This document shows positions 1-64,000 of a stretch of DNA of 64,000 bases, piece by piece. Under the pieces are notes generated by a model. That model did no database searches. It worked only from the letters and a program-made list of their open reading frames with translations, and had not been told where the DNA came from. The DNA comes from a bacterium. GTDB taxonomy: Bacteria > Hinthialibacterota > Hinthialibacteria > Hinthialibacterales > Hinthialibacteraceae. Where the stretch lies: contig CAXXSM010000105.1 of NCBI GenBank assembly GCA_963663405.2, positions 1-64,000 on the forward strand, read 5' to 3'. Numbering within the stretch: the first letter of the stretch is position 1; each line of letters opens with the position of its first letter. Position numbers and translations under genes: made by a program.

Positions 1-261
1 GGACGCCCGAATTCTATTTTTAGTTAAAATCAATCTATCTCAGACGAATTCTTTAGTTTCGCACTGATTGGACTTTTTGCGAGTTCATCAACCTTGGGGT
101 TTACTTTGTTGCGAAATTATGGCAGATTCAAATATAAATAATGCTCAAAATCCGGTAATTAAACAGTTCAGAGCCTTTTTAAGAATGACTTTGAAGTGAA
201 CTTAAACATAATCGTTAATGAGATTCAGCATATATTTAATATACATTAATCATCCCCGGAG

Positions 262-519
262 GTGCGTGAAATGGCGGAAAAACCCGCGATCAAGATCGGA
301 TATCTTAAAATAACCGATCATTTCATTCTCGGTGTGACAGCTCGTAAATTGCAACAACGTATGGAAACCTTTCAGCACTGCACCCTGGAACCTGTGGTTA
401 AAAACGGGTGGAATGAGGTTGCTGATGCGCTTTCCGTAAAATCCTTGGACGGGGCATTGGTTCTGGCACCAACGGCCATGGACCTTTTTAAGTCCGGTGT
501 TGATCTCAAACTGTTGTTA
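262..519 (+). pseudogene. Truncated CmpA/NrtA-like ABC substrate-binding protein (N-terminal fragment)
   Basis: IKIGYLKITDH..GWNEVADAL..LDGALVLAPTAMDL matches the NrtA/CmpA N-terminus. Similarity ends after DLKLLL; the ORF then reads through into the convergent gene (stop at 627). Confidence 0.55.
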
Positions 520-577
520 AATAGAAGGGTAAAAAGAGCAGATACAAGGCCTGCTCCTGTGATGTCACCTGATACGG

Positions 578-1657
578 CTATTCAAATTGCTTCAATTCCT
601 CGATTCGCTCAGGAGTGGCGTAATTGATAAAGGATGACGCGAGTTGGACGGCGTTCTCGATGTCATCCCGGTGGACCATCGACGCGAAACCATGAATGTA
701 GCGCGAGGGAATCCCCAACACACACGAAGGAGCCCCCTGTTTGTGCAGATGAACGCGGCCTGTGTCATAGCCTCCCTGCACAAAGGTAAAATGATAGGGA
801 ATGTTGTTCTTATCCGCCAGTTCGATTAAGGTATCCCGTAGTTTCTGATGGGGGATCATTGTGCGGTCGTGGATCAGAATGCTGACGCCGGCGCCCAATT
901 TCGAGTCCGAATTGTCTTTTTCAGTGGGGGTATCGTGTCCCTGGCTCACATCCAAGGCGATACCCACGTCCGGTTCCGTCACCCAGGCTGACGTCGCCGC
1001 GCCCCGCAGCCCGACTTCTTCTTGAACCGCAAAGGCGCCATAGACTGTACACGCCGGGATTTGATCTTTTAGCTGTTCAAAGATTTTCAACAAGACAGCG
1101 CAGCCGGATCGATTATCCCAGTTCCGGGCGATGAATATTTTTGGATTGGCGCTGGGGCTGAATTCTCCATAGGGGATGATGGGATCGCCGGGGCGTATCT
1201 TCAGTTCCTCCGCTGGGTTGAACGCGTCGATACAGATACCCGTATCGATCCATAGATCTTCAATCTCAACCGGTTTTTTACGTTCCTCTTCTTTCATACC
1301 GTGGGGTGGTTTTGCGCCTACGATCCCCATGACCGGCCCATTTTTCGTGAGCACTGTCACCCGCTGGCCCAAAATCACCGGTGGATTCCACCCGCCCAAT
1401 GGGAGAAAACGGAGATACCCCTCCGGAGTAATGCTCTTAACCATGAAACCGCATTCATCCATATGCGCGATAAAAAGAATCTTCCGTTCCGGATTGCTCC
1501 CCTTCTTCACCGCGATTAATGAACCGATATTATCTGTCACGATCTCATCGACTAAGCCATCCAGACGGCGGCGGATCGTATTGCGGATTCCTTCCTCAAA
1601 ACCGGATACGCCATACGCTTCCGTTATGTCTTTAAATAGCAATTCTGTTGAATCCAT
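578..1657 (-). CDS. M42 family metallo-aminopeptidase
   Basis: GVSGFE, AHMDECG, WDNRSG, QEEVGLRGA, GGYDTG and SRYIHG motifs; likely start MDSTELL at 1657. Confidence 0.92.
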   Translation of the reverse strand: MDSTELLFKDITEAYGVSGFEEGIRNTIRRRLDGLVDEIVTDNIGSLIAVKKGSNPERKILFIAHMDECGFMVKSITPEGYLRFLPLGGWNPPVILGQRVTVLTKNGPVMGIVGAKPPHGMKEEERKKPVEIEDLWIDTGICIDAFNPAEELKIRPGDPIIPYGEFSPSANPKIFIARNWDNRSGCAVLLKIFEQLKDQIPACTVYGAFAVQEEVGLRGAATSAWVTEPDVGIALDVSQGHDTPTEKDNSDSKLGAGVSILIHDRTMIPHQKLRDTLIELADKNNIPYHFTFVQGGYDTGRVHLHKQGAPSCVLGIPSRYIHGFASMVHRDDIENAVQLASSFINYATPERIEELKQFE

Positions 1658-1778
1658 TGCGTTTTCCAATCGAACGAAATTAGTTGATATGCCTCCGGTA
1701 ACCCGGTCTAATAGTGGAATTATACAAGGGCAGATGAAAAACCTTGCCCTTGCCACCCATACTGATTTAGTAATCCCT

Positions 1779-1813
1779 CATGATTGAGATCACAACCTAC
1801 AAATGAAAAAGAG
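1779..1813 (+). repeat. 5' fragment of the ~92-bp dispersed repeat
   Basis: catgattgagatcacaacctacaaatgaaaaagag matches the 5' part of the copies at 14054, 31414 and 44453. Confidence 0.8.
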
Positions 1814-1889
1814 ATATCGCAAATCAAGAATCCGAACATCGAAGACCTAAGGAAAAAACCTTCAGCCTTCAGTCTTCAACCTAATCCCC

Positions 1890-3440
1890 TTAATTATAAT
1901 TTTTCACGCGCGGCCAGATTTCTTGAATGGGGACTTTCGGCTTCCGGCAGAAGAACACGGGGAGATTGGATTCATACGGCATCGCGTAGGGATGGATGAT
2001 CATTGCGGCTTGTTCTACCTCTTCAAAGAACTTTTCATAGTTGGATTTTGATCCACCAATGCCAATCAGCACCTCGATTGTTCGCTCACCAGGTCCCCAC
2101 AGATAATAGCTGTTATGTCCGCTGATCGCATTAGGGAGATTGTATTGGGCGCCGAAGTAATCGATAGCGCCCGCTTCGCCGTAATTCCCTGCGATAATGG
2201 CGCATTGGTTTTGTTCTTTTGACGATAATGTCTGATACACTTCCCCCACTGTTCCGGCCATCTCCGGCCATCCATACCGGTCGGCGAAATGCTGGGGCAG
2301 TTTCCCCATTTCGTGCCGCTCACCGGATGACGCTTCTATCCCAATCAAGGTGGAATAGCGGATATACATCTCAGGGGGAAGGATGGGAAGCGCCATCGGC
2401 GCGGCGATCGCGCCTCCGGCAATGAGAATTATACAAATAGCCGGTTTCAACCAATTCCATCGCATTCGTTGAATCCCGCTTTCTATCGCGATCGCCCCCC
2501 CCGCGAATAAGATCGTATACGCGGGAGCGAGATAGTATGGTTTAGCCCGGTTGAGTGTCAGTAAAACCAGCACAGTCAGATACATCCAACCAAAACAGCG
2601 GAAGGGCTTCCCTGATTTCGAGAACAAATACCATCCTAAACCCGTCAGCCAAATCGGGAACAAGATGGGATGACATTGTATGATCTGGGCGAGAAAATAT
2701 TGCGCGGGTGTGAAGGCGACATTCTTGTTCGCAGTCGCGTTTTGAATGAATTCTCGCGTAGGCCAGCCGTTGAACGCTTGCCACAAAACGTGAGGGAGAA
2801 AGATAATAAACGTGATTCCCGCCCCAATCCAGATCCATCGATCAAATAACCAACGCCGGTTCGGCGTTAACAGAATCCCCATAAACACACCAAATCCAAA
2901 GAAAAGAATCGAGATTTTATTCATTAATCCGATTCCCATAACCAGCCCATACAAGATCCATATTCGTGGATCTTTCTGCTTGATAACCGCGATCAGCAGC
3001 AAAGCCCCCAAGAGCCAGAATAGTTGATCGAATGGATTCATCGAAAAAAAACTGTGCAGACCAAGATAGATAGGAGCGATCAGCACACACAATGCGGCCA
3101 AAGTTTCAGCAAACCGGCCGCCTCCAAGTCGCCGGACAAGAATTCCCGTCAAAAAAACCAGCAATCCGCCCGTCAGGGCCGGCGCGAGCCTCAATGCGAA
3201 AAGCGAATCTCCTAACATCAATCGGACGATCCATGCGGCAAGCGCGATGAAAGGTGGATGATCCACATATCCAAAATCCAAGTGTTTCCCGCAAGCGATG
3301 TAATACAATTCATCCCGGAAAAAGGTATCGTGAAGATTGATCCAACAATGAATCAATACTTTTAATCCCGCCAAGGAGAGCAGAACCGCGTTGGTGTAAA
3401 AAAAAGTATGCCAGTGGAATGTCTTTTTCCATGTTTTCAT
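1890..3440 (-). CDS. ArnT/PMT-like (GT39/GT83) membrane glycosyltransferase
   Basis: RDELYY..GYVDHPP motif and multiple TM helices. Confidence 0.85.
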   Translation of the reverse strand: MKTWKKTFHWHTFFYTNAVLLSLAGLKVLIHCWINLHDTFFRDELYYIACGKHLDFGYVDHPPFIALAAWIVRLMLGDSLFALRLAPALTGGLLVFLTGILVRRLGGGRFAETLAALCVLIAPIYLGLHSFFSMNPFDQLFWLLGALLLIAVIKQKDPRIWILYGLVMGIGLMNKISILFFGFGVFMGILLTPNRRWLFDRWIWIGAGITFIIFLPHVLWQAFNGWPTREFIQNATANKNVAFTPAQYFLAQIIQCHPILFPIWLTGLGWYLFSKSGKPFRCFGWMYLTVLVLLTLNRAKPYYLAPAYTILFAGGAIAIESGIQRMRWNWLKPAICIILIAGGAIAAPMALPILPPEMYIRYSTLIGIEASSGERHEMGKLPQHFADRYGWPEMAGTVGEVYQTLSSKEQNQCAIIAGNYGEAGAIDYFGAQYNLPNAISGHNSYYLWGPGERTIEVLIGIGGSKSNYEKFFEEVEQAAMIIHPYAMPYESNLPVFFCRKPKVPIQEIWPRVKNYN

Positions 3441-3546
3441 TGACGAACCTATTTGTTATTAGACAACAAAATTGACAAATCGAGTCATGATACTTTGTAT
3501 ATATTCCAATTTCTACATAGAGATATAAAAAGCTGAAAAAAAAAAC

Positions 3547-3575
3547 TTGCAATTATATTTCAGTTAATGTAAAAT
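3547..3575 (+). promoter_or_regulatory. Putative sigma70 promoter
   Basis: TTGCAA-17 nt-TAAAAT in an AT-rich region upstream of the 3695 gene. Confidence 0.4.
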
Positions 3576-3694
3576 TTTGGTGTTTGTCTGAAATAAGGTC
3601 TTGCTGTATTAATTCCATGAGATCAGAGTCGCATATTGGGGAAAACCGATTCTTTTAGATGAATATCTTAATGGAAGTGTGGGAGGATATAATC

Positions 3695-4129
3695 ATGACT
3701 GCGTACCATTATGAGAACGAATTCATGATTAGGGAGCTGGAAACGTCGGTCAAAACGTCGATTCAGGTCAAGAACCGGATTGAGAAGCCCATTGAAACGG
3801 AAGCGGAAATCACCGCATTTGGACTGAACAGCATGCAGATTCGAAGCGATTCAATGGTGCCGATTCCCTCCAATGGAACCGTGCTATTCTATGTAGGTCA
3901 TCAAAAAAAGCCACTGCAGTTGGATGTTAACTTTCTTCAACGGACGGAAGTCAAAAAACGATTTTGGTTTATGCGGAGTCATAAACCGGAATATGTGATC
4001 CGCGTTTCGATTTGCGATAATTCAAAAGAAAAAGTACAGGAATTTCAAGATTATCTTCACCGCTATCATATCTTCAGTGGAAGCGGTCGAGAATCAGATC
4101 CCCAAATGGATCCAGGAGAGGAGTTATAA
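3695..4129 (+). CDS. Hypothetical protein (possibly PilZ-like barrel)
   Basis: ORF with SD gggagg before ATG 3695; beta-rich, no firm motif. Confidence 0.6.
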   Translation: MTAYHYENEFMIRELETSVKTSIQVKNRIEKPIETEAEITAFGLNSMQIRSDSMVPIPSNGTVLFYVGHQKKPLQLDVNFLQRTEVKKRFWFMRSHKPEYVIRVSICDNSKEKVQEFQDYLHRYHIFSGSGRESDPQMDPGEEL

Positions 4130-4169
4130 TCCATCAGCGATATCCAGTTCCTCTCGCTGACACACTTGA

Positions 4170-5117
4170 TCATACAATCCGCTTATACCATTCCACCAAA
4201 CGCCCCGCATACTGTTCTGTTCGCGCTAAAAGTTCCCGCTTCTCATTTTCTGATAAAGGCTGGAATGTCCGAACCGTTGCGATATCACGCTGAGCTTGTT
4301 TTAACGTGACACAATCCATCAGGATAGATGTAATAGGAAGCGATAGCGTATACCGCAGCGCTTCTTCTCGACTCACGTCACAATGTTCAGAAATTTTGTC
4401 TGTAATAAAAACCTTCATTCCGGCGATCCCGATCTGTGAGCGGTTGATCGTTGGAAGAAGGCCTTTCTCAAAGCTAAGGTAATGCGGATCGACGCAGTTG
4501 AATGGAGCCGTTACTGTGTCGAATGGATACGCTCTTAGATACGCCCTCAATTCATCCGGAGACGAGAATCCACACACGCCTACATAGCGGCATTTGCCCT
4601 GCCGTTTCGCGATTTCCATCGCTTCAATTACGCCCCCCTGCGCAAAACAGGCTTCCCGGTCCCATTCGTTGGCGCCGTGGATCTGCCATGCGTCCACATA
4701 ATCCGTTCGCAAGCGGCGCAGGCTCTTTTCCAATTCCCTTAAAGCCCCTTTTTTCGCGCAGCTTCGTGTCTTGGTCGCGATGACAACTCGATCACGCTCC
4801 TTGCACAATGCGGTTCCAAGCAAACGTTCCGCATGTCCGCATCCGTAATTATGCGCCGTGTCGAAATAATTGATCCCTTCGTTCCGCATGTAACGGATTA
4901 GATCCAACGCCTCTTTTTCGGAAGGCGCTTCGTGAAGATGCCCCGTTCCCATCCCTAGAATGGAAACCATTAAATCCGTCTGTCCCAAACGCCGTTTCGG
5001 TAATTGTGATCCAGCCGCCGCCAGAATGGGAGATTGAAACGCAGCCAACGCGCCAAGAGCGCAAGCGCTTCGTCCCATAAATTGACGTCGTGTACAATAA
5101 AAATTCTGTTGTTTCAT
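4170..5117 (-). CDS. Aldo/keto reductase with Tat-like signal
   Basis: TRRQFM twin-Arg; RLGQTDLMVSILGMG, GINYFDTAHNYG and SLRRLRTDYVD motifs. Confidence 0.9.
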   Translation of the reverse strand: MKQQNFYCTRRQFMGRSACALGALAAFQSPILAAAGSQLPKRRLGQTDLMVSILGMGTGHLHEAPSEKEALDLIRYMRNEGINYFDTAHNYGCGHAERLLGTALCKERDRVVIATKTRSCAKKGALRELEKSLRRLRTDYVDAWQIHGANEWDREACFAQGGVIEAMEIAKRQGKCRYVGVCGFSSPDELRAYLRAYPFDTVTAPFNCVDPHYLSFEKGLLPTINRSQIGIAGMKVFITDKISEHCDVSREEALRYTLSLPITSILMDCVTLKQAQRDIATVRTFQPLSENEKRELLARTEQYAGRLVEWYKRIV

Positions 5118-5251
5118 ATCTTCATTCAATCTTGTGGATTCAATACGACTCATGTCATTATACCATAGACACCTTGTGGAGAAACTGCGTTGTCATTTCC
5201 GATGGATCGTGTATTCTTGATGCGATCATCGATGAGAGGAGCATTAAATCC

Positions 5252-7108
5252 GTGTCCGACTGGTTCCAACTCAATCCAGCTGAATCCCCTTATTACAAAG
5301 CAAATCTGGAGACTTTCCGGAAAACCCATCCTCTTCAAGCCGAAACGATTGAATCGAGTACGGAAAGGTTAACGGACTATTCATTTCTCAAAATCGGCCC
5401 ACAGCGATTCGCATGTAGGAGCCAAGAAAATAAAAAAGTACATATTCACTATGATCCACATGATTTTTATGCGCCCTTGAAACGTTCGTATGACCGCGCG
5501 TTGCGCTTCTATCAGAGAGGCGTTGAACTCGTTCTTATCGCCGGCGCTGGATTCGGGTATTTGGCGAACGAATTGGAAGAAGAGATACGCGGGGACTATA
5601 CTCGCGGCTTACTTCTCATAGAAAACCGTCCTGAACTGATCTTGGCGCAGTGGTGTCTTTTTGATAGCCGCAAGATTTTGGAATCGAATCAGGTTTTATG
5701 GGCTGTTAGTGAAGATTATTTTTTAGCATTCGAAGATTGCCTGCATGAAGAAGCGTTGTTCCAACTGACTAACGAACGCATGGCGGTTGTTCCGGAACGG
5801 AGTATGGCATATAAAGAACGTTACCGCTATAAGGCGATCCCCATGTATTTTTCTTCTCACCGGCACGATCATATGATCGAATTCGCTCCAAAACAGCGTG
5901 CGTTTAACAAACGAATGAAAAAATCCCCTGATCTCGAACGTGGCTGTCTCTGGGGCGTCGCAGAACCGGACGCGTACGCGCATACGCCACTGATACGATC
6001 CCTATTGTCCGGATTTGAGCAAATTGGTTGGCAAACGCAGTTATTGGAATTAAAAGACGGTTATTCCACCCGCTATCGCGTGTATCAAGATATTATCGAG
6101 ACCGCGCCGGATGCGGTTTTGGTTCTCAATAGCCCATCGGACAAGTTTAAGATCAACCGCCCCCGCATTATCTGGATTCTTGACGATCCCCGTCACTACA
6201 ATCCCGAAACTTTCGCGGATCGATTCACTGCATTGGATACCATCTTTTACAGCGACCGCACGTACAAATCCGTTTTTGAACATACAAACGCAGCTTCCAG
6301 CCAGTTTCTTCCTGTCACACCTTCGATTACACGCGAAGGGATATATCGCGAAGAACTGGCGGCGCCGATTCTATTCGTGGGTCAATGTGAAGATGTCAGC
6401 ATCCGTCTTCAAACACTTTCAAAAAAAGCCTTTGAAGAAACAGAAACGCTCTTTTCTCATCTCGTTGATAATCCACACCTAACAGCGGTTGAAGCCGCTG
6501 TGAAAATTCAATTCTCTGAATCCGTTCTAAACGATCTTACCCAACTCGCCATTGAATTCACCAGCAGAATGCACAGGACCTTTCCCAGCAGACAACAGTG
6601 TTTGGAATATTTCATCTACGCTATGGCCAACAGTTGGAAGCGGGAGCGGTATGTGAAAGCGCTGTTGGATAGGGGAATCGTTGTTTATGGACCTGAATCG
6701 TGGCGCTCCGTTTTGGGTCCAAAACACGAGAATCAATACTGGGGATGGCTCTCTCCAGAAGACCTTCCTGACGCCTACCGGTCCGCGAAAATCTGCTTAA
6801 ATATTCACAGCCTTCAATGTCCAACTTGCCTGAACTGCCGGGATTTCGATATCCTCGCGGCGAATGGCGCGCTTCTGAGTGACTATGTTGAAGATATGGA
6901 CATCGGTTTGATTCAAACTGGAGAGGATTTTCTCTCATTTACCAATATTGAGGAGTTAAAACAGAACGCTGAACGATTGCTTGAAGAGGATGAAAAACGA
7001 CGCGCAATACGTGAGAAGGGGCATACAACATTCCTAAATCACCATACCCCCCACCATCGCGCGAAGGAAATTGCTGACGTGTTACGAAAGAATTACAACC
7101 AGTCCTAA
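5252..7108 (+). CDS. CgeB-like glycosyltransferase-domain protein
   Basis: C-terminal YRSAKICLNIH..LNCRDFDILAANGALLSD; GTG start at 5252 after SD gaggag (ORF open from 5090). Confidence 0.75.
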   Translation: MSDWFQLNPAESPYYKANLETFRKTHPLQAETIESSTERLTDYSFLKIGPQRFACRSQENKKVHIHYDPHDFYAPLKRSYDRALRFYQRGVELVLIAGAGFGYLANELEEEIRGDYTRGLLLIENRPELILAQWCLFDSRKILESNQVLWAVSEDYFLAFEDCLHEEALFQLTNERMAVVPERSMAYKERYRYKAIPMYFSSHRHDHMIEFAPKQRAFNKRMKKSPDLERGCLWGVAEPDAYAHTPLIRSLLSGFEQIGWQTQLLELKDGYSTRYRVYQDIIETAPDAVLVLNSPSDKFKINRPRIIWILDDPRHYNPETFADRFTALDTIFYSDRTYKSVFEHTNAASSQFLPVTPSITREGIYREELAAPILFVGQCEDVSIRLQTLSKKAFEETETLFSHLVDNPHLTAVEAAVKIQFSESVLNDLTQLAIEFTSRMHRTFPSRQQCLEYFIYAMANSWKRERYVKALLDRGIVVYGPESWRSVLGPKHENQYWGWLSPEDLPDAYRSAKICLNIHSLQCPTCLNCRDFDILAANGALLSDYVEDMDIGLIQTGEDFLSFTNIEELKQNAERLLEEDEKRRAIREKGHTTFLNHHTPHHRAKEIADVLRKNYNQS

Positions 7109-7109
7109 A

Positions 7110-8120
7110 TCAAAACTTCTTCCATCCTTCTACACCTGTTTCGACACCAAAATCCGGTAAATCATACAGATCCAATAGACTGGCGGGACCTTTGTAGACA
7201 CCATAAATGATGGAATCTCCATCTGGAGAAAAGGAGAGGGAATAGATACTGTCAGACGCTTGAAATTCTTTGAGCAATCCATAATTTTGAATGTCGTAAA
7301 TTTTGATTTCACTCCCCCACGAGGCGGCGGCCAGCCATCTGCCATCGGCAGAAACATCCATTTCGCTGACCGAACCGGCAAAGTTGGGAATGTTTCGGAT
7401 CACGGTTCCCTGCCTCAAATCTATCATTTTGATCTCCTTGTTGTCGGAGCCTGTCAACACAGTCTTTCCATCTGGGTGGAAAACGAGTGATTGAATGGAA
7501 CCTGTGACAAAGAGTTCGAACAACCGGTCCGCAGACTCTGTTTCATACACTTGAAGCCGTCCATTCCCCAATCCCAAAGCCGTCAATCGGCTATCGGGAG
7601 AAAATCCGGAGGAGAGGACATTCATACTCGCTTGAAAGGAATGGTATTCATTAAAATCATTGGCGTCCCATATATGAGCTTCCCCACCGATTCCTCCCGT
7701 AATGATTTTGGAACCATCAGAGGAAAAACAAACCGTCACAATTGTGTCTCTGTGCTGGAACCGATGAATCACATCCCCTGTTTCAACATCCCACAATATG
7801 GCGTTTTTATCTTCGGAACCGGTCAAAATCCGTTTCCCATCCGGGGAGAAAACGGCGGAACGAATCGAGCCGGAATGACCGGTTAAAGATCTGATTAGAG
7901 AGCCATTCTTCGCGTTATAGAGACCAAGACCGTCTGTTCCCCCAATCACAACAATCGATGCGTCAACCGGTGAGAAATCCAGCGCGAGAGATGAATCCAC
8001 AGGAATAGTAAGAATAGGGGATTGAGCGGGAGAGGTTTGCGATTGGATCACAACCAAAACACAGAAAAAGATCGAAGACACAATGACAATTCGGAAACAC
8101 AATTGTAGAAATTTAAACAT
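7110..8120 (-). CDS. Secreted WD40-repeat protein with VxxWxxF C-terminus
   Basis: GHSGSIRSAVFSPDG..SEDKNAILWD repeats; N-terminal hydrophobic signal; ends GVEGWKKF. Confidence 0.9.
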   Translation of the reverse strand: MFKFLQLCFRIVIVSSIFFCVLVVIQSQTSPAQSPILTIPVDSSLALDFSPVDASIVVIGGTDGLGLYNAKNGSLIRSLTGHSGSIRSAVFSPDGKRILTGSEDKNAILWDVETGDVIHRFQHRDTIVTVCFSSDGSKIITGGIGGEAHIWDANDFNEYHSFQASMNVLSSGFSPDSRLTALGLGNGRLQVYETESADRLFELFVTGSIQSLVFHPDGKTVLTGSDNKEIKMIDLRQGTVIRNIPNFAGSVSEMDVSADGRWLAAASWGSEIKIYDIQNYGLLKEFQASDSIYSLSFSPDGDSIIYGVYKGPASLLDLYDLPDFGVETGVEGWKKF

Positions 8121-8352
8121 TAATGTTGACTCCAAAAATAAAATATCAGACGCATCTATAAAATTGAGGACTTTTTTTCAAACGATCTTCATTTTTTAAA
8201 AAAATAAGCGGCGCCGAAACTAAGGTGTTTTCAAGTATATCACGATATGTTGAAATGTCCTGCAATTTCTTTCAATCGGTTAATGCAAGATAATTTATAG
8301 CATGTAGAGTGGGTAGCGTCTTAATGAGGCGCCAATTTCGTGAATCATTCCC

Positions 8353-8382
8353 GGTGGGTCGATAAAGCGTGATCCACCCTAC
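8353..8382 (-). repeat. GTAG-type REP-like palindrome
   Basis: Minus strand reads GTAG-GGTGGATC-acgctttatc-GACCCACC. Confidence 0.5.
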
Positions 8383-8484
8383 CTCTACCGCTAAACCAAT
8401 ACCCTTTATCCTGTGTCTTATGAGTTGGGGGAAACAAAACATTCCCACTATTTTAAAATCCAAACCAATGATAGGAGAAAGGCA

Positions 8485-9150
8485 ATGAAACACGCGGGTT
8501 TTCTATTCGGTCTCATCGTACTGATCGCGCTGGGAACACTGGTGATCGCATCTGAAAGCGGGGAAAAAGCAAAAGCGTCGATCTGGACATTCGAAAATGA
8601 AGAATTGGGCAAGGTCCCAAAAGATTGGGAGATCACGGAAACCAACGGCAATGAGAAACTGGCGGCTTGGAAAGTTGTAGAAATGGACGGCGCGCCCAGT
8701 GGCGAAAAAGCATTCGTTCTTACTGAAACGAAAAACGTTAAGCGGACATACAACCTGGCCATCGCGAAAAAGACCTGTTACAAGGACCTGACAATCGATC
8801 TGAAAGTCAAATCCATGACCGGCGAAGAAGATCAAGGCGGCGGCCCTATCTGGCGGGCGAAGGATAAAGACAACTATTACATCGCCCGTTGGAATCCACT
8901 GGAAGACAATTTCCGCGTCTATTACGTCAAAGACAGCAATAGAACACAGATCGCCAGCGCGAATGTAAAAACAGACACCTCTAAATGGCACGACATCAAA
9001 ATCGTCATGGTGGGGAACATGATCACAGCTTCGTTTGATGACAAGATTGTGATTAAATTGGAAGATTCCACATTCACCGAAGCGGGAATGGTTGGTCTCT
9101 GGACAAAAGCCGACGCGGCGACGGCGTTTGATGATCTGAAAGTGAAGTAA
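8485..9150 (+). CDS. Secreted DUF1080/ConA-like beta-sandwich protein
   Basis: Signal peptide; GEEDQGGGPIWR..NYYIARWNPLEDN..GMVGLWTKADA. Confidence 0.8.
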   Translation: MKHAGFLFGLIVLIALGTLVIASESGEKAKASIWTFENEELGKVPKDWEITETNGNEKLAAWKVVEMDGAPSGEKAFVLTETKNVKRTYNLAIAKKTCYKDLTIDLKVKSMTGEEDQGGGPIWRAKDKDNYYIARWNPLEDNFRVYYVKDSNRTQIASANVKTDTSKWHDIKIVMVGNMITASFDDKIVIKLEDSTFTEAGMVGLWTKADAATAFDDLKVK

Positions 9151-9241
9151 TACTTGAATCGAATTGATAAAAGATAGAAAAAAGGCAGACTCAAGAAGTC
9201 CGCCCCAATTCAATTATATGATTAAACGAAATGAATAGGAT

Positions 9242-10930
9242 TTAATAGAGCGCCCATTCCCCGACGGCGACAGGTTCATAAATTTCCCCATCCACCATTA
9301 GGACAACATCCGTAAAGATACCTGTACTGATGGCGCCTGTTGTATGTGAAGTGACAGCCAATCCGACATACACAGGATCTTCCATATCCGGCACATCATG
9401 ATAGTACCACCAGATTTGTTCATCGGTTACTGGATCGTAATAGTAGAAATTGATCTCCGTTCCAATCCGTTCAATTTCTATTTTTCCTTCTTGCATACTG
9501 TTATTGGTTTTGCCACCAACTAAACTGGCGTCACCATCCCAGGCGCCACCAGCGCCCTGCGTTTCGCGCCATTGCGGTCCATAATCCTGACCGCCATTCC
9601 GGATCATGGCGAAACCATGCGCCGAACCAGGCGTTAAATTGTTCCGTACCATTGGACCGGCTTTGGCCCAGTCGGGTTCACCGCCACCCACTTGAAGATC
9701 AACGGTCGCAATTAGATTGACATCGCCGCTCACTTCGGAATATACGAAGTGGAAGTCATCAGCGGCGTCCCAAATATCATGGCCGCTTCCTTCAATCGTA
9801 TAGGTACCCGTGTCAGCGTCATACGTAGCGCTGCCCTCAGCGCCTGGAGAACCGATATCGAGATGATCCTGGAAAATACCAATCGGTTCATCAACCATGA
9901 CAAAGAGATCGATATCTCCATCGGCCAAGAACTCTTTTCCTCCAATGGTGACGGCGCCATTAATGGAAACATCGCCTTTACCGGCGTTGGCGGCGACTGT
10001 TAAATCGTAGGTTAATGTCGCTGTGCCAGACGCGCCGGGAAGATCCCAAACGATCGCTCCATTAACGATATTCGTTGTGCCGGCGTCTGCATTTACATTC
10101 GCTATGGTCCATCCTTCTGGAACCGCTTCCGTAACAACCGCGTCCGCCGTAAATCCTTCATCGACCGTCATTTCAAGTTGAACACCCGCTAACAATTCAC
10201 CTGGGATGACAGTTGTGCTCGGAGCCGTGCGATTTAATAACGCGCCGATCTCGATCGCTTCGATTACTACATCACTGAAGAACGCGCGTTCAAGAGCGTT
10301 TACATCATGCGCTGTTACACATAAGCCAACATTAAGCGTCTCGGGCATATCATCGACGACCTGAGATCCGACCACGTTGAAACCGCCATTGACCGTTCCA
10401 CGATACATCGTAAATGTATCTCCAATCCGTACCAGACGAATCACATTAGTATCGGCGGCTGTCTTTGACGTTATCCCTATGTTTACAGAACTGCCCCCCT
10501 GAGTCGGCCGGGCCTGCACATCGGCGGCATCATCATTCCGCAGTATGCACATTGCATGACGGGCGCCTGGTTCGTAAGGATCCGCTATACTATCTCTGGC
10601 CATGATCCCCATTTTTTTCCATTCGTTTCCCGCATGGATATTCGTTGGATCGTCACCTGGGATTTCCTGCGGTCCCCAATTGGCGTCACAGGTGGCCATG
10701 AAGTTTCCGGTGACTTCTTTGTAGACAAAAGTAAAATTATCCGCCGTGTCCCAAATATCGGTGCCGGAGGCGAGAATCTCGTAGACTCCGTCCACATAAC
10801 TATTGTCATCCGGAAGAGACCAATTGTCCCCGATGATCGCCTGGTCCGTGAAGTCTCCAAGCGGCTGCGAGAAAGCGATTGGAACTGAACATAATAGCAG
10901 TCCCATGATTACTGCAAAACGATTTTTCAT
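9242..10930 (-). CDS. Secreted acidic modular protein (two ConA/DUF1349-like domains around an Ig-like module), VxxWxLY tail
   Basis: Repeated G.DIW...D.F.FVY..V.G and W.K.G.M.R motifs; signal peptide; ends VAVGEWALY. Confidence 0.85.
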   Translation of the reverse strand: MKNRFAVIMGLLLCSVPIAFSQPLGDFTDQAIIGDNWSLPDDNSYVDGVYEILASGTDIWDTADNFTFVYKEVTGNFMATCDANWGPQEIPGDDPTNIHAGNEWKKMGIMARDSIADPYEPGARHAMCILRNDDAADVQARPTQGGSSVNIGITSKTAADTNVIRLVRIGDTFTMYRGTVNGGFNVVGSQVVDDMPETLNVGLCVTAHDVNALERAFFSDVVIEAIEIGALLNRTAPSTTVIPGELLAGVQLEMTVDEGFTADAVVTEAVPEGWTIANVNADAGTTNIVNGAIVWDLPGASGTATLTYDLTVAANAGKGDVSINGAVTIGGKEFLADGDIDLFVMVDEPIGIFQDHLDIGSPGAEGSATYDADTGTYTIEGSGHDIWDAADDFHFVYSEVSGDVNLIATVDLQVGGGEPDWAKAGPMVRNNLTPGSAHGFAMIRNGGQDYGPQWRETQGAGGAWDGDASLVGGKTNNSMQEGKIEIERIGTEINFYYYDPVTDEQIWWYYHDVPDMEDPVYVGLAVTSHTTGAISTGIFTDVVLMVDGEIYEPVAVGEWALY

Positions 10931-11185
10931 GTATAACCTCCCAAAGTATAAAAAAATAAATATAAATTAAACAACGGTACAATTATCATGAATATTTTAT
11001 TATTTTTCAACCGTATCAAGGTGAATTTGAAAATAAATAAAGAAAAAAACGTTTTATTAAGTTTTGAGACTAATATTTGTGGATAAACTAAAAGAAATCA
11101 AACTCTTATAGTTGTGTATACATCATCAAATGAGAAGAGAAGATAAAGAGAATCTCTCGAATTGATATTGGATAAAACAAACGAA

Positions 11186-11209
11186 AGGGCGGGTCGAAAA
11201 ACCCGCCCT
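11186..11209 (-). terminator. Intrinsic terminator of the 11270-12907 gene
   Basis: agggcgggt-cgaaaa-acccgccct stem with a U-rich tail on the minus strand. Confidence 0.7.
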
Positions 11210-11269
11210 CATTACAACGCATATAGATTCCAACGGAATCCTAAATTTATACAAATCCCCACATGTCAA

Positions 11270-12907
11270 TTAATAAAGAGACCAAGAAGCGACATCGACT
11301 GGTTCACCAACGGATGAAACGATTAAATCGTCAAACGCAATACCACCGACGACCTGACTTAAATCGCTTCCAGCGTTAATCCAGCCGAAGAGACCCACCT
11401 GTCCTTCCGCATGAGTGTCATCTTCAACAATCGCATGTAATTCCCCATTAAAATATAAATAGATTGCATTTCCTTTTACGATCACAAGGTAATCCTGCCA
11501 TTCATCCAGTGTTTGTGAAAATGCTTCGCTATAGAGTTCCGATCGGGTTCCACCGGAATAGAGAATTAGCATCAAATAGCCATTGACAAACTGCCAGGAG
11601 TAAAAATTGCTGATATCCGTCGCACGGAAGGTAATTCCCCAGTCGGCGTCGTCAACCGAACCCATTGCCCGGACGGAGATTGCGCAATCTGTCAGAGGTT
11701 CACCTGTGAGAGTAACCAATGGGCCACCGGCATCCATAAATTCATAGAAAATCCCCTCTTCAATATCCCAAAAACCAGCGAGATCTTCCCACTGATCTAC
11801 CTGCGCCGCGTCTTCGAAATCAAAGGAGAATAATTCGTCACCCACAGTGACATCGATTAAGTAAAGAGTATCCGCTCCGACAAAAGTAATCGTGCCATCT
11901 GTGCCTGTCCAGACCGCGCTATAACCAGAAACGGATGGATCATAATCCGCTGGAACAGTTACGGCATAAGAAACCGAAGAATTACCAGAAGGCACTGATA
12001 TATTCCATTCAATATTTCCACCACTCTCAGCGCCATTATCACTGATATTACTCACAGCCAATCCCGCAGGAGGAGTTTCCGTTAGTAAAGAATCAATGGG
12101 ATCCGCGCTAGGATTAAATAAATCCAACGTCACATTTATAGTTTGCCCTGGAAGAAATCTATCCGAATCCAACTTACGTGTGACACCAACAACATTTTCA
12201 ATTTGTTCCAAAACGACTTCCGACACCGTGGCTTCAACGAGGTACTCATCATCAACGTGATTGGTAATCACCAATCCCCAGGCGATTTCTTCGGGGAATT
12301 CGATGGTTTGACTGTCAGAGGGGAACCACTCGGTACCATCATACGAATATTGAGATTCTATCAAGTTGATTTCCGCATACCGCCGGATGCGCAGATAGAT
12401 CCCATCCGCAATATCAGCGACTGGGGTTGTGCCATCCTCTTCAAAAATCTGAACGTTTCCAGAAGAGCCGCCAGTTGTCAAACGCCACTGCGCGTCCACC
12501 CGGTCTCCATAACCCGCGCCCCGTAGTTCCGTCCAGTAATGACGTGAATCCGCGGCGTCGCCGGTTTCCCGCATCATGACTCCAACCTTAGACCATTCGT
12601 TGGAACCTGGATCTTCCCAGTACACTTTAGCGGAGAGAGACCAGCTGCCGGACAGATTCGAGTAGATGAAATATCCTTCATCGCTATTACCCCAGATATC
12701 ATCGCCGTTGCCACGCATCAGATAGGTGGCGTCAGCGCCCGAACCGGTTACTTCAACGCTGCCAGCAACCTTATAGTTACCCAATTGGGGTGGAGAATCC
12801 GGGCCTCCCCAATCGGCGGCATTGTCAAAAATGCCATACGGCTGCGAGAAAGCAAGCGGGCTTGCAAGGCAGAATAATGCCATGAGTACTACAAATCGAG
12901 TTTTCAT
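11270..12907 (-). CDS. Secreted acidic modular protein (ConA-like, Ig-like, DUF1080-like), VxxWxLY tail
   Basis: Signal peptide paralogous to that of 9242; GDDIWGNSDEG, WSKVGVMMR and GQVGLFGW motifs; ends VDVASWSLY. Confidence 0.85.
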   Translation of the reverse strand: MKTRFVVLMALFCLASPLAFSQPYGIFDNAADWGGPDSPPQLGNYKVAGSVEVTGSGADATYLMRGNGDDIWGNSDEGYFIYSNLSGSWSLSAKVYWEDPGSNEWSKVGVMMRETGDAADSRHYWTELRGAGYGDRVDAQWRLTTGGSSGNVQIFEEDGTTPVADIADGIYLRIRRYAEINLIESQYSYDGTEWFPSDSQTIEFPEEIAWGLVITNHVDDEYLVEATVSEVVLEQIENVVGVTRKLDSDRFLPGQTINVTLDLFNPSADPIDSLLTETPPAGLAVSNISDNGAESGGNIEWNISVPSGNSSVSYAVTVPADYDPSVSGYSAVWTGTDGTITFVGADTLYLIDVTVGDELFSFDFEDAAQVDQWEDLAGFWDIEEGIFYEFMDAGGPLVTLTGEPLTDCAISVRAMGSVDDADWGITFRATDISNFYSWQFVNGYLMLILYSGGTRSELYSEAFSQTLDEWQDYLVIVKGNAIYLYFNGELHAIVEDDTHAEGQVGLFGWINAGSDLSQVVGGIAFDDLIVSSVGEPVDVASWSLY

Positions 12908-13086
12908 GTCTAATCTCCCAAAAATAAAAAATAGATATAAGAACAGTGAAAATTTTATTAAAGATATTTTTTTATTTCAAGTTCATTAGAAAAAAAAATT
13001 GAATAAAATGGATATAAAAACGTAATACTATGTTTATAGCAGTCACCTAGGAGATAAATCAATAAATATCAAACTGTTATAGTTAT

Positions 13087-13971
13087 TTATATATTATGAT
13101 TATTATTTCGGCGGGTGAGCGTATCAGGCGTTTTCCAGCGGCGGTGCATCCACATCCACGTATCTGGATTGTTCCGAATGATATTTTCAATACGCTTTGA
13201 GAAATTTTGGGTATTCACAGCGGCGGCGCGTTCTGGATCTTCCGTGTGTATTAATGGTACGGGTTCAGAAATCCAGCCTTCATTGCGCCCATCGGACAGG
13301 CGTAGAGAGTATCCAATATGAACGGGAATATCTTTCCGCAATGCGATGGAGGCGGGGAAGACCGCCGTGCTGGCGGGCTGTCCAAAAAAATCCACCATCA
13401 CGCCTTGGTTTCCGGCGCTCTGGTCCAGCGCGATGATTAGAACGGAATTCTTTTTGAGAGCGGTCAGAGCGCCTCGCAATCCTCCAACACGCTCAATGGT
13501 CTTGAATCCCATCGCGTCAAAAAGCGTTTTTTCCACTTGGCGGATAGATTCTTTGCGTGAATGGCGAACCATGACCGTAATCGGAAGCGTTTGAGCCAAA
13601 CTCGCCGCGCCTAGGAAAATATTTCCCAGATGGGGCGCTAAAATAATGACCCCCCGTCCTTTTTCGAGACTTTTTTCAATCGTCTTAACATTATTCGCTG
13701 TATATTGGGATAGGTAGTATTCTTTCCGTTTTGGGAAACGGATCATACAGAGCGCTACGCTGATGAGATTATGCCAGGAGCGAAAGATGATTTCGCTTTT
13801 TCGTTCCAGGGGAAGGTTTTCACCCAAGGCGAGTTTAAGGTTTTGTTCCATGATGCGCCGTCTTTTAGGAAACGAGATACTCGCCAATCGAGCGAATAGA
13901 CGGGCGAGAACGATTAACATGGTCTCCGGCAGACTTTGGATGAGGCGCACTCCAACGAGAGTCCAATTCAT
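13087..13971 (-). CDS. LpxL/HtrB-like lipid A or lysophospholipid acyltransferase
   Basis: HLGN, LDQ..VDFFG and PDTWMWMHRRWK motifs. Confidence 0.88.
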   Translation of the reverse strand: MNWTLVGVRLIQSLPETMLIVLARLFARLASISFPKRRRIMEQNLKLALGENLPLERKSEIIFRSWHNLISVALCMIRFPKRKEYYLSQYTANNVKTIEKSLEKGRGVIILAPHLGNIFLGAASLAQTLPITVMVRHSRKESIRQVEKTLFDAMGFKTIERVGGLRGALTALKKNSVLIIALDQSAGNQGVMVDFFGQPASTAVFPASIALRKDIPVHIGYSLRLSDGRNEGWISEPVPLIHTEDPERAAAVNTQNFSKRIENIIRNNPDTWMWMHRRWKTPDTLTRRNNNHNI

Positions 13972-14053
13972 ACGTTTTTATAATTTCCTTACGCGAGATA
14001 ATTTCGTAATTGATGTTACGCAGGAACGACATATTTTGTAGTCTTTTACCCTA

Positions 14054-14145
14054 TAAACCATCATGATTGAGATCACAACCTGCACATGAAAATGAGTCGC
14101 GGAAGTGTTTGCGAATGAGAGAGTTCTGGAGACTCATTTTCATAT
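14054..14145 (+). repeat. ~92-bp dispersed palindromic repeat, full copy
   Basis: taaaccatcatgattgagatcacaacc head plus 13-bp stem atgaaaatgagtc/gactcattttcat. Confidence 0.88.
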
Positions 14146-14342
14146 AAATACCGTATCGTGTGGCGTAAGACTCTTTTTTTGGGTAACATTCAGTTGGTAA
14201 ATAAAACAGATTCTCTCATTTTTTTTAAAGATCGTATATAGAAAGACCCATCGTAAGTTCTTTAAAATCAACCAAATACTAAGACTCCTTAAAAAAACTT
14301 TAAAAAAAATCCTTGAGGAATGGTTTGAAACTCAATATTTTG

Positions 14343-14372
14343 TTGACAATAACTATCATCTTGACTTATAAT
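14343..14372 (+). promoter_or_regulatory. Consensus sigma70 promoter upstream of the wcaJ-like gene
   Basis: TTGACA-18 nt-TATAAT. Confidence 0.6.
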
Positions 14373-14722
14373 CATTGGCGGAGAAAATACGTAATATTCT
14401 GAATTCTTTTATTTTGCTATCCTGACGCGTCATCGTGAAGGGGCGCACAGAGGGTATTTATTGTGGTGATTCACGATCTGGAGAGAAGGCTGTAGGAAGG
14501 CTTAGGCCTGTGAGTTTCGTAAAATCGATAGAACGTTTTGCGTCACTTTGGGAGGAGCACATATAAGTTACGGTGGGAAAAAAACCTTGTAAAATTAAAC
14601 ATAACCGATGCGAAGTATTCAATAAACCGGATAATAAATTATATTATTGGGTATGTATTTTTAAAATCGGTTTTTTTTCTGTTTCGTCTTATTATAACGT
14701 GTTCTAAGTACTGATACAGCCA

Positions 14723-16159
14723 ATGAAAAAGAGAAACGAAATTAACAACAATCTTATGAAAACGGATCGATATTTCATTCCGTTACTCTTATTGCTTTTC
14801 ACCGATTTAGTCGTTCTCGTGTCTACATTTTGCTTGGCGTATTTAATACGGTTTTATACGCCGCTTTATGTGTGGTATCCCCCTCCCCTGCCACCTTATA
14901 TTCCTGATTTTGGGAATTATTTTCTTTTATCGCTCACCATAGGTGGCATAGGGATCATCATCTTTGAGCGGTTCGGTTTTTATCAGCGCCGGGTTGGTTT
15001 AGACCGTTACGCGCATCCCGCGTCAATGGTGTTGGCGATACTCGTGACATATGTTTTCATCATGGCCCTGCTCTTCAATTACCGGGGCGTGTCGTATTCC
15101 CGGATGACGGTTGGTTTGGCTGTAATTCTTTCCTGTGGTGGAATCGTATTTGTTCATTATCTACTCCGTTGCGCTCATCAATTGATGATCGACCGGGGAA
15201 TTGTTTTCTTACGGACGGTTCTAGTGGGTCCAGAATGGTGTTGTGTAGAAATTGAATCCAAACTGCAGGAGCATCACGGATCGCAGTACCAAATCATCGG
15301 ATATGTGGATACGGAAGAGAACACGTCGGTGGATTCCTCCATCCCACGGTTAGGATCAAAAGAACAGTTATCCAGCATTCTGCAAAATGAGCCGGTCGAT
15401 AACGTTATCGTCGCCATGCCCCCTAAAGACCATCAGGAGATCCTGCAAGTCATCGACACCTGCCGGGAGCGGAAAATCGCTTACCGGGTGATCCCCGATC
15501 TGTACGATCATTTGTTGCGTTGTCTGAAAATGGAAGAGATTGATGAATTGCCTCTGATCGTCTTTGGAGAAACACCGCTGCATGGCGCTGGATTGTATGC
15601 GAAACGGTTGATGGATGTATTAATCGCGAGTGTAGCGCTTATGATTTCCTCACCGTTTATGCTCCTAATCGCGATTTTGATTAAATGGGACACGAAAGGG
15701 AAAGTGTTTTACGTGCAGGAACGGATCAGCTTGGACGGACGGAAGTTCAAGATGTACAAGTTCCGTTCGATGGTCGAAGACGCTGAATTAAACACGGGCC
15801 CCACATGGGCGAAGTCATTGGATCCCCGGACTACCTATGTGGGACGGTTTATCAGGAAGTATAATCTTGACGAATTCCCCCAATTTCTGAACGTGCTGCG
15901 AGGCGATATGAGCCTCGTCGGCCCCCGGCCGGAACGGCCCTATTTCGTTGATAAATTCAAAGGCGAGATCCCCTATTATATGCGCCGCCATATCGTAAAA
16001 TCCGGCATATCGGGATGGGCGCAAGTGCATGGATGGCGGGGAGACACGTCGCTCGAAGAACGAACCAAACACGATCTTTATTATGTAGAAAACTGGTCTC
16101 TCCTATTGGATTTAAAGATTATTTGGAAAACGTTTACCTCTTTTAAAAACGCGTATTAG
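14723..16159 (+). CDS. wcaJ: Undecaprenyl-phosphate glucose phosphotransferase (WcaJ-like)
   Basis: KRLMD, FKMYKFRSM, LDEFPQFLNVLRGDMSLVGPRPER and DLYYVENWSLLLD motifs; N-terminal TMs. Confidence 0.85.
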   Translation: MKKRNEINNNLMKTDRYFIPLLLLLFTDLVVLVSTFCLAYLIRFYTPLYVWYPPPLPPYIPDFGNYFLLSLTIGGIGIIIFERFGFYQRRVGLDRYAHPASMVLAILVTYVFIMALLFNYRGVSYSRMTVGLAVILSCGGIVFVHYLLRCAHQLMIDRGIVFLRTVLVGPEWCCVEIESKLQEHHGSQYQIIGYVDTEENTSVDSSIPRLGSKEQLSSILQNEPVDNVIVAMPPKDHQEILQVIDTCRERKIAYRVIPDLYDHLLRCLKMEEIDELPLIVFGETPLHGAGLYAKRLMDVLIASVALMISSPFMLLIAILIKWDTKGKVFYVQERISLDGRKFKMYKFRSMVEDAELNTGPTWAKSLDPRTTYVGRFIRKYNLDEFPQFLNVLRGDMSLVGPRPERPYFVDKFKGEIPYYMRRHIVKSGISGWAQVHGWRGDTSLEERTKHDLYYVENWSLLLDLKIIWKTFTSFKNAY

Positions 16160-16182
16160 ATCTCCCCATACCGGCCCCGATT

Positions 16183-16647
16183 ATGAAACCTGCAAGACAC
16201 GCTTATCTGCTTACACTATTCCCCCTTCTGTTTCTCTGCCTATTAACCGGATGTGGACAATCAAGAGCAGACCGACTAGCAAACGCCGAAAGGTTATTGG
16301 AAAACGGCGACGTAGATGGAGCGAAACGCTTGTATATGAGCCTCCTCCGATTTGAATCCATCGATCCGGACGCCATCCAAGGGATGATCGAAGTCACAGG
16401 TCAGCAGAAGAACGCTTTGGACGAACATCAGAAATGGTGTGAAGCCTTACTGGCGCTGCGTCCATGGGACCGTTACGCCAACATTGTTGTTGGGAAAAAA
16501 AGAATGGCGGAAGGGAATTTAAAAGACGCGGCGGCGCGTTTTCTCTTGGCTCTGGAGGACGCGGAATTCAAAGCGGACCGGGAAGAAGCGCTGCGTTTGA
16601 TCGAACAAGCGCAAATCGCAATGAAGAAAGCAGACCAAGGACAATAG
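16183..16647 (+). CDS. TPR-like lipoprotein
   Basis: Lipobox LTGC; helical TPR-like pattern. Confidence 0.65.
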   Translation: MKPARHAYLLTLFPLLFLCLLTGCGQSRADRLANAERLLENGDVDGAKRLYMSLLRFESIDPDAIQGMIEVTGQQKNALDEHQKWCEALLALRPWDRYANIVVGKKRMAEGNLKDAAARFLLALEDAEFKADREEALRLIEQAQIAMKKADQGQ

Positions 16648-16648
16648 A

Positions 16649-17687
16649 ATGGGAGAAGAAAACGGCCGATTGAGCCGTAAAGAAGCCACCGCGTTGTTTC
16701 ATACGTCCAATGTAAACATGTTGGGGGAACGCGCTCACCAAGCGCGGATGAGGGCCACCAATCCAACGATTGTCACTTACGTCGTCGACCGCAACATCAA
16801 TTATTCGAATATCTGCGCCGCTCACTGCTCATTCTGCGCGTTTAAACGAAACTTGCTTGATGAAGACGCATACGTTCTTTCATCCGATGAACTTTACGAA
16901 AAAATCGAGGCGTTAGTAGACGTGGGCGGAACGCAGGTTCTGCTGCAAGGAGGTCATCACCCCAAACTTCCGTTTTCTTTTTATATCGATCTTCTGCGAG
17001 GAATCAAACAGCGGTTCGATGTTGATCTTCATGCCTTTTCCGCGCCGGAGATCGTTCATTTTTCCCGGATGTATAAAATGCAAACGCGGGAAACGCTGGA
17101 AAGGTTGCGGGAAGCGGGTCTCAACAGCATTCCAGGCGGTGGGGCGGAGATCTTGAGTGACCGGGTGCGATCGGAAATTACACGAGGGAAATGCCTCACT
17201 CGTGAATGGCTTTCTGTTCATGAGGAAGCGCATACGCTAGGGATGCGCACCACGGCGACAATGATGTTCGGGCAATGTGGAGACGATTGAGGAACGAATC
17301 GAGCATCTCGACCACATCCGGACGCTACAAGACAGAACCGGAGGATTTACCGCATTTATCCCCTGGACGTTTCAAGGACGGAATACTGAAATGGAGGGGG
17401 TGGCCGAATCGGGCGCGGTAGATTATTTAAAAACTCTAGCGCTATCCCGTCTGTTTTTAGACAATATTACAAACTTGCAGGCTTCATTTATAACGCAGGG
17501 AAAACAGATCGGTCAATTGGCGCTGTTTTTTGGGGCGAATGATATGGGGGGAACCATGATGGAAGAGAACGTCGTCGCAGCGACTGGAGTCTCCCATTGC
17601 AGCAATGAGAAAGAAGTGCGTTCTTTGATTGAAGACGCCGGATTTATTCCTAAAAAAAGGAACACCCTGTACCAGATTCAAAACTAA
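16649..17687 (+). CDS. mqnC: Cyclic dehypoxanthine futalosine synthase (radical SAM), split by a +1 frameshift at about 17274
   Basis: DRNINYSNICAAHCSFC, LQGGHHP, PGGGAEIL and GANDMGGTMMEENV motifs; removing one A from gggcAAtgtg restores MMFGHVETIEER. Confidence 0.85.
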
Positions 17688-17962
17688 CCACCTGTTTTTA
17701 TTAAGCTTGTATATATCCTATCCAACGACATGCTCAATTATTTAGAACTTGACAATCCAGTTAGCGCGATAAATCCCTCGATTATTATTTCCTGTCAATA
17801 TATGGACAAGAAGATAAATTCTTTGCAATTTTTTTCATGAGAAGACGTTATCAATGAATGAGAAAATAATATGGACAAGGATTGAGTTTGCTTATCAAGA
17901 CATGTACCATATTTATAGGTTTTGGAAAAATCTATTCTTTATATTTTAAGGGAGATTGTTTC

Positions 17963-18589
17963 ATGCGAAGAGGTTTTACACTTATCGAATTGCTTATTGT
18001 CGTGGCGATAATTGGGATTTTGGCCGCGATCGCTGTGCCCAATTTTCTCAATGCTCAGCTGCGTGCGAAAATTGCTCGAACACAGGCGGATATGCGTGCG
18101 ACATCGCAAGCGATTCTTCAGTTTCAGTTGGATAAGAATACGATGCTTCTCGATTATTGGGATGACGATGAAGCCTGGGCGCAGGTCCGGTGGGAGAAAG
18201 TGTTTAATCGTGTCGGCCCCCCCCCTCCCTACCACCTGTTCGAAGAACCTTACTATCCGCTCACCAGTCCTGTTTCCTATTTATCCTCCGTTCCTCAGGA
18301 TCCCTTTGCGAAACTCGAACATTCCGTTGGATTCGGCGCCGATGAAAAAGGACATTCCTATATTTATAACGACAACGATCCGGAGGGGGGCGGATATGGA
18401 ATCTCCATCAAACCGGCATTGAGAAAACAAGAACATTTTCTGGTCAGCATCGGTCCAGACGGCTGGATTGGAGTGAACAGCAGCGGAGATCTACGGGGCA
18501 TACCGTACGACTCGTCGAATGGTTTGGCCAGTTCCGGTGATCTCGTTCGCCGGGGAGACGGCGGCGCGACATACGATCCATACCAGTAA
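17963..18589 (+). CDS. Prepilin-type N-methylation domain protein (GspG-like pseudopilin)
   Basis: MRRG/FTLIELLIVVAIIGILAAIAVPNF; SD gggag; C-terminal YDSSNGLASSGDL. Confidence 0.9.
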   Translation: MRRGFTLIELLIVVAIIGILAAIAVPNFLNAQLRAKIARTQADMRATSQAILQFQLDKNTMLLDYWDDDEAWAQVRWEKVFNRVGPPPPYHLFEEPYYPLTSPVSYLSSVPQDPFAKLEHSVGFGADEKGHSYIYNDNDPEGGGYGISIKPALRKQEHFLVSIGPDGWIGVNSSGDLRGIPYDSSNGLASSGDLVRRGDGGATYDPYQ

Positions 18590-18789
18590 AAAAAACGCAG
18601 GTCCCATTTACAAAAATCATTTTTTTTGCTTAAAATACCCTATAAGACGAAGCGGCAGAAAGATTCCCGTCTTTTTGCCGTCTCGTTTTATTGACGTGGG
18701 GCAGACCGGTTTGATATGGAGGGTGTGGTTAACCGGTATGATTGTATTGTTTTTTATTGCAGGGTGATTTGAGGATGTAATATTCTGTT

Positions 18790-20308
18790 TTGGGGAGGCT
18801 GCCGTTGCATCTAAAGCGACTCGGTTTGCTTGCGGGATTGGTTTTTCTTTGTTCAATAGCAGGATTCGCTGGGCCGGTTCACACAACAGTAGACGAATTA
18901 GGCGCAGTCAAAATCGTCTATCCAGGTACGCATTACTACGCGATTGGATCCGCTGTTTGCGGCGCGGGTGATTTTGACGGGGATGGCTATTTAGACGCGG
19001 CTATCGGCGCTCCTCTCTGTGATACGATTCAGCTGAGTGAAAAATCAATCAATGGAGCGGTCTTCATCCTGTCGGGGAAGCACCTGAGCCGGGACACGGG
19101 AACGATTGATCTTTCCGCAAATTACAATGACACTATCGTTGCGGCGGGTGATTTGGAATGCCGGATTGGAAGCGTTCTGGCTCAAATTAATGATGTGAAC
19201 TTAGATGGTTGTGATGATTTGGCCATCGGTTCGGCCAGTCATCAAGCGGGATATATTCTATTTGGCCGGAAAAATCCCAATCGTACGATTGAACTCGGAG
19301 ATTTGCAAGACGGTGGCGTTGTTATAAAGAATACTGGATATTCCGCCGCTTCCGCATCGGACTTCAATGGGGATGGGTATCCAGATGTGTTATTTGGGAA
19401 TCCTTATTCGGAAGTGGTGACCGCCGGAAACAAGAAATTTCACATCGGTCAGATTTCTATAATTTACGGCCGCAGTCAATTTCCCCCCCCTATTGGACGC
19501 CATCTCTTTACCTTCATCGATTCGAGGTCTTGGCGGCGCTTTGTTTGGAACAAGCGCGGCGTGTTTAGAGGATCTTAACGATGATGGATTTTCTGACATC
19601 GTGATTGACGCTCCCAAAGGAGGAATGGATTTTAACGGACGTTCACTTATCGTACATGGCATGAAAACCATGAGTGAGAACGTGAATTATTCTTTTATTA
19701 TCGAACATTCTCATTCCGCCGTCCGTCCAGCAAAGGACGTGAATGGAGACTCGACTCCCGATCTGCTTGTCGAACTTGAGGACCGGTCGATTTTACTGCT
19801 GTGGGGTGGAGAGCATCTCAGCGGCACAATCGATCTGCGGACAATCGAGGCGCCAGCCTGGGGGACGAGGATTCTCGGCGCGCAAGCCGCGTATGGCGTG
19901 GGAGATTTGGACGGGGATGGATTTAACGACATCGCCGCGAGTTTGCCGACGGCGAATGTCAATGGGAAAATGCTGACGGGACAAGTTGTCTTTCTCTTTG
20001 GTCAACAACATTGGCCCCAGGAGATTGACATCAACAAGCTGATGGATGGGATGATTTCTCCTGTGAATTATGTTATTGTAGATGGTGTAGACGCGTTCGG
20101 CGTGTTTGGCTCATCGATCGCAGGATTGGGAGATATCCAAGGCGATGGATTTGACGACGTCATTATCGGCGCGCCAGCCGAACGGCTTCCCACCCGCGCG
20201 GCCATCCTGGAGAGTCCAGAAGCTGTCTACCTTATCCAAGGGAAAACCCTTTACTACGCACTCCAAAATCACCGCAGCCGTTTTACGCAGGGAATGAGCA
20301 CGAATTGA
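18790..20308 (+). CDS. FG-GAP/integrin-alpha repeat protein, frameshifted at a C8 tract (19483-19490)
   Basis: Repeated GDFDGDGYLDAAIGAP-type motifs in both ORF halves; C7 would join the frames. Confidence 0.8.
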
Positions 20309-20503
20309 TTTCTTCTTACCGCTTAACAAAGAGCGGATTATTTCCTCCTTTTATCGTTAGATTCCTTTGCAGAAAACAAGAGTTTACTCCAACGGACCTG
20401 TTTGAAAATACTGGGTTGTGAGTTCTCCGTATGTAGGGGAATTTGGATTGCGGTTCTTGCCATTCAAGCGTACACTCTTAAGGTTTGAATCGATCGGATT
20501 GAA

Positions 20504-21691
20504 ATGAAAATTCTGTTTCTCAATCATAATCTAATCTGGCGGGGCACATTTTTCCGCTGTTTCGGTTTCGCGCGCGAACTGGTAAAACTGGGGCATGAGG
20601 TAGATTTATGGACCGTGTCCCGTGAACCATCGCTTTGGGGACAGCGATATCTTGAGGATGGTGTGCGGATCTGGCGGACACCCCGATGGGGGCGAGTGGG
20701 GCGCCATGATGGGGGCTACGCGCCGATCGATAATCTCAGCCGTTTACTCCAAAGCTCCGTTGGATCATGGGACGTTGTCCATGCGTTCGATCACCGCCCC
20801 AATGTTCTGCTCCCTTGGCTGTGGCTGCGATTTCGGAGCCGGTTGTTTCGAAGGAACTCCCCACCGTTGTTTATGAGTGATTGGTGCGACTGGTGGACGG
20901 CAGGCGGGATTGTCTCATCCCGGCGTCCATTCGCCATGTTGGACCGGGCTGAACAACTTGTTGAAGAGGGCAGTAAAAAAATCTCCGATGGTGTCAGTGT
21001 CATCGGTTCTGTTTTGTACGGCCGGGCTAGGAAGGCAGGAATCGAGGACGAACGTCTCCTGCTTCTGCCGTCGGGTGTTAGTGTGGAGCGATTTCCACTA
21101 TTGGATCAACTTGACTGCCGGCGCCGGTTGGATTTACCGCTTGATGCGCCGATTTTCGGATTTATCGGATTTTCGTTATGGGATATGGAGCTTCTCGCGC
21201 AGGCGTTTTCCCGGATCAAATGTCAGCTGCCAGCGGCGCGCTTGCTTGTCATCGGGGGAGGAGTGGAAGAGAAGGCGAAAAACCTTTTCCGGGAGAGATT
21301 TACGCTGGGGCAGGATTTGTATCTTCCCGGAGTGATCCCTTTTTCGGAAGCGCCGTTCTATTTAGGCGCGTGTGATATCCAGCTGCTTCCTATGGAGAAC
21401 ACGATCGCGAACCGGGCCCGTGTGCCGAATAAATTATTCGATTATTTCGCGTCGGGAAGGCCGGTGATCGTGTCCAATGTAGGCGACGCGGGACAGATGG
21501 TCCACGAGGGGCAAACCGGTGTAGCCGTAGAGGAAGGAGCGGACGCCTTCGCCCGCGCGGCGGTTCAAACGCTGGAGGATCAATCCTTCGCGCAGGACTG
21601 TGGCGAACGGGCCCGGCGCCTGGCTGAGACGAATTACGCTTATGCCAACTTGACGCGGACACTTCTTGCATTTTACGAAAAAATGATGTGA
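20504..21691 (+). CDS. GT4 family glycosyltransferase
   Basis: MKILFL start; PNKLFDYFASGRPVIVSNVGD. Confidence 0.9.
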   Translation: MKILFLNHNLIWRGTFFRCFGFARELVKLGHEVDLWTVSREPSLWGQRYLEDGVRIWRTPRWGRVGRHDGGYAPIDNLSRLLQSSVGSWDVVHAFDHRPNVLLPWLWLRFRSRLFRRNSPPLFMSDWCDWWTAGGIVSSRRPFAMLDRAEQLVEEGSKKISDGVSVIGSVLYGRARKAGIEDERLLLLPSGVSVERFPLLDQLDCRRRLDLPLDAPIFGFIGFSLWDMELLAQAFSRIKCQLPAARLLVIGGGVEEKAKNLFRERFTLGQDLYLPGVIPFSEAPFYLGACDIQLLPMENTIANRARVPNKLFDYFASGRPVIVSNVGDAGQMVHEGQTGVAVEEGADAFARAAVQTLEDQSFAQDCGERARRLAETNYAYANLTRTLLAFYEKMM

Positions 21692-22003
21692 AAAAAATAC
21701 CCATATAAATAATGCGGGCTACTTTTTTAATGTGAAGCAGTCTTCATGGTTACCCGGCTTTCCATTAAAGCAATCGGAGAGATCAATGCGCGCTTGGTCT
21801 CGAAAGAATCTCAAATGGCCTGTGATTGCTAAAAAGTCATTTTATTCAACTTGCATCGAAATAATAATCGGATTATTGTAATAGTAATACGAATTATATC
21901 TATTTGAAATTTTGGTAACTGTAAATACATTCAAGGAAATATATCCTCACGGCCGCCCGGTTTTTCACGAAAGCCGTTTTTTAAGATACATTTACAGATT
22001 GAC

Positions 22004-23131
22004 TTGGAAAGAATCGAGTTCAGTATTTACGATCCCATCGATCCGGACTGCGAAGAGGCCCCAGGCCAAATCCGCTGGAGGCGCCGAATGCCAAAAAAGA
22101 AATCGATCTGGAAGCGGGAAACTCCCTGCTTGGTCTGTGAAACCACGATGTTCAATTATCAATTCATGGCCAAGAGTCAGTCCATTCAATATGATGAATG
22201 GCTGGTTTCCCATACGGAACCGATCGGATCGTATGAGGATTATCCCGATGTATTAAAAACAACGATCTGTCCCAACTGTCTGCTCGCCTCAAATGAATAC
22301 AGTTTTGGAGTGGATAGTTATAAATATTTCAACCGCAGTCTGACGCGAAACGATCAAATTAAAGAATTTTTCGAGAACACAATCAACGAGAGATTCAACG
22401 TTCTCGCTCATATGTACGGAACCCTGGAAAAACAGAGCGCCTCCTTGGATGTGCAAAATAAACTTCCCGCCAATACGCGTTGCCGGGCCACGCTGGAAAA
22501 AATCTGGAGCGCAAAAGACAAATACGGCGTTCCCTTTTTCACGATGATGTTTCAAGAGCCGAGGGATTCTGTGACAGCGCTCGTTTGTTTCGCTGTGGAC
22601 CGGTATTGCCAGATGGTGCGAATCGCCTATCAGAATGATATCGAACCGTCCAATTGGAACAACGATTTTTTGTGGAATGCGATTGAGGCTCATTTCGGCG
22701 AGAACGCTTCCGATATGAAGTCCCCGGATCCCCGTTTCTACTTTATCGGTGTAAATTACCTGCAGTGCATTCAATTTCTCGAACAACTAAAGGAAACGCT
22801 TTCGATCGATGAAGATGGAACCATTGATGGTTTAATTAATACGTATTGGGATCAAGCCTATGCGGCGATGCAATACAGTTTCCGTAATGATGATATCACA
22901 GCCATTCCCTGCGAACTCAAGGATGGCGGAATGAATTTCTTAATGGCGAAATTGCATTTCCGATTTGGTAATGAAGAGGAAGGGAAAAAGTGCCTTCGTT
23001 TCGCGAAGAATTACGCGGATAATCGATTGAAGAGGATATCCAACCGGAACCAGCAGAATTTCGTCAATGATGTAGACGATCTTTTCAAACTAAAATTTGA
23101 GAATGCGGACGAGAAAAAACAAACCGGGTAG
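22004..23131 (+). CDS. Zn-ribbon protein (DUF2225-like)
   Basis: CLVC...CPNC pair and a helical C-terminus; start position uncertain. Confidence 0.6.
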   Translation: MERIEFSIYDPIDPDCEEAPGQIRWRRRMPKKKSIWKRETPCLVCETTMFNYQFMAKSQSIQYDEWLVSHTEPIGSYEDYPDVLKTTICPNCLLASNEYSFGVDSYKYFNRSLTRNDQIKEFFENTINERFNVLAHMYGTLEKQSASLDVQNKLPANTRCRATLEKIWSAKDKYGVPFFTMMFQEPRDSVTALVCFAVDRYCQMVRIAYQNDIEPSNWNNDFLWNAIEAHFGENASDMKSPDPRFYFIGVNYLQCIQFLEQLKETLSIDEDGTIDGLINTYWDQAYAAMQYSFRNDDITAIPCELKDGGMNFLMAKLHFRFGNEEEGKKCLRFAKNYADNRLKRISNRNQQNFVNDVDDLFKLKFENADEKKQTG

Positions 23132-23179
23132 TGCATTCTCTCTTAACCGTTGTTTCATTCCATCTCAGACGTCTAGAAA

Positions 23180-23204
23180 GGGCAGGCGCCAGGTCTGCCC
23201 CTAC
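23180..23204 (-). repeat. GTAG-type REP-like palindrome
   Basis: Minus strand reads GTAG-GGGCAG-acctggcgc-CTGCCC. Confidence 0.55.
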
Positions 23205-23333
23205 AACATTTACTCTTCCAGCAGTTGAATATAACACTGTTCACAGCGCAATAAGGATAAACGAATCCCCGTTTGGGGGATAGAATCCAATTTTGTACTT
23301 TATTCTTTTAAGATTTGTATAGGAGCCTTCTCA

Positions 23334-23891
23334 ATGAAGCGTCATGAAACCATCCTCCGCCGGGAAGACAGTCTTCTGATTGTGATTGACTATCAGGAGA
23401 GACTCGTTAATGTGATGAAGCAGCGGGAAACCGTAACGCCGGAGATTCTCCGCCTAATTCAAGGCGCGAAAATTTTGAACGCGCCAATCCTGGTGACGGA
23501 ACAATATCCCAAAGGATTGGGGCCGACCACGCCGGAGATCGCGAACGAACTGGACGCAGGTTCTACAATCGAGAAACTGACCTTCAGCTGCTGCGGGGAA
23601 GAATCATTTGGAGAACGTCTCAAAGATTTCGGACGCAATCAACTCATTATAACCGGAATTGAAACCCATGTCTGTGTTCTGCAAACCGTACTCGATCTTC
23701 TTGCGAATGATTATCAGGTTCACGTGCCCATCCATTCGACCTGCTCGCGCGATGACCGGAACCGGGATATCGCGCTTTCGCAGATGAAGCAGGCGGGAGC
23801 GATCTTGACAAATACGGAATCTGTTTTATTTCAATGGCTTGTGAAAGCGGGCGGCGCTGAATTTAAAGCGATTCAAAAATTGATTATATAA
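23334..23891 (+). CDS. Isochorismatase family hydrolase
   Basis: IDYQERL, TEQYPKGLGPT and GIETHVCVLQT motifs. Confidence 0.92.
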   Translation: MKRHETILRREDSLLIVIDYQERLVNVMKQRETVTPEILRLIQGAKILNAPILVTEQYPKGLGPTTPEIANELDAGSTIEKLTFSCCGEESFGERLKDFGRNQLIITGIETHVCVLQTVLDLLANDYQVHVPIHSTCSRDDRNRDIALSQMKQAGAILTNTESVLFQWLVKAGGAEFKAIQKLII

Positions 23892-23903
23892 AGGATCTCA
23901 TTC

Positions 23904-24968
23904 ATGACAAGCATACTTGATGACCGTAATTTATTGGACAGACTTGACCCCCAAGGTATGATGACATTGGTGGAGGGATTTCGCGAGCAGTGCGCTCAAG
24001 CTGAAATCCTTGCCCGTGAATTTGCCCTGCCTGAAATCAAAGGGATTCATCACGCTGTGATTTGTGGGATGGGTGGATCTGCGATTGGGGGCGATCTTCT
24101 TCGCGCATACGCCGCGAATGACGCGCGGATTCCCATTGAGGTTCTCCGGAATTATACCTTACCCAATTCCGTTAATGAAAACACCATCATCATCGCATGT
24201 TCGAATTCGGGGAACACGGAAGAAACTCTGTCAGCGTATGAAGAGGCAAAACGCCGTTCGGCGCGGATTCTCGCCATAACCACCGGGGGTGAACTTGCGG
24301 ATCGATGCAAGCGGGATGGAAATCCGTGTCTGGCTATTCCAGGGGGGATCTCCCCCCGCGCGGCGCTGGGATATTCTTTCCTGCCACTGCTGGTTCTCTT
24401 TGAACGGCTGGGATTGATTAGCTCGCAACACGACGCGATTCAATCCATGTACAGCGCTTTGACTGATTCCGTTGAAGCGCATGGCCATGCGGTTCCCGAA
24501 GCGGATAATCCCGCGATACAGCTTGCGCGGACGCTTCAGGGCTCTATCCCTGTTGTCTACGCTGGCATCGACGCCTTTGCGCCCGTCGCGGTCCGCTGGC
24601 GGTGTCAATTCAATGAAAACGCGAAGCATTTCGCGCATGATTCCGTTCTGCCGGAGATGAATCACAATGAAATACTCGGTTGGAAGAATCCTGAGCTTCC
24701 TTTAAACGCGTTCCATGCGATTTTTCTTTTCGACGATGGGTATCATCCACAGACAAAGAAACGTTTCAACGCAATGAAGAGCATCATTGAACCGTATGCG
24801 AATGGGATTACGGAAGTTCATTCGAAAGGAACGGGACTCTTGGCCCGTATGTTCTACACGATCAGTTTCGGGGATTTTGCCAGCGTTTACCTCGCTTATT
24901 TAAACCAGGAAGATCCAACTCCGATCCCCGCGATCGATCTATTGAAGAGAGAAATGGCGGAGCGTTGA
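23904..24968 (+). CDS. Bifunctional phosphoglucose/phosphomannose isomerase
   Basis: GMGGSAIGGD, SNSGNTEET, PRAALGY, QFNENAK and PEMNHNE motifs. Confidence 0.92.
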   Translation: MTSILDDRNLLDRLDPQGMMTLVEGFREQCAQAEILAREFALPEIKGIHHAVICGMGGSAIGGDLLRAYAANDARIPIEVLRNYTLPNSVNENTIIIACSNSGNTEETLSAYEEAKRRSARILAITTGGELADRCKRDGNPCLAIPGGISPRAALGYSFLPLLVLFERLGLISSQHDAIQSMYSALTDSVEAHGHAVPEADNPAIQLARTLQGSIPVVYAGIDAFAPVAVRWRCQFNENAKHFAHDSVLPEMNHNEILGWKNPELPLNAFHAIFLFDDGYHPQTKKRFNAMKSIIEPYANGITEVHSKGTGLLARMFYTISFGDFASVYLAYLNQEDPTPIPAIDLLKREMAER

Positions 24969-24994
24969 CACTGTAAAGTTAACACTGTAAAGTT
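24964..24994. repeat. 14-bp tandem duplication at the PGI/PMI stop codon
   Basis: gttgacactgtaaa-gttaacactgtaaa-gtt. Confidence 0.75.
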
Positions 24995-25129
24995 TAATCT
25001 AGTTAACATGAGTTAAATTCTCAAAAAGTACGTAATCGATCAGTCGATCTTTAAGTCATGGAGAAAAACGACCATAATCTGATTCTACAATCTTTTTTTA
25101 TACTACATTGATAAGCCAAGAGAAGGACT

Positions 25130-26131
25130 ATGAAGACGATATGCAGTTTTGTAACACTCATTGTTACTGTTTTTATGGTCTGTCAGTATCCCTCAGCCCA
25201 AGTAATCGCAGAACGCCAAGCCCAGTATCGAGACTACATTCCTGGCCAGCCAGTTCCTATCACGGTCACAATCGAAGGCACAGAATCCACTGAAATTACT
25301 GTAGTTGAAACCTTACCTGAGGGCTGGCTGGTGGGCGAAGTCAATCGTAATGTGACTGTGAGTGACAGTGTTATTACTTGGATTACCACAATCAAACCGC
25401 CAAGAGTTATAGAGCTAATCTACCACGCCTACCCACCGGAAACCGCTACGGGAGATGCGACGTTCTCGGGACAGATCAACGGCATTGTCATCAGCGGAAT
25501 ACAGACGTTACCGCAAGCCATGCTGAAACCGATTGGGATTTTCCAAGACCATAGAGATATGTGGTATTCGGGTACACCTGGCGATGCAGGCTATGAGAAT
25601 GGGCAATACTGGATTTCAGGGCGTTACATACCCCCTTTCGATCCTGCAAACAGATTTGGATATCACTTTGTTTATTCTGAAGTAAAAGGTAATTTCATAC
25701 TTAAGGCCCGAACTTCTATAAAACACAGTAGCCCAGATCCGAAGGTATATGGAGCACTCTGGGCAGTCAACAGTTTTGAGCCAGAAGCAGTGTACTACGT
25801 TTTTTTTATAGAAACAGAAACGAATGGTGAGGGATTTGCTAAAGCGATTTGGCGCGATAGTTTGGGTGGTTACTTCACTTTCTCTGCTGAAGTCCTCGAT
25901 AGTGAGTATGATTACTTGGAACTCGTCCGCGATGATCAGACCTTCAGCACATATTATTACGAATTGGGAATAGGAAAGCGGGTACATCTACATTCCAAGG
26001 AAATGCCAAACATGGATTATTCAATCCTAGTCGGACTCATTTTTAGCTCAACAGATGAGGATTCGAGAGGATATTATAGCGATGTAGAACTGATTACAGC
26101 TTCCTTGGTCAGTGAATGGGAACTTTACTAA
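25130..26131 (+). CDS. Secreted protein (Ig-like plus divergent ConA-like domain), VxxWxLY tail
   Basis: Signal peptide; VVETLPEGW and PIGIFQDH shared with 9242; ends SLVSEWELY. Confidence 0.85.
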   Translation: MKTICSFVTLIVTVFMVCQYPSAQVIAERQAQYRDYIPGQPVPITVTIEGTESTEITVVETLPEGWLVGEVNRNVTVSDSVITWITTIKPPRVIELIYHAYPPETATGDATFSGQINGIVISGIQTLPQAMLKPIGIFQDHRDMWYSGTPGDAGYENGQYWISGRYIPPFDPANRFGYHFVYSEVKGNFILKARTSIKHSSPDPKVYGALWAVNSFEPEAVYYVFFIETETNGEGFAKAIWRDSLGGYFTFSAEVLDSEYDYLELVRDDQTFSTYYYELGIGKRVHLHSKEMPNMDYSILVGLIFSSTDEDSRGYYSDVELITASLVSEWELY

Positions 26132-26348
26132 GGAGAAGGGAGAACGCAGTACCGTGCTCTCCGGCCACATCCTGGTATGCTCAGAACCATTTCACTTCCT
26201 CTCCCAAGAATAATGAGACTAAGAGTAACAGATATTAAACTACTAAAATTCCTAAGGCTGTTAACGTACCTATGTAGGATTTAATCCCTACACGTGTAGG
26301 ATTGATTCTCCTAATTCGGAATAAATCGAGAATTATGCCGATAGTTCA

Positions 26349-27647
26349 TTAATTGGACTTTCCATTTGAAATCCGGTTTGCCCAGAGAGCGCGGATTCGA
26401 TTGGCCAGCGGGTTTTCCGGATCGATTTTCAACGCCGTTTCAAGATGCTGAAGGGCTTTTTTGGCGTCGTGAAGTTCTAAGCAGCATTGCGCAATCATCG
26501 CATGCAGCGCCGCTTTATCCTCCCGAATAGGCAAGCATTGGTTTAAATTCTGGATCGCGTTTTCGTATTGATGACTCGCCATATTGATTTGCGCGAGATA
26601 GAAGGGGGCCTCTTTATTATCAGGGTCCAACACGAGCACGTGGCGCAACTCGTCCGCCGCAAGATTGCCCCGCCCTATTTCAAGATAGATCAGCGCCATG
26701 GAAAAATGCGTTTCAGCGGTATCGGGATGATGACGCAGGTAACTGCGGTAAAAATTGCGCTGGTTGCGGCCCATGCGGTTGATTCGATCCAGACTCTGTT
26801 TGGCCAGTGTGACTTTCTCTTTCTGTTTCTTGAACGCATAGATTTTGATTAATTGAAATAAAGCGTGTTGGTAAAAGGGATCTGTGTCGATGATCGTTTC
26901 GAAGATCTTTTGCGCTTCCTCGAATTTCCTGACGCGGAAAAGATATTTTCCATATTCATATTGGGCGCGGATATTATTCGGGTGATCTTTCAAGATGGCT
27001 TCGTATAGAGGTTCAGCGTCTTCGCCCCGCTGCTGAACCAGCAGGGCTTTTAAGACACGGGCGTGTTCGTGTTTCGGCAGACGGTCAACGATGGATTCCG
27101 CCTCTTCGACTTCTCCCCGGATATGTAGAATGACCGCTTTGCGATAGAGCGCGTCCGCATTGGCCGGTTCGCGCTTAAGAATCTCCTCTAATTGTTCTAG
27201 AGCGGGAGGAAAGCGCTGGAGGCGGTAGTAAATAGAGACCATTTCCTGACGATAGCGGATGGAATCGGGCGCGAGCTGGATGGCGGTTTTCATTTCATCA
27301 ATCGCCCGGTTTGGATCCCGTTTTTGGCTTCCCATGATTTGGCCCAAAAGATAATGGGCGTAAGCGTTATCCGGATCGAGTTGAACGGCGGATTCGAGAA
27401 GGGAGATAGCTTTCTCGTAATAGCGGTGTTGTTGATAGAGTTGGGCCAGTTTGAGGGAAAGAGAGACATCGTTGGGCTGGTTCTGGATCGCCTCCAGCAG
27501 GCTCTTCTCTTGTTGGGAGAATTGGGGATCTTGAATGACCGGTTCCGCGTCAAATTCGATGTCCACTCCGGCGTTCCCGGATTGCTGGGCGTAGACAACC
27601 GGATTCATAATTAGAATCAATAGGAATACGAACAATCGTTTATTCAT
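26349..27647 (-). CDS. Secreted TPR protein
   Basis: Signal peptide and many TPR repeats; overlaps the upstream CRTAC1 gene. Confidence 0.88.
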   Translation of the reverse strand: MNKRLFVFLLILIMNPVVYAQQSGNAGVDIEFDAEPVIQDPQFSQQEKSLLEAIQNQPNDVSLSLKLAQLYQQHRYYEKAISLLESAVQLDPDNAYAHYLLGQIMGSQKRDPNRAIDEMKTAIQLAPDSIRYRQEMVSIYYRLQRFPPALEQLEEILKREPANADALYRKAVILHIRGEVEEAESIVDRLPKHEHARVLKALLVQQRGEDAEPLYEAILKDHPNNIRAQYEYGKYLFRVRKFEEAQKIFETIIDTDPFYQHALFQLIKIYAFKKQKEKVTLAKQSLDRINRMGRNQRNFYRSYLRHHPDTAETHFSMALIYLEIGRGNLAADELRHVLVLDPDNKEAPFYLAQINMASHQYENAIQNLNQCLPIREDKAALHAMIAQCCLELHDAKKALQHLETALKIDPENPLANRIRALWANRISNGKSN

Positions 27648-29325
27648 CTTCTTGGATCACTATTCGTTGATTGGCTTTTATATTTTGATGTTTCGTGATT
27701 TTTCCCGACGGCCATTCGATCTCGATGAGATCCGCTTGTTCTTGTTTCCCCAATCCGAAATGAACAATCGTACTGTCTTGGGAGAGGAAACTGGAACCGC
27801 TGAAGATTCCCTTGGCCATGCGAATTTTACCAGCGGTTAATTTTACTTTGGCGCCGACCGCCTGCCGGTTGGAAGAAGAGCCGGTTAAAACGATTTGCAG
27901 CCAATGGTTCTTGTTTCCTCCATCGTTCCGGAGCACACGGGGATGACTGCTTAGGTTATTCAAAACTAAATCGATGTCGCCGTCATTGTCCAAGTCTCCC
28001 TGCGCGCATCCACGGCCAATGTTTAACTTGTAGAAATCAGATCCCAAGCCTTGTTCAACTAAAGCGAATCTGTTGTTCCCGATGTTTTCAAACAGCAGCG
28101 GCGGTTGGGCGAACGCGGTATCCAGTTCTGGGTGATCCGCTTCCGGGTAGACATGTCCTGTACAGTAAAAGAGATCCTCATCACCATCGTTGTCCACGTC
28201 GATCCATTCCACACCCCAGCCAAGGGGGGTGTAGGTTTTATTGCCGACCGTGCTTGTGTAGGTGATATCTTGAAATGTCCCATCTCCGTTTCCGAGCAGG
28301 ACTGTAAACGGCTCTTCGGAGAAATTCGTGACGGAGATATCCCATTCGAAATCTCCGTTTGGATCGCCATAGGCCGCCCCCATCGACGCCATCTCGGTTC
28401 CATCCTCGCTATAGGCGACGCCCGCCATTAGGCCGGTTTCTTCAAATGATTCGGCGCCGTGATTGAGCAAGAGATAGCTGGGCATGGAATCGTTGGACAT
28501 ATATATATCCGGATAGCGGTCCCGATTTACATCGCCCCAGAGGCACGTGAAGGTATATCCAGGTTCAACCTCGGACAGTTTTGTTTTCTCCGTCACGTTT
28601 TCGAACGTCCCGTCTCCCTTGTTACGAAAGAGGGACATTCCCTGGGCCACGTACGCCCTCGGGCCGGGATACACTAAAAAGCCGCGCCAATGGGCTTTAT
28701 GTTTCTCCCGCGGGCCTTCCAGGGAATCCAGATCTAAGTAGTCGCCGACGAGTAAATCAAGTTTTCCATCCAGATCATAATCTCCGAACGCCGCGCCGGT
28801 GCTTAATAAATCTGATTGGCAGCCGGTTTCTTTGATGACATCGGTGAAATGTCCGTGACCGTCATTTTGGTACATGCGGTTGGGGCCGTAATTCGTGACA
28901 TAGAGATCCACATCACCGTCGTTATCGTAATCCGCCGCCGCGCAGCCCAGCCCCCAGCCTTCATCGCCAACACCCGCTTGTTCCGTGATATCGGAGAATG
29001 TTCCATCATGGTTGTTCCGGTAGAGCCGGTTGATGGGCGGTGGATTCAGACGCTTTTCGAATGTGCTTCCACTGACGAAATAGATATCCAGCCAACCGTC
29101 TCCATCCGCGTCAAAGAGAGCGACGCCTCCGCCTTTCGCTTCCACGATGCAGGTTTTTTCTTTGGGGATCCCCGCGACGTGAAGGAAGTCGATCCCCGCT
29201 TGTTCCGTGATATCCACAAATTGGACGGCGCCCTTTGTTAGATCCGCCGAACATGGATGAAGAATGAAGAAAGCGCATAGAATATTCAAGAGAAAAAACA
29301 GGCGTTTACTATTCATAGCAATCAA
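27640..29325 (-). CDS. CRTAC1-family (FG-GAP plus ASPIC/UnbV) protein
   Basis: DxDGDGxLD repeats, GRGCAQGDLDNDGDID, and C-terminal HFGLG..IEWPSG. Confidence 0.92.
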   Translation of the reverse strand: MIAMNSKRLFFLLNILCAFFILHPCSADLTKGAVQFVDITEQAGIDFLHVAGIPKEKTCIVEAKGGGVALFDADGDGWLDIYFVSGSTFEKRLNPPPINRLYRNNHDGTFSDITEQAGVGDEGWGLGCAAADYDNDGDVDLYVTNYGPNRMYQNDGHGHFTDVIKETGCQSDLLSTGAAFGDYDLDGKLDLLVGDYLDLDSLEGPREKHKAHWRGFLVYPGPRAYVAQGMSLFRNKGDGTFENVTEKTKLSEVEPGYTFTCLWGDVNRDRYPDIYMSNDSMPSYLLLNHGAESFEETGLMAGVAYSEDGTEMASMGAAYGDPNGDFEWDISVTNFSEEPFTVLLGNGDGTFQDITYTSTVGNKTYTPLGWGVEWIDVDNDGDEDLFYCTGHVYPEADHPELDTAFAQPPLLFENIGNNRFALVEQGLGSDFYKLNIGRGCAQGDLDNDGDIDLVLNNLSSHPRVLRNDGGNKNHWLQIVLTGSSSNRQAVGAKVKLTAGKIRMAKGIFSGSSFLSQDSTIVHFGLGKQEQADLIEIEWPSGKITKHQNIKANQRIVIQEDE

Positions 29326-29412
29326 TAAAGTATCCTAACGGTTACGAACGTTTAAAACGCGAATGTATTTCAACGAACCATAAATCGATCTGATTGAGAT
29401 GTCAATATTTCT

Positions 29413-30426
29413 TCATTTATCGCATAGAATCCATTCGGGTCCAGCCAAGCTGCACGCTTCACGTAAGCTGGGGGATGGATTCAGCTGCAGTTGGATTGTT
29501 TTTGCCAGCGATGCGGCGAGCCAGCGTTTTTCGTCTGTTGGTTCTCCCAGTGAATCGAGGATTTCTTTAACGACATCGGTTATTTCCAGCTGCCCAGAGA
29601 AATTGTTCAACGTTGCGGTGATCCGATTGCAGCGATCTTGGCCGGGGACTAGAGTTATGTTCCTGCCGCAAGCGGTGAATGGCTTTTCTGGACGCAGCCG
29701 CCCACCGATCGCGTCGAGAACGAGTTGAAGGTTTCCTACGAAGTTCCAATGGCAGGGCCATAGCATGTCGATCGCTAATGCCAGCGATAATTTGGCTTCC
29801 AGCCCGTGATCGGTGTCATGGATGATCGTCCGGCTTGTGGTCAGCCAGAAATCCTCATGGTCTTTGTAACATGCGGGGCAATCGCTCAGGTACGCGGATT
29901 CATACTCCCCTCCGCTAAGGAGGAGCCAATTGTATTTTGTCTCTGGATTGTCGTCAAATTTTGGCCATTGGATCAGGCTGCGGATTCGTTCGATCACTCT
30001 TTGAACTTGCCACTCCTTCAAGGGGGAACGCTCTCCCAAACCGGAAAATAATTGCGCCGCTGGGACCTTTCCGACGCATGATTCAGGCGCAAAATTGACT
30101 TTTCCATCGATCCATTGGGAGAGCGCGTTACAAGCGTCCTGCCAAATCCCCTCGACGGGATGAAATTGACTATCGGGGCGGGTACCCAATCCCTTCGCCG
30201 TCTTGCCTGTGGCGATCGCCTCGAGGATATTATTGACCCATCGAGACGCTTTATGGTGACAGAGTTCAAGACTCGAGATGAGTTCCCGGATTTTCGCCGT
30301 TGAAGAACTGATAGGGGCGATTTCGTCTTCCATTCGATCGATGCGGCGGATCTCGTCATCGGCTTCAATCGCGCAATTGCGCCACCAGGATTTCGGGGAT
30401 ACGTTCCTATCTGTTATTTCTGTCAT
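29413..30426 (-). CDS. Hypothetical protein
   Basis: 337-aa ORF with SD ggagg; no recognised domain. Confidence 0.7.
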   Translation of the reverse strand: MTEITDRNVSPKSWWRNCAIEADDEIRRIDRMEDEIAPISSSTAKIRELISSLELCHHKASRWVNNILEAIATGKTAKGLGTRPDSQFHPVEGIWQDACNALSQWIDGKVNFAPESCVGKVPAAQLFSGLGERSPLKEWQVQRVIERIRSLIQWPKFDDNPETKYNWLLLSGGEYESAYLSDCPACYKDHEDFWLTTSRTIIHDTDHGLEAKLSLALAIDMLWPCHWNFVGNLQLVLDAIGGRLRPEKPFTACGRNITLVPGQDRCNRITATLNNFSGQLEITDVVKEILDSLGEPTDEKRWLAASLAKTIQLQLNPSPSLREACSLAGPEWILCDK

Positions 30427-30658
30427 CAGAGCGCCTCCGGGAGGTTTAACAAATTGACAGCTGATCAGTAACGACCGCAGGTTATTCTATGTGTATCGTA
30501 TCATGATTCGCGTTTTATAATTACAGAACAGTAAAAATCAGGCTATGGCAATGATAGGTCTACAAGAAAATTTTCCCATAAATCAAACAATTTGCATGTA
30601 CAATATTAAAAGAATCCTTTCTAAAACATTATCAAAATGAATTGAAGGAGGGCTGATC

Positions 30659-31381
30659 ATGGAAAAGGTTCATCAAATAGTCAATCGGCAAGTCCAACGT
30701 TGGAATTTGGAGCGCGCCGCGTTTGAAAACGTATCGAGAAATGAATCATCCACGATCCACATGCCCGAAACAAAACCTATCGTTACTATCTCCCGCCAGC
30801 GGGGATGCCGGGGCCCAGAATTGGTGAAACTGCTGGCTCACAAACTCCATTACGGTTTTTTTGACCGCAACATAGTCGATTACATTGCGCAAAACGCGGG
30901 TGTGCGCCGGGAACTGGTCGAATCGCTTGATGAGCGCGAGCGGTCCGAATTGGAGATCTGGGTGGAAAGTATTCTCCGGGAACGCATTTTTGACCGCAAT
31001 GATTACATCCGCGCCTTAAGCGAAGTGTTTAAAACGGCTTTTCTGCAAGGGGGGATTATCATCCTGGGCCGGGGCGCCAATTTCCTTCTTCGGAATCTTC
31101 CCGCTTTACATGTGCGTATCGTCGCTTCCGAAGAAGCCCGCATCCGGAACATGCTGGAATTGGAAGGGATGAGCGCGAATCAGGCCCGTGATGAAATAAA
31201 AACCGTCGATTACGAACGCGCGCAATTCGTGCGCCGTTATTTCAAAAAAGACATTGAAGATCCCCTCGCTTACGATCTAATTATCAACATGGGAACCAAC
31301 ACGATCGACGCCGCCGTTGAGATCATCCTGACCGCTTTGCGAAAACGGGAATGGATCTCTACGTTAAAAAAAAATAGCTAA
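30659..31381 (+). CDS. Cytidylate-kinase-like family protein
   Basis: IVTISRQRGCRG, IILGRGANFLL and YDLIIN motifs. Confidence 0.85.
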   Translation: MEKVHQIVNRQVQRWNLERAAFENVSRNESSTIHMPETKPIVTISRQRGCRGPELVKLLAHKLHYGFFDRNIVDYIAQNAGVRRELVESLDERERSELEIWVESILRERIFDRNDYIRALSEVFKTAFLQGGIIILGRGANFLLRNLPALHVRIVASEEARIRNMLELEGMSANQARDEIKTVDYERAQFVRRYFKKDIEDPLAYDLIINMGTNTIDAAVEIILTALRKREWISTLKKNS

Positions 31382-31413
31382 AAAAACAGCCGAAACATAC
31401 CCTATAATTTTCG

Positions 31414-31507
31414 TATAAACCAGCATGATTGAGATCACAACCTACAGATGAAAATGAGTTGTGAGAGTGATTGCGTACGAGCAAATCTTGGAAATTCATT
31501 TTCATAT
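31414..31507 (+). repeat. ~92-bp dispersed palindromic repeat, full copy
   Basis: tataaaccagcatgattgagatcacaacc...atgaaaatgagtt/aattcattttcat. Confidence 0.88.
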
Positions 31508-31639
31508 ATTTTCATATAAAAGTAATATAAATTAGCCGAATTATATCTTTCTACGATTAAATTGCATAACAGGCGTTAAACGATTATTTCATATCACTTC
31601 AACTTTTGACCAATCTAAGTAATAAGGAGAGAAACAATA

Positions 31640-33496
31640 ATGAAATTCATGGGTGTCGTAGTGTGTGTTCTCGCGCTGACGGCGGGTCTTGGTTTCACGC
31701 AGGATTTGGACATAAACAAATGGCCGCCCGATACAGATTTCACACAAGAAGTACATTACTGGAGCGCAGATGATTTTCTCTATGAAACGATTCCCTCCGG
31801 CGCCGGCCGCGATTTTGTCGATAGCCTTCTTATTCTAACCGGGGGCGATCAGGTTACCGATGACGTGGTTATCGGTGGGTATGACGGCATAAAAGCCACT
31901 ATGCAGTATTTCAATGTCGCAGATGAATTTTATGATTTCTGGCCGGATTATTATTATGATGTCTGGCCGGATTTTATGAACGTCGACGTATTAGTTCAAT
32001 ATTTCGCCAACGCCGAATCCATTCGCGATAACTTGGGATTTCGCCTCGGTACATTGGAGAATCGGCATACTGTGGATGGATACACATGTGAGTCTTTAAC
32101 CGATCAATGGGAATGGAGAGTGTTCCGTGTCGATAATAGTAACGCGTGGCTTGGAAACTTAGCCGATAGTACTGGTGGGGGCCAATACGGAGGCGTCAAT
32201 GGAGGCACGATCCGCTTTCAAAATACGACCGGCCTGATTTTCCGGGCTGTGGCGATCGGTCCGGAAGGCGCATTTGGGGATCCGGATAGGATCAATAGAT
32301 CCAATACCGTTGACTTTGATCCCAATCCATACGCCATTCTTGCGGAATGGGATATCGACAAAGGAATTACCAACGGACTCGATCTTTACATGGATGAAGA
32401 AGGTGATCAGGAACCAATCATTTCTGAGTCTATCGGCCCCGCTGACGATCAACGCAAAGCGGCCCGGCCCGCCAAGGGAGATGGAAGCGATGGGATTGAA
32501 GACAATTACCTGAATTGGTTGATCCTCGACGAACACTTCGGTCCAACCAGTCAGCCCAGTTTCCGCATCAAAGTAGTCGCAGAATATTACGACGATCCCA
32601 TCCTGGCGGGAGAAACGTTTGGACCAGATGTCTACATGACTGCTGGCGGTGGTGATCCCGTACCTTATCCGGCTGAAAATTGGACGGTCCTAACGGGAAG
32701 CGGCCAGTGGCTGGAAGCGGAATGGTATGTGCCTGATGTTAAACTCATCGGTGTGAATATCCCGTCGGACGCGCAGGCCGGGCCACGCTTCTATTTTAGC
32801 GGGCCTATTTACATAAGCCGTCTCCGTATGGGCGCCATCCGGTCATCGGGCATTTATGAAGGCGTCGATCCGATTCCGGATTCGTACCCATTCAATCCCG
32901 ATCCCTATGGAATCTATGCGGAAATGGATTTAGATCAAGATCTCTTTGATCATCTCAATATGGCCAATAACGGAGGCGATCAGGAATATATCATTGAGGA
33001 AGGAATAGGCCCGGCTGGTGATATTCGAACCGCTGTGCGCCCCGCTTTGGATTTGGGGACGGATCCATTTGACCGGTATATGAATTTTGCGATTTTGGAT
33101 GAGGTATTCGGTCCCAACGATCAGCCCAACGCCGTGGTAAAAATGGCTGTCGATTATTTCGATGATCCAGAACTGATTGGCGCGCAATTCGGAGCGGAAG
33201 TGTATAAAACAAACGCGTTTGGAACGCTTCAGATTGTCTCGGTTCCCAACGATCAACGTATCACTCTTGAAGGCGCCAACACTTGGCGCACCGCCGCCTG
33301 GCAGGTTGATAATTTAAACTTCAGCGGTGTAAACGTCAGCCCGCAAGGAGCGATGCGCCTCTGGTTTTCGGATAACAGCGCGATTCATATCAGCCGGGTT
33401 CGCATTGCGGTGATCCGGCCCGTTGGAGAATTCGCGGGTGTGGATATGCTGGCGGATGTTCCTTTAACCCCCGTCACCGGATGGGAATTGTACTAA
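31640..33496 (+). CDS. Secreted acidic protein with three internal repeats, VxxWxLY tail
   Basis: Signal peptide; GDQ..IG[PG] units three times; ends TPVTGWELY. Confidence 0.85.
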   Translation: MKFMGVVVCVLALTAGLGFTQDLDINKWPPDTDFTQEVHYWSADDFLYETIPSGAGRDFVDSLLILTGGDQVTDDVVIGGYDGIKATMQYFNVADEFYDFWPDYYYDVWPDFMNVDVLVQYFANAESIRDNLGFRLGTLENRHTVDGYTCESLTDQWEWRVFRVDNSNAWLGNLADSTGGGQYGGVNGGTIRFQNTTGLIFRAVAIGPEGAFGDPDRINRSNTVDFDPNPYAILAEWDIDKGITNGLDLYMDEEGDQEPIISESIGPADDQRKAARPAKGDGSDGIEDNYLNWLILDEHFGPTSQPSFRIKVVAEYYDDPILAGETFGPDVYMTAGGGDPVPYPAENWTVLTGSGQWLEAEWYVPDVKLIGVNIPSDAQAGPRFYFSGPIYISRLRMGAIRSSGIYEGVDPIPDSYPFNPDPYGIYAEMDLDQDLFDHLNMANNGGDQEYIIEEGIGPAGDIRTAVRPALDLGTDPFDRYMNFAILDEVFGPNDQPNAVVKMAVDYFDDPELIGAQFGAEVYKTNAFGTLQIVSVPNDQRITLEGANTWRTAAWQVDNLNFSGVNVSPQGAMRLWFSDNSAIHISRVRIAVIRPVGEFAGVDMLADVPLTPVTGWELY

Positions 33497-33559
33497 ATGC
33501 ACAAAGTGGAACCATGCGATTGAATTACGCTTTGCGGGATAAACGCTGTCACAAAGAAC

Positions 33560-33588
33560 GGGGCGTGGAAGAATCTATTCCACGCCCC
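33560..33588. terminator. Hairpin terminator between convergent genes
   Basis: 11-bp stem ggggcgtggaa/ttccacgcccc. Confidence 0.7.
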
Positions 33589-33619
33589 ATTTCAAACTGT
33601 CTTATCGAGAAAAATTAAC

Positions 33620-35002
33620 TTAGCGCAACATCCAACTTTCAACGCTGGCGGGCATGTGATCGGATGTGACGGTCAACCGGACGACATTGGTGAATCCAGC
33701 GCCTGTCGCGTAAATGATGATGAATGAGTCGCTGACGGGATCGTATTTGACATCATGATAGTTAGCGTCGTTGCTGATCGCAGTAGGTGTTTCCACCAGT
33801 TTGTATAGATCGTCAGGACGCCCTGGGAGGATTTCACCTTCCGGACCGAGAAGCGTAAACACCATCCCCTGAAAACCTCCGCTGGCGTTGTGAGATATCA
33901 CAATTACACCGCTGTTTGGATCGGCGGCAAGCCGTGGATGACGCTGGCTGAACGGCACACTTCCTGCCGCTTCCAAATAAGGAATTTGTTCCCGCGCTTC
34001 TTCCAAAACGTAATCGGGCGCCGGACCGATATTGAAATAGAAAATATCGCCGCCTTCCGCGCCGTTCGCGTAATCGAGAACACCAATAAATTCTCCATTA
34101 AAAGGATTCTCAATGGCGGAGGGATGGCCGGCGTCGAAATTCTTGCGCAGCTGGGAAACGATTCGTTGTTCACCCAATTGCAGACTACCATCATCGCCCG
34201 GCACAGTTTGAATCATCCGGCTTGAGATCCGATTGGGAGATGTGGATGGATCAATGTTTGTGATAAAGAGGAAGACGTCGTTCTCTTCTAAATAATAGAC
34301 GTCTGGATCGTCTTCATCACGTGTTGGTTCGAGAGAATCCAATCGAGTCGCTTCAGCGGTCAGGAGATTGCCGTCCTGATCGTACAGCAGACCGATAACG
34401 CCTTCACTTTCATCGGGTGGATCATATTCGGACACATAGATCATGTTCCCATTTTGCGAACTGCACGCTACGGCGGTATCCTGATAATTGAATTCGGTTT
34501 CCGGATCAAACGACCACGCTTTCACAACGGGATCCGCATCCCCTGCCGCGCTCTTGGCGTTAACGATCGCCATCAACGGAACGCGCGCGCCCGTGGGGGA
34601 ATAGCCGTCCGCCGCCACCGCTACAAAGTATTGGTTGCTGACCGGATTGTAGGCGACGGTCAATTTCTGCAATTCTCCGTAGGGATTGCCGACAATAATA
34701 AAAGGATCGCCGACTTGTGTGAGGGTCACAGGATTGTAAAAGAAACCCATGACCGCATGGACAGCGGGGTCTCCCGTGATGGGATCGTTATCCACCGCGA
34801 TGGTGTCGATCGTAACGAACAGGATTTCCGGTTCGTTTGTGTTCACGGCCAATCCCGCTTCTTTGGTGCTGGTCTCTTCAAACAGGGTGATCGGTTCACT
34901 GATCGTGAACTCGGGTTCCTGCGCGGCGGCGAAGCCACATAAGACGAGATTCGCCAGGATAGCGAACACCGCGCATTTGCTTAAAATACCTTTTTTCATC
35001 AC
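33620..35002 (-). CDS. Secreted acidic beta-propeller-like protein, VxxWxLR tail
   Basis: Signal peptide ending AAA/Q; recurring blade-like motifs (VAYNPVSNQYFV, VKYDPVSDSFII); ends ASVESWMLR. Confidence 0.8.
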   Translation of the reverse strand: MMKKGILSKCAVFAILANLVLCGFAAAQEPEFTISEPITLFEETSTKEAGLAVNTNEPEILFVTIDTIAVDNDPITGDPAVHAVMGFFYNPVTLTQVGDPFIIVGNPYGELQKLTVAYNPVSNQYFVAVAADGYSPTGARVPLMAIVNAKSAAGDADPVVKAWSFDPETEFNYQDTAVACSSQNGNMIYVSEYDPPDESEGVIGLLYDQDGNLLTAEATRLDSLEPTRDEDDPDVYYLEENDVFLFITNIDPSTSPNRISSRMIQTVPGDDGSLQLGEQRIVSQLRKNFDAGHPSAIENPFNGEFIGVLDYANGAEGGDIFYFNIGPAPDYVLEEAREQIPYLEAAGSVPFSQRHPRLAADPNSGVIVISHNASGGFQGMVFTLLGPEGEILPGRPDDLYKLVETPTAISNDANYHDVKYDPVSDSFIIIYATGAGFTNVVRLTVTSDHMPASVESWMLR

Positions 35003-35296
35003 ATACCTCCATTAAAAAAAATGTGTTTTGTGGATTCAGAACAGATAGAACCCAATACAAAGACGGCAAAAGTATAACTTGTATAGTGTTCAGGTCAGAA
35101 GTCCGTCTCTCCACGATAGCGGCAATTTAATGATATAATAATGTTCTTAATAGTATGTTAACGCTTTTTTCTTATTATTAATAGTGTACATCGAAAGAAT
35201 GCCCTAAAAGAAGATCACCATTTTTAAAAAACCGAGAGACTACAAATGCAAGTTGGAGAGATGATATTTAACCTTTGAAAGGGAGGAGTTTATTTC

Positions 35297-35455
35297 ATGG
35301 AAACATTTTTAGCGAAAATCTGCCAAGTGTGTCCGTTTTGTATTGCGAGGCGGAAATGGCCGGATAGCGGGTACGCTCGATTTATGCGCAAGATAGAAAA
35401 AAACTGCCCGTTTTGCCGCGCGTACAATCGATTGAAGGCGAAAGAGCGGAAGTGA
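35297..35455 (+). CDS. 52-aa Cys-rich basic small protein (CxxCPFC...CPFC), absent from the ORF track
   Basis: SD gggaggag; METFLAKICQVCPFCIARRKWPDSGYARFMRKIEKNCPFCRAYNRLKAKERK. Confidence 0.75.
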   Translation: METFLAKICQVCPFCIARRKWPDSGYARFMRKIEKNCPFCRAYNRLKAKERK

Positions 35456-35803
35456 TATATAGGCTATTCAATTAATCCAATATAGTGTTATTAAGCGCTT
35501 TCTCCATCAACGACGATAGAGGATAATAAAGATAGACTCTAGTCGTTGAGCGAAACAAATATTTATTAGAATCTGTCTCCAAGAAATCTCTAGGTAAATG
35601 ACCATTCCCTCACGATCTGTGTGACTGACGCTCAATAATCATGCGCAAACAGTCTATGACCAATTTTGCGAGGTGTAGATAACTCTCATTAAATAAAAGG
35701 TTATATAATAAGTAATTAATGAAAACGATTTCTTAGAAACTAAACCAAAAACAGCTTTGAGTGGTTCATAAAATCAAACCACCGGCTCATTCGAAGATCA
35801 TGA

Positions 35804-36853
35804 CTAAAATGGCAAACCGCAATTTACACTTATGGTGCGATGTCGAAGAGCAGAATTGTCTGAAGGGAAATAAGCAGCAGCATATATTTCTACATCAGCA
35901 ATTAAGCTAATATCAGCTTGGCTGTTTTGCTCCCATTCAATAAAACCAAAACCAGTTATAAAATCGTTGTTATTCTTCATTTTCAAAAGTATTGTCTTTT
36001 GTGGCAATAAATCAAATTGGACAGTATTATTTGTAGTTGATCCAGTATTTTCAATGTATGTACCTGAAGTAGTTCCATCTATTAGTACTGTAAGTAATCC
36101 GCTATTTTTATCATTATTATCCGTTAATATAGAACCATCACTCTTTACTAATGTAACATAAACAGTTGAAACATCGTCTGCAATATTTGATATACTTATA
36201 AAACACTCATGATCATGGTATCCGGAATCATAACAACTCCACTTAGAGATATATGCTTTTCCTCTAGCCTTCGGGATAACATCAACTACAATCTCCGCAG
36301 GTTGATCTAAATCCACATATTCTTTACTAGGTATACGGACATCCACAAGACTTTCTGTGGTTGGCCGCATGGCTAGGCCATTATTAGCTGCTGTTCCGTC
36401 CACCCAAGCTTTTACTAGGTCTGTAATATCTACGACAATGGTTGTACCGATTTCCTCAGTGATAAATACATGATTGGCTTCGACTACAGCATTGACGGGC
36501 GGCATGTTGGAGGCTGTAATCGCGCTTTCGTTCCATGAACCTTCCACGGAAGCGAATTCCACTTCGCCCGGTGAATCCATGATGTTGACATACAATTTTA
36601 GATGCGCGCTTACAATATCCGAACCGCGATACTCTGCCAGAGTGGCGGTGTCAAACTTAAAAAATCCAAGTCGTCCTTGGCCAACAACATCATCCGCGCG
36701 CACATGGTTATTCGCACCCACATTGGTGTCAGGAAGAAATTCCAACACAGTAGCGTCATCAGTGACTGGTAATGTAAGCGTATCTGCATAAGTTGAAACA
36801 GCCCCAATAAAAAGGATACTCGTGATCGTTAAAACTAGACTTACGCTTCTCAT
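35804..36853 (-). CDS. Secreted DNRLRE/CBM96-like domain protein with an AT-rich C-terminal domain
   Basis: DATVLEFLPDTN, FFKFD..IVSAHLKLY, WNESAIT and DITDLVKAWVDG..NNG motifs. Confidence 0.8.
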   Translation of the reverse strand: MRSVSLVLTITSILFIGAVSTYADTLTLPVTDDATVLEFLPDTNVGANNHVRADDVVGQGRLGFFKFDTATLAEYRGSDIVSAHLKLYVNIMDSPGEVEFASVEGSWNESAITASNMPPVNAVVEANHVFITEEIGTTIVVDITDLVKAWVDGTAANNGLAMRPTTESLVDVRIPSKEYVDLDQPAEIVVDVIPKARGKAYISKWSCYDSGYHDHECFISISNIADDVSTVYVTLVKSDGSILTDNNDKNSGLLTVLIDGTTSGTYIENTGSTTNNTVQFDLLPQKTILLKMKNNNDFITGFGFIEWEQNSQADISLIADVEIYAAAYFPSDNSALRHRTISVNCGLPF

Positions 36854-37308
36854 AATTCTCCACCTTTGCATAGATATTTACAGAACTAAATATATTTATG
36901 CAGTTCTGTTATTAATTTCTTTGATTGAAAATTAAATGCAAAAATCACTCTATCTTAAAAATATAAAATTCAAAAGTCAAGTGAGCCTTTTACAAAATAG
37001 ATAAAGAGGATGTTTTTCATAATATAGATCAACAATCATGTAGAACTCTAGAAAATGGACATTATTTCGGAAATCTCCTGTAGATAGATTTTCAAATGAA
37101 AGAAAAATATATTTTATCTGACGGTGTGCGTCTATTTGAATTAAATTCTGATTGAAATTTTTTCACACCTCTTGTCTGAATCGTCAACACAAATCAAACT
37201 GTTAGCGAGTGATTAGGAGGAATGCTGAGGCCATAGAGTATCTCTCCGCCGTTCGTTTTCACACCGATACGAAAGAACTCGATCTTTTCCACATCAGGAG
37301 CACAATGG

Positions 37309-38319
37309 ATGAAGTTACTTATCACCGGAGCGTCCGGTTATCTGGGCGCCGCGATTTTGCACGAGGCGCTCGCGGAAGGGTATCGAATACGGGTGTTACT
37401 CCGTCCTGAATCGGATCGCAGCCAAATTCCAGACGAAGTGGAAATCATTCAAGGCAATCTACTTGATTCGCATTCTCTTCATCAAGCGATGAAAGGCTGC
37501 GGCGCTGTGATTCATTCCGCGGGGCTGGTTTCGATCTGGCGCCGCAATCCAAATGATTTTTATCAAACCAACGTATTGGGAACCGTTAACATATTGCGCG
37601 CGGCGCGGGATGAAAAAGTGGCGCGCGTCGTGTATACCTCGTCGTTTTTCGCACTCGGCCCCACCCGCGAACGGCCCGCGGATGAAACCTGGAGCAACCA
37701 TCTCACCCTGCCGCCAACCGAATATGCGCGGAGCAAAACCGAAGCGGATAAACGAGTCATGAATTGGGTTGAGGAAGGAAACAACGCAGTCCTGCTCTAT
37801 CCCGTATTTTTATATGGGCCAGGGAAATCAGAGAAAGGGAACTGTGTTTCCACGCTATTGGAAGACTATATAAATAGAAGAATCCCCGGTGTCATCTATG
37901 GAGGGAATAAACGCTGGACTTATTCCTACCTACAGGATGTGGCGCGCGGTCACATTCTCGCCTTGGAAAAAGGACGTACGGGAGAGAAATATATCCTTGG
38001 CGGAGAAGACGCGACGCTGCGAGAGTTATTCGACATTGTGAAAGATATTACAGGCGTGGAACGCTCACGCGGAAGACGAACCTCGCGCTTTCTCAACCAA
38101 TACGCTTGGTTGGAGGAGACAAAAGCGCGTTTTTTCAAACAATATACTCCAAAAATGACACGGGAGAGTTTGGGCGTTTACCGGCATCATTGGCGGTATT
38201 CTTCCCAGAAAGCCATCGGTGAATTAGGCTACATTCGCACGCCGTTGAAAGTAGGAATCATAAAAACGCTGGAAAGCCTGGGGCTGGCGCCGAAAGAAGA
38301 CCGGAGCACAATTCTATAA
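37309..38319 (+). CDS. NAD-dependent epimerase/dehydratase (HpnA/DFR-like)
   Basis: ITGASGYLG, YARSK and DVARGHILALEKGRTGEKYILGG motifs. Confidence 0.9.
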   Translation: MKLLITGASGYLGAAILHEALAEGYRIRVLLRPESDRSQIPDEVEIIQGNLLDSHSLHQAMKGCGAVIHSAGLVSIWRRNPNDFYQTNVLGTVNILRAARDEKVARVVYTSSFFALGPTRERPADETWSNHLTLPPTEYARSKTEADKRVMNWVEEGNNAVLLYPVFLYGPGKSEKGNCVSTLLEDYINRRIPGVIYGGNKRWTYSYLQDVARGHILALEKGRTGEKYILGGEDATLRELFDIVKDITGVERSRGRRTSRFLNQYAWLEETKARFFKQYTPKMTRESLGVYRHHWRYSSQKAIGELGYIRTPLKVGIIKTLESLGLAPKEDRSTIL

Positions 38320-38356
38320 TTGTTTTTTATCGATTTCGTGGAAACGCAACTTTGAT

Positions 38357-39403
38357 TTAGAAAAGACTCCAATGATATACGGAGACGGGTTCACCGGCGA
38401 TCGAACCCGCGTTCAATCCATCAAGGCCCAAGCCGGACGCGGGAGAGCCGGATTGGAGGTTGAAATCCAGATCGGCGTTCAACGTTCCGGGCGTCACGTT
38501 GACGTACAATGGATTATAAACGACAGAGTCAATAATTTCCGGTTCGGCGCCGCCCGTCACCAAGAGTTCTCCTTCCGAAACCAGATCCCAGAGCACCGAA
38601 TTTTTAATCGTTAATGATCCTTGTGTCAGATAGATATCATCAGTTTCGACAGTTCCATCATTGCCGTTCGTTGCAAGGAGTATGGAATTGGTAATGGTGA
38701 CGGAAGGCCCTTCATTAGGGGCGGCTTCAGGATCATCGAGCCTCATGCTCACGGCTAAGTCATGATTAAAAAAATCACAATGGTCAAAGGTGGCGTACGA
38801 GGTATCCCGGAGATTGATGATTGAAGAAGGGGCGCCGAAATCGGATGGATAATCGGCTGTGATCGCGAAGACACAGTTCTTTACAATCATGGGCGCGGCG
38901 GGTGTTCCAACCGTCCGTCCACCGGTTGATTTGAAGATCGTCTGGCAGTTGATAAACCATACATTCTCAAAGATGACAGGAGCGTCTGAAGGCGAATCGA
39001 CACTTCCCGTGCGTAGATCAAGCGCGCGGCCATCCGCGTTCAAGATCGTTATGTTCCGGATAATCGCAGGCCCCCGAATCGAAAAGGCTCTTGCGTCATC
39101 CTCCGAGGCTGAATAGGAATAGAAATCCAAGATGGTCGCTTCGGGACCGAGACCGCTGCCCGAACCTTCGAGTACGGGAGTTTCATCTTGAAAACGCAGT
39201 TGAACGCCCATCTCATAAAGACCTGGCGCGAGTTTCATGGTATACGTGTCATCATAGTCTCTTAAATCGATGGAAATTAATACAGCGTCTTCTGGTTCGT
39301 ATTCCAGGATTTCCTGTGAAACCGCCGGTACAATAAAGAAAAGCGCAAGAATAAGAAAGGAGCCGATGCTCATTCCATTTCGGTTAGCCATTATTTCCTC
39401 CAT
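38357..39403 (-). CDS. Secreted parallel beta-helix-like protein, VxxWxLF tail
   Basis: KLAPGLY, FENVWF/VKNCVF/FDHCDF/ITNSIL coil pattern, DFNLQSGSPA; ends VSVYHWSLF. Confidence 0.8.
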   Translation of the reverse strand: MEEIMANRNGMSIGSFLILALFFIVPAVSQEILEYEPEDAVLISIDLRDYDDTYTMKLAPGLYEMGVQLRFQDETPVLEGSGSGLGPEATILDFYSYSASEDDARAFSIRGPAIIRNITILNADGRALDLRTGSVDSPSDAPVIFENVWFINCQTIFKSTGGRTVGTPAAPMIVKNCVFAITADYPSDFGAPSSIINLRDTSYATFDHCDFFNHDLAVSMRLDDPEAAPNEGPSVTITNSILLATNGNDGTVETDDIYLTQGSLTIKNSVLWDLVSEGELLVTGGAEPEIIDSVVYNPLYVNVTPGTLNADLDFNLQSGSPASGLGLDGLNAGSIAGEPVSVYHWSLF

Positions 39404-39495
39404 ATGGTTTATCTGGGCGTTTGATCGTTCGAGATAGTTTTATTCTAACATTTTATTTTCAAGAAGAAACATGCAATTCAATCCCACCCCAATTT

Positions 39496-39594
39496 TTATC
39501 CCCAATTCGCTGTGGATAAAATGTTGAAAAGGTGTTTTTCGCCCTGTATAACCGGTGATTCGCAGGTGGTATCCTGTGGATAACCTGTGGATGA
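39496..39594. promoter_or_regulatory. DnaA-box cluster upstream of dnaB
   Basis: Perfect TGTGGATAA at 39511 and 39575; near matches TTATCCCCA (39496), TGTTGAAAA (39522) and TGTGGATGA (39586). Confidence 0.7.
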
Positions 39595-39761
39595 AAAAAT
39601 GTTCAGAAAAAGTGAATTTTGTTATTGATTTCAGGCGCGGTTTGCTTACAATAAACACCACTATTATTCAATTGAATCGCTGTCATGTAATTCAGGGTTA
39701 TTCCTCATTTAATTTCGGTTTCATGCTTTTGAACCTTTCATCTCATCTCTAGGACACACTC

Positions 39762-41165
39762 ATGGCTAAGGTTGAACGTATACATACACAGGATCGAACT
39801 CCTCCACACAACCTGGAAGCCGAGAAAAAAGTGTTGGGCGCGATGATCCGCGATATGGAAGCGATCCACAGGGCGCACGAGATTTTAGGCGCCGACGCGT
39901 TCTATCAACCCAGCCATCAAAAAATTTATGACGCGCTGATCGAACTATCCTCTAAAAACACGGCGATTGATTTGACAACGCTTTCCGATCTGTTGGAACG
40001 GAAGGGGGAACTCAAAGCGATCGGAGGACCGTATTATTTAATCGAAATGGCGCAGAGCGTCGCGACCTCCGCCAACATCGATTACCATGCGGCGATTGTG
40101 CGCGAGCGGGGGATGCGCCGGAAACTGATCCGCCAATGCTCTGAGATCATCAAAGAGGCGTATGAAGGGGAAGACGAAGCCGAACAGATTCTCAACCGGG
40201 CGGAGTCGAGTATCTTTCAACTCTCCCAGCAGCGGTCCGGCCGGTCGTTCAATCCTGTAGGAAAATTTCTCGATACGGCGATGGAGAAGATCCAGCTCGC
40301 GCACGAACAAAGCGGGGCGCTGACCGGACTGGCGAGCGGATTCCGGGATTTGGATAAATTGACATCGGGTTTCCAGAAGTCCGATTTAATTATCCTAGCC
40401 GCTCGTCCTTCCGTAGGGAAAACGAGTCTCGTTTTGAATATCGCGGAATATGCGGCTCTTTCGGGAATTCCAGTCGGAATTTTTTCTTTGGAAATGAGCA
40501 GCGAGCAGATTGCGGAACGTGTGCTCTGCTCGCAAGCGCGGGTGAACTTGAAGCACCTCCGGTCGGGTTATTTCACGAAACGGGAAGCGTCGACGCTGTT
40601 AAAGACGGCGGGGAAAATATACGATATTCCTCTCTATATAGACGATACGCCCAGTTTGAACCCGACCGATGTCTTCAGCCGTTCCCGCCGGTTGAAATCG
40701 GAGTGTCCCGGTCTCGGATTGCTGATTATCGATTATTTACAATTGATGAGCGCGCGAAAAAGTTCTGACAACCGTCAGCAGGAAGTGTCGGAAATCTCGC
40801 GGTCTCTGAAGATCCTAGCCCGTGATTTGGACATCCCCATCATCGCCTGCTCACAGCTATCACGCGCAGTGGAAAAACGCGACGACCATGTGCCCCGGCT
40901 TTCGGATTTGAGAGAATCGGGCGCGATCGAACAGGACGCGGACCTTGTCGCCTTCCTGCACAGGGAACCTCTCAAAGGGGAAGTGGAGGATGAAGAGGAA
41001 GAGGACGAGATGGAAGCGGGCCGCCAGATCCATTACGCCTATAAAATCATCGTCGGCAAACACCGCAACGGCCCGATCGGAGAAATCGACATCTACTTCG
41101 CCCGTGAATACACGCGGTTTTATGATGTGTCACAGGAGGAACCGGATGAGTTGGTTCCGTTTTAG
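39762..41165 (+). CDS. dnaB: Replicative DNA helicase
   Basis: PPHNLEAE, AARPSVGKT, IDYLQL, SQLSRAVE and SDLRESGAIEQDAD motifs. Confidence 0.97.
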   Translation: MAKVERIHTQDRTPPHNLEAEKKVLGAMIRDMEAIHRAHEILGADAFYQPSHQKIYDALIELSSKNTAIDLTTLSDLLERKGELKAIGGPYYLIEMAQSVATSANIDYHAAIVRERGMRRKLIRQCSEIIKEAYEGEDEAEQILNRAESSIFQLSQQRSGRSFNPVGKFLDTAMEKIQLAHEQSGALTGLASGFRDLDKLTSGFQKSDLIILAARPSVGKTSLVLNIAEYAALSGIPVGIFSLEMSSEQIAERVLCSQARVNLKHLRSGYFTKREASTLLKTAGKIYDIPLYIDDTPSLNPTDVFSRSRRLKSECPGLGLLIIDYLQLMSARKSSDNRQQEVSEISRSLKILARDLDIPIIACSQLSRAVEKRDDHVPRLSDLRESGAIEQDADLVAFLHREPLKGEVEDEEEEDEMEAGRQIHYAYKIIVGKHRNGPIGEIDIYFAREYTRFYDVSQEEPDELVPF

Positions 41166-41500
41166 GGATTTTCGTTCCTATCATAATTTTTGTGATCGTT
41201 AAAATACAGTTTGGCCGAATCCACTACTCGCTTTAAAAGCGCCATATCTTGTTGATTCATATCTTTAACTTGAAGTAGGGAACGGATTTTCTCCTCACTG
41301 AACGTACTATACAACTGGCCAATACCAACGTTCAAAAACGAGCAAGTCAAAGTAGTGATGTTTCGAAATGAAAGTACAACAACACGCTCATTTCTTAAGG
41401 CGGTTTCAAGACGATTGTAGACTTTTTGTCCATCGCTGGAAGCGAAACAAAAAGGGCTTCCCGCAATTTCATAAATGGAAAGTTCTATTTGTTTATCCAT
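41162..41500 (-). CDS. STAS-like (DUF4325-like) protein
   Basis: DGQKVY..VVLSFRNITTLTCSFLNVGIGQLY; low GC; stop overlaps the dnaB stop. Confidence 0.7.
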   Translation of the reverse strand: MDKQIELSIYEIAGSPFCFASSDGQKVYNRLETALRNERVVVLSFRNITTLTCSFLNVGIGQLYSTFSEEKIRSLLQVKDMNQQDMALLKRVVDSAKLYFNDHKNYDRNENP

Positions 41501-41784
41501 CTCAGTCACCTTTAAAATATCCAATTCTCCCCCTCATCACATAATCCAAACAATCAGGATTCTTTAACAAACTAGAAATATAACAATAAAGCAATCCTCT
41601 GGCTATGGGATTCAACGCTTTGCGTAATAGTCGAACGGTATATTCATTTTCTGCGGCCGAAGGGCCATCTCAGCGCCTAAGGCCTTGTCCGGTTTTTCCA
41701 GACTTTGTATAGTGGATTGGTGTATTTTTGTGAATAGAACGTCACTCTCAAACTGATTCTGAGAGTGAATTATCGGGGATCGTT

Positions 41785-42714
41785 ATGAAACGGTTTTGGC
41801 TTGGTCTATTATTGATTGGGATTCTTGTTGTCACATGGGAAGGAGCTTTTGGTGAATTGATCGCCAGGCTTCCCCCAGAAAATGTGTTGTATGAGACAGA
41901 CTCGTTGTATCATCATATCCGTGTGTCTGAAGTCGCCGGGAAACGGTACCTCTCATTCAACCGGGCGAGAGGTCACCAGAGCGCCGTCAATCTCAAGGAT
42001 CCTTATGATCTAGAATTCGCTTATACGCAGGCGAGTTTCACCGCGCTTGGATTTTTGGAAAAAGGACCAGAGAAGGTTCTATACTTGGGATTGGGGGGAG
42101 GCTCGATGCCGAGGGTGTTAGCCAAACACCTTCCGGAGGCGAAAATCGATATCGCCGAGATCGATCCGGAAGTCGTGATGGCGGCCAAGAAATATTTCCT
42201 CTTTAAAGTCACACCGAATATGCGCGTTTTTGAGCAGGATGGTCGGCAGTATCTGCGGCGCTCCCAGGAACAATACGATTTGATTTTTCTCGACGCGTAT
42301 AACGATCTCGCGATCCCTTTCCATCTCACAACGAAGGAATTCTTTGAACTAGTCAAACAGCGGTTGAAACCGGGAGGTATCGTGGCGGCGAATGTTTGGG
42401 GGCCTCCGGTTGATGAGTTTTATTTATCCGAGTTGAAGACGTATCAAGCGGTTTTTACTCATGTGTACCGGATTGATTCCATCACGACGAACAACTACAT
42501 TTTCGCCGCGGATATGAACGAGCGGGTGATGACCGCCGAAGAACTGCTCCGCCGGGCGCAAGCGCTGCAAGATCATTTTTCATTTTCGTTCTCTCTGCCG
42601 AAATACGCGCGGACATTTGAAGATTTGACAAAGGAAGAAGTCACCGCGGATGTTTTGTCCGACGATTTCGCTCCAGTGGAGGTTCTTCGCTCCAGAAAGG
42701 CTTCCTCGAATTGA
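41785..42714 (+). CDS. Spermidine-synthase-like SAM-dependent transferase domain
   Basis: LGLGGG, EIDPEV, DGRQYL, YDLIFLDAY and HLTTKEFF motifs; hydrophobic N-terminus. Confidence 0.85.
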   Translation: MKRFWLGLLLIGILVVTWEGAFGELIARLPPENVLYETDSLYHHIRVSEVAGKRYLSFNRARGHQSAVNLKDPYDLEFAYTQASFTALGFLEKGPEKVLYLGLGGGSMPRVLAKHLPEAKIDIAEIDPEVVMAAKKYFLFKVTPNMRVFEQDGRQYLRRSQEQYDLIFLDAYNDLAIPFHLTTKEFFELVKQRLKPGGIVAANVWGPPVDEFYLSELKTYQAVFTHVYRIDSITTNNYIFAADMNERVMTAEELLRRAQALQDHFSFSFSLPKYARTFEDLTKEEVTADVLSDDFAPVEVLRSRKASSN

Positions 42715-43316
42715 TCCCTTGCATAGTCTTTCTAACCGGCGCGATTGTGATGTCATTTGAAATTTTGGGTAGCCGGATTCTCGCGCCTGATTTCGGGAAC
42801 GCGATTTTTGTCTGGGGCAGTTTGATCAGTGTCTTTCTGGGGGGATTGACCGTTGGGTACTGGGGAGGGGGGAAACTGGCTGATACAATCGGCGATCTCA
42901 GGGGATTCGCGGGGCTACTGGCCGTTCCTGGATTGATTCTACTCTGTCTGCCATTTTATTGCGGCGCCGTCAATCTATGGATATTCGAACGTGAATTTGG
43001 CGTTCGTATGGAACCCCTTTTAGCCTCCTTGATTCTCTTTTTCCCACCGACGATTTTTATGGGCGCGGTCAGTCCCTACGCGGTGAAACTGCAGGTTAAG
43101 AATTTGAAATGGCTGGGATCCGGTGTCGGTAATTTATACGCGCTATCCACACTGGGCAGTATTCTGGGGACATTGTTAACATCGTTTTATTTGATTACGT
43201 GGATTGGGGTGCGGCAGATCATCCTGGCGCAGGGGGTGTTGCTTTTAGTGATGGCGGCCGCTGTGTGGATCGTATATTATCGAGCGAGGGGAGAGACAAT
43301 AGAGGAACCGAATTGA
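42711..43316 (+). CDS. Membrane domain of the fused MFS/spermidine synthase family
   Basis: EILGSRILAP.FG..WGSLI and GNLYALSTLGSILGT motifs. Confidence 0.85.
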   Translation: MIPCIVFLTGAIVMSFEILGSRILAPDFGNAIFVWGSLISVFLGGLTVGYWGGGKLADTIGDLRGFAGLLAVPGLILLCLPFYCGAVNLWIFEREFGVRMEPLLASLILFFPPTIFMGAVSPYAVKLQVKNLKWLGSGVGNLYALSTLGSILGTLLTSFYLITWIGVRQIILAQGVLLLVMAAAVWIVYYRARGETIEEPN

Positions 43317-43346
43317 TGGAGAGTCTTTTCAGCCGATCGAACTGTT

Positions 43347-43754
43347 TTATTTCACTCCTTTGCTAATTAAATGCGCCGCCAGTCCCCGATCTAATTTTAG
43401 TATATGATCGATCAACCAATCTTTAAGGAAATGAGTTATTTTGGGAGATAAATGTAAATCTTCCTGTTCCAACCGTTCTTTAAATTCTATCGCTTTTTCT
43501 TTAAAAAAAATATGTTCGTTTTTATGCTTCATTGAATCCGGATAATTATATTGATCCATATATTCCTCTTCCGTGTTGAAGTGATGAATCGAGTAGTCAA
43601 TCATGTCATTTACTATATCTGGCATGATCTCCAGAGTTTTTCTCTCCACCATCGCCCTATAAATACGATCGATCATCATAAGTATCTTCTTATGCTGAGA
43701 ATCAATACTCTCGATCTTCACATTATACTCATCTTTCCAATCGAAAAAGCCCAT
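43347..43754 (-). CDS. Bacteriohemerythrin
   Basis: IDSQHKK, HFNTEE, HKNEH and WLIDHILKLD motifs. Confidence 0.92.
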   Translation of the reverse strand: MGFFDWKDEYNVKIESIDSQHKKILMMIDRIYRAMVERKTLEIMPDIVNDMIDYSIHHFNTEEEYMDQYNYPDSMKHKNEHIFFKEKAIEFKERLEQEDLHLSPKITHFLKDWLIDHILKLDRGLAAHLISKGVK

Positions 43755-43898
43755 AATCCAATCCTTCCTTAAGGATAAAAGTCCACAACGCCCTCCTTCC
43801 AAGTTTATTCATTTGAGTTTTTGAATTTATCTGTTTTGATGGCGAACCAGTAAATCCGGATAACTCTTCAAATATGTGGATAGGACACGTTATAATAA

Positions 43899-44306
43899 TT
43901 ATTTCTGTCCTTTCTGAATTAGGAAAAAGGCCAATTTCCGATCTGTATTCAGTATATGGTTAATCAACCAATCCTTCAAAAAATTCATGATTTCAGGGGT
44001 TAGAAACATATTTCTATGTTCCAGCTGTTCTTTGAATTCGTATGCTTTTTTCTTAAAAAATATATGCTCATTCATATGTTTCTTGATTTCAGAATACTCG
44101 TATTGATCCATTAATTGCTCTTCGGTCTCGAAATGATAGACCGAATAATCTACCATGTCGTTCACAATTCCCGTCAGTTTTTGATGAGTCTGTTTCCCCA
44201 TCATGGCCACGTACAGACTTTCTATCATCAAAACCAGTTTCTTGTGCTGGGAGTCAATACTCTCAATATTCACGCAATACTCATCTTTCCATTCGAAAAA
44301 ATTCAT
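43899..44306 (-). CDS. Bacteriohemerythrin (tandem paralog)
   Basis: IDSQHKK, HFETEE, HMNEH and WLINHILNTD motifs. Confidence 0.92.
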   Translation of the reverse strand: MNFFEWKDEYCVNIESIDSQHKKLVLMIESLYVAMMGKQTHQKLTGIVNDMVDYSVYHFETEEQLMDQYEYSEIKKHMNEHIFFKKKAYEFKEQLEHRNMFLTPEIMNFLKDWLINHILNTDRKLAFFLIQKGQK

Positions 44307-44399
44307 ATCTATGAACCATCCATGAAATTGAATATACTTAAAACATTTAATAGACGTTCATCTTATCGATTTCTATATTGCTAGTCAAATCTTTATATC

Positions 44400-44546
44400 A
44401 TGAGTTGCGGGAGCGAATACAAACGAGAAAGCCTTAGGAACTCATTTTCATTTAAACCATCATGATTGAGATCACAACTGCAAATGAAAATGAGTTGCGG
44501 GAGCGAATTCGAACGAGAAAGCCTTGGGAACTCATTTTCATTTAAA
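44400..44546 (+). repeat. Dispersed repeat, 1.6 tandem copies (period 90 bp)
   Basis: 44400-44456 is nearly identical to 44490-44546; full unit from about 44453 with stem atgaaaatgagtt/aactcattttcat. Confidence 0.9.
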
Positions 44547-44548
44547 TG

Positions 44549-44576
44549 TTGACAGAACTCACCTGGGTTGGATAAT
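44549..44576 (+). promoter_or_regulatory. Putative sigma70 promoter
   Basis: TTGACA-16 nt-GATAAT directly after the repeat and before the transporter. Confidence 0.45.
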
Positions 44577-44630
44577 CAATAAGAAAGGTTAACGGTATCG
44601 ATTGGCTGCCAAGGCAAGCCGGGAACGGTA

Positions 44631-46247
44631 ATGAACGAATTTATGGATTCCATTGCAACAGCGCTCAATTCAAATTCAGTAATTTCTCTTTTCCTCGTGA
44701 TTGGATTGGGATTGGCGTTGGGAAACGTAAAACTGGCGGGATTCTCTTTAGGATCGAGCGCGGTGATGTTCGTTGCGCTCGCTTTTGGACAATTGGGGCT
44801 TACGATCCCGCCGGCGATTAAAAATTTAGGGGTCATTTTATTTGTTTACGCCGTCGGCCTGCAAGTCGGTCCCCGGTTTTTTCATACGATCCGGCGGAAC
44901 GGAATCACGTATCTTTGTATCGCGCTGCTTTCCTTGCTGAGTGGTATGGCGAGTATTGTCATCATCGGCAAGGCGATTGGCATCCCGGCCGACTTAGGCA
45001 TCGGCGCTTTCGCAGGCGCGCTCACATCCACACCCGGGTTGGCCGCCGCGTTGGACGTTTTGGATGAAAACACATCGGTATCCGTCGGATTCGGGATCGC
45101 GTATCTCTTTGGTGTGATCGGTGTTGTGTTGTTTGTACAAACCATCGCCAACAAGCAATGTACTAAAGATGAAGTGGAAGCCGAACGGAACGCGCCGGTG
45201 GAGGCCAGTTCAAATCTAAAACTCAAAGCCTTTATCGTTACGAATCCGAATTGTACGGGCAAACCACTCATAGAAATCGATCTCCACAGCATGACACGCG
45301 CCAATATCACCCGGATCGTCCGGAACAGCCAGGAATTTATGGCGTATGATACCACAGCGTTCCAGCTCAATGACATCGTTCACGCCGTCGGAACCGAACG
45401 GGAATTGAGAAAACTCGAACACATCATAGGCAAGGAAACTACTCCAATTGAACTGGATAAAAACAAAGAAATCGCTGTGCGTGATGTATTCGTCTCTTCC
45501 CCCCGCATCACCGGCAAGCGATTGAAAGATTTAGAAGTGCTGGAATTATTCGGGGTTCGGTTGACCCGGTTACGAAGAGATGAGATTGATATCGTTCCTA
45601 CGGGCGATACAACAATGGAAATCGGTGATTTGATCCGCGTCGCAGGAACGACGGACGATTGCGAACGCTTCGTTCAGATCGCCGGTCAACAGGAGCGACG
45701 CATTCATGAAACCAACCTGCTGGCCATGTGCGCCGGGATCACACTAGGGGGATATGTGGGCGCGTACACTTTCAACCTGCCCGGCGGGATGACATTCAAT
45801 CTAGGTTTGGCGGGAGGGCCGATGCTCGTGGCGATTCTGATCAGTCACGCGGGCCGTATTGGACCCATCAGCACGCGGGTTCCCTACGCCGCCAAGTATC
45901 TCTGCCGGGAGATCGGCTTGGTTTTCTTTTTGGCCGCCGCCGGCGCCGAGGCGGGGGATTCGTTTGTAGAAATGTTTCAGAGTTATGGCGTTCAGATATT
46001 TCTTCTCGGCGCCGCCGCGACGACGGTTTCCATGTTCTCCGCGTACTTGCTGGGGCGGTATCTCTTCCGATTGAGCCGGTTGGCGTCGCTGGGCGTCGTC
46101 TGCGGCTCCATGACCAGCACGCCGGCCCTGGGCATCGCCGCCAGCAGCGTCGATTCAGACACCCCAGCGATCGCATACGCTTCCACCTACCCACTCGCCC
46201 TCGTTCTTGTGACGCTCATTTCACAAATCCTCGCTTCAGTGCTTTAA
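44631..46247 (+). CDS. AspT/YidE/YbjL family antiporter with TrkA-C domains
   Basis: LFVYAVGLQVGPRFF, GALTSTPGLAAA and GSMTSTPAL motifs. Confidence 0.9.
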   Translation: MNEFMDSIATALNSNSVISLFLVIGLGLALGNVKLAGFSLGSSAVMFVALAFGQLGLTIPPAIKNLGVILFVYAVGLQVGPRFFHTIRRNGITYLCIALLSLLSGMASIVIIGKAIGIPADLGIGAFAGALTSTPGLAAALDVLDENTSVSVGFGIAYLFGVIGVVLFVQTIANKQCTKDEVEAERNAPVEASSNLKLKAFIVTNPNCTGKPLIEIDLHSMTRANITRIVRNSQEFMAYDTTAFQLNDIVHAVGTERELRKLEHIIGKETTPIELDKNKEIAVRDVFVSSPRITGKRLKDLEVLELFGVRLTRLRRDEIDIVPTGDTTMEIGDLIRVAGTTDDCERFVQIAGQQERRIHETNLLAMCAGITLGGYVGAYTFNLPGGMTFNLGLAGGPMLVAILISHAGRIGPISTRVPYAAKYLCREIGLVFFLAAAGAEAGDSFVEMFQSYGVQIFLLGAAATTVSMFSAYLLGRYLFRLSRLASLGVVCGSMTSTPALGIAASSVDSDTPAIAYASTYPLALVLVTLISQILASVL

Positions 46248-46321
46248 CCGGCATGGTTTCCGCTCCAATCGATGATCGGCTATACTCTGTGCGTTCAACT
46301 TTTTTCAACCGGGAGAAGAGT

Positions 46322-47401
46322 ATGCGGAATTGGATGCGCAATATTTTATTTCTATGCGCCGCGCTATGTATATTTTCATGTTCACCCGCGGAGGAGCCGG
46401 ATTCGGCTGGGAATTCATCCGGCGATCCTTTTCGTGTAATTCTCATTACGGATGTAGGGGGATTGGGCGATAAGGGTTTTAATGATTCCGGTTGGGCGGG
46501 CTGTCAAATCGCAGAAAAGAAATTAACCGAACGGGGCGCGAAAATCGAATGCAAAGTCATCGAATCACGCGAACAAACCGACTACACCGATAACCTGAAT
46601 ATGGCCGCCGAACGGGCGGATGTCATCGTCGCCTTGGGTTTTTTGATCGCGGATTCGGTAGAGCGGGTGGCGAAACATTATCCTGACACTGCTTTTATCT
46701 TTATCGATGGAAAGATCAAAGGGGATAACATCGCCAGTTTTGATTTTAAATCACATGAAGCGGCGTTCCTTGCAGGTATCCTTGCGGGGTATGTGACGGA
46801 GACGGGAACGGTTGGCGTTATGCCGGGGATGGATATCCCCCCGGTGGAAGCGTTCGCGAGCGGCTATCAAGCGGGTGTTCTAACCTATAACAAACTTGCG
46901 GGAAAAGAAGTCAAGGTTCGGTCCTCCACCATCGGCAGTTTCAATGATCCAGTGAAAGCCAAATCCATCGCCCAAGCGTTGATTGACAATGGCGCGGACA
47001 TTCTCTTTCAACTGGCGGGGAATAGCGGGCTTGGGGTAATTGAAGCGGTTCGGGACGCGCCGGGCCGGTGTTTCGCCATCGGCGTGGACATCGACCAAGA
47101 CGATCTCGCCCCCGGCAAGATTCTGACCAGTGTATTAAAACGCATGGACAAAGTTGTGTCGGATCAGATCCTCGCCGCGTATAATAATCAATTCAAAGGG
47201 GGGATCTTTGAAGCTGGTTTGAAGGATGATTACACTGGTTTGACAGAAATGGTTCACACCCGCCATCTCGTCCCTCCCGAAGCGTTCGAAACAATCGGCC
47301 AAGCCCGTGAAGCGATTATTTCGGGAAAACTGATTATCCCGAAAACCTACGAAGCGCTGCGAGCATTCGAAGCGCCGCTGGATCCATTCAAGACTCCATG
47401 A
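46322..47401 (+). CDS. BMP family ABC substrate-binding lipoprotein (nucleoside)
   Basis: Lipobox IFSC; GGLGDKGFND, AGNSGLGVIEA and IGVDIDQ motifs. Confidence 0.9.
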   Translation: MRNWMRNILFLCAALCIFSCSPAEEPDSAGNSSGDPFRVILITDVGGLGDKGFNDSGWAGCQIAEKKLTERGAKIECKVIESREQTDYTDNLNMAAERADVIVALGFLIADSVERVAKHYPDTAFIFIDGKIKGDNIASFDFKSHEAAFLAGILAGYVTETGTVGVMPGMDIPPVEAFASGYQAGVLTYNKLAGKEVKVRSSTIGSFNDPVKAKSIAQALIDNGADILFQLAGNSGLGVIEAVRDAPGRCFAIGVDIDQDDLAPGKILTSVLKRMDKVVSDQILAAYNNQFKGGIFEAGLKDDYTGLTEMVHTRHLVPPEAFETIGQAREAIISGKLIIPKTYEALRAFEAPLDPFKTP

Positions 47402-48927
47402 ATAAGCCAGAACATGTCTCCGGCTTAAACGCAATTCCCGCCTTATCCGCGCAGGGCGTCACCAAATGGTTTGGGAAAACGCCGGCTAACGAATCTGTCT
47501 CTCTCGATCTCCATTCTGGAAGAATCCATTCTCTGCTGGGCGAGAACGGCGCGGGAAAATCGACGCTGGTTTCGATTCTGTATGGATTGTATGAAGCCGA
47601 TGAAGGCCGCCTGTTTGTGGATGGGCGCCCGATTCAGATCCGCCGTCCGGGTGATGCGCTGCAGCTGGGGATCGGGCTAGCGCCGCAGCATTTCTCTTTG
47701 ATTCCCACTTTGAGCGCGCTCGATAATTTGATTTTGGGGCGGGAAAACAAAAATGGATTCTTTCTCGACCGGCGGGGAGCGGAACGGGAAATTACGGCGC
47801 TTCTCGATCGCTATAGATTGGATATCCCCTTGCATGAACGGGTAGGAAACCTGCCGGTTGGAGCGCGGCAGCGTGTGGAGATCGCGAAAATTCTTTACCG
47901 CAAAGCCCGCGTTATGATCTTTGACGAACCGACCGCCGCGCTGGTTACGCATGAGATCGATCGATTTTTAGAAACGCTTGATAATCTCCGCAAGGAAGGC
48001 GTCGCTGTTTTACTAATCACCCACCGTCTGCCGGAAGTGCGTGAGGTGTCGGATGATATCACCGTCCTTCGGAAAGGGCGTGTGGTTTTACAAGATCGAT
48101 TCAAAAACGTAACTGAAAAACAGATCGCCAAAGCGATCATCGGTGAAGAACTGCAAACGGAAACATACGATCTGCCCCAAACCGGCGCCCCCTTTATTCG
48201 AATTGATTCCCTATCAACCAACGCGGGAAAGACGAAGGTTTCTCTGAACCACATCTCTTTAGATATTCATGAAAAAGAAATCCTAGGCATTGCCGGAGTC
48301 GCTGGAAACGGGCAGGAAGAGTTAATCGGCGCTATTTTCGGCTTGATTCCCGCATCGTCCGGTTCAATACATATGGGAGATAGGGATATTACCTTGCTGC
48401 GTCCGGCGGAGCGGAGAAGAGAAGGTCTCGCTTTAATCCCTCAGGACCGGCGGGAAGAAGGATTGCTCGTTAGTCATTCGGTGATGGAAAATATTATGTT
48501 GAACCGCCATGCGTTTAAAGAGCAAAGGGCTTGGATCAACAAATCCGCGATTCAGACGCAAACAATGGAATGTATCCATCAATATCAGATTGCGGCGTCA
48601 TCACCGGATCAATCCGCCGATCAATTGTCGGGCGGCCATCAACAGCGTGTCGTCATCGCCCGTGAATTGCTGACCCAGCCCCAGTGGACTATCGCGCATA
48701 ATCCAACTCGTGGGCTTGATCTGCGGGCTTCCCGGTTCGTACATGAAAAATTGCTGGACTTATGCGAAGGAGGCGCGCCGGTTTTACTCTTCTCTTCTGA
48801 ACTGAGCGAGTTGTTTGTTTTATGCCATCGGATCGCAGTCATGTACAGAGGAGCGATCACGGCAGTCCGTCCTACAAGGGAATGGACGCCGGAGAGTCTG
48901 GGGAAAGCGATGATGGGATTGGCGTGA
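47398..48927 (+). CDS. Nucleoside/sugar ABC transporter ATP-binding protein (two NBDs)
   Basis: GENGAGKST, DEPTA, GVAGNGQ, LSGGHQQ and PTRGLD motifs. Confidence 0.93.
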   Translation: MNKPEHVSGLNAIPALSAQGVTKWFGKTPANESVSLDLHSGRIHSLLGENGAGKSTLVSILYGLYEADEGRLFVDGRPIQIRRPGDALQLGIGLAPQHFSLIPTLSALDNLILGRENKNGFFLDRRGAEREITALLDRYRLDIPLHERVGNLPVGARQRVEIAKILYRKARVMIFDEPTAALVTHEIDRFLETLDNLRKEGVAVLLITHRLPEVREVSDDITVLRKGRVVLQDRFKNVTEKQIAKAIIGEELQTETYDLPQTGAPFIRIDSLSTNAGKTKVSLNHISLDIHEKEILGIAGVAGNGQEELIGAIFGLIPASSGSIHMGDRDITLLRPAERRREGLALIPQDRREEGLLVSHSVMENIMLNRHAFKEQRAWINKSAIQTQTMECIHQYQIAASSPDQSADQLSGGHQQRVVIARELLTQPQWTIAHNPTRGLDLRASRFVHEKLLDLCEGGAPVLLFSSELSELFVLCHRIAVMYRGAITAVRPTREWTPESLGKAMMGLA

Positions 48928-49943
48928 TGGGAAAACGAATCGCATTCATTCCAATTTCTCTTTTCACCGCCTTCGCTGTAACCGGCATATTCTTGTGGAT
49001 CAATGGTTTTTCTCCCATCGCGTTCATACGAATTCTTTTTACCAGTTCGTGGGGATCGGCGACGGGGATTTTACTCGTATTGACCAAATCGGCTCTTTTG
49101 ATTTTAACCGGACTGGCCGTCGCGATTCCATTTCGCGCCGGTTTGTTTAATATCGGCGGTGAGGGACAGATGATTCTCGGCGCCTTGGCCGCCGCGCTGA
49201 TCGGCGCTCTGCCACTGCAATGTATCGGCGTGTTTCATTTGCTTCTCTGCATCATCGCAGGGATTCTCTGTGGTTCTCTGTGGGGCGCGTTGGCGGGATT
49301 TTTAAAGGTTCAGCGAGGCGTGCATGAAGTGATCGGCACGATCATGCTGAACTTCATCGCCTTTAAAGCAGTCAATGAATTGACATTCGGCGCCTTCAGC
49401 GCGGACGCGGGAAGCGGGCGCACTTCGTTCATTCATGAATCCGCCTACATGCCGGTTCTCATTACTCACGGCGCGGCGGACACATCGATCGGTGTTTTGA
49501 TTTCCTTCATTCTAGCGGTTGGCCTTTCCATTGTATTATACCGGACATGGTTTGGTTTTGAGATCCGCGCGGTGGGAGAGAATCCCACCGCGTCCCGGAA
49601 CGCGGGAATCGCCGTTGGATGGACTCAATTCTGGACGTTAACGCTTGGAGGGGCGTGCGCGGGACTGGCCGGAGCCATCGAAACAACAGGAGTGAATCAT
49701 ACATTTTACGCGCGATTCACGGGTGGCTTGGGATTTGACGGGATCGCGGTGGCGTTTTTAGGCCTGTGCGAACCCTGGGCCACGATCCCGGCCGCGCTAA
49801 CAATCGCGACGCTCCGGGCGTCTGACCGGGCGCTGCAATTAGACCTTGGCGCGCCGAAAGAAATTGTGTTTATGGTGGAAGGTATATTAATCATCTGCAT
49901 CGCGATATTCACCCGGCGGAGGAACGAAAGAAATAGTGAATAA
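48927..49943 (+). CDS. Nucleoside ABC permease
   Basis: GLFNIGGEGQ, EVIGTIMLNF and GFDGIAVA motifs. Confidence 0.9.
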   Translation: MGKRIAFIPISLFTAFAVTGIFLWINGFSPIAFIRILFTSSWGSATGILLVLTKSALLILTGLAVAIPFRAGLFNIGGEGQMILGALAAALIGALPLQCIGVFHLLLCIIAGILCGSLWGALAGFLKVQRGVHEVIGTIMLNFIAFKAVNELTFGAFSADAGSGRTSFIHESAYMPVLITHGAADTSIGVLISFILAVGLSIVLYRTWFGFEIRAVGENPTASRNAGIAVGWTQFWTLTLGGACAGLAGAIETTGVNHTFYARFTGGLGFDGIAVAFLGLCEPWATIPAALTIATLRASDRALQLDLGAPKEIVFMVEGILIICIAIFTRRRNERNSE

Positions 49944-49993
49944 CCTGTTGAACTAACGATGTAAGTTTTATTATGCGGAAGAATTACTGAAAT

Positions 49994-50926
49994 ATGGATC
50001 TCTACACGCTGCTGATTTCAATCTGCCTTCATGAATGCCCGGCGCTGCTGCATGCGGGAGCGTTGAAAGCCGCGCCTCTGCTCTGGGCGTCGCTGGGGGG
50101 CGCTTACAGCGAACGGTCCGGTGTAATAAACATTGGCTTGGAAGGCATGATGCTGATTGGCGCGTTTGCGGCAGTCGCCGGATCGGGCTTGACTGGGAAT
50201 CCTTGGATAGGCTTGTTTGTTGGCGCCGCCGCGGGAGGTTTGTTCGGCTTGATTCACGCTCTAGCGGCGCTGCAGTGGAAAGCGAATCAAATCGTCAGTG
50301 GGATGGGGATCAACATATTTGCCCTTGGTATAACGGGCTTTCTTCTTTACCGGATCTTTGAAGCGAGAGGCAACTCGCCCGAAGTGACGAAAATTCCAGC
50401 GGTTCATGGATGGGAAGACGTCCCGTTTCTGTCCGACTTATTTTTCCCATTTTCTCTATTGCATATTCTTCTTTTGTTCGCATTATGCTTTACGATTTTC
50501 ATTTTTTATCGAACCGCGTTCGGGCTGCGGCTGCGGGCCTGCGGGGAAGATCCAGAAGTGGTCAAAGCCGCCGGCGTCAATGTATCGTTTTACCGCTATG
50601 CGGCGGTGGTGATAAGCGGTATTCTGGCTGGGATCGGCGGCGCGCAGCTATCGTTAAGCGATGTTAGTCAGTTTAGTGTTGGAATGACGAACGGGCGCGG
50701 CTTTGTGGCGCTGGCGGCGTTGATCTGCGGCGGATGGCGTCCCGGACGCGCGGCGTGGGTTTGTCTTTTTCTAGGAACGGCGGAAGCTCTTGGCGAACGG
50801 CTTACGGCGGTCTTCCCTCTCATTCCTTCAAGAGCCTGCCAAGTCCTTCCTTTTGTCTTCGCGCTGCTTGTTCTCGCCTACAAACGGGAATTGGCCCAAC
50901 AACCGCGGGCGTTGGGGAAATTATAG
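49994..50926 (+). CDS. Nucleoside ABC permease
   Basis: SERSGVINIGLEGMML, GLRLRACGE and GRGFVALAA motifs. Confidence 0.9.
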   Translation: MDLYTLLISICLHECPALLHAGALKAAPLLWASLGGAYSERSGVINIGLEGMMLIGAFAAVAGSGLTGNPWIGLFVGAAAGGLFGLIHALAALQWKANQIVSGMGINIFALGITGFLLYRIFEARGNSPEVTKIPAVHGWEDVPFLSDLFFPFSLLHILLLFALCFTIFIFYRTAFGLRLRACGEDPEVVKAAGVNVSFYRYAAVVISGILAGIGGAQLSLSDVSQFSVGMTNGRGFVALAALICGGWRPGRAAWVCLFLGTAEALGERLTAVFPLIPSRACQVLPFVFALLVLAYKRELAQQPRALGKL

Positions 50927-50957
50927 TTAATTGGAATATTTATAAGCGATAATTGTA

Positions 50958-51584
50958 TCACTCATAATACCGCTTATTGGACGCCATTAGATCGCCTGAT
51001 GAGATGACGCCGTTGGATGGATTGTATAAAATATCAAGATGGTCCGTTCCACTGTCAAGCCCTCTCCAGAGGGGGACGTTGTTCCAGCCGATATCCTGTA
51101 AATCGGAATATTCGTCCGGACCGGCGGAATTGATCCAATATTTAAGGCCAATGGAAGTCAGTTCGGGAGACCAATTGCTCGTTGCGCCACCGGAGGCGAC
51201 AATGACTTCCGCGCTGTAGCCAAAAATCGCCAGCCATCCGTATGGGTACGCGACGTTCTTCGCTTCGTATGGATTTCTGATGATTTGATTGATATACGGC
51301 ACGGGGGTTGTCAGATGCTGCCAGGTCCGGGGTTCGAAGTACGAATGATCTGGTGGATAGGCGTTATTATCCACATAATACGCGCCCATCGCCGTTTGGA
51401 GTGACCGGATATCCGCCTTGACGCGGGCGACCTTCGCGCGGGACATGGCGGATAAAAAGTTGGGCACGGCGATCGCGGCTAAAATCCCGATAATAGCGAC
51501 AACAATTAGTAATTCGATCAACGTGAAAGCGGATTTCGATCGTAACGATCTTGATATTCTTTCTGTGACACTATTGATGTTCAT
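50958..51584 (-). CDS. Prepilin-type N-methylation domain protein (GspG-like pseudopilin)
   Basis: A/FTLIELLIVVAIIGILAAIAVPNF; C-terminal YNPSNGVISSGDL. Confidence 0.9.
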   Translation of the reverse strand: MNINSVTERISRSLRSKSAFTLIELLIVVAIIGILAAIAVPNFLSAMSRAKVARVKADIRSLQTAMGAYYVDNNAYPPDHSYFEPRTWQHLTTPVPYINQIIRNPYEAKNVAYPYGWLAIFGYSAEVIVASGGATSNWSPELTSIGLKYWINSAGPDEYSDLQDIGWNNVPLWRGLDSGTDHLDILYNPSNGVISSGDLMASNKRYYE

Positions 51585-51611
51585 ACCACTACCCTTTCCT
51601 ATTTTTGATGA

Positions 51612-51639
51612 ATTATAAGCGAGTTTTATCGCTTGTCCA
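51612..51639 (-). promoter_or_regulatory. Promoter with an inverted repeat in the spacer
   Basis: Minus strand TGGACA-16 nt-TATAAT containing AAGCGA-n6-TCGCTT. Confidence 0.5.
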
Positions 51640-51839
51640 TATCATTTCTCCTATTCATCCTAGAATTCAACGCTGGACAAATCTCCCCTGGGAACCATCC
51701 CATCGATATCAACGACAAATAGTAGTTATAGCAAAATACGCCTAGTGATGCGAATGAATTCTTTTTTATTCCTTTTTTAGAGCGAGGTTATATACTTCCC
51801 TGCCATAATCATTTTCAAACCTTTTGGAGGTATGTTCCG

Positions 51840-52433
51840 ATGAAGACAAAGTTTGTTGTATCGATTATGGTATTGTCACTCGCTCTTATCGCCGGTCAAA
51901 GTGTCATGGCCGAAAAACCGTATGACGTTGGATCGAAGATCGAGCCGTTTAAACTAAAGGATTGGGCCGGAAATGAACACGATCTCAGTAAAGATTTGGG
52001 AAAAAAAGTGATTGTGCTCAATTTCTGGAACTGCCAGTGTCCAGTATCGCGCGCGTATGAAAAGCGGTTTATCGCATTGGAAAAGAAATACCGTGACAAA
52101 GGCGTTCAGGTATACTCGATCGATTCCAACACTATTAACGACGTCGAACGCATCACGAAATACGCGAAAGAGAGCAAAATCTCGTATCCCGTCTTGAAAG
52201 ATTGGAACAACGTAATCGCGGACAAGTTCAACGCGAAAACCACGCCGGATGTGTTCGTGATCGGCAAAGACAAAACGATCCACTATCACGGCGCTTTCGA
52301 CAACAGCCAGCAGGAGGAGAATGTGAAAAACCATTGGCTGGAAGACGCGGTCAAAGAAGTTTTGGCTGGAGAAAAAGTTACGACGCCTGAAACAAAAACG
52401 TTCGGCTGTTCGATCAAACGTGTCAAAAAATAA
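51840..52433 (+). CDS. Secreted thioredoxin/AhpC-TSA family protein
   Basis: Signal peptide; WNCQCPVS, AKTTPDVFV, YHGAFD and GCSIK motifs. Confidence 0.9.
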   Translation: MKTKFVVSIMVLSLALIAGQSVMAEKPYDVGSKIEPFKLKDWAGNEHDLSKDLGKKVIVLNFWNCQCPVSRAYEKRFIALEKKYRDKGVQVYSIDSNTINDVERITKYAKESKISYPVLKDWNNVIADKFNAKTTPDVFVIGKDKTIHYHGAFDNSQQEENVKNHWLEDAVKEVLAGEKVTTPETKTFGCSIKRVKK

Positions 52434-52445
52434 TCGTAAAAAAAT

Positions 52446-52485
52446 GGGGTGAGTTTTGTATCCTTTCAAACTCACCCCTTTTCTT
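52446..52485 (+). terminator. Intrinsic terminator
   Basis: Stem ggggtgagttt/aaactcacccc followed by ttttctt. Confidence 0.8.
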
Positions 52486-52599
52486 GTCCAGCTGGAATTA
52501 TTTTATGTCCGCGTTAATAATGGAGTTTGATGACCGTTTACATCTTAAGTCATGATTTTTAATTTCGGTGGGATAAAACCACCCTAAAAGAAGAGAGCG

Positions 52600-52839
52600 A
52601 TGAGTCCTTTGAATGAACTGAGTAAAACCCGGCGGGAGATTCTCCGGACGCTGGGGCGCATTTTATCCCTTGGATGTCTAGCGTGGGTGGGCAGCGCCGC
52701 TGCAAGAACCAATCGTTCTTCCAAAGAGCCGCAATGTGAAAAATCCAATCCCTGCCGGATATGCGGATCTTTGGACCGGTGCTCTCTACCTCAAGCTCGT
52801 GTAGCGCGGCGATTGAGAAAGGAGACGGTTCATGGCTAA
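52600..52839 (+). CDS. Small Tat-like Cys-rich protein
   Basis: TRREILR plus hydrophobic stretch; Cx5CxxCx5CSLP; overlaps the next gene. Confidence 0.7.
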   Translation: MSPLNELSKTRREILRTLGRILSLGCLAWVGSAAARTNRSSKEPQCEKSNPCRICGSLDRCSLPQARVARRLRKETVHG

Positions 52840-53401
52840 ATCTTCCCCAAAAATCACTCGCCGCAATCTCTTAAAAGACGGTATCCGAAGCGCCTGTCTG
52901 CTAGGTGTCGGCGGCGCCGCCGGAAATCTCTTGGGACGAGCCCAGACCGAGCAATACTGCTGGCAGATCGATCCCTACGCGTGCGTGGCCTGCGGACAAT
53001 GCGCCGATCATTGTGTGCTCGATGAGTCCGCTGTGAAGTGCGTGCAGGTCTATGGCATGTGCGGCTACTGCAAACTCTGCACGGGCTTTTTCGATCCAGC
53101 GCCTCTGGCGCTCAACACCGGCGCGGAGAATCAACTTTGTCCTGCAGGCGCGATCATACGGACATTCATCGAGGATCCCTATTATGAGTATACCATTGAT
53201 GAAACCCTCTGCATTGGCTGCGGGAAATGCGTTAAATGGTGCAAAGCCTTTGGCAATGGGTCGCTTTTCCTCCAAGTCCGGCACGATCGATGCGTAAACT
53301 GCAATGAGTGTTCCATCGCCGCCGCCTGCCCGTCTGACGCGTTCAGACGGGTTCCTGTTAATCGCCCTTATCTATTGAAAGGAGCGAGCCATAGCGAATG
53401 A
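52832..53401 (+). CDS. Tat-signal multi-[4Fe-4S] ferredoxin
   Basis: TRRNLLK; CVACGQCADHC, CGYCKLC, CIGCGKCVKWC and CVNCNECSIAAACP. Confidence 0.88.
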   Translation: MAKSSPKITRRNLLKDGIRSACLLGVGGAAGNLLGRAQTEQYCWQIDPYACVACGQCADHCVLDESAVKCVQVYGMCGYCKLCTGFFDPAPLALNTGAENQLCPAGAIIRTFIEDPYYEYTIDETLCIGCGKCVKWCKAFGNGSLFLQVRHDRCVNCNECSIAAACPSDAFRRVPVNRPYLLKGASHSE

Positions 53402-54708
53402 ATTCTTTCGTCCGCGCGCTAACATCGCTCTCCCACACACTCAATTCCGCTGTTGATATACAGCGGTTTCCCCCGCCGGAATTTGAAGGGGGGCATGCGC
53501 TTCCCCAAACCACCACGCCCATGCCCCATAGTGAATTCTTTGAATATCTAGATGTGGCGGTTCTCGTGGGGGCGCTCTCTCTCGCGTCTTATTTTGTTTA
53601 TACAAAACGCAGCCGATCGAGTGTTTTTTACCTTTCGATCTTTTCTCTGATCTATTTTGGATTTTTCCGGGAAGGCTGTATCTGTTCCATCGGCGCCATC
53701 CAAAACGTCACGCTGGCGCTCTTTGATCAAACCTACGCGATTCCGTTGGTCGCGCTTGCGTTTTTCCTTTTGCCGTTGCTCTTCTCTCTCTTTTTTGGGC
53801 GCGTCTTCTGCGCGGGCGTTTGTCCACTTGGCGCGATACAAGATCTTGTGTTGATAAGACCTATCAAGGTTCCTTACTGGCTTCAACAAGCGTTAAGCCT
53901 CTTTGCGTATGTATACCTGGGCGCGGCGGTCTTATTCGCGGCGCTGGGCAGCGCATTCATCATCTGTGAATACGATCCTTTCGTCTCCTTTTTCCGTCTT
54001 TCCGGCAATCTGAGTATTTTACTGCTCGGAACATTTCTGCTCGTGATCGGCTTATTCGTAGGCCGGCCCTACTGCCTTTACCTGTGTCCCTATAGCGTGA
54101 TTCTGCGATTTCTTTCACGATTTTCTCAATGGAATGTGATTGTGACGCCTGATTCGTGCGTCACATGTCAGCGATGTGAAGACGCCTGTCCCTATGGGGC
54201 GATTGTTCCCCCTACGCCGAAGGACGCGCCATCTTCAAATGCAAAGGACCGGAAGCGTCTGATCCTATTACTATTAACCGCGCCGGTTATCATCGCTTTT
54301 GCCGCATGGGTAACCTCTTTCGCGGGCGCTTCTTTTTCGCGTATGGATTATACAGTACGTTTAGCCGAACAGATCATTTGGGAAGAGACCGAACAAGTGG
54401 AAGTCTACACCGACGCCAGCGCCGCGTTCCGGGATACGGGACAACCCAAGGAAGAACTGTTTGAGAAAGCCCGGCTGCTTCGCGAGCGATATACGCTGGG
54501 CGCGTGGATCCTGGGCGCATTTATCGGGCTTGTGATTGTATGCAAATTAATCGAACAGTCTGTATTTACTCGAAGATCGGAATTCGAAGTCAATCCCGCC
54601 GGCTGTCTCGCATGCGGCCGGTGTTTCGCTTCCTGTCCCCTGGAGCGTAAGCGGCGGAGAGAATGTCAAGCCGCAATCCCGGCGAAGGGAGGCGCGGCCG
54701 TACAATGA
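53398..54708 (+). CDS. Membrane polyferredoxin (NapH/MauN/NosR-C-like)
   Basis: CICSIG, GRVFCAGVCPLG, YCLYLCPY, two CxxCxxCxxxCP motifs and multiple TMs. Confidence 0.88.
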   Translation: MNSFVRALTSLSHTLNSAVDIQRFPPPEFEGGHALPQTTTPMPHSEFFEYLDVAVLVGALSLASYFVYTKRSRSSVFYLSIFSLIYFGFFREGCICSIGAIQNVTLALFDQTYAIPLVALAFFLLPLLFSLFFGRVFCAGVCPLGAIQDLVLIRPIKVPYWLQQALSLFAYVYLGAAVLFAALGSAFIICEYDPFVSFFRLSGNLSILLLGTFLLVIGLFVGRPYCLYLCPYSVILRFLSRFSQWNVIVTPDSCVTCQRCEDACPYGAIVPPTPKDAPSSNAKDRKRLILLLLTAPVIIAFAAWVTSFAGASFSRMDYTVRLAEQIIWEETEQVEVYTDASAAFRDTGQPKEELFEKARLLRERYTLGAWILGAFIGLVIVCKLIEQSVFTRRSEFEVNPAGCLACGRCFASCPLERKRRRECQAAIPAKGGAAVQ

Positions 54709-56459
54709 ATGAGAAGATCAAAAATCCTAAAATGACACCGTGGTATTTGACCGCCAAAGGCGCCGTCATTGTATCCGGCGTTTTTTCGATTCTTGCCGTG
54801 GGAATGCTGCTCTGGAACTATGTCATCGATAAAGCGGGGCTTCCGGACAAGGAACAAATCTATTCCAGCGAACTCGTAGAAAAAAAAGCGCTTCTCGCCC
54901 AAGATCCCCTCAATGAAGAACTGAAAAAAGAGATTCGAAACTTGGACCTGGAACTTCGGCAGGGCTATTTCCAGCGAAAGGCGTTTGCGGATCGCGGCCG
55001 ATACTTTCTTCTCATCGGGATCGTGATTTTCCTGTTTGCGATCCGGCAAGTGGCCGCGATTCATAAGGCGCCATTTAAGAAATGGTCCCGGTTGAAGGAA
55101 CCGGAATTTGAAATTAATAAAAAGGCGCAGGCTCGGTCGGCCATCAGCGTGATGGGATTGATACTACTGGGGGGCGCGGTGACTTTGGCTCTTCTGCCAA
55201 CGGTCGATCTGACAACTCTTTCCTCTGAAATGGCGAACGCGGAAGAGCCCACTCTTCCCGATTATCCGGCCATGGAGGAGATTCAACAAAACTGGCCGCG
55301 TTTCCGTGGGCCTGGAGGGCTGGGGATCTCTTATCATGAACGGGCGCCCACTTCCTGGAACGGAGAAACGGGTGAGGGAATCCTCTGGAAAACGGAGGTT
55401 CCCCGAACCGGCCCCAATTCCCCCATCGTCTGGAACGATCGTCTCTTTTTCACCGGTGGCGATCAGATGAATAAAGAGGTCTTCTGTTTTTCAACGGCTA
55501 CCGGGGACCTTGTATGGAGCCGCCGGGTGGAAAATGTTCCCGGCAATCCTGGGAAAGAGCTGAATGTGCTTGAGGACACGGGTTTTGTGGCGCCCACTAT
55601 GGCCTGTGATGGTTCACGTGTCTACGCTCTCTTCGCGGATGGTGATTTGGCCTGTTTTGATTTTAACGGCAAACAGGTTTGGGCGAAAAACCTTGGGACA
55701 CCGGATAACATATACGGTCTTGCTTCATCATTGGCTGCGTACCAAAACAACGTATTAATCCAATACGATCAAGGCACAGAAGAAGATACCAAATCAAAAC
55801 TCATCGCATTGGAAGGAAAAACAGGAGTCATCGCGTGGCAGGCTACACGGCCCGTAGCCAACGCCTGGACTACGCCGGTCCTGGCGCAAACAGACAGCGG
55901 CGAACAAATCATCACCTGCTCGGAACCGTGGGTCATTGGATATGAGCCCAATGAAGGCAAGGAACTCTGGCGGGCCAATCTAATGGGCACGGATTTGGCT
56001 CCGTCTCCCATTTACGCCCAGGGATTAGCCATCGTGGTTCAACCAAGCGAAGCCATGTTTGCGATTCGGACGGATAGCCAAGGAGACGTGACTGACACCC
56101 CGCAAGTGGCTTGGATCAAGGATTGTCCCGCGCCGGATATATGCAGCCCTGTCAGCAATGGGGAATTGATTTTCCTGCTGGGCTCAATGGGTGAATTGGG
56201 CTGTTACGAAACCAAAACAGGAGAAATGATCTGGGAAGAGATCATCGATGATTCTTTTCAAGCTTCGCCAACGATCGCAGGCGGCTGGCTCTACCTGCTA
56301 AGCGAGGAAGGCGTAACGTATCGAGTCAAGGCGGCGAGAGAATACGAAGCCGCCGGAACTTCACCCTTGGATGAATGGCTCCGCGCCTCTCCAGCGTTCA
56401 TGGATGGACGTATTTATATCCGGGGAGACCGGTTTTTATATTGTATAGGAAGTGAATAA
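54705..56459 (+). CDS. Membrane-anchored PQQ-like beta-propeller protein
   Basis: Three N-terminal TMs, WPRFRGPGG and G..lW repeats. Confidence 0.85.
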   Translation: MNEKIKNPKMTPWYLTAKGAVIVSGVFSILAVGMLLWNYVIDKAGLPDKEQIYSSELVEKKALLAQDPLNEELKKEIRNLDLELRQGYFQRKAFADRGRYFLLIGIVIFLFAIRQVAAIHKAPFKKWSRLKEPEFEINKKAQARSAISVMGLILLGGAVTLALLPTVDLTTLSSEMANAEEPTLPDYPAMEEIQQNWPRFRGPGGLGISYHERAPTSWNGETGEGILWKTEVPRTGPNSPIVWNDRLFFTGGDQMNKEVFCFSTATGDLVWSRRVENVPGNPGKELNVLEDTGFVAPTMACDGSRVYALFADGDLACFDFNGKQVWAKNLGTPDNIYGLASSLAAYQNNVLIQYDQGTEEDTKSKLIALEGKTGVIAWQATRPVANAWTTPVLAQTDSGEQIITCSEPWVIGYEPNEGKELWRANLMGTDLAPSPIYAQGLAIVVQPSEAMFAIRTDSQGDVTDTPQVAWIKDCPAPDICSPVSNGELIFLLGSMGELGCYETKTGEMIWEEIIDDSFQASPTIAGGWLYLLSEEGVTYRVKAAREYEAAGTSPLDEWLRASPAFMDGRIYIRGDRFLYCIGSE

Positions 56460-56562
56460 AACAAAACGCCTGGACTATTTGGGAAGGTAGTTTGTTTTGT
56501 TTATAAACGAGTTTATTAGAAAACATCAGACTATTTCAAAAATCAAAGAGAGGATTGAATCG

Positions 56563-57885
56563 ATGAAAAGAGTAAGCATGGTTGTATGGATTGCGTTGTT
56601 TGTTTGGTCGTCGAATGTCTACGCAGGTGATTGGCCACAATACTTAGGTCCCGGCAGAAACGCTGTTTCTTCGGAAACCGGATTGGCGAAAGAATGGCCC
56701 GAAGACGGCCCCAAGGTTTTGTGGACCGTGCCTCTTGGTCTCGGTTACGGCGGTCCGGCGGTTGTGGATGGAAAGGTGTATCTCCTGGACCGGATCGGCG
56801 CCGAGCAGGATGTGATGCGTTGTCTCGATTTCAAAACCGGTCAAGAAGAATGGCGGTTCGCCTACGACGCGCCCGGCCGGTTGGGCCATCCCGGCTCCCG
56901 TTCCGTGCCCAGTGTGGACGATGAACGGATTTACACCTGCGGACCACATGGGGATGTCTACTGTTTCGACAGAACAACCCATAAACCCATATGGAAGAAA
57001 AGCCTCAAGACCGATTTCGGTCCGGAAGCGTCGATGGGCTGGGGTTTCGGCCAGAATCCACTGCTGTATGAAGATATGATCATTATCGCTCCAATGACAT
57101 CGGAAGTGGGTGTCGCGGCCCTCGACAAAAAAACCGGTGATACTAAGTGGACCTCTCCTCCAATGACCGGCCGCGGGAGTTACGTGTCACCCGGCGTCTA
57201 TCAAATCTGCGGGGAAGACCAGATTGTGATGATCAACGCATCTAACGAAGGAAGGAGACGAGGCCGTTCCCGGGATTCCGAACAAACCCAAGATAACGCG
57301 CAAGCGTCAAATGCGAACAAGGGTGTCGTTGTCGGATTGAATCCAAAAACAGGTGAACAGTTATGGAGTTATTACGGTTGGCAATGCGGTATCCCCATAC
57401 CGAACATGGTCACGATCGGCGATGGCCGGTTCTTCATCACTGGCGGTTATCAAGCCGGTTCGGCGATGATCCGAATCGAAAAGAAAGACGGGAAGTTTGT
57501 TGTTGAAGAATTGTTTAAAACAGCGGATTTTGGCGTGCACTGCCATCCACCAATCCTTTATAAAGATTACCTTTACGGCCATTGCTCCACGAATGAGACC
57601 CGTGATGGTCTGGTCTGCATGAATTTAGATGGAGAAGTGCAATGGAAGACGGGAAGCGATCCGCTTTTCGACAAAGGTGGGCTTCTTCTCGCTGATGGGC
57701 GGATTTACAGTGTCGATGGGAATGAAGGTTACCTCTATATGATCGATCCTTCTCCCGAAGGATTCAAACCAATCGCAAAGGCGAAATTGCTGGGTGGACG
57801 TGAAATCTGGGCGCCGCTGACGCTTGTCGACGGGAACCTGTTGATCCGCGATCAGTCGCAGATTAAATGCGTCGACATCCGGTAA
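56563..57885 (+). CDS. Secreted PQQ-like beta-propeller protein
   Basis: Signal peptide VYA/GDWPQYLGP and propeller repeats. Confidence 0.85.
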   Translation: MKRVSMVVWIALFVWSSNVYAGDWPQYLGPGRNAVSSETGLAKEWPEDGPKVLWTVPLGLGYGGPAVVDGKVYLLDRIGAEQDVMRCLDFKTGQEEWRFAYDAPGRLGHPGSRSVPSVDDERIYTCGPHGDVYCFDRTTHKPIWKKSLKTDFGPEASMGWGFGQNPLLYEDMIIIAPMTSEVGVAALDKKTGDTKWTSPPMTGRGSYVSPGVYQICGEDQIVMINASNEGRRRGRSRDSEQTQDNAQASNANKGVVVGLNPKTGEQLWSYYGWQCGIPIPNMVTIGDGRFFITGGYQAGSAMIRIEKKDGKFVVEELFKTADFGVHCHPPILYKDYLYGHCSTNETRDGLVCMNLDGEVQWKTGSDPLFDKGGLLLADGRIYSVDGNEGYLYMIDPSPEGFKPIAKAKLLGGREIWAPLTLVDGNLLIRDQSQIKCVDIR

Positions 57886-57901
57886 TCGATGTTACATCTC
57901 C

Positions 57902-59089
57902 ATGAAGACAGCGATCGTCACAGCCTTAATCATCATTCTCATTGGTCTTGTGGCGCTCCTGTGGATCGAGGAGGAAAAAAAACCGTCCACGTTCGATCGC
58001 AGCGGAAGGATTCGAGAGTTTAAAAAGAGTCCACTCGAAGATGGGGCGCCCTGGCCGATGTTCCACGGCGCCCCACAGTTAACGGGCGCGGTGGATTCTT
58101 CAATTCCGGATACGCTCGCTCTCTATTGGAGATTTAAAACAGGAGGAGAGATTGTCTCATCAGCGGCTATCCAGGATGGCCGCGTCTACGCAGGTTCAGA
58201 AGACGGGAACCTTTACGCCTTGGATCTAGCAACCGGGAATGAAGTCTGGCGTTACCCAACAGGCGACTCGATTGAAAGTTCCCCCTGTGTTGTAGAGGGA
58301 ACCGTTTACATTGGCTCATCTGATTCATTTCTCTACTCGATTGAAGCGGAAACGGGAGAGATGAAGTGGAAATACAAAACCGGAAACCGCATCCTGGGTG
58401 GAGTGAATTGGGCGCAGCTCCCTGGTGATGAGAACGCGCGGATTCTTGTTGGGAGTTACGACAGCAAATTATATTGTCTGCGCGCGGATACAGGGAAGCC
58501 GATTTGGATTTATAAATCGGATCATTACATCAACGGAACGCCGGCTGTTGCAGATGATTTGGTGGTTTTCGGCGGTTGTGACGATCGAATCCATTTTGTC
58601 TCGATCGAGAGCGGAACCGCCATCGCCCGTGTGGACGCGGGATCATACATCGCCGCCTCCCCTGCGTTTGCGGATAACCGGGCTTATGTTGGACATTACG
58701 AAGGTGAATTCCTTTGCGTGGACGTAAAACAAGAAAAAATTATTTGGCGATACAAGGGACAGGCTCCCTTCTTTTCATCCGGCGCATTGGCGAAGGATCG
58801 CGTGGTCTTCGGCGGTTACGATAAACGCCTGCATTGCGTCAATCGGGAAACGGGAAAAAAGATATGGACCTTTCCCACCCGTGGAAAAATCGAATCGAGT
58901 CCTGCGATCGCGAAGGATAAAATTATTGTGGGATCAAACGATGGGCGCTTATATATGATCCGCCTCTCCAATGGTTCCAGAATCTGGAGTTATGAGATTG
59001 GCGCGCCGGTCAAAGCGGCGCCCGCCATCGCGCAAGGCCGGATCGTAGTTGGCGCCGGAGATGGAACGATCTACGCCTTTGGTCCATAA
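57902..59089 (+). CDS. BamB-like PQQ beta-propeller protein
   Basis: Regular SSP..VY.GS.DG.LYA.D..TG...W repeats. Confidence 0.88.
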   Translation: MKTAIVTALIIILIGLVALLWIEEEKKPSTFDRSGRIREFKKSPLEDGAPWPMFHGAPQLTGAVDSSIPDTLALYWRFKTGGEIVSSAAIQDGRVYAGSEDGNLYALDLATGNEVWRYPTGDSIESSPCVVEGTVYIGSSDSFLYSIEAETGEMKWKYKTGNRILGGVNWAQLPGDENARILVGSYDSKLYCLRADTGKPIWIYKSDHYINGTPAVADDLVVFGGCDDRIHFVSIESGTAIARVDAGSYIAASPAFADNRAYVGHYEGEFLCVDVKQEKIIWRYKGQAPFFSSGALAKDRVVFGGYDKRLHCVNRETGKKIWTFPTRGKIESSPAIAKDKIIVGSNDGRLYMIRLSNGSRIWSYEIGAPVKAAPAIAQGRIVVGAGDGTIYAFGP

Positions 59090-59148
59090 TTGGAACAAAC
59101 TACTTGGATCCAAGGGCGAAGAAATCTACCCTTGCGATAGACGAATCA

Positions 59149-60552
59149 ATGAAAGAATCAACAATCGGAAACGTAGTAATAGGCGCGCTCGCAGCCGTTG
59201 GAATCCTCACACTCATATTCTGGCTGAGCGCCGATGCGCCGTTTGATCTGGAAGAACGCGTGCCGGGTATGGATAAGGCGGATCAAATCGCCGCCGCTGA
59301 GGGAAGCCGCGAAGGACCGGAAGGTGAATTAATCCTATCAGACGGCGTTCCCGAAATGTACCCGGCGCCGCCGAAGTACAATTGGCCCTGCTTTCGCGGT
59401 GAAGATCTCGACAATATCAGTAAAGAAGTCTATACACCCGCCCCGAAAGGAAGCGAGTTTCCCGTCCTTTGGTCTATCGATGTCGGCGAAGGTTTCGCCG
59501 GAGCGGTGATCCGGGATGGACGCGTCTATATGATAGATTACGACCGCGAAAAGAAAGCGGACGCCCTGCGCTGTCTCTCCTTCGTAGACGGCCGGGAAAT
59601 TTGGCGTTACACCTATCCCATCAGCGTAAAACGCAATCATGGCATGAGCCGGACCATCCCATTCGTTACGGAGAAGTTAGTCGCCGCCATCGGCCCCAAA
59701 TGCCATGTCACTTGCCTCGATTCGAAAAGCGGGGAGAAAAAATGGTCTCTGGATCTGGTCTACGCGTATGACGCCGAGGTTCCCCCCTGGTACGCTGGGC
59801 AATGTCCCTTGATCGATGGAGATCAGCTGATTCTTGGGGTAGGAGGAACCGCGTTGATGCTCGCTCTAGACAGCGAGACTGGCGAAGTCATTTGGGAAAC
59901 CCCGAATCCAAAAAATTGGAAAATGACTCATTCCTCCGTCACACCGATGGAATTCAACGGAAAGCGGCTTTATGTTTACTGCGCCAGCGCTGGCGTCGTG
60001 GGCGTCTCGGCGGACGATGGGCGGTTGTTATGGGAAATCTCAGATTGGAAAATCAATATCGCCAATGTGCCATCTCCTTTAATTATAGGCGATGGGCGAA
60101 TCTTCCTTAGTGGAGGTTATAAGGCTGGATCCATGATGCTTCAATTGGAAGAGAAGGATGGACAGATTACAGCCAATACACTCTTCCGTCTGGGACCGGA
60201 ACGATTCGGCTCGACACAGCAAACACCGATTCTTTACAAAGGACACATCTATGGAGTACGTCCTGATGAACAGCTGGTTTGCCTCGATCTCGAAGGAAAC
60301 GAAGTTTGGACCAGCACGAGCGCGTATAAATTCGGCCTTGGCCCCTATACCATCGCGGGTTCCTTGATTTACGCGATGAACGACACAGGTCTTTTAAGCC
60401 GTATCGAGGCCACTCACGAAGAGTTCCGTCTCTGGGATCAAACCCAACTGCTGGATGGGCACGATTCATGGGCTCCGATCGCCTTCGCGATGGGCCGGAT
60501 CATTGTACGCGACCTAAACCGGATGGTTTGCATCGATATAACGGCTCAGTGA
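59149..60552 (+). CDS. Membrane-anchored PQQ-like beta-propeller protein
   Basis: N-terminal TM; WPCFRG and RNHGMSRT motifs; propeller repeats. Confidence 0.85.
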   Translation: MKESTIGNVVIGALAAVGILTLIFWLSADAPFDLEERVPGMDKADQIAAAEGSREGPEGELILSDGVPEMYPAPPKYNWPCFRGEDLDNISKEVYTPAPKGSEFPVLWSIDVGEGFAGAVIRDGRVYMIDYDREKKADALRCLSFVDGREIWRYTYPISVKRNHGMSRTIPFVTEKLVAAIGPKCHVTCLDSKSGEKKWSLDLVYAYDAEVPPWYAGQCPLIDGDQLILGVGGTALMLALDSETGEVIWETPNPKNWKMTHSSVTPMEFNGKRLYVYCASAGVVGVSADDGRLLWEISDWKINIANVPSPLIIGDGRIFLSGGYKAGSMMLQLEEKDGQITANTLFRLGPERFGSTQQTPILYKGHIYGVRPDEQLVCLDLEGNEVWTSTSAYKFGLGPYTIAGSLIYAMNDTGLLSRIEATHEEFRLWDQTQLLDGHDSWAPIAFAMGRIIVRDLNRMVCIDITAQ

Positions 60553-60580
60553 AGACGCCGATCACGGAAGAAGCGCAATA

Positions 60581-61603
60581 ATGATAACAGCGGATTCAAA
60601 CCGTACCCAATGGCTTATCGGCGTTGTCATAGCGTTAGCGCTTCTCGGCGCTCTCTTTTCACTCGTTTTTATCAATAGAGAAAACAGAAACGAACTAACA
60701 AAAAAGCCTTCGAACAATCTGGATCAACTTCGTAAAACCGATCCATCGTTGATTCTTTACGAAGAAGCCTGTCCACCCATCGCCACAGGAATTCCTTTGC
60801 CCCAAGCGATCGCCGCCGGTCCCAACGGAAATATCTACGTCACAGGGGGACAAACGGTATACGCGTTCAGCCCTTCGGGAGAAAAACTACCGTTTACCAT
60901 TGAATTGAAACAGGAAATTACTGCGATCACCGTTTCGGAAGATAGTCTCTTCTACCTTGGCGTGGGGGATCATATTGAAGTGTATGAATCCACTGGCCAG
61001 TTGAAAAGCCGGTGGGGCAGCGCAGGGCCGAAAACGATCCTCACATCGATTGGAGTTCACAAAGAACACGTCTTCGCAACAGATTTAGGAAACCGGACCG
61101 CCCTTCAATTCGACGCGGCAGGCCGGAAGATCAACTCGTTCGGTGATTTTGTGATCCCCAGTTATTATTTCGATCTAGCCGTCTCACCGGATGGATCTGT
61201 TTTTATCGCCAACACCGGCGCGCACCGCATTGAAACCTATTCCCTGGATGGGAATCTAGTATCCTGGTGGGGTGAATATTCCGGCGTAGATCCGAAAAAG
61301 TTCTGTGGATGCTGCAACCCCGCCCATTTCACCCTGCTACCCAATAGGGAAGGCTTTGTCACCTGCGAGAAAGGTATTACCCGCGTCAAAGTTTACGATC
61401 GAGAAGGTGTGTTCACCGGATTCGCCGCAGGCCCCGAACAATTCGCTCGCCACGATCGTCTCAGCGCCGCCCCGGACGTTGATCCCACCGGCGCCGCTCT
61501 CGATGTGACGGCTGACGGTCAAGGGCGGATCATTGTGTTAGATCCTCTACTCTCTGAAATACGAATTTTTACACGGATAAAAGACAAAACGCCTGAGAGT
61601 TGA
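60581..61603 (+). CDS. Membrane-anchored NHL-repeat protein with a CGCCNP motif
   Basis: NHL-like blades; FVIPSYYFDL and FCGCCNPAHF motifs. Confidence 0.8.
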   Translation: MITADSNRTQWLIGVVIALALLGALFSLVFINRENRNELTKKPSNNLDQLRKTDPSLILYEEACPPIATGIPLPQAIAAGPNGNIYVTGGQTVYAFSPSGEKLPFTIELKQEITAITVSEDSLFYLGVGDHIEVYESTGQLKSRWGSAGPKTILTSIGVHKEHVFATDLGNRTALQFDAAGRKINSFGDFVIPSYYFDLAVSPDGSVFIANTGAHRIETYSLDGNLVSWWGEYSGVDPKKFCGCCNPAHFTLLPNREGFVTCEKGITRVKVYDREGVFTGFAAGPEQFARHDRLSAAPDVDPTGAALDVTADGQGRIIVLDPLLSEIRIFTRIKDKTPES

Positions 61604-61775
61604 CACACGGCCAGAATCCCATTTCGCTTCACTTATCTTCAGTTACTCTCATTATTGATCCATCAAAATACTTTCTTTCTTCCTGAAAATCTTTTTTTTT
61701 GCACAAAAAAACCTTCATTCCACGTGGGTAATATAAAATGACCATAGAAAATGGATTCAGGATTGTTATTGCTTA

Positions 61776-62255
61776 ATGATTGATTTCAAGCAGGCGCTCG
61801 AGCGATTTTACATCCAATACCGGCAAGAACTTTTTACCTACGCATTGGCGATTTTAAAATGTTCCACCCGGGCGGAAGACGCCGTCCATGATGCGTTCTG
61901 CCGTTTGATTAAGCGCAACAACAATCCAGTGGAATTGAAGCCATACGTCTTTCGCGCCGTGCGCAACGCGGCGATGGATGAACTCCGTCACAATCCGGCG
62001 CCCGCTGAATCCAATGGTTATATTTTTGATTGTGAGACCAGCCCACGCGAAGCGGCGGATTTAAATGAAACCAGCCGAAAAATCGCCACCGGTTTACTCA
62101 CTCTCACGGAGGACGAGAGGGAAACGGTCGTCCAACATCTTTACACCGGTTTGACTTTTCGTGAAATTGCTGAAATACGAGAAACACCTCTGGGAACCGT
62201 CACCTCGTGGTATCAACGAGGACTCAAAAAACTTCGGGAACGTTTGGAGAAATAG
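61776..62255 (+). CDS. ECF sigma factor
   Basis: AEDAVHDAF, VRNAAMD and LTFREIAEIRETPLGTV motifs. Confidence 0.92.
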   Translation: MIDFKQALERFYIQYRQELFTYALAILKCSTRAEDAVHDAFCRLIKRNNNPVELKPYVFRAVRNAAMDELRHNPAPAESNGYIFDCETSPREAADLNETSRKIATGLLTLTEDERETVVQHLYTGLTFREIAEIRETPLGTVTSWYQRGLKKLRERLEK

Positions 62256-62257
62256 AT

Positions 62258-62623
62258 ATGCGAGATTTTGAATCGCAATTACAAAAGGCGCCGTTACGAC
62301 GGCCTTCCCCCGAATTGGATAGAAGAATCCAGTCGTTAACGGCAAAAGAATCCATCTCGTACGTCTATCAGGAGAGACGTATTTCTCTCGGTTGGGCTTT
62401 TGCGGCAGCGTTGGTAATGGGTATTATAGGATTCGCGGTTGGAGCGTATTGGCAAGCGAAACAATCAACGTATGAATTCTCCTCATTCCCACAATCCCAA
62501 GTTCATATTATTTACTACCCTTCGGATTCAAAACCAGTATTCGATTTCACCCAACAGCCTAGAACAGATTTCATTAACACCGATACGATTAACATAATTA
62601 CTAAAGGAGAGCAAAAACTATGA
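62258..62623 (+). CDS. Putative single-TM anti-sigma factor
   Basis: Directly downstream of the ECF gene; one TM helix. Confidence 0.6.
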   Translation: MRDFESQLQKAPLRRPSPELDRRIQSLTAKESISYVYQERRISLGWAFAAALVMGIIGFAVGAYWQAKQSTYEFSSFPQSQVHIIYYPSDSKPVFDFTQQPRTDFINTDTINIITKGEQKL

Positions 62624-63360
62624 TCCATTGTAAGTACATTCTAACGTTTTCGATGATCTTGATCTCAACATTAATCGCCTTTGGACAAGAAAATAACGAT
62701 ATCGTATTTATCAAATTCGATATCTATAAAGTCCTTGGTGGAATTGCTGGAGACACTTCCATGACGGATAATGTATGGGAAGGAATCAACAAATCCACGA
62801 AATTGAAACCCATAGAAGAGCATAAGTTTTTTGACACCACGGATCTGACCGTTGCTGGTACCCATCTACTTACCAATGAAAAAGAGTGGACATGGAACGG
62901 AAAAGAAAAACCACCGGAAACCGGCGGGATAGAATTACTTTCAAGCCCCGCTGTGATCGTAAGGATTCATGAATCATTTGCCATAGAATCCGGTTCGGAA
63001 GTTCCCGCTATGCAATATTATGAAAAACGCTCGGATGGTCTTTTTGAAATAAAATCTATGGATCCGGACAATTGTGTTAACACAGGATTCAGGATTTCAT
63101 CGAGGATTGAAGAAGGGCCGTCGAATCGAATTATTTTAAAAGATTTCTTTTTTGAAATGAGTAGCATCGATTTTAGGGAAAAAATCGATGGCGTCGATCT
63201 CGATGTAGGAAAACCCGTCATTATCAAGAAGGAGATTAAAACAGATTTAGCCATCAAACCGGATTGCAACTATGGATTGCTGGTTCGATCGAAAGGCGAG
63301 GGCGCGTTAATCATTAAATTCCGCGCCAGCTGGATATCTGAACAAGATCAATTGAAATGA
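62620..63360 (+). CDS. Secreted hypothetical protein with a secretin-like motif pattern
   Basis: Signal peptide; LLSSPAVIV..AIESG.EVP and KPVIIKKEIKT. Confidence 0.6.
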   Translation: MIHCKYILTFSMILISTLIAFGQENNDIVFIKFDIYKVLGGIAGDTSMTDNVWEGINKSTKLKPIEEHKFFDTTDLTVAGTHLLTNEKEWTWNGKEKPPETGGIELLSSPAVIVRIHESFAIESGSEVPAMQYYEKRSDGLFEIKSMDPDNCVNTGFRISSRIEEGPSNRIILKDFFFEMSSIDFREKIDGVDLDVGKPVIIKKEIKTDLAIKPDCNYGLLVRSKGEGALIIKFRASWISEQDQLK

Positions 63361-63395
63361 AAAAACAACGTTCAAACGGTTCCTATCCCCACAAT

Positions 63396-64000
63396 CTAAA
63401 GTTTCCATGGTTCCCGATATTCATAATGTAGTAATTCATTCGCCTCTTTATTGTTCGTGATTACTTCTTTATCCGCATCCCAATCAATCCGTGATTTCGT
63501 CTGTAAGGCGATATTGCCCAGATGGGCGAATGTAGTCGAGCGATGCCCCGTTTCGAGATCGCAGTTGGGCGTTTCACGGGATTTAACGCAGTCCAGGAAA
63601 TTGCGGATATTTTGATACGTTAGATCGCCGTCCATCGATTCCACTTTCTCATTTTTCACATTCGATTTCTGGGTTTGGAACTGTCCGGGTCTTGCGGGAA
63701 TAATTGAGTATCCATTGCCTTCCGATCCGGTATAAATGTTACCGAGTGTGCCCCGGAATTCGATTTCACCTTCAAGGAGAGCAGGGCCGCTGTTGGCTTC
63801 GTATTGTCCGAATATCAGCAGACATCCCGACGGCAGTTCGAAGATCACTTCCATCGTATCAGGAACCGTGCGATCGTCATCAACCGCGAAGCGTCCTCCA
63901 TGCGCTGAAACTGAAATGGGAGCCAATTCATTGAGAACCCAGCGGATCGCGTCGCAGTAATGAACGCCCCAGTTCGCTATCTGAGACGAATATTTCTGCC
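63396..64000 (-). CDS. Gfo/Idh/MocA oxidoreductase, C-terminal part (runs off the window)
   Basis: NWGVHYCDAIRW, NFLDCVKSR..GHRST..HLGNIA and YREPW motifs. Confidence 0.88.
   Translation of the reverse strand, partial: QKYSSQIANWGVHYCDAIRWVLNELAPISVSAHGGRFAVDDDRTVPDTMEVIFELPSGCLLIFGQYEANSGPALLEGEIEFRGTLGNIYTGSEGNGYSIIPARPGQFQTQKSNVKNEKVESMDGDLTYQNIRNFLDCVKSRETPNCDLETGHRSTTFAHLGNIALQTKSRIDWDADKEVITNNKEANELLHYEYREPWKL

What the first reader, a model, noticed from the sequence alone, without database searches (positions are those of the whole stretch)
7110..39403. Candidate undescribed C-terminal sorting signal V-x-x-W-x-L-[YF]-COOH on seven secreted proteins
Seen: seven signal-peptide proteins of at least five apparent folds end as follows: TGVEGWKKF (7110, WD40), VAVGEWALY (9242), VDVASWSLY (11270), SLVSEWELY (25130), TPVTGWELY (31640), ASVESWMLR (33620, propeller-like) and VSVYHWSLF (38357, beta-helix). 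Val at -7 and Trp at -4 are invariant. Leu at -2 and a terminal aromatic each occur in 6/7, and a short Pro/Ser/Thr linker precedes the motif. I saw no cytoplasmic protein in the window with this tail, and most carriers are strongly acidic. Known: PEP-CTERM, GlyGly-CTERM and LPxTG signals need a TM helix and basic tail, and the T9SS CTD is about 70-80 aa; this tail has neither property. Inference: a lineage-specific export or surface-attachment signal read by an unknown machine. About one carrier per 9 kb would extrapolate to hundreds per genome.
Basis: partly seen in the sequence, partly recalled or inferred. Interest (0 to 1): 0.92.

Follow-up and report, generated by a model that had tools for sequence, protein, structure and literature searches.

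The report
New short C-terminal tag on secreted proteins
More than a hundred exported, very acidic proteins of this uncultured bacterium and its small phylum end in the same nine-residue tail (T-P-V-x-D-W-x-L-Y), which looks like a protein-sorting tag of a kind not yet described.

Summary
All seven tails are there. In the 8.44-Mb genome, 99 of 7138 crude ORFs end in [VI]xxWx[LVIM][YF] against 0.24 expected. Relaxed forms give 116 to 163 carriers. The tag is nine residues: [TVS]-[PSA]-[VI]-x-[DNE]-W-x-[LVI]-[YHF]-COOH, with no conservation upstream of about -12.

Carriers fall into 47 sequence clusters. 84 of 99 look signal-peptide-positive against 33% of other ORFs, and 92% are strongly acidic against 19% of other exported-looking proteins. 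Two AlphaFold models leave the tail unstructured after the last strand. Codons vary freely, so selection acts on the protein.

The tail is enriched in most of the 35 genomes of this one-class phylum. It is not enriched in 61 Planctomycetota, 41 Omnitrophota or 3 further outgroup genomes. LamG homologues elsewhere carry a T9SS domain or PEP-CTERM at the same position.

No Pfam or NCBIfam model and no paper I could search describes it. It is most likely a lineage-specific sorting tag. The reading machine was not identified; a link to type II secretion is only a lead.

The parts
7110..8135 (-). Carrier 1: WD40 beta-propeller protein with a hydrophobic N-terminal leader. Tail codons 7113-7139 (TGVEGWKKF); degenerate, with K at -2.
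   Evidence: Translation; Pfam WD40, 110 bits.
9242..10930 (-). Carrier 2: 562-aa acidic signal-peptide protein with no firm family. Tail codons 9245-9271 (VAVGEWALY).
11270..12907 (-). Carrier 3: 545-aa signal-peptide protein with a C-terminal 3-keto-disaccharide-hydrolase / LamG-like domain. Tail codons 11273-11299 (VDVASWSLY).
   Evidence: Pfam PF06439, 31.2 bits.
25130..26131 (+). Carrier 4: 333-aa signal-peptide protein of unknown family with paralogues elsewhere in the genome. Tail codons 26102-26128 (SLVSEWELY).
   Evidence: Only itself was found in the word-indexed protein search.
31640..33496 (+). Carrier 5: 618-aa signal-peptide protein of unknown family with an internal duplication. 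Tail codons 33467-33493 (TPVTGWELY).
33620..35002 (-). Carrier 6: 460-aa beta-propeller protein. Tail codons 33623-33649 (ASVESWMLR). Orthologues in 17 other loci keep the tail.
   Evidence: AlphaFold model with pLDDT 85.7 and a disordered tail. Sialidase-like or generic propeller matches, TM 0.44-0.53.
38357..39403 (-). Carrier 7: 348-aa signal-peptide protein with a weak right-handed beta-helix match. Tail codons 38360-38386 (VSVYHWSLF).
   Evidence: Pfam Beta_helix, 19.9 bits, below cut-off.
17882..18589 (+). GspG-like prepilin-type gene (FTLIELLIV leader), one of 136 in the genome. This class sits next to carriers more often than chance.
50958..51584 (-). Second GspG-like prepilin-type gene in the window.

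Best explanation
The nine-residue tail [TVS]-[PSA]-[VI]-x-[DNE]-W-x-[LVI]-[YHF]-COOH is a lineage-specific protein-sorting tag.

Proposed path: the carrier is exported through Sec (a few through Tat) and folds in the periplasm. A trans-acting factor then reads its flexible, beta-prone C-terminal tail. That factor sends this acidic subset of exported proteins across, or onto, the outer membrane.

Shown:
- the tag exists;
- it sits at an exact C-terminal register;
- it is selective for exported acidic proteins of many unrelated folds;
- it is modular and unstructured in models;
- it is restricted to one small phylum among the genomes sampled.

Inferred:
- that it directs localisation;
- that the route is a secretin/pseudopilin (type II-like) pathway. 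I hold this sub-claim at only about 0.2-0.25.
For: Enrichment and register:
- 99 C-terminal occurrences against 0.24 expected.
- With the N-terminal half of the motif alone, 115 of 443 matches put W at exactly -4, 19 put it at -5, and no other distance up to 30 has more than 4.

Selectivity:
- 84 of 99 carriers are signal-peptide-like against 2346 of 7020 others (Fisher p 1e-25).
- Of the 15 misses, 1 has a Tat leader, 2 lie near contig ends, and 8 have a signal-peptide-like ORF within 300 nt upstream (split genes).
- Only 2 of 38 sulfatase ORFs carry the tail. Most of these have Tat leaders and, from general knowledge of such enzymes, are probably periplasmic. So it is not a general mark of export.
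- 92% of 163 carriers have net charge below -0.05 per residue, against 19% of 1562 other signal-peptide-like ORFs (p 1e-70). Only 1 of 163 has a lipobox-like motif.

Modularity:
- 47 single-linkage clusters among the 99 carriers with tails removed.
- Information content falls to background upstream of about -12.
- In 2 of 2 models the tail is coil or low pLDDT after the last strand.
- In one family, 3 paralogues end just before the tail.

Protein-level selection:
- All synonymous codons are used, and the 80 nt downstream are unrelated (6 of 4851 pairs).
- W is invariant in 16 aligned orthologues at 42-76% identity.

Same position as known sorting signals: the best 150 homologues of a LamG carrier were sorted by C-terminus with patterns of my own.
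- 19 end in the tail.
- 12 end in a T9SS-like domain; 2 of 2 checked hit TIGR04183 or PF18962.
- 1 ends in PEP-CTERM, confirmed with PF07589.
- 35 end in another unrecognised module.

Distribution:
- The DNA pattern scores 16-46 hits against 1-8 control hits in all 20 genomes of the family.
- It is enriched in most of the other 15 genomes of the phylum.
- It is at control level in 5 + 61 + 41 outgroup searches covering 105 distinct genomes.

Type II lead:
- The genome has at least 7 secretin loci and two T2SS loci with GspD and GspK.
- A GspG-like gene lies next to 17 of 150 carriers, against a mean of 4.9 and a maximum of 11 in 500 random draws. 13 of these 17 are on the same strand.
- The pairing is kept in the 3 of 3 close orthologues that could be assessed.
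- Carriers with Tat leaders imply that folded proteins are handled.
Against: - No experiment or proteome shows where the carriers end up, or whether the tail is cut off.
- No reading protein was identified.
- Secretin counts (3-9 per genome) and prepilin counts do not track tail counts. G016 has 166 prepilin hits but only 4 tail hits. The tail-poor G019 and G021 have 6-7 secretins.
- Only 17 of 150 carriers have a pilin-like neighbour.
- Carriers include giants of 2603-3288 aa. From general knowledge, these would be unusual type II substrates.
- The last residue tolerates H or R, and 19 ORFs carry an extra residue. So a strict reader of the free C-terminal carboxylate is unlikely.
- The one T2SS-locus protein that is missing from the two tail-poor genomes is also not found in G020, which is tail-rich. 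Detection at that evolutionary distance proved unreliable.
- My signal-peptide test is a crude heuristic with a 33% background rate.
Confidence: 0.6

Rival explanations
1. Docking peptide rather than a translocation signal. After secretion by any route, the tail binds by strand addition to a surface scaffold such as a pilus-like fibre, an abundant outer-membrane protein or an S-layer. This would hold enzymes and lectins on the cell, in the way dockerin binds cohesin.
For: - The tail is rich in beta-formers and is free in both models.
- Carriers are lectin-like, propeller, beta-helix and giant adhesin-like proteins.
- GspG-like genes are enriched beside carriers, and the pairing is conserved in one family.
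Against: - No scaffold with repeated receptor modules was found.
- Nine residues make a small interface.
- Only 17 of 150 carriers have a pilin-like neighbour.
Confidence: 0.15
2. Quality-control or proteolysis signal. The hydrophobic, aromatic C-terminus is a ligand for a periplasmic PDZ protease (HtrA/DegP/DegS-like or S41 C-terminal processing peptidase). It would control maturation, turnover or stress signalling of these proteins, not their destination.
For: - The genome has about 11 PDZ-domain loci.
- A W-x-L-Y-COOH end resembles the hydrophobic C-termini that such PDZ domains bind (general knowledge, not tested here).
Against: - It does not explain why only one acidic subset of exported proteins carries the tail.
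- It does not explain why homologues elsewhere carry true sorting domains at the same position.
- 29 of 115 tails end in H or R, and 19 ORFs have an extra polar residue.
- The conserved T at -9 and V at -7 lie beyond a usual PDZ footprint.
Confidence: 0.1
3. The tail is an already named sorting signal or domain that my searches failed to recognise.
For: - Short motifs are poorly covered by HMM libraries.
- The paper library lacks most subscription journals.
Against: - No NCBIfam hit even at E up to 10 on the 30-residue ends of 7 of 7 window carriers.
- No hit on the whole proteins in Pfam or NCBIfam.
- Text searches for WxLY-type names returned 4 unrelated papers.
- Searches on sorting-signal terms found only catalogues of tripartite signals.
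Confidence: 0.07
4. An intramolecular structural element, or an artefact of gene calling or of a repeated DNA element at gene ends.
For: Beta-rich folds often end in hydrophobic strands. My ORF set is crude.
Against: - There are 47 unrelated clusters.
- The tail is disordered in 2 of 2 models.
- Some paralogues lack it.
- Synonymous codons vary freely and the downstream DNA is unrelated.
- Real stop codons follow the motif in related genomes.
Confidence: 0.03

Closest known systems
T9SS type A C-terminal domain (TIGR04183 / PF18962) of Bacteroidota and relatives
   Same: It is a C-terminal mark on tens to hundreds of signal-peptide proteins of unrelated folds per genome, and it is restricted to one lineage. 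LamG homologues of a carrier bear it at the position where this lineage has the tail.
   Different: The T9SS domain is a folded module of about 70-100 aa. Here only nine residues are conserved, and they are unstructured in models. There is no TIGR04183 or SprA match in the genome, although the control genomes were silent too.
Tripartite sorting signals: LPXTG/sortase, PEP-CTERM/exosortase, GlyGly-CTERM/rhombosortase, MYXO-CTERM and kin
   Same: These are short signature motifs near the C-terminus of many exported proteins in a genome. One LamG homologue carries PEP-CTERM at the equivalent position.
   Different: All of them have a motif, then a transmembrane helix, then a basic cluster (passages read in bioRxiv 10.1101/2023.06.07.544157). 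This tail ends 0-1 residue after the motif and has no helix. Pattern scans found 1 PEP-CTERM-like and 1 LPXTG-like end in the genome.
Outer-membrane-protein beta-signal read by the BAM complex
   Same: It is a C-terminal, beta-prone stretch ending in an aromatic residue on signal-peptide proteins of a diderm (BamA and a TamA-like gene are present).
   Different: The genome's own barrel-type ends are the usual alternating ...x-Phi-x-F (BamA ends FSFGQSF). The tail has W at -4, L at -2 and mostly Y at -1. It sits on soluble propeller, LamG and WD40 folds.
C-terminal PDZ ligands such as the YxF ends that activate DegS
   Same: A hydrophobic or aromatic extreme C-terminus exposed in the periplasm.
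   Different: Conservation reaches back to -9. H or R ends and a +1 residue are tolerated. Binding was not tested.
Type II secretion substrates
   Same: Sec- or Tat-exported, folded, soluble proteins in a genome with several GspD and GspK loci and 136 GspG-like genes.
   Different: From general knowledge, no linear signal is known for type II substrates. Dependence on the system is untested here.
WxL domain of Firmicutes surface proteins (resemblance in name only)
   Same: It contains a W-x-L motif and is C-terminal.
   Different: From recall, it is a folded domain of roughly 150-200 aa in Gram-positive bacteria. No such Pfam match was found on the 7 window carriers.

Membership tests
T9SS type A sorting domain | A C-terminal folded domain of about 70-100 aa that matches TIGR04183 / PF18962 | tested here: not met
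   No match on the 7 window carriers or on 4 further carriers tested against Pfam only, and none genome-wide (where the control genomes were silent too). Conservation is limited to the last 9-12 residues.
T9SS type A sorting domain | T9SS translocon (SprA/Sov) present in the genome | tested here: inconclusive
   TIGR04189 found nothing, but it also rang in none of the 14 control genomes, and the genome is 82% complete.
Tripartite C-terminal sorting signals (LPXTG, PEP-CTERM, GlyGly-CTERM, MYXO-CTERM and others) | A signature motif followed by a transmembrane helix and a basic cluster | tested here: not met
   The protein ends 0-1 residue after the motif. No NCBIfam CTERM model hit at E up to 10.
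Tripartite C-terminal sorting signals | A cognate membrane sorting enzyme (sortase, exosortase, rhombosortase, myxosortase) that co-occurs with the signal | not tested
   I searched for no sorting-enzyme family.
BAM-dependent outer-membrane beta-barrel proteins | A C-terminal alternating hydrophobic beta-signal ending in F, as the last strand of a barrel | tested here: not met
   The tail pattern differs from the genome's own ...x-F ends. Carriers are propeller, WD40 and LamG folds.
T1SS substrates | No N-terminal signal peptide and an uncleaved C-terminal signal | tested here: not met
   84 of 99 carriers have signal-peptide-like N-termini, and most of the remaining 15 are split genes or have Tat leaders.
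PDZ-read C-terminal ligands | A free hydrophobic C-terminal residue bound by a PDZ domain | tested here: inconclusive
   84 of 115 tails end in Y or F, but 29 end in H or R, and 19 further ORFs carry one extra polar residue. PDZ proteins exist. Binding was not tested.
Type II secretion substrates | Secretion depends on a GspD/E/F/G-type machine | not testable with these tools
   The machine genes are present. The evidence is adjacency and co-distribution only.
WxL domain (PF13731) | A folded C-terminal domain with two WxL motifs that matches the Pfam model | tested here: not met
   No such Pfam hit on the 7 window carriers.

The most novel reading that the evidence does not exclude
The tail is a linear secretion signal for a secretin/pseudopilin (type II-like) pathway. 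It would be read in the periplasm by a component of the conserved long-secretin locus, or by the expanded GspG-like proteins, some of which are encoded in operons with their cargo. That would be the first type II-type system with a simple, transplantable, sequence-defined cargo tag.
Probability: 0.18. Interest if true: 0.95.

Novelty: new variant of a known kind. Interest (0 to 1): 0.78.

Why it matters
C-terminal sorting signals have each led to a dedicated machine (sortases, exosortases, rhombosortase, T9SS). They are also used every day to predict which proteins sit on a cell's surface.

This tag has a different build. It is nine residues long, with no membrane helix and no folded domain, and it sits on soluble folded proteins of a diderm. 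So a reader of a new kind is expected.

It marks, at a glance, the likely exoproteome of an uncultured phylum of polymer degraders: 116-163 proteins per genome, most of unknown function. If the route proves to be type II-like, it would bear on the old question of how such systems choose cargo. A nine-residue transplantable tag would also be a useful tool.

Tried and rejected
Reader proteins.
- Complex prediction on one conserved operon pair, carrier C21:56530-57921 (residues 24-463) with its downstream GspG-like protein (residues 32-177), gave no answer. I draw nothing from it.
- PDZ domains: about 11 loci, none at a secretin locus, so a GspC-PDZ reader has no support.
- Omp85: only BamA and a TamA-like gene.
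- Counting secretins and prepilin genes per genome gave no clean link with tail counts.
- A 253-aa protein next to the long secretin of T2SS locus C133 was found in 31 of 35 genomes. It was not found in the two tail-poor genomes, G019 and G021, nor in G020 and G030.
- A second gene of that locus could not be detected even in G033, which has the 253-aa protein. So absence at that distance is unreliable. The Atlas gave only weak GspC/XpsN leads, 0.85-0.86.
- The equivalent protein of locus C118 is present in the tail-poor G021.
- Neighbour-family enrichment around carriers found nothing machine-like besides the prepilin genes.

Phylogenetic profiling. 400 kb of G021 held one tail-like end. My ORF caller is poor at that genome's 65% GC, so G021 is tail-poor rather than a clean negative.

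Variants. F or Y at -4 exists (8 ORFs here; many in one paralogue family). As a DNA pattern it does not exceed the control.

Other C-terminal signals. The C..H end is a repeated IS-like ORF. FYRL-type ends are not enriched in this genome (8 against 10 expected).

Naming the phylum.
- The gyrB scan found only MAGs titled 'bacterium' at 79-82% identity; the nearest named hit was an Omnitrophota MAG at 66%.
- I guessed one candidate phylum and read passages of PMC9324843. Nothing tied it to this genome, so I dropped the guess.

The word-indexed homologue search with carrier 4 found only the carrier itself.

Literature.
- listing only, 4 unrelated papers.
- listing only.
- listing only.
- listing only.
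- passages of 10.1101/2023.06.07.544157.
- Supplements were closed and may hold motif lists I could not see.

Full report
WHAT IS THERE. The window is contig C105:1-64000 of an 8.44-Mb, 170-contig, 46.9% GC genome that is 82% complete. All seven start with a hydrophobic leader. Other leader-bearing ORFs in the window, such as 26349-27647, 27640-29325, 35804-36871, 41785-42714 and 51840-52433, lack the tail (read by eye).

IS IT MORE THAN CHANCE. I called ORFs of at least 80 aa in six frames and kept 7138 that do not overlap longer ones.
- The strict motif [VI]..W.[LVIM][YF] stands at the exact C-terminus of 99 ORFs. It occurs 181 times anywhere, so 0.24 would be expected at the end.
- Using only the N-terminal half ([TVS][PSADGE][VI]..W), 443 matches occur anywhere. 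Of these, 115 have exactly three residues after W and 19 have four. No other distance up to 30 has more than four.
- An unbiased scan of all residue pairs in the last ten positions ranks the tail's own pairs first (W-4/Y-1: 99 observed, 10.3 expected).
- After carriers were removed, the next signal (C..H) proved to be a repeated IS-like ORF.

THE TAG.
- In the 99 strict carriers the positions are: -9 T53/V28/S10; -8 P27/S21/A18; -7 V78/I21; -5 D26/N18/E11; -4 W; -2 L68/V18/I8/M5; -1 Y73/F26. Information falls to background upstream of about -12.
- When the last residue is left free it is Y 63, H 24, F 21 and R 5 of 115.
- F or Y can replace W at -4 in a minority: W 116, F 3, Y 5, and 0 for an L control.
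- All synonymous codons are used. For example, V at -7 is GTT 25, GTG 20, GTC 19 and GTA 14. The 80 nt after the stop codons are unrelated (6 of 4851 pairs). So the conservation is at the protein level.

WHO CARRIES IT.
- With tails removed, the 99 carriers form 47 single-linkage clusters at E<1e-5, of which 32 are singletons.
- Families seen include WD40, LamG / 3-keto-disaccharide hydrolase, a weak beta-helix match, beta-propellers, and many with no match at all.
- By a crude signal-peptide heuristic, 84 of 99 carriers are positive against 2346 of 7020 non-carriers (odds ratio 11, p 1e-25).
- Of the 15 negatives, one has a Tat leader, two lie near contig ends, and eight have a signal-peptide-like ORF ending within 300 nt upstream on the same strand. 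This fits the frameshift-split genes seen elsewhere in the assembly.
- Carriers are a distinct population. With a relaxed pattern (163 ORFs), 92% have net charge below -0.05 per residue. The figure is 19% for 1562 other signal-peptide-like soluble ORFs and 10% for ORFs without a signal peptide.
- One of the 163 has a lipobox-like motif and 7 have Tat-like leaders.
- The tail is not a general mark of export: of 38 sulfatase ORFs, mostly with Tat leaders, 2 carry it.

IS IT PART OF THE FOLD.
- Window protein 33620-35002, modelled with 15 orthologues, gives a confident propeller (pLDDT 85.7). Its last strand is residues 437-445. The final block of residues (451-459) averages pLDDT 46 and has no regular structure.
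- A second carrier family (C21:56530-57921, 16 sequences, pLDDT 86.3) behaves the same way. Its last strand is 443-450, and residues 456-463 are below pLDDT 50.
- Orthologues of the window protein at 42-76% identity keep W invariant. Their last residue drifts (Y, F, R, H, K, Q), and two have one added residue.
- In the second family, three paralogues stop just before the tail.
- The tag is therefore a modular appendage.

WHERE ELSE. A DNA pattern for V-x-x-W-x-[LF]-Y-stop gives 46 hits in this genome against 6 for the reversed control. Counts in the rest of the phylum:
- the other 19 genomes of the family: 16-43 against 1-8;
- the two sister families of the order: 4-19;
- a further family of the class: 7-36;
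- the single genomes of the last two families: 5 against 2 (G019) and 3 against 2 (G021).

The phylum holds only 35 species genomes in one class. At control level were:
- 5 outgroup genomes titled Omnitrophota, Cloacimonadota, Rifleibacteriota, Planctomycetota and one unnamed;
- 61 genomes of the phylum of the Planctomycetota handle (maximum 7 against 8);
- 41 genomes of the phylum of the Omnitrophota handle (maximum 2).

The last two sets each include one genome from the first five, so 105 distinct outgroup genomes were searched. The phylum has no name in my tools. Its closest gyrB relatives are MAGs titled only 'bacterium'.

COMPARISON WITH KNOWN SIGNALS.
- No Pfam or NCBIfam model touches the tail. 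This holds for whole proteins and for the last 30 residues at E up to 10.
- There is no T9SS domain or SprA hit, though the controls were silent too.
- Pattern scans found 1 PEP-CTERM-like and 1 LPXTG-like end.
- The genome's true barrel proteins end in the usual ...x-F signal, which is unlike the tail.
- A full HMMER search with a LamG carrier returned 5338 relatives. I sorted the best 150 by C-terminus with patterns of my own. 19 end in the tail, 12 in a T9SS-like domain, 1 in PEP-CTERM, 35 in an unrecognised module ending in FYRL-like residues, and 83 in something else.
- Models confirmed T9SS for 2 of the 2 checked and PEP-CTERM for the 1 checked. They found nothing on the FYRL-type ends of the 4 checked.
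- So related lectin domains bear, at the same place, whichever sorting signal their lineage uses. This is the strongest indirect argument that the tail is a sorting signal.
- The published catalogue of small C-terminal sorting domains is described as uniformly tripartite: motif, membrane helix, basic cluster (passages of bioRxiv 10.1101/2023.06.07.544157). This tail is not.
- Text searches for WxLY-type names found nothing relevant.

HOW IT MAY WORK. The following is shown.
- Carriers cross the inner membrane by Sec or Tat.
- The tag is free, C-terminal and rich in beta-forming residues.
- It selects an acidic subset of exported proteins.

The rest is inferred: a trans-acting reader in the envelope routes them outward. 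The best lead is type II-like.
- The genome has at least seven secretin loci, and two T2SS loci have GspD with an N0 domain plus GspK.
- The genome has 136 GspG-like genes (N_methyl plus T2SSG). One lies directly beside 17 of 150 carriers, against a mean of 4.9 and a maximum of 11 in 500 random draws. 13 of the 17 are on the same strand, with gaps of 8-465 nt.
- In one family the pairing is kept in the 3 of 3 close orthologues that could be assessed.

Against this lead:
- 133 of 150 carriers have no such neighbour.
- Prepilin and secretin counts do not follow tail counts.
- Some carriers exceed 2600 aa.

A 253-aa GspC/N-like protein of one T2SS locus is missing from the two tail-poor genomes. 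It is also not found in one tail-rich genome, and sensitivity at that distance is poor. I therefore put the sorting-tag reading at about 0.6 and the type II sub-claim at about 0.2.

VERDICT. This is a real, strongly non-random, phylum-restricted C-terminal tag of a new build. Its function is inferred and its reader is unknown. It is a new variant of a known kind of system (C-terminal sorting signals), and it could point to a new machine.

Noticed in passing
window 17882-18589 (+) and 50958-51584 (-); genome-wide: The genome holds 136 GspG-like prepilin genes of about 200 aa (N_methyl plus T2SSG). A DNA pattern for their FTLIELL leader gives 28-206 hits in each of the 35 genomes of the phylum. 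11 of the 136 end in R[FYV]GP.
   Followed up: partly
proteins P0003, P0026, P0031, P0035 and 31 others: LamG homologues from other, unnamed lineages end in a module of roughly 60-80 aa that finishes ...[FY][FY]R[LV]x[KP]. No Pfam or NCBIfam model covers it on the 4 tested. This may be another unrecognised C-terminal sorting domain. It is not enriched in this genome (8 ends against 10 expected).
   Followed up: partly
G000 C105:112781-115279 (L001); C118:113332-115781; C133:24934-27410: gyrB and two secretin genes are broken by many in-frame stops or frame changes. Several carriers are split from their signal-peptide exon-like ORF. The assembly seems to carry indel errors, so gene counts are approximate.
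   Followed up: partly
G000, e.g. C6:9618-9932, C27:7025-7339, C118:28316-28630: A 104-aa ORF occurs in at least 15 near-identical copies, all ending CRIH. It is probably part of an insertion sequence. It produced a false C-terminal motif signal.
   Followed up: partly
G000 genome-wide: There are 63 sulfatase-domain matches, most with Tat-type RRxFLK leaders. This fits a degrader of sulfated polysaccharides.
   Followed up: no
L088:7774-8535 (G000 C133) and its neighbours: A T2SS locus with a long secretin (about 950 aa) and a 253-aa protein of no known family is conserved in 31 of 35 genomes. In one family of the class the secretin match lies in open frames of 2029-3966 aa, which may be fusions.
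   Followed up: partly
G021 C1:1-400000 (L089-L108): This member of the same class has 65% GC, against 47% here. That is a wide compositional range for a 35-genome phylum.
   Followed up: no
window 16649-17290 and 17277-17687: Two short overlapping ORFs on the + strand look like the halves of one gene split by a frameshift.
   Followed up: no
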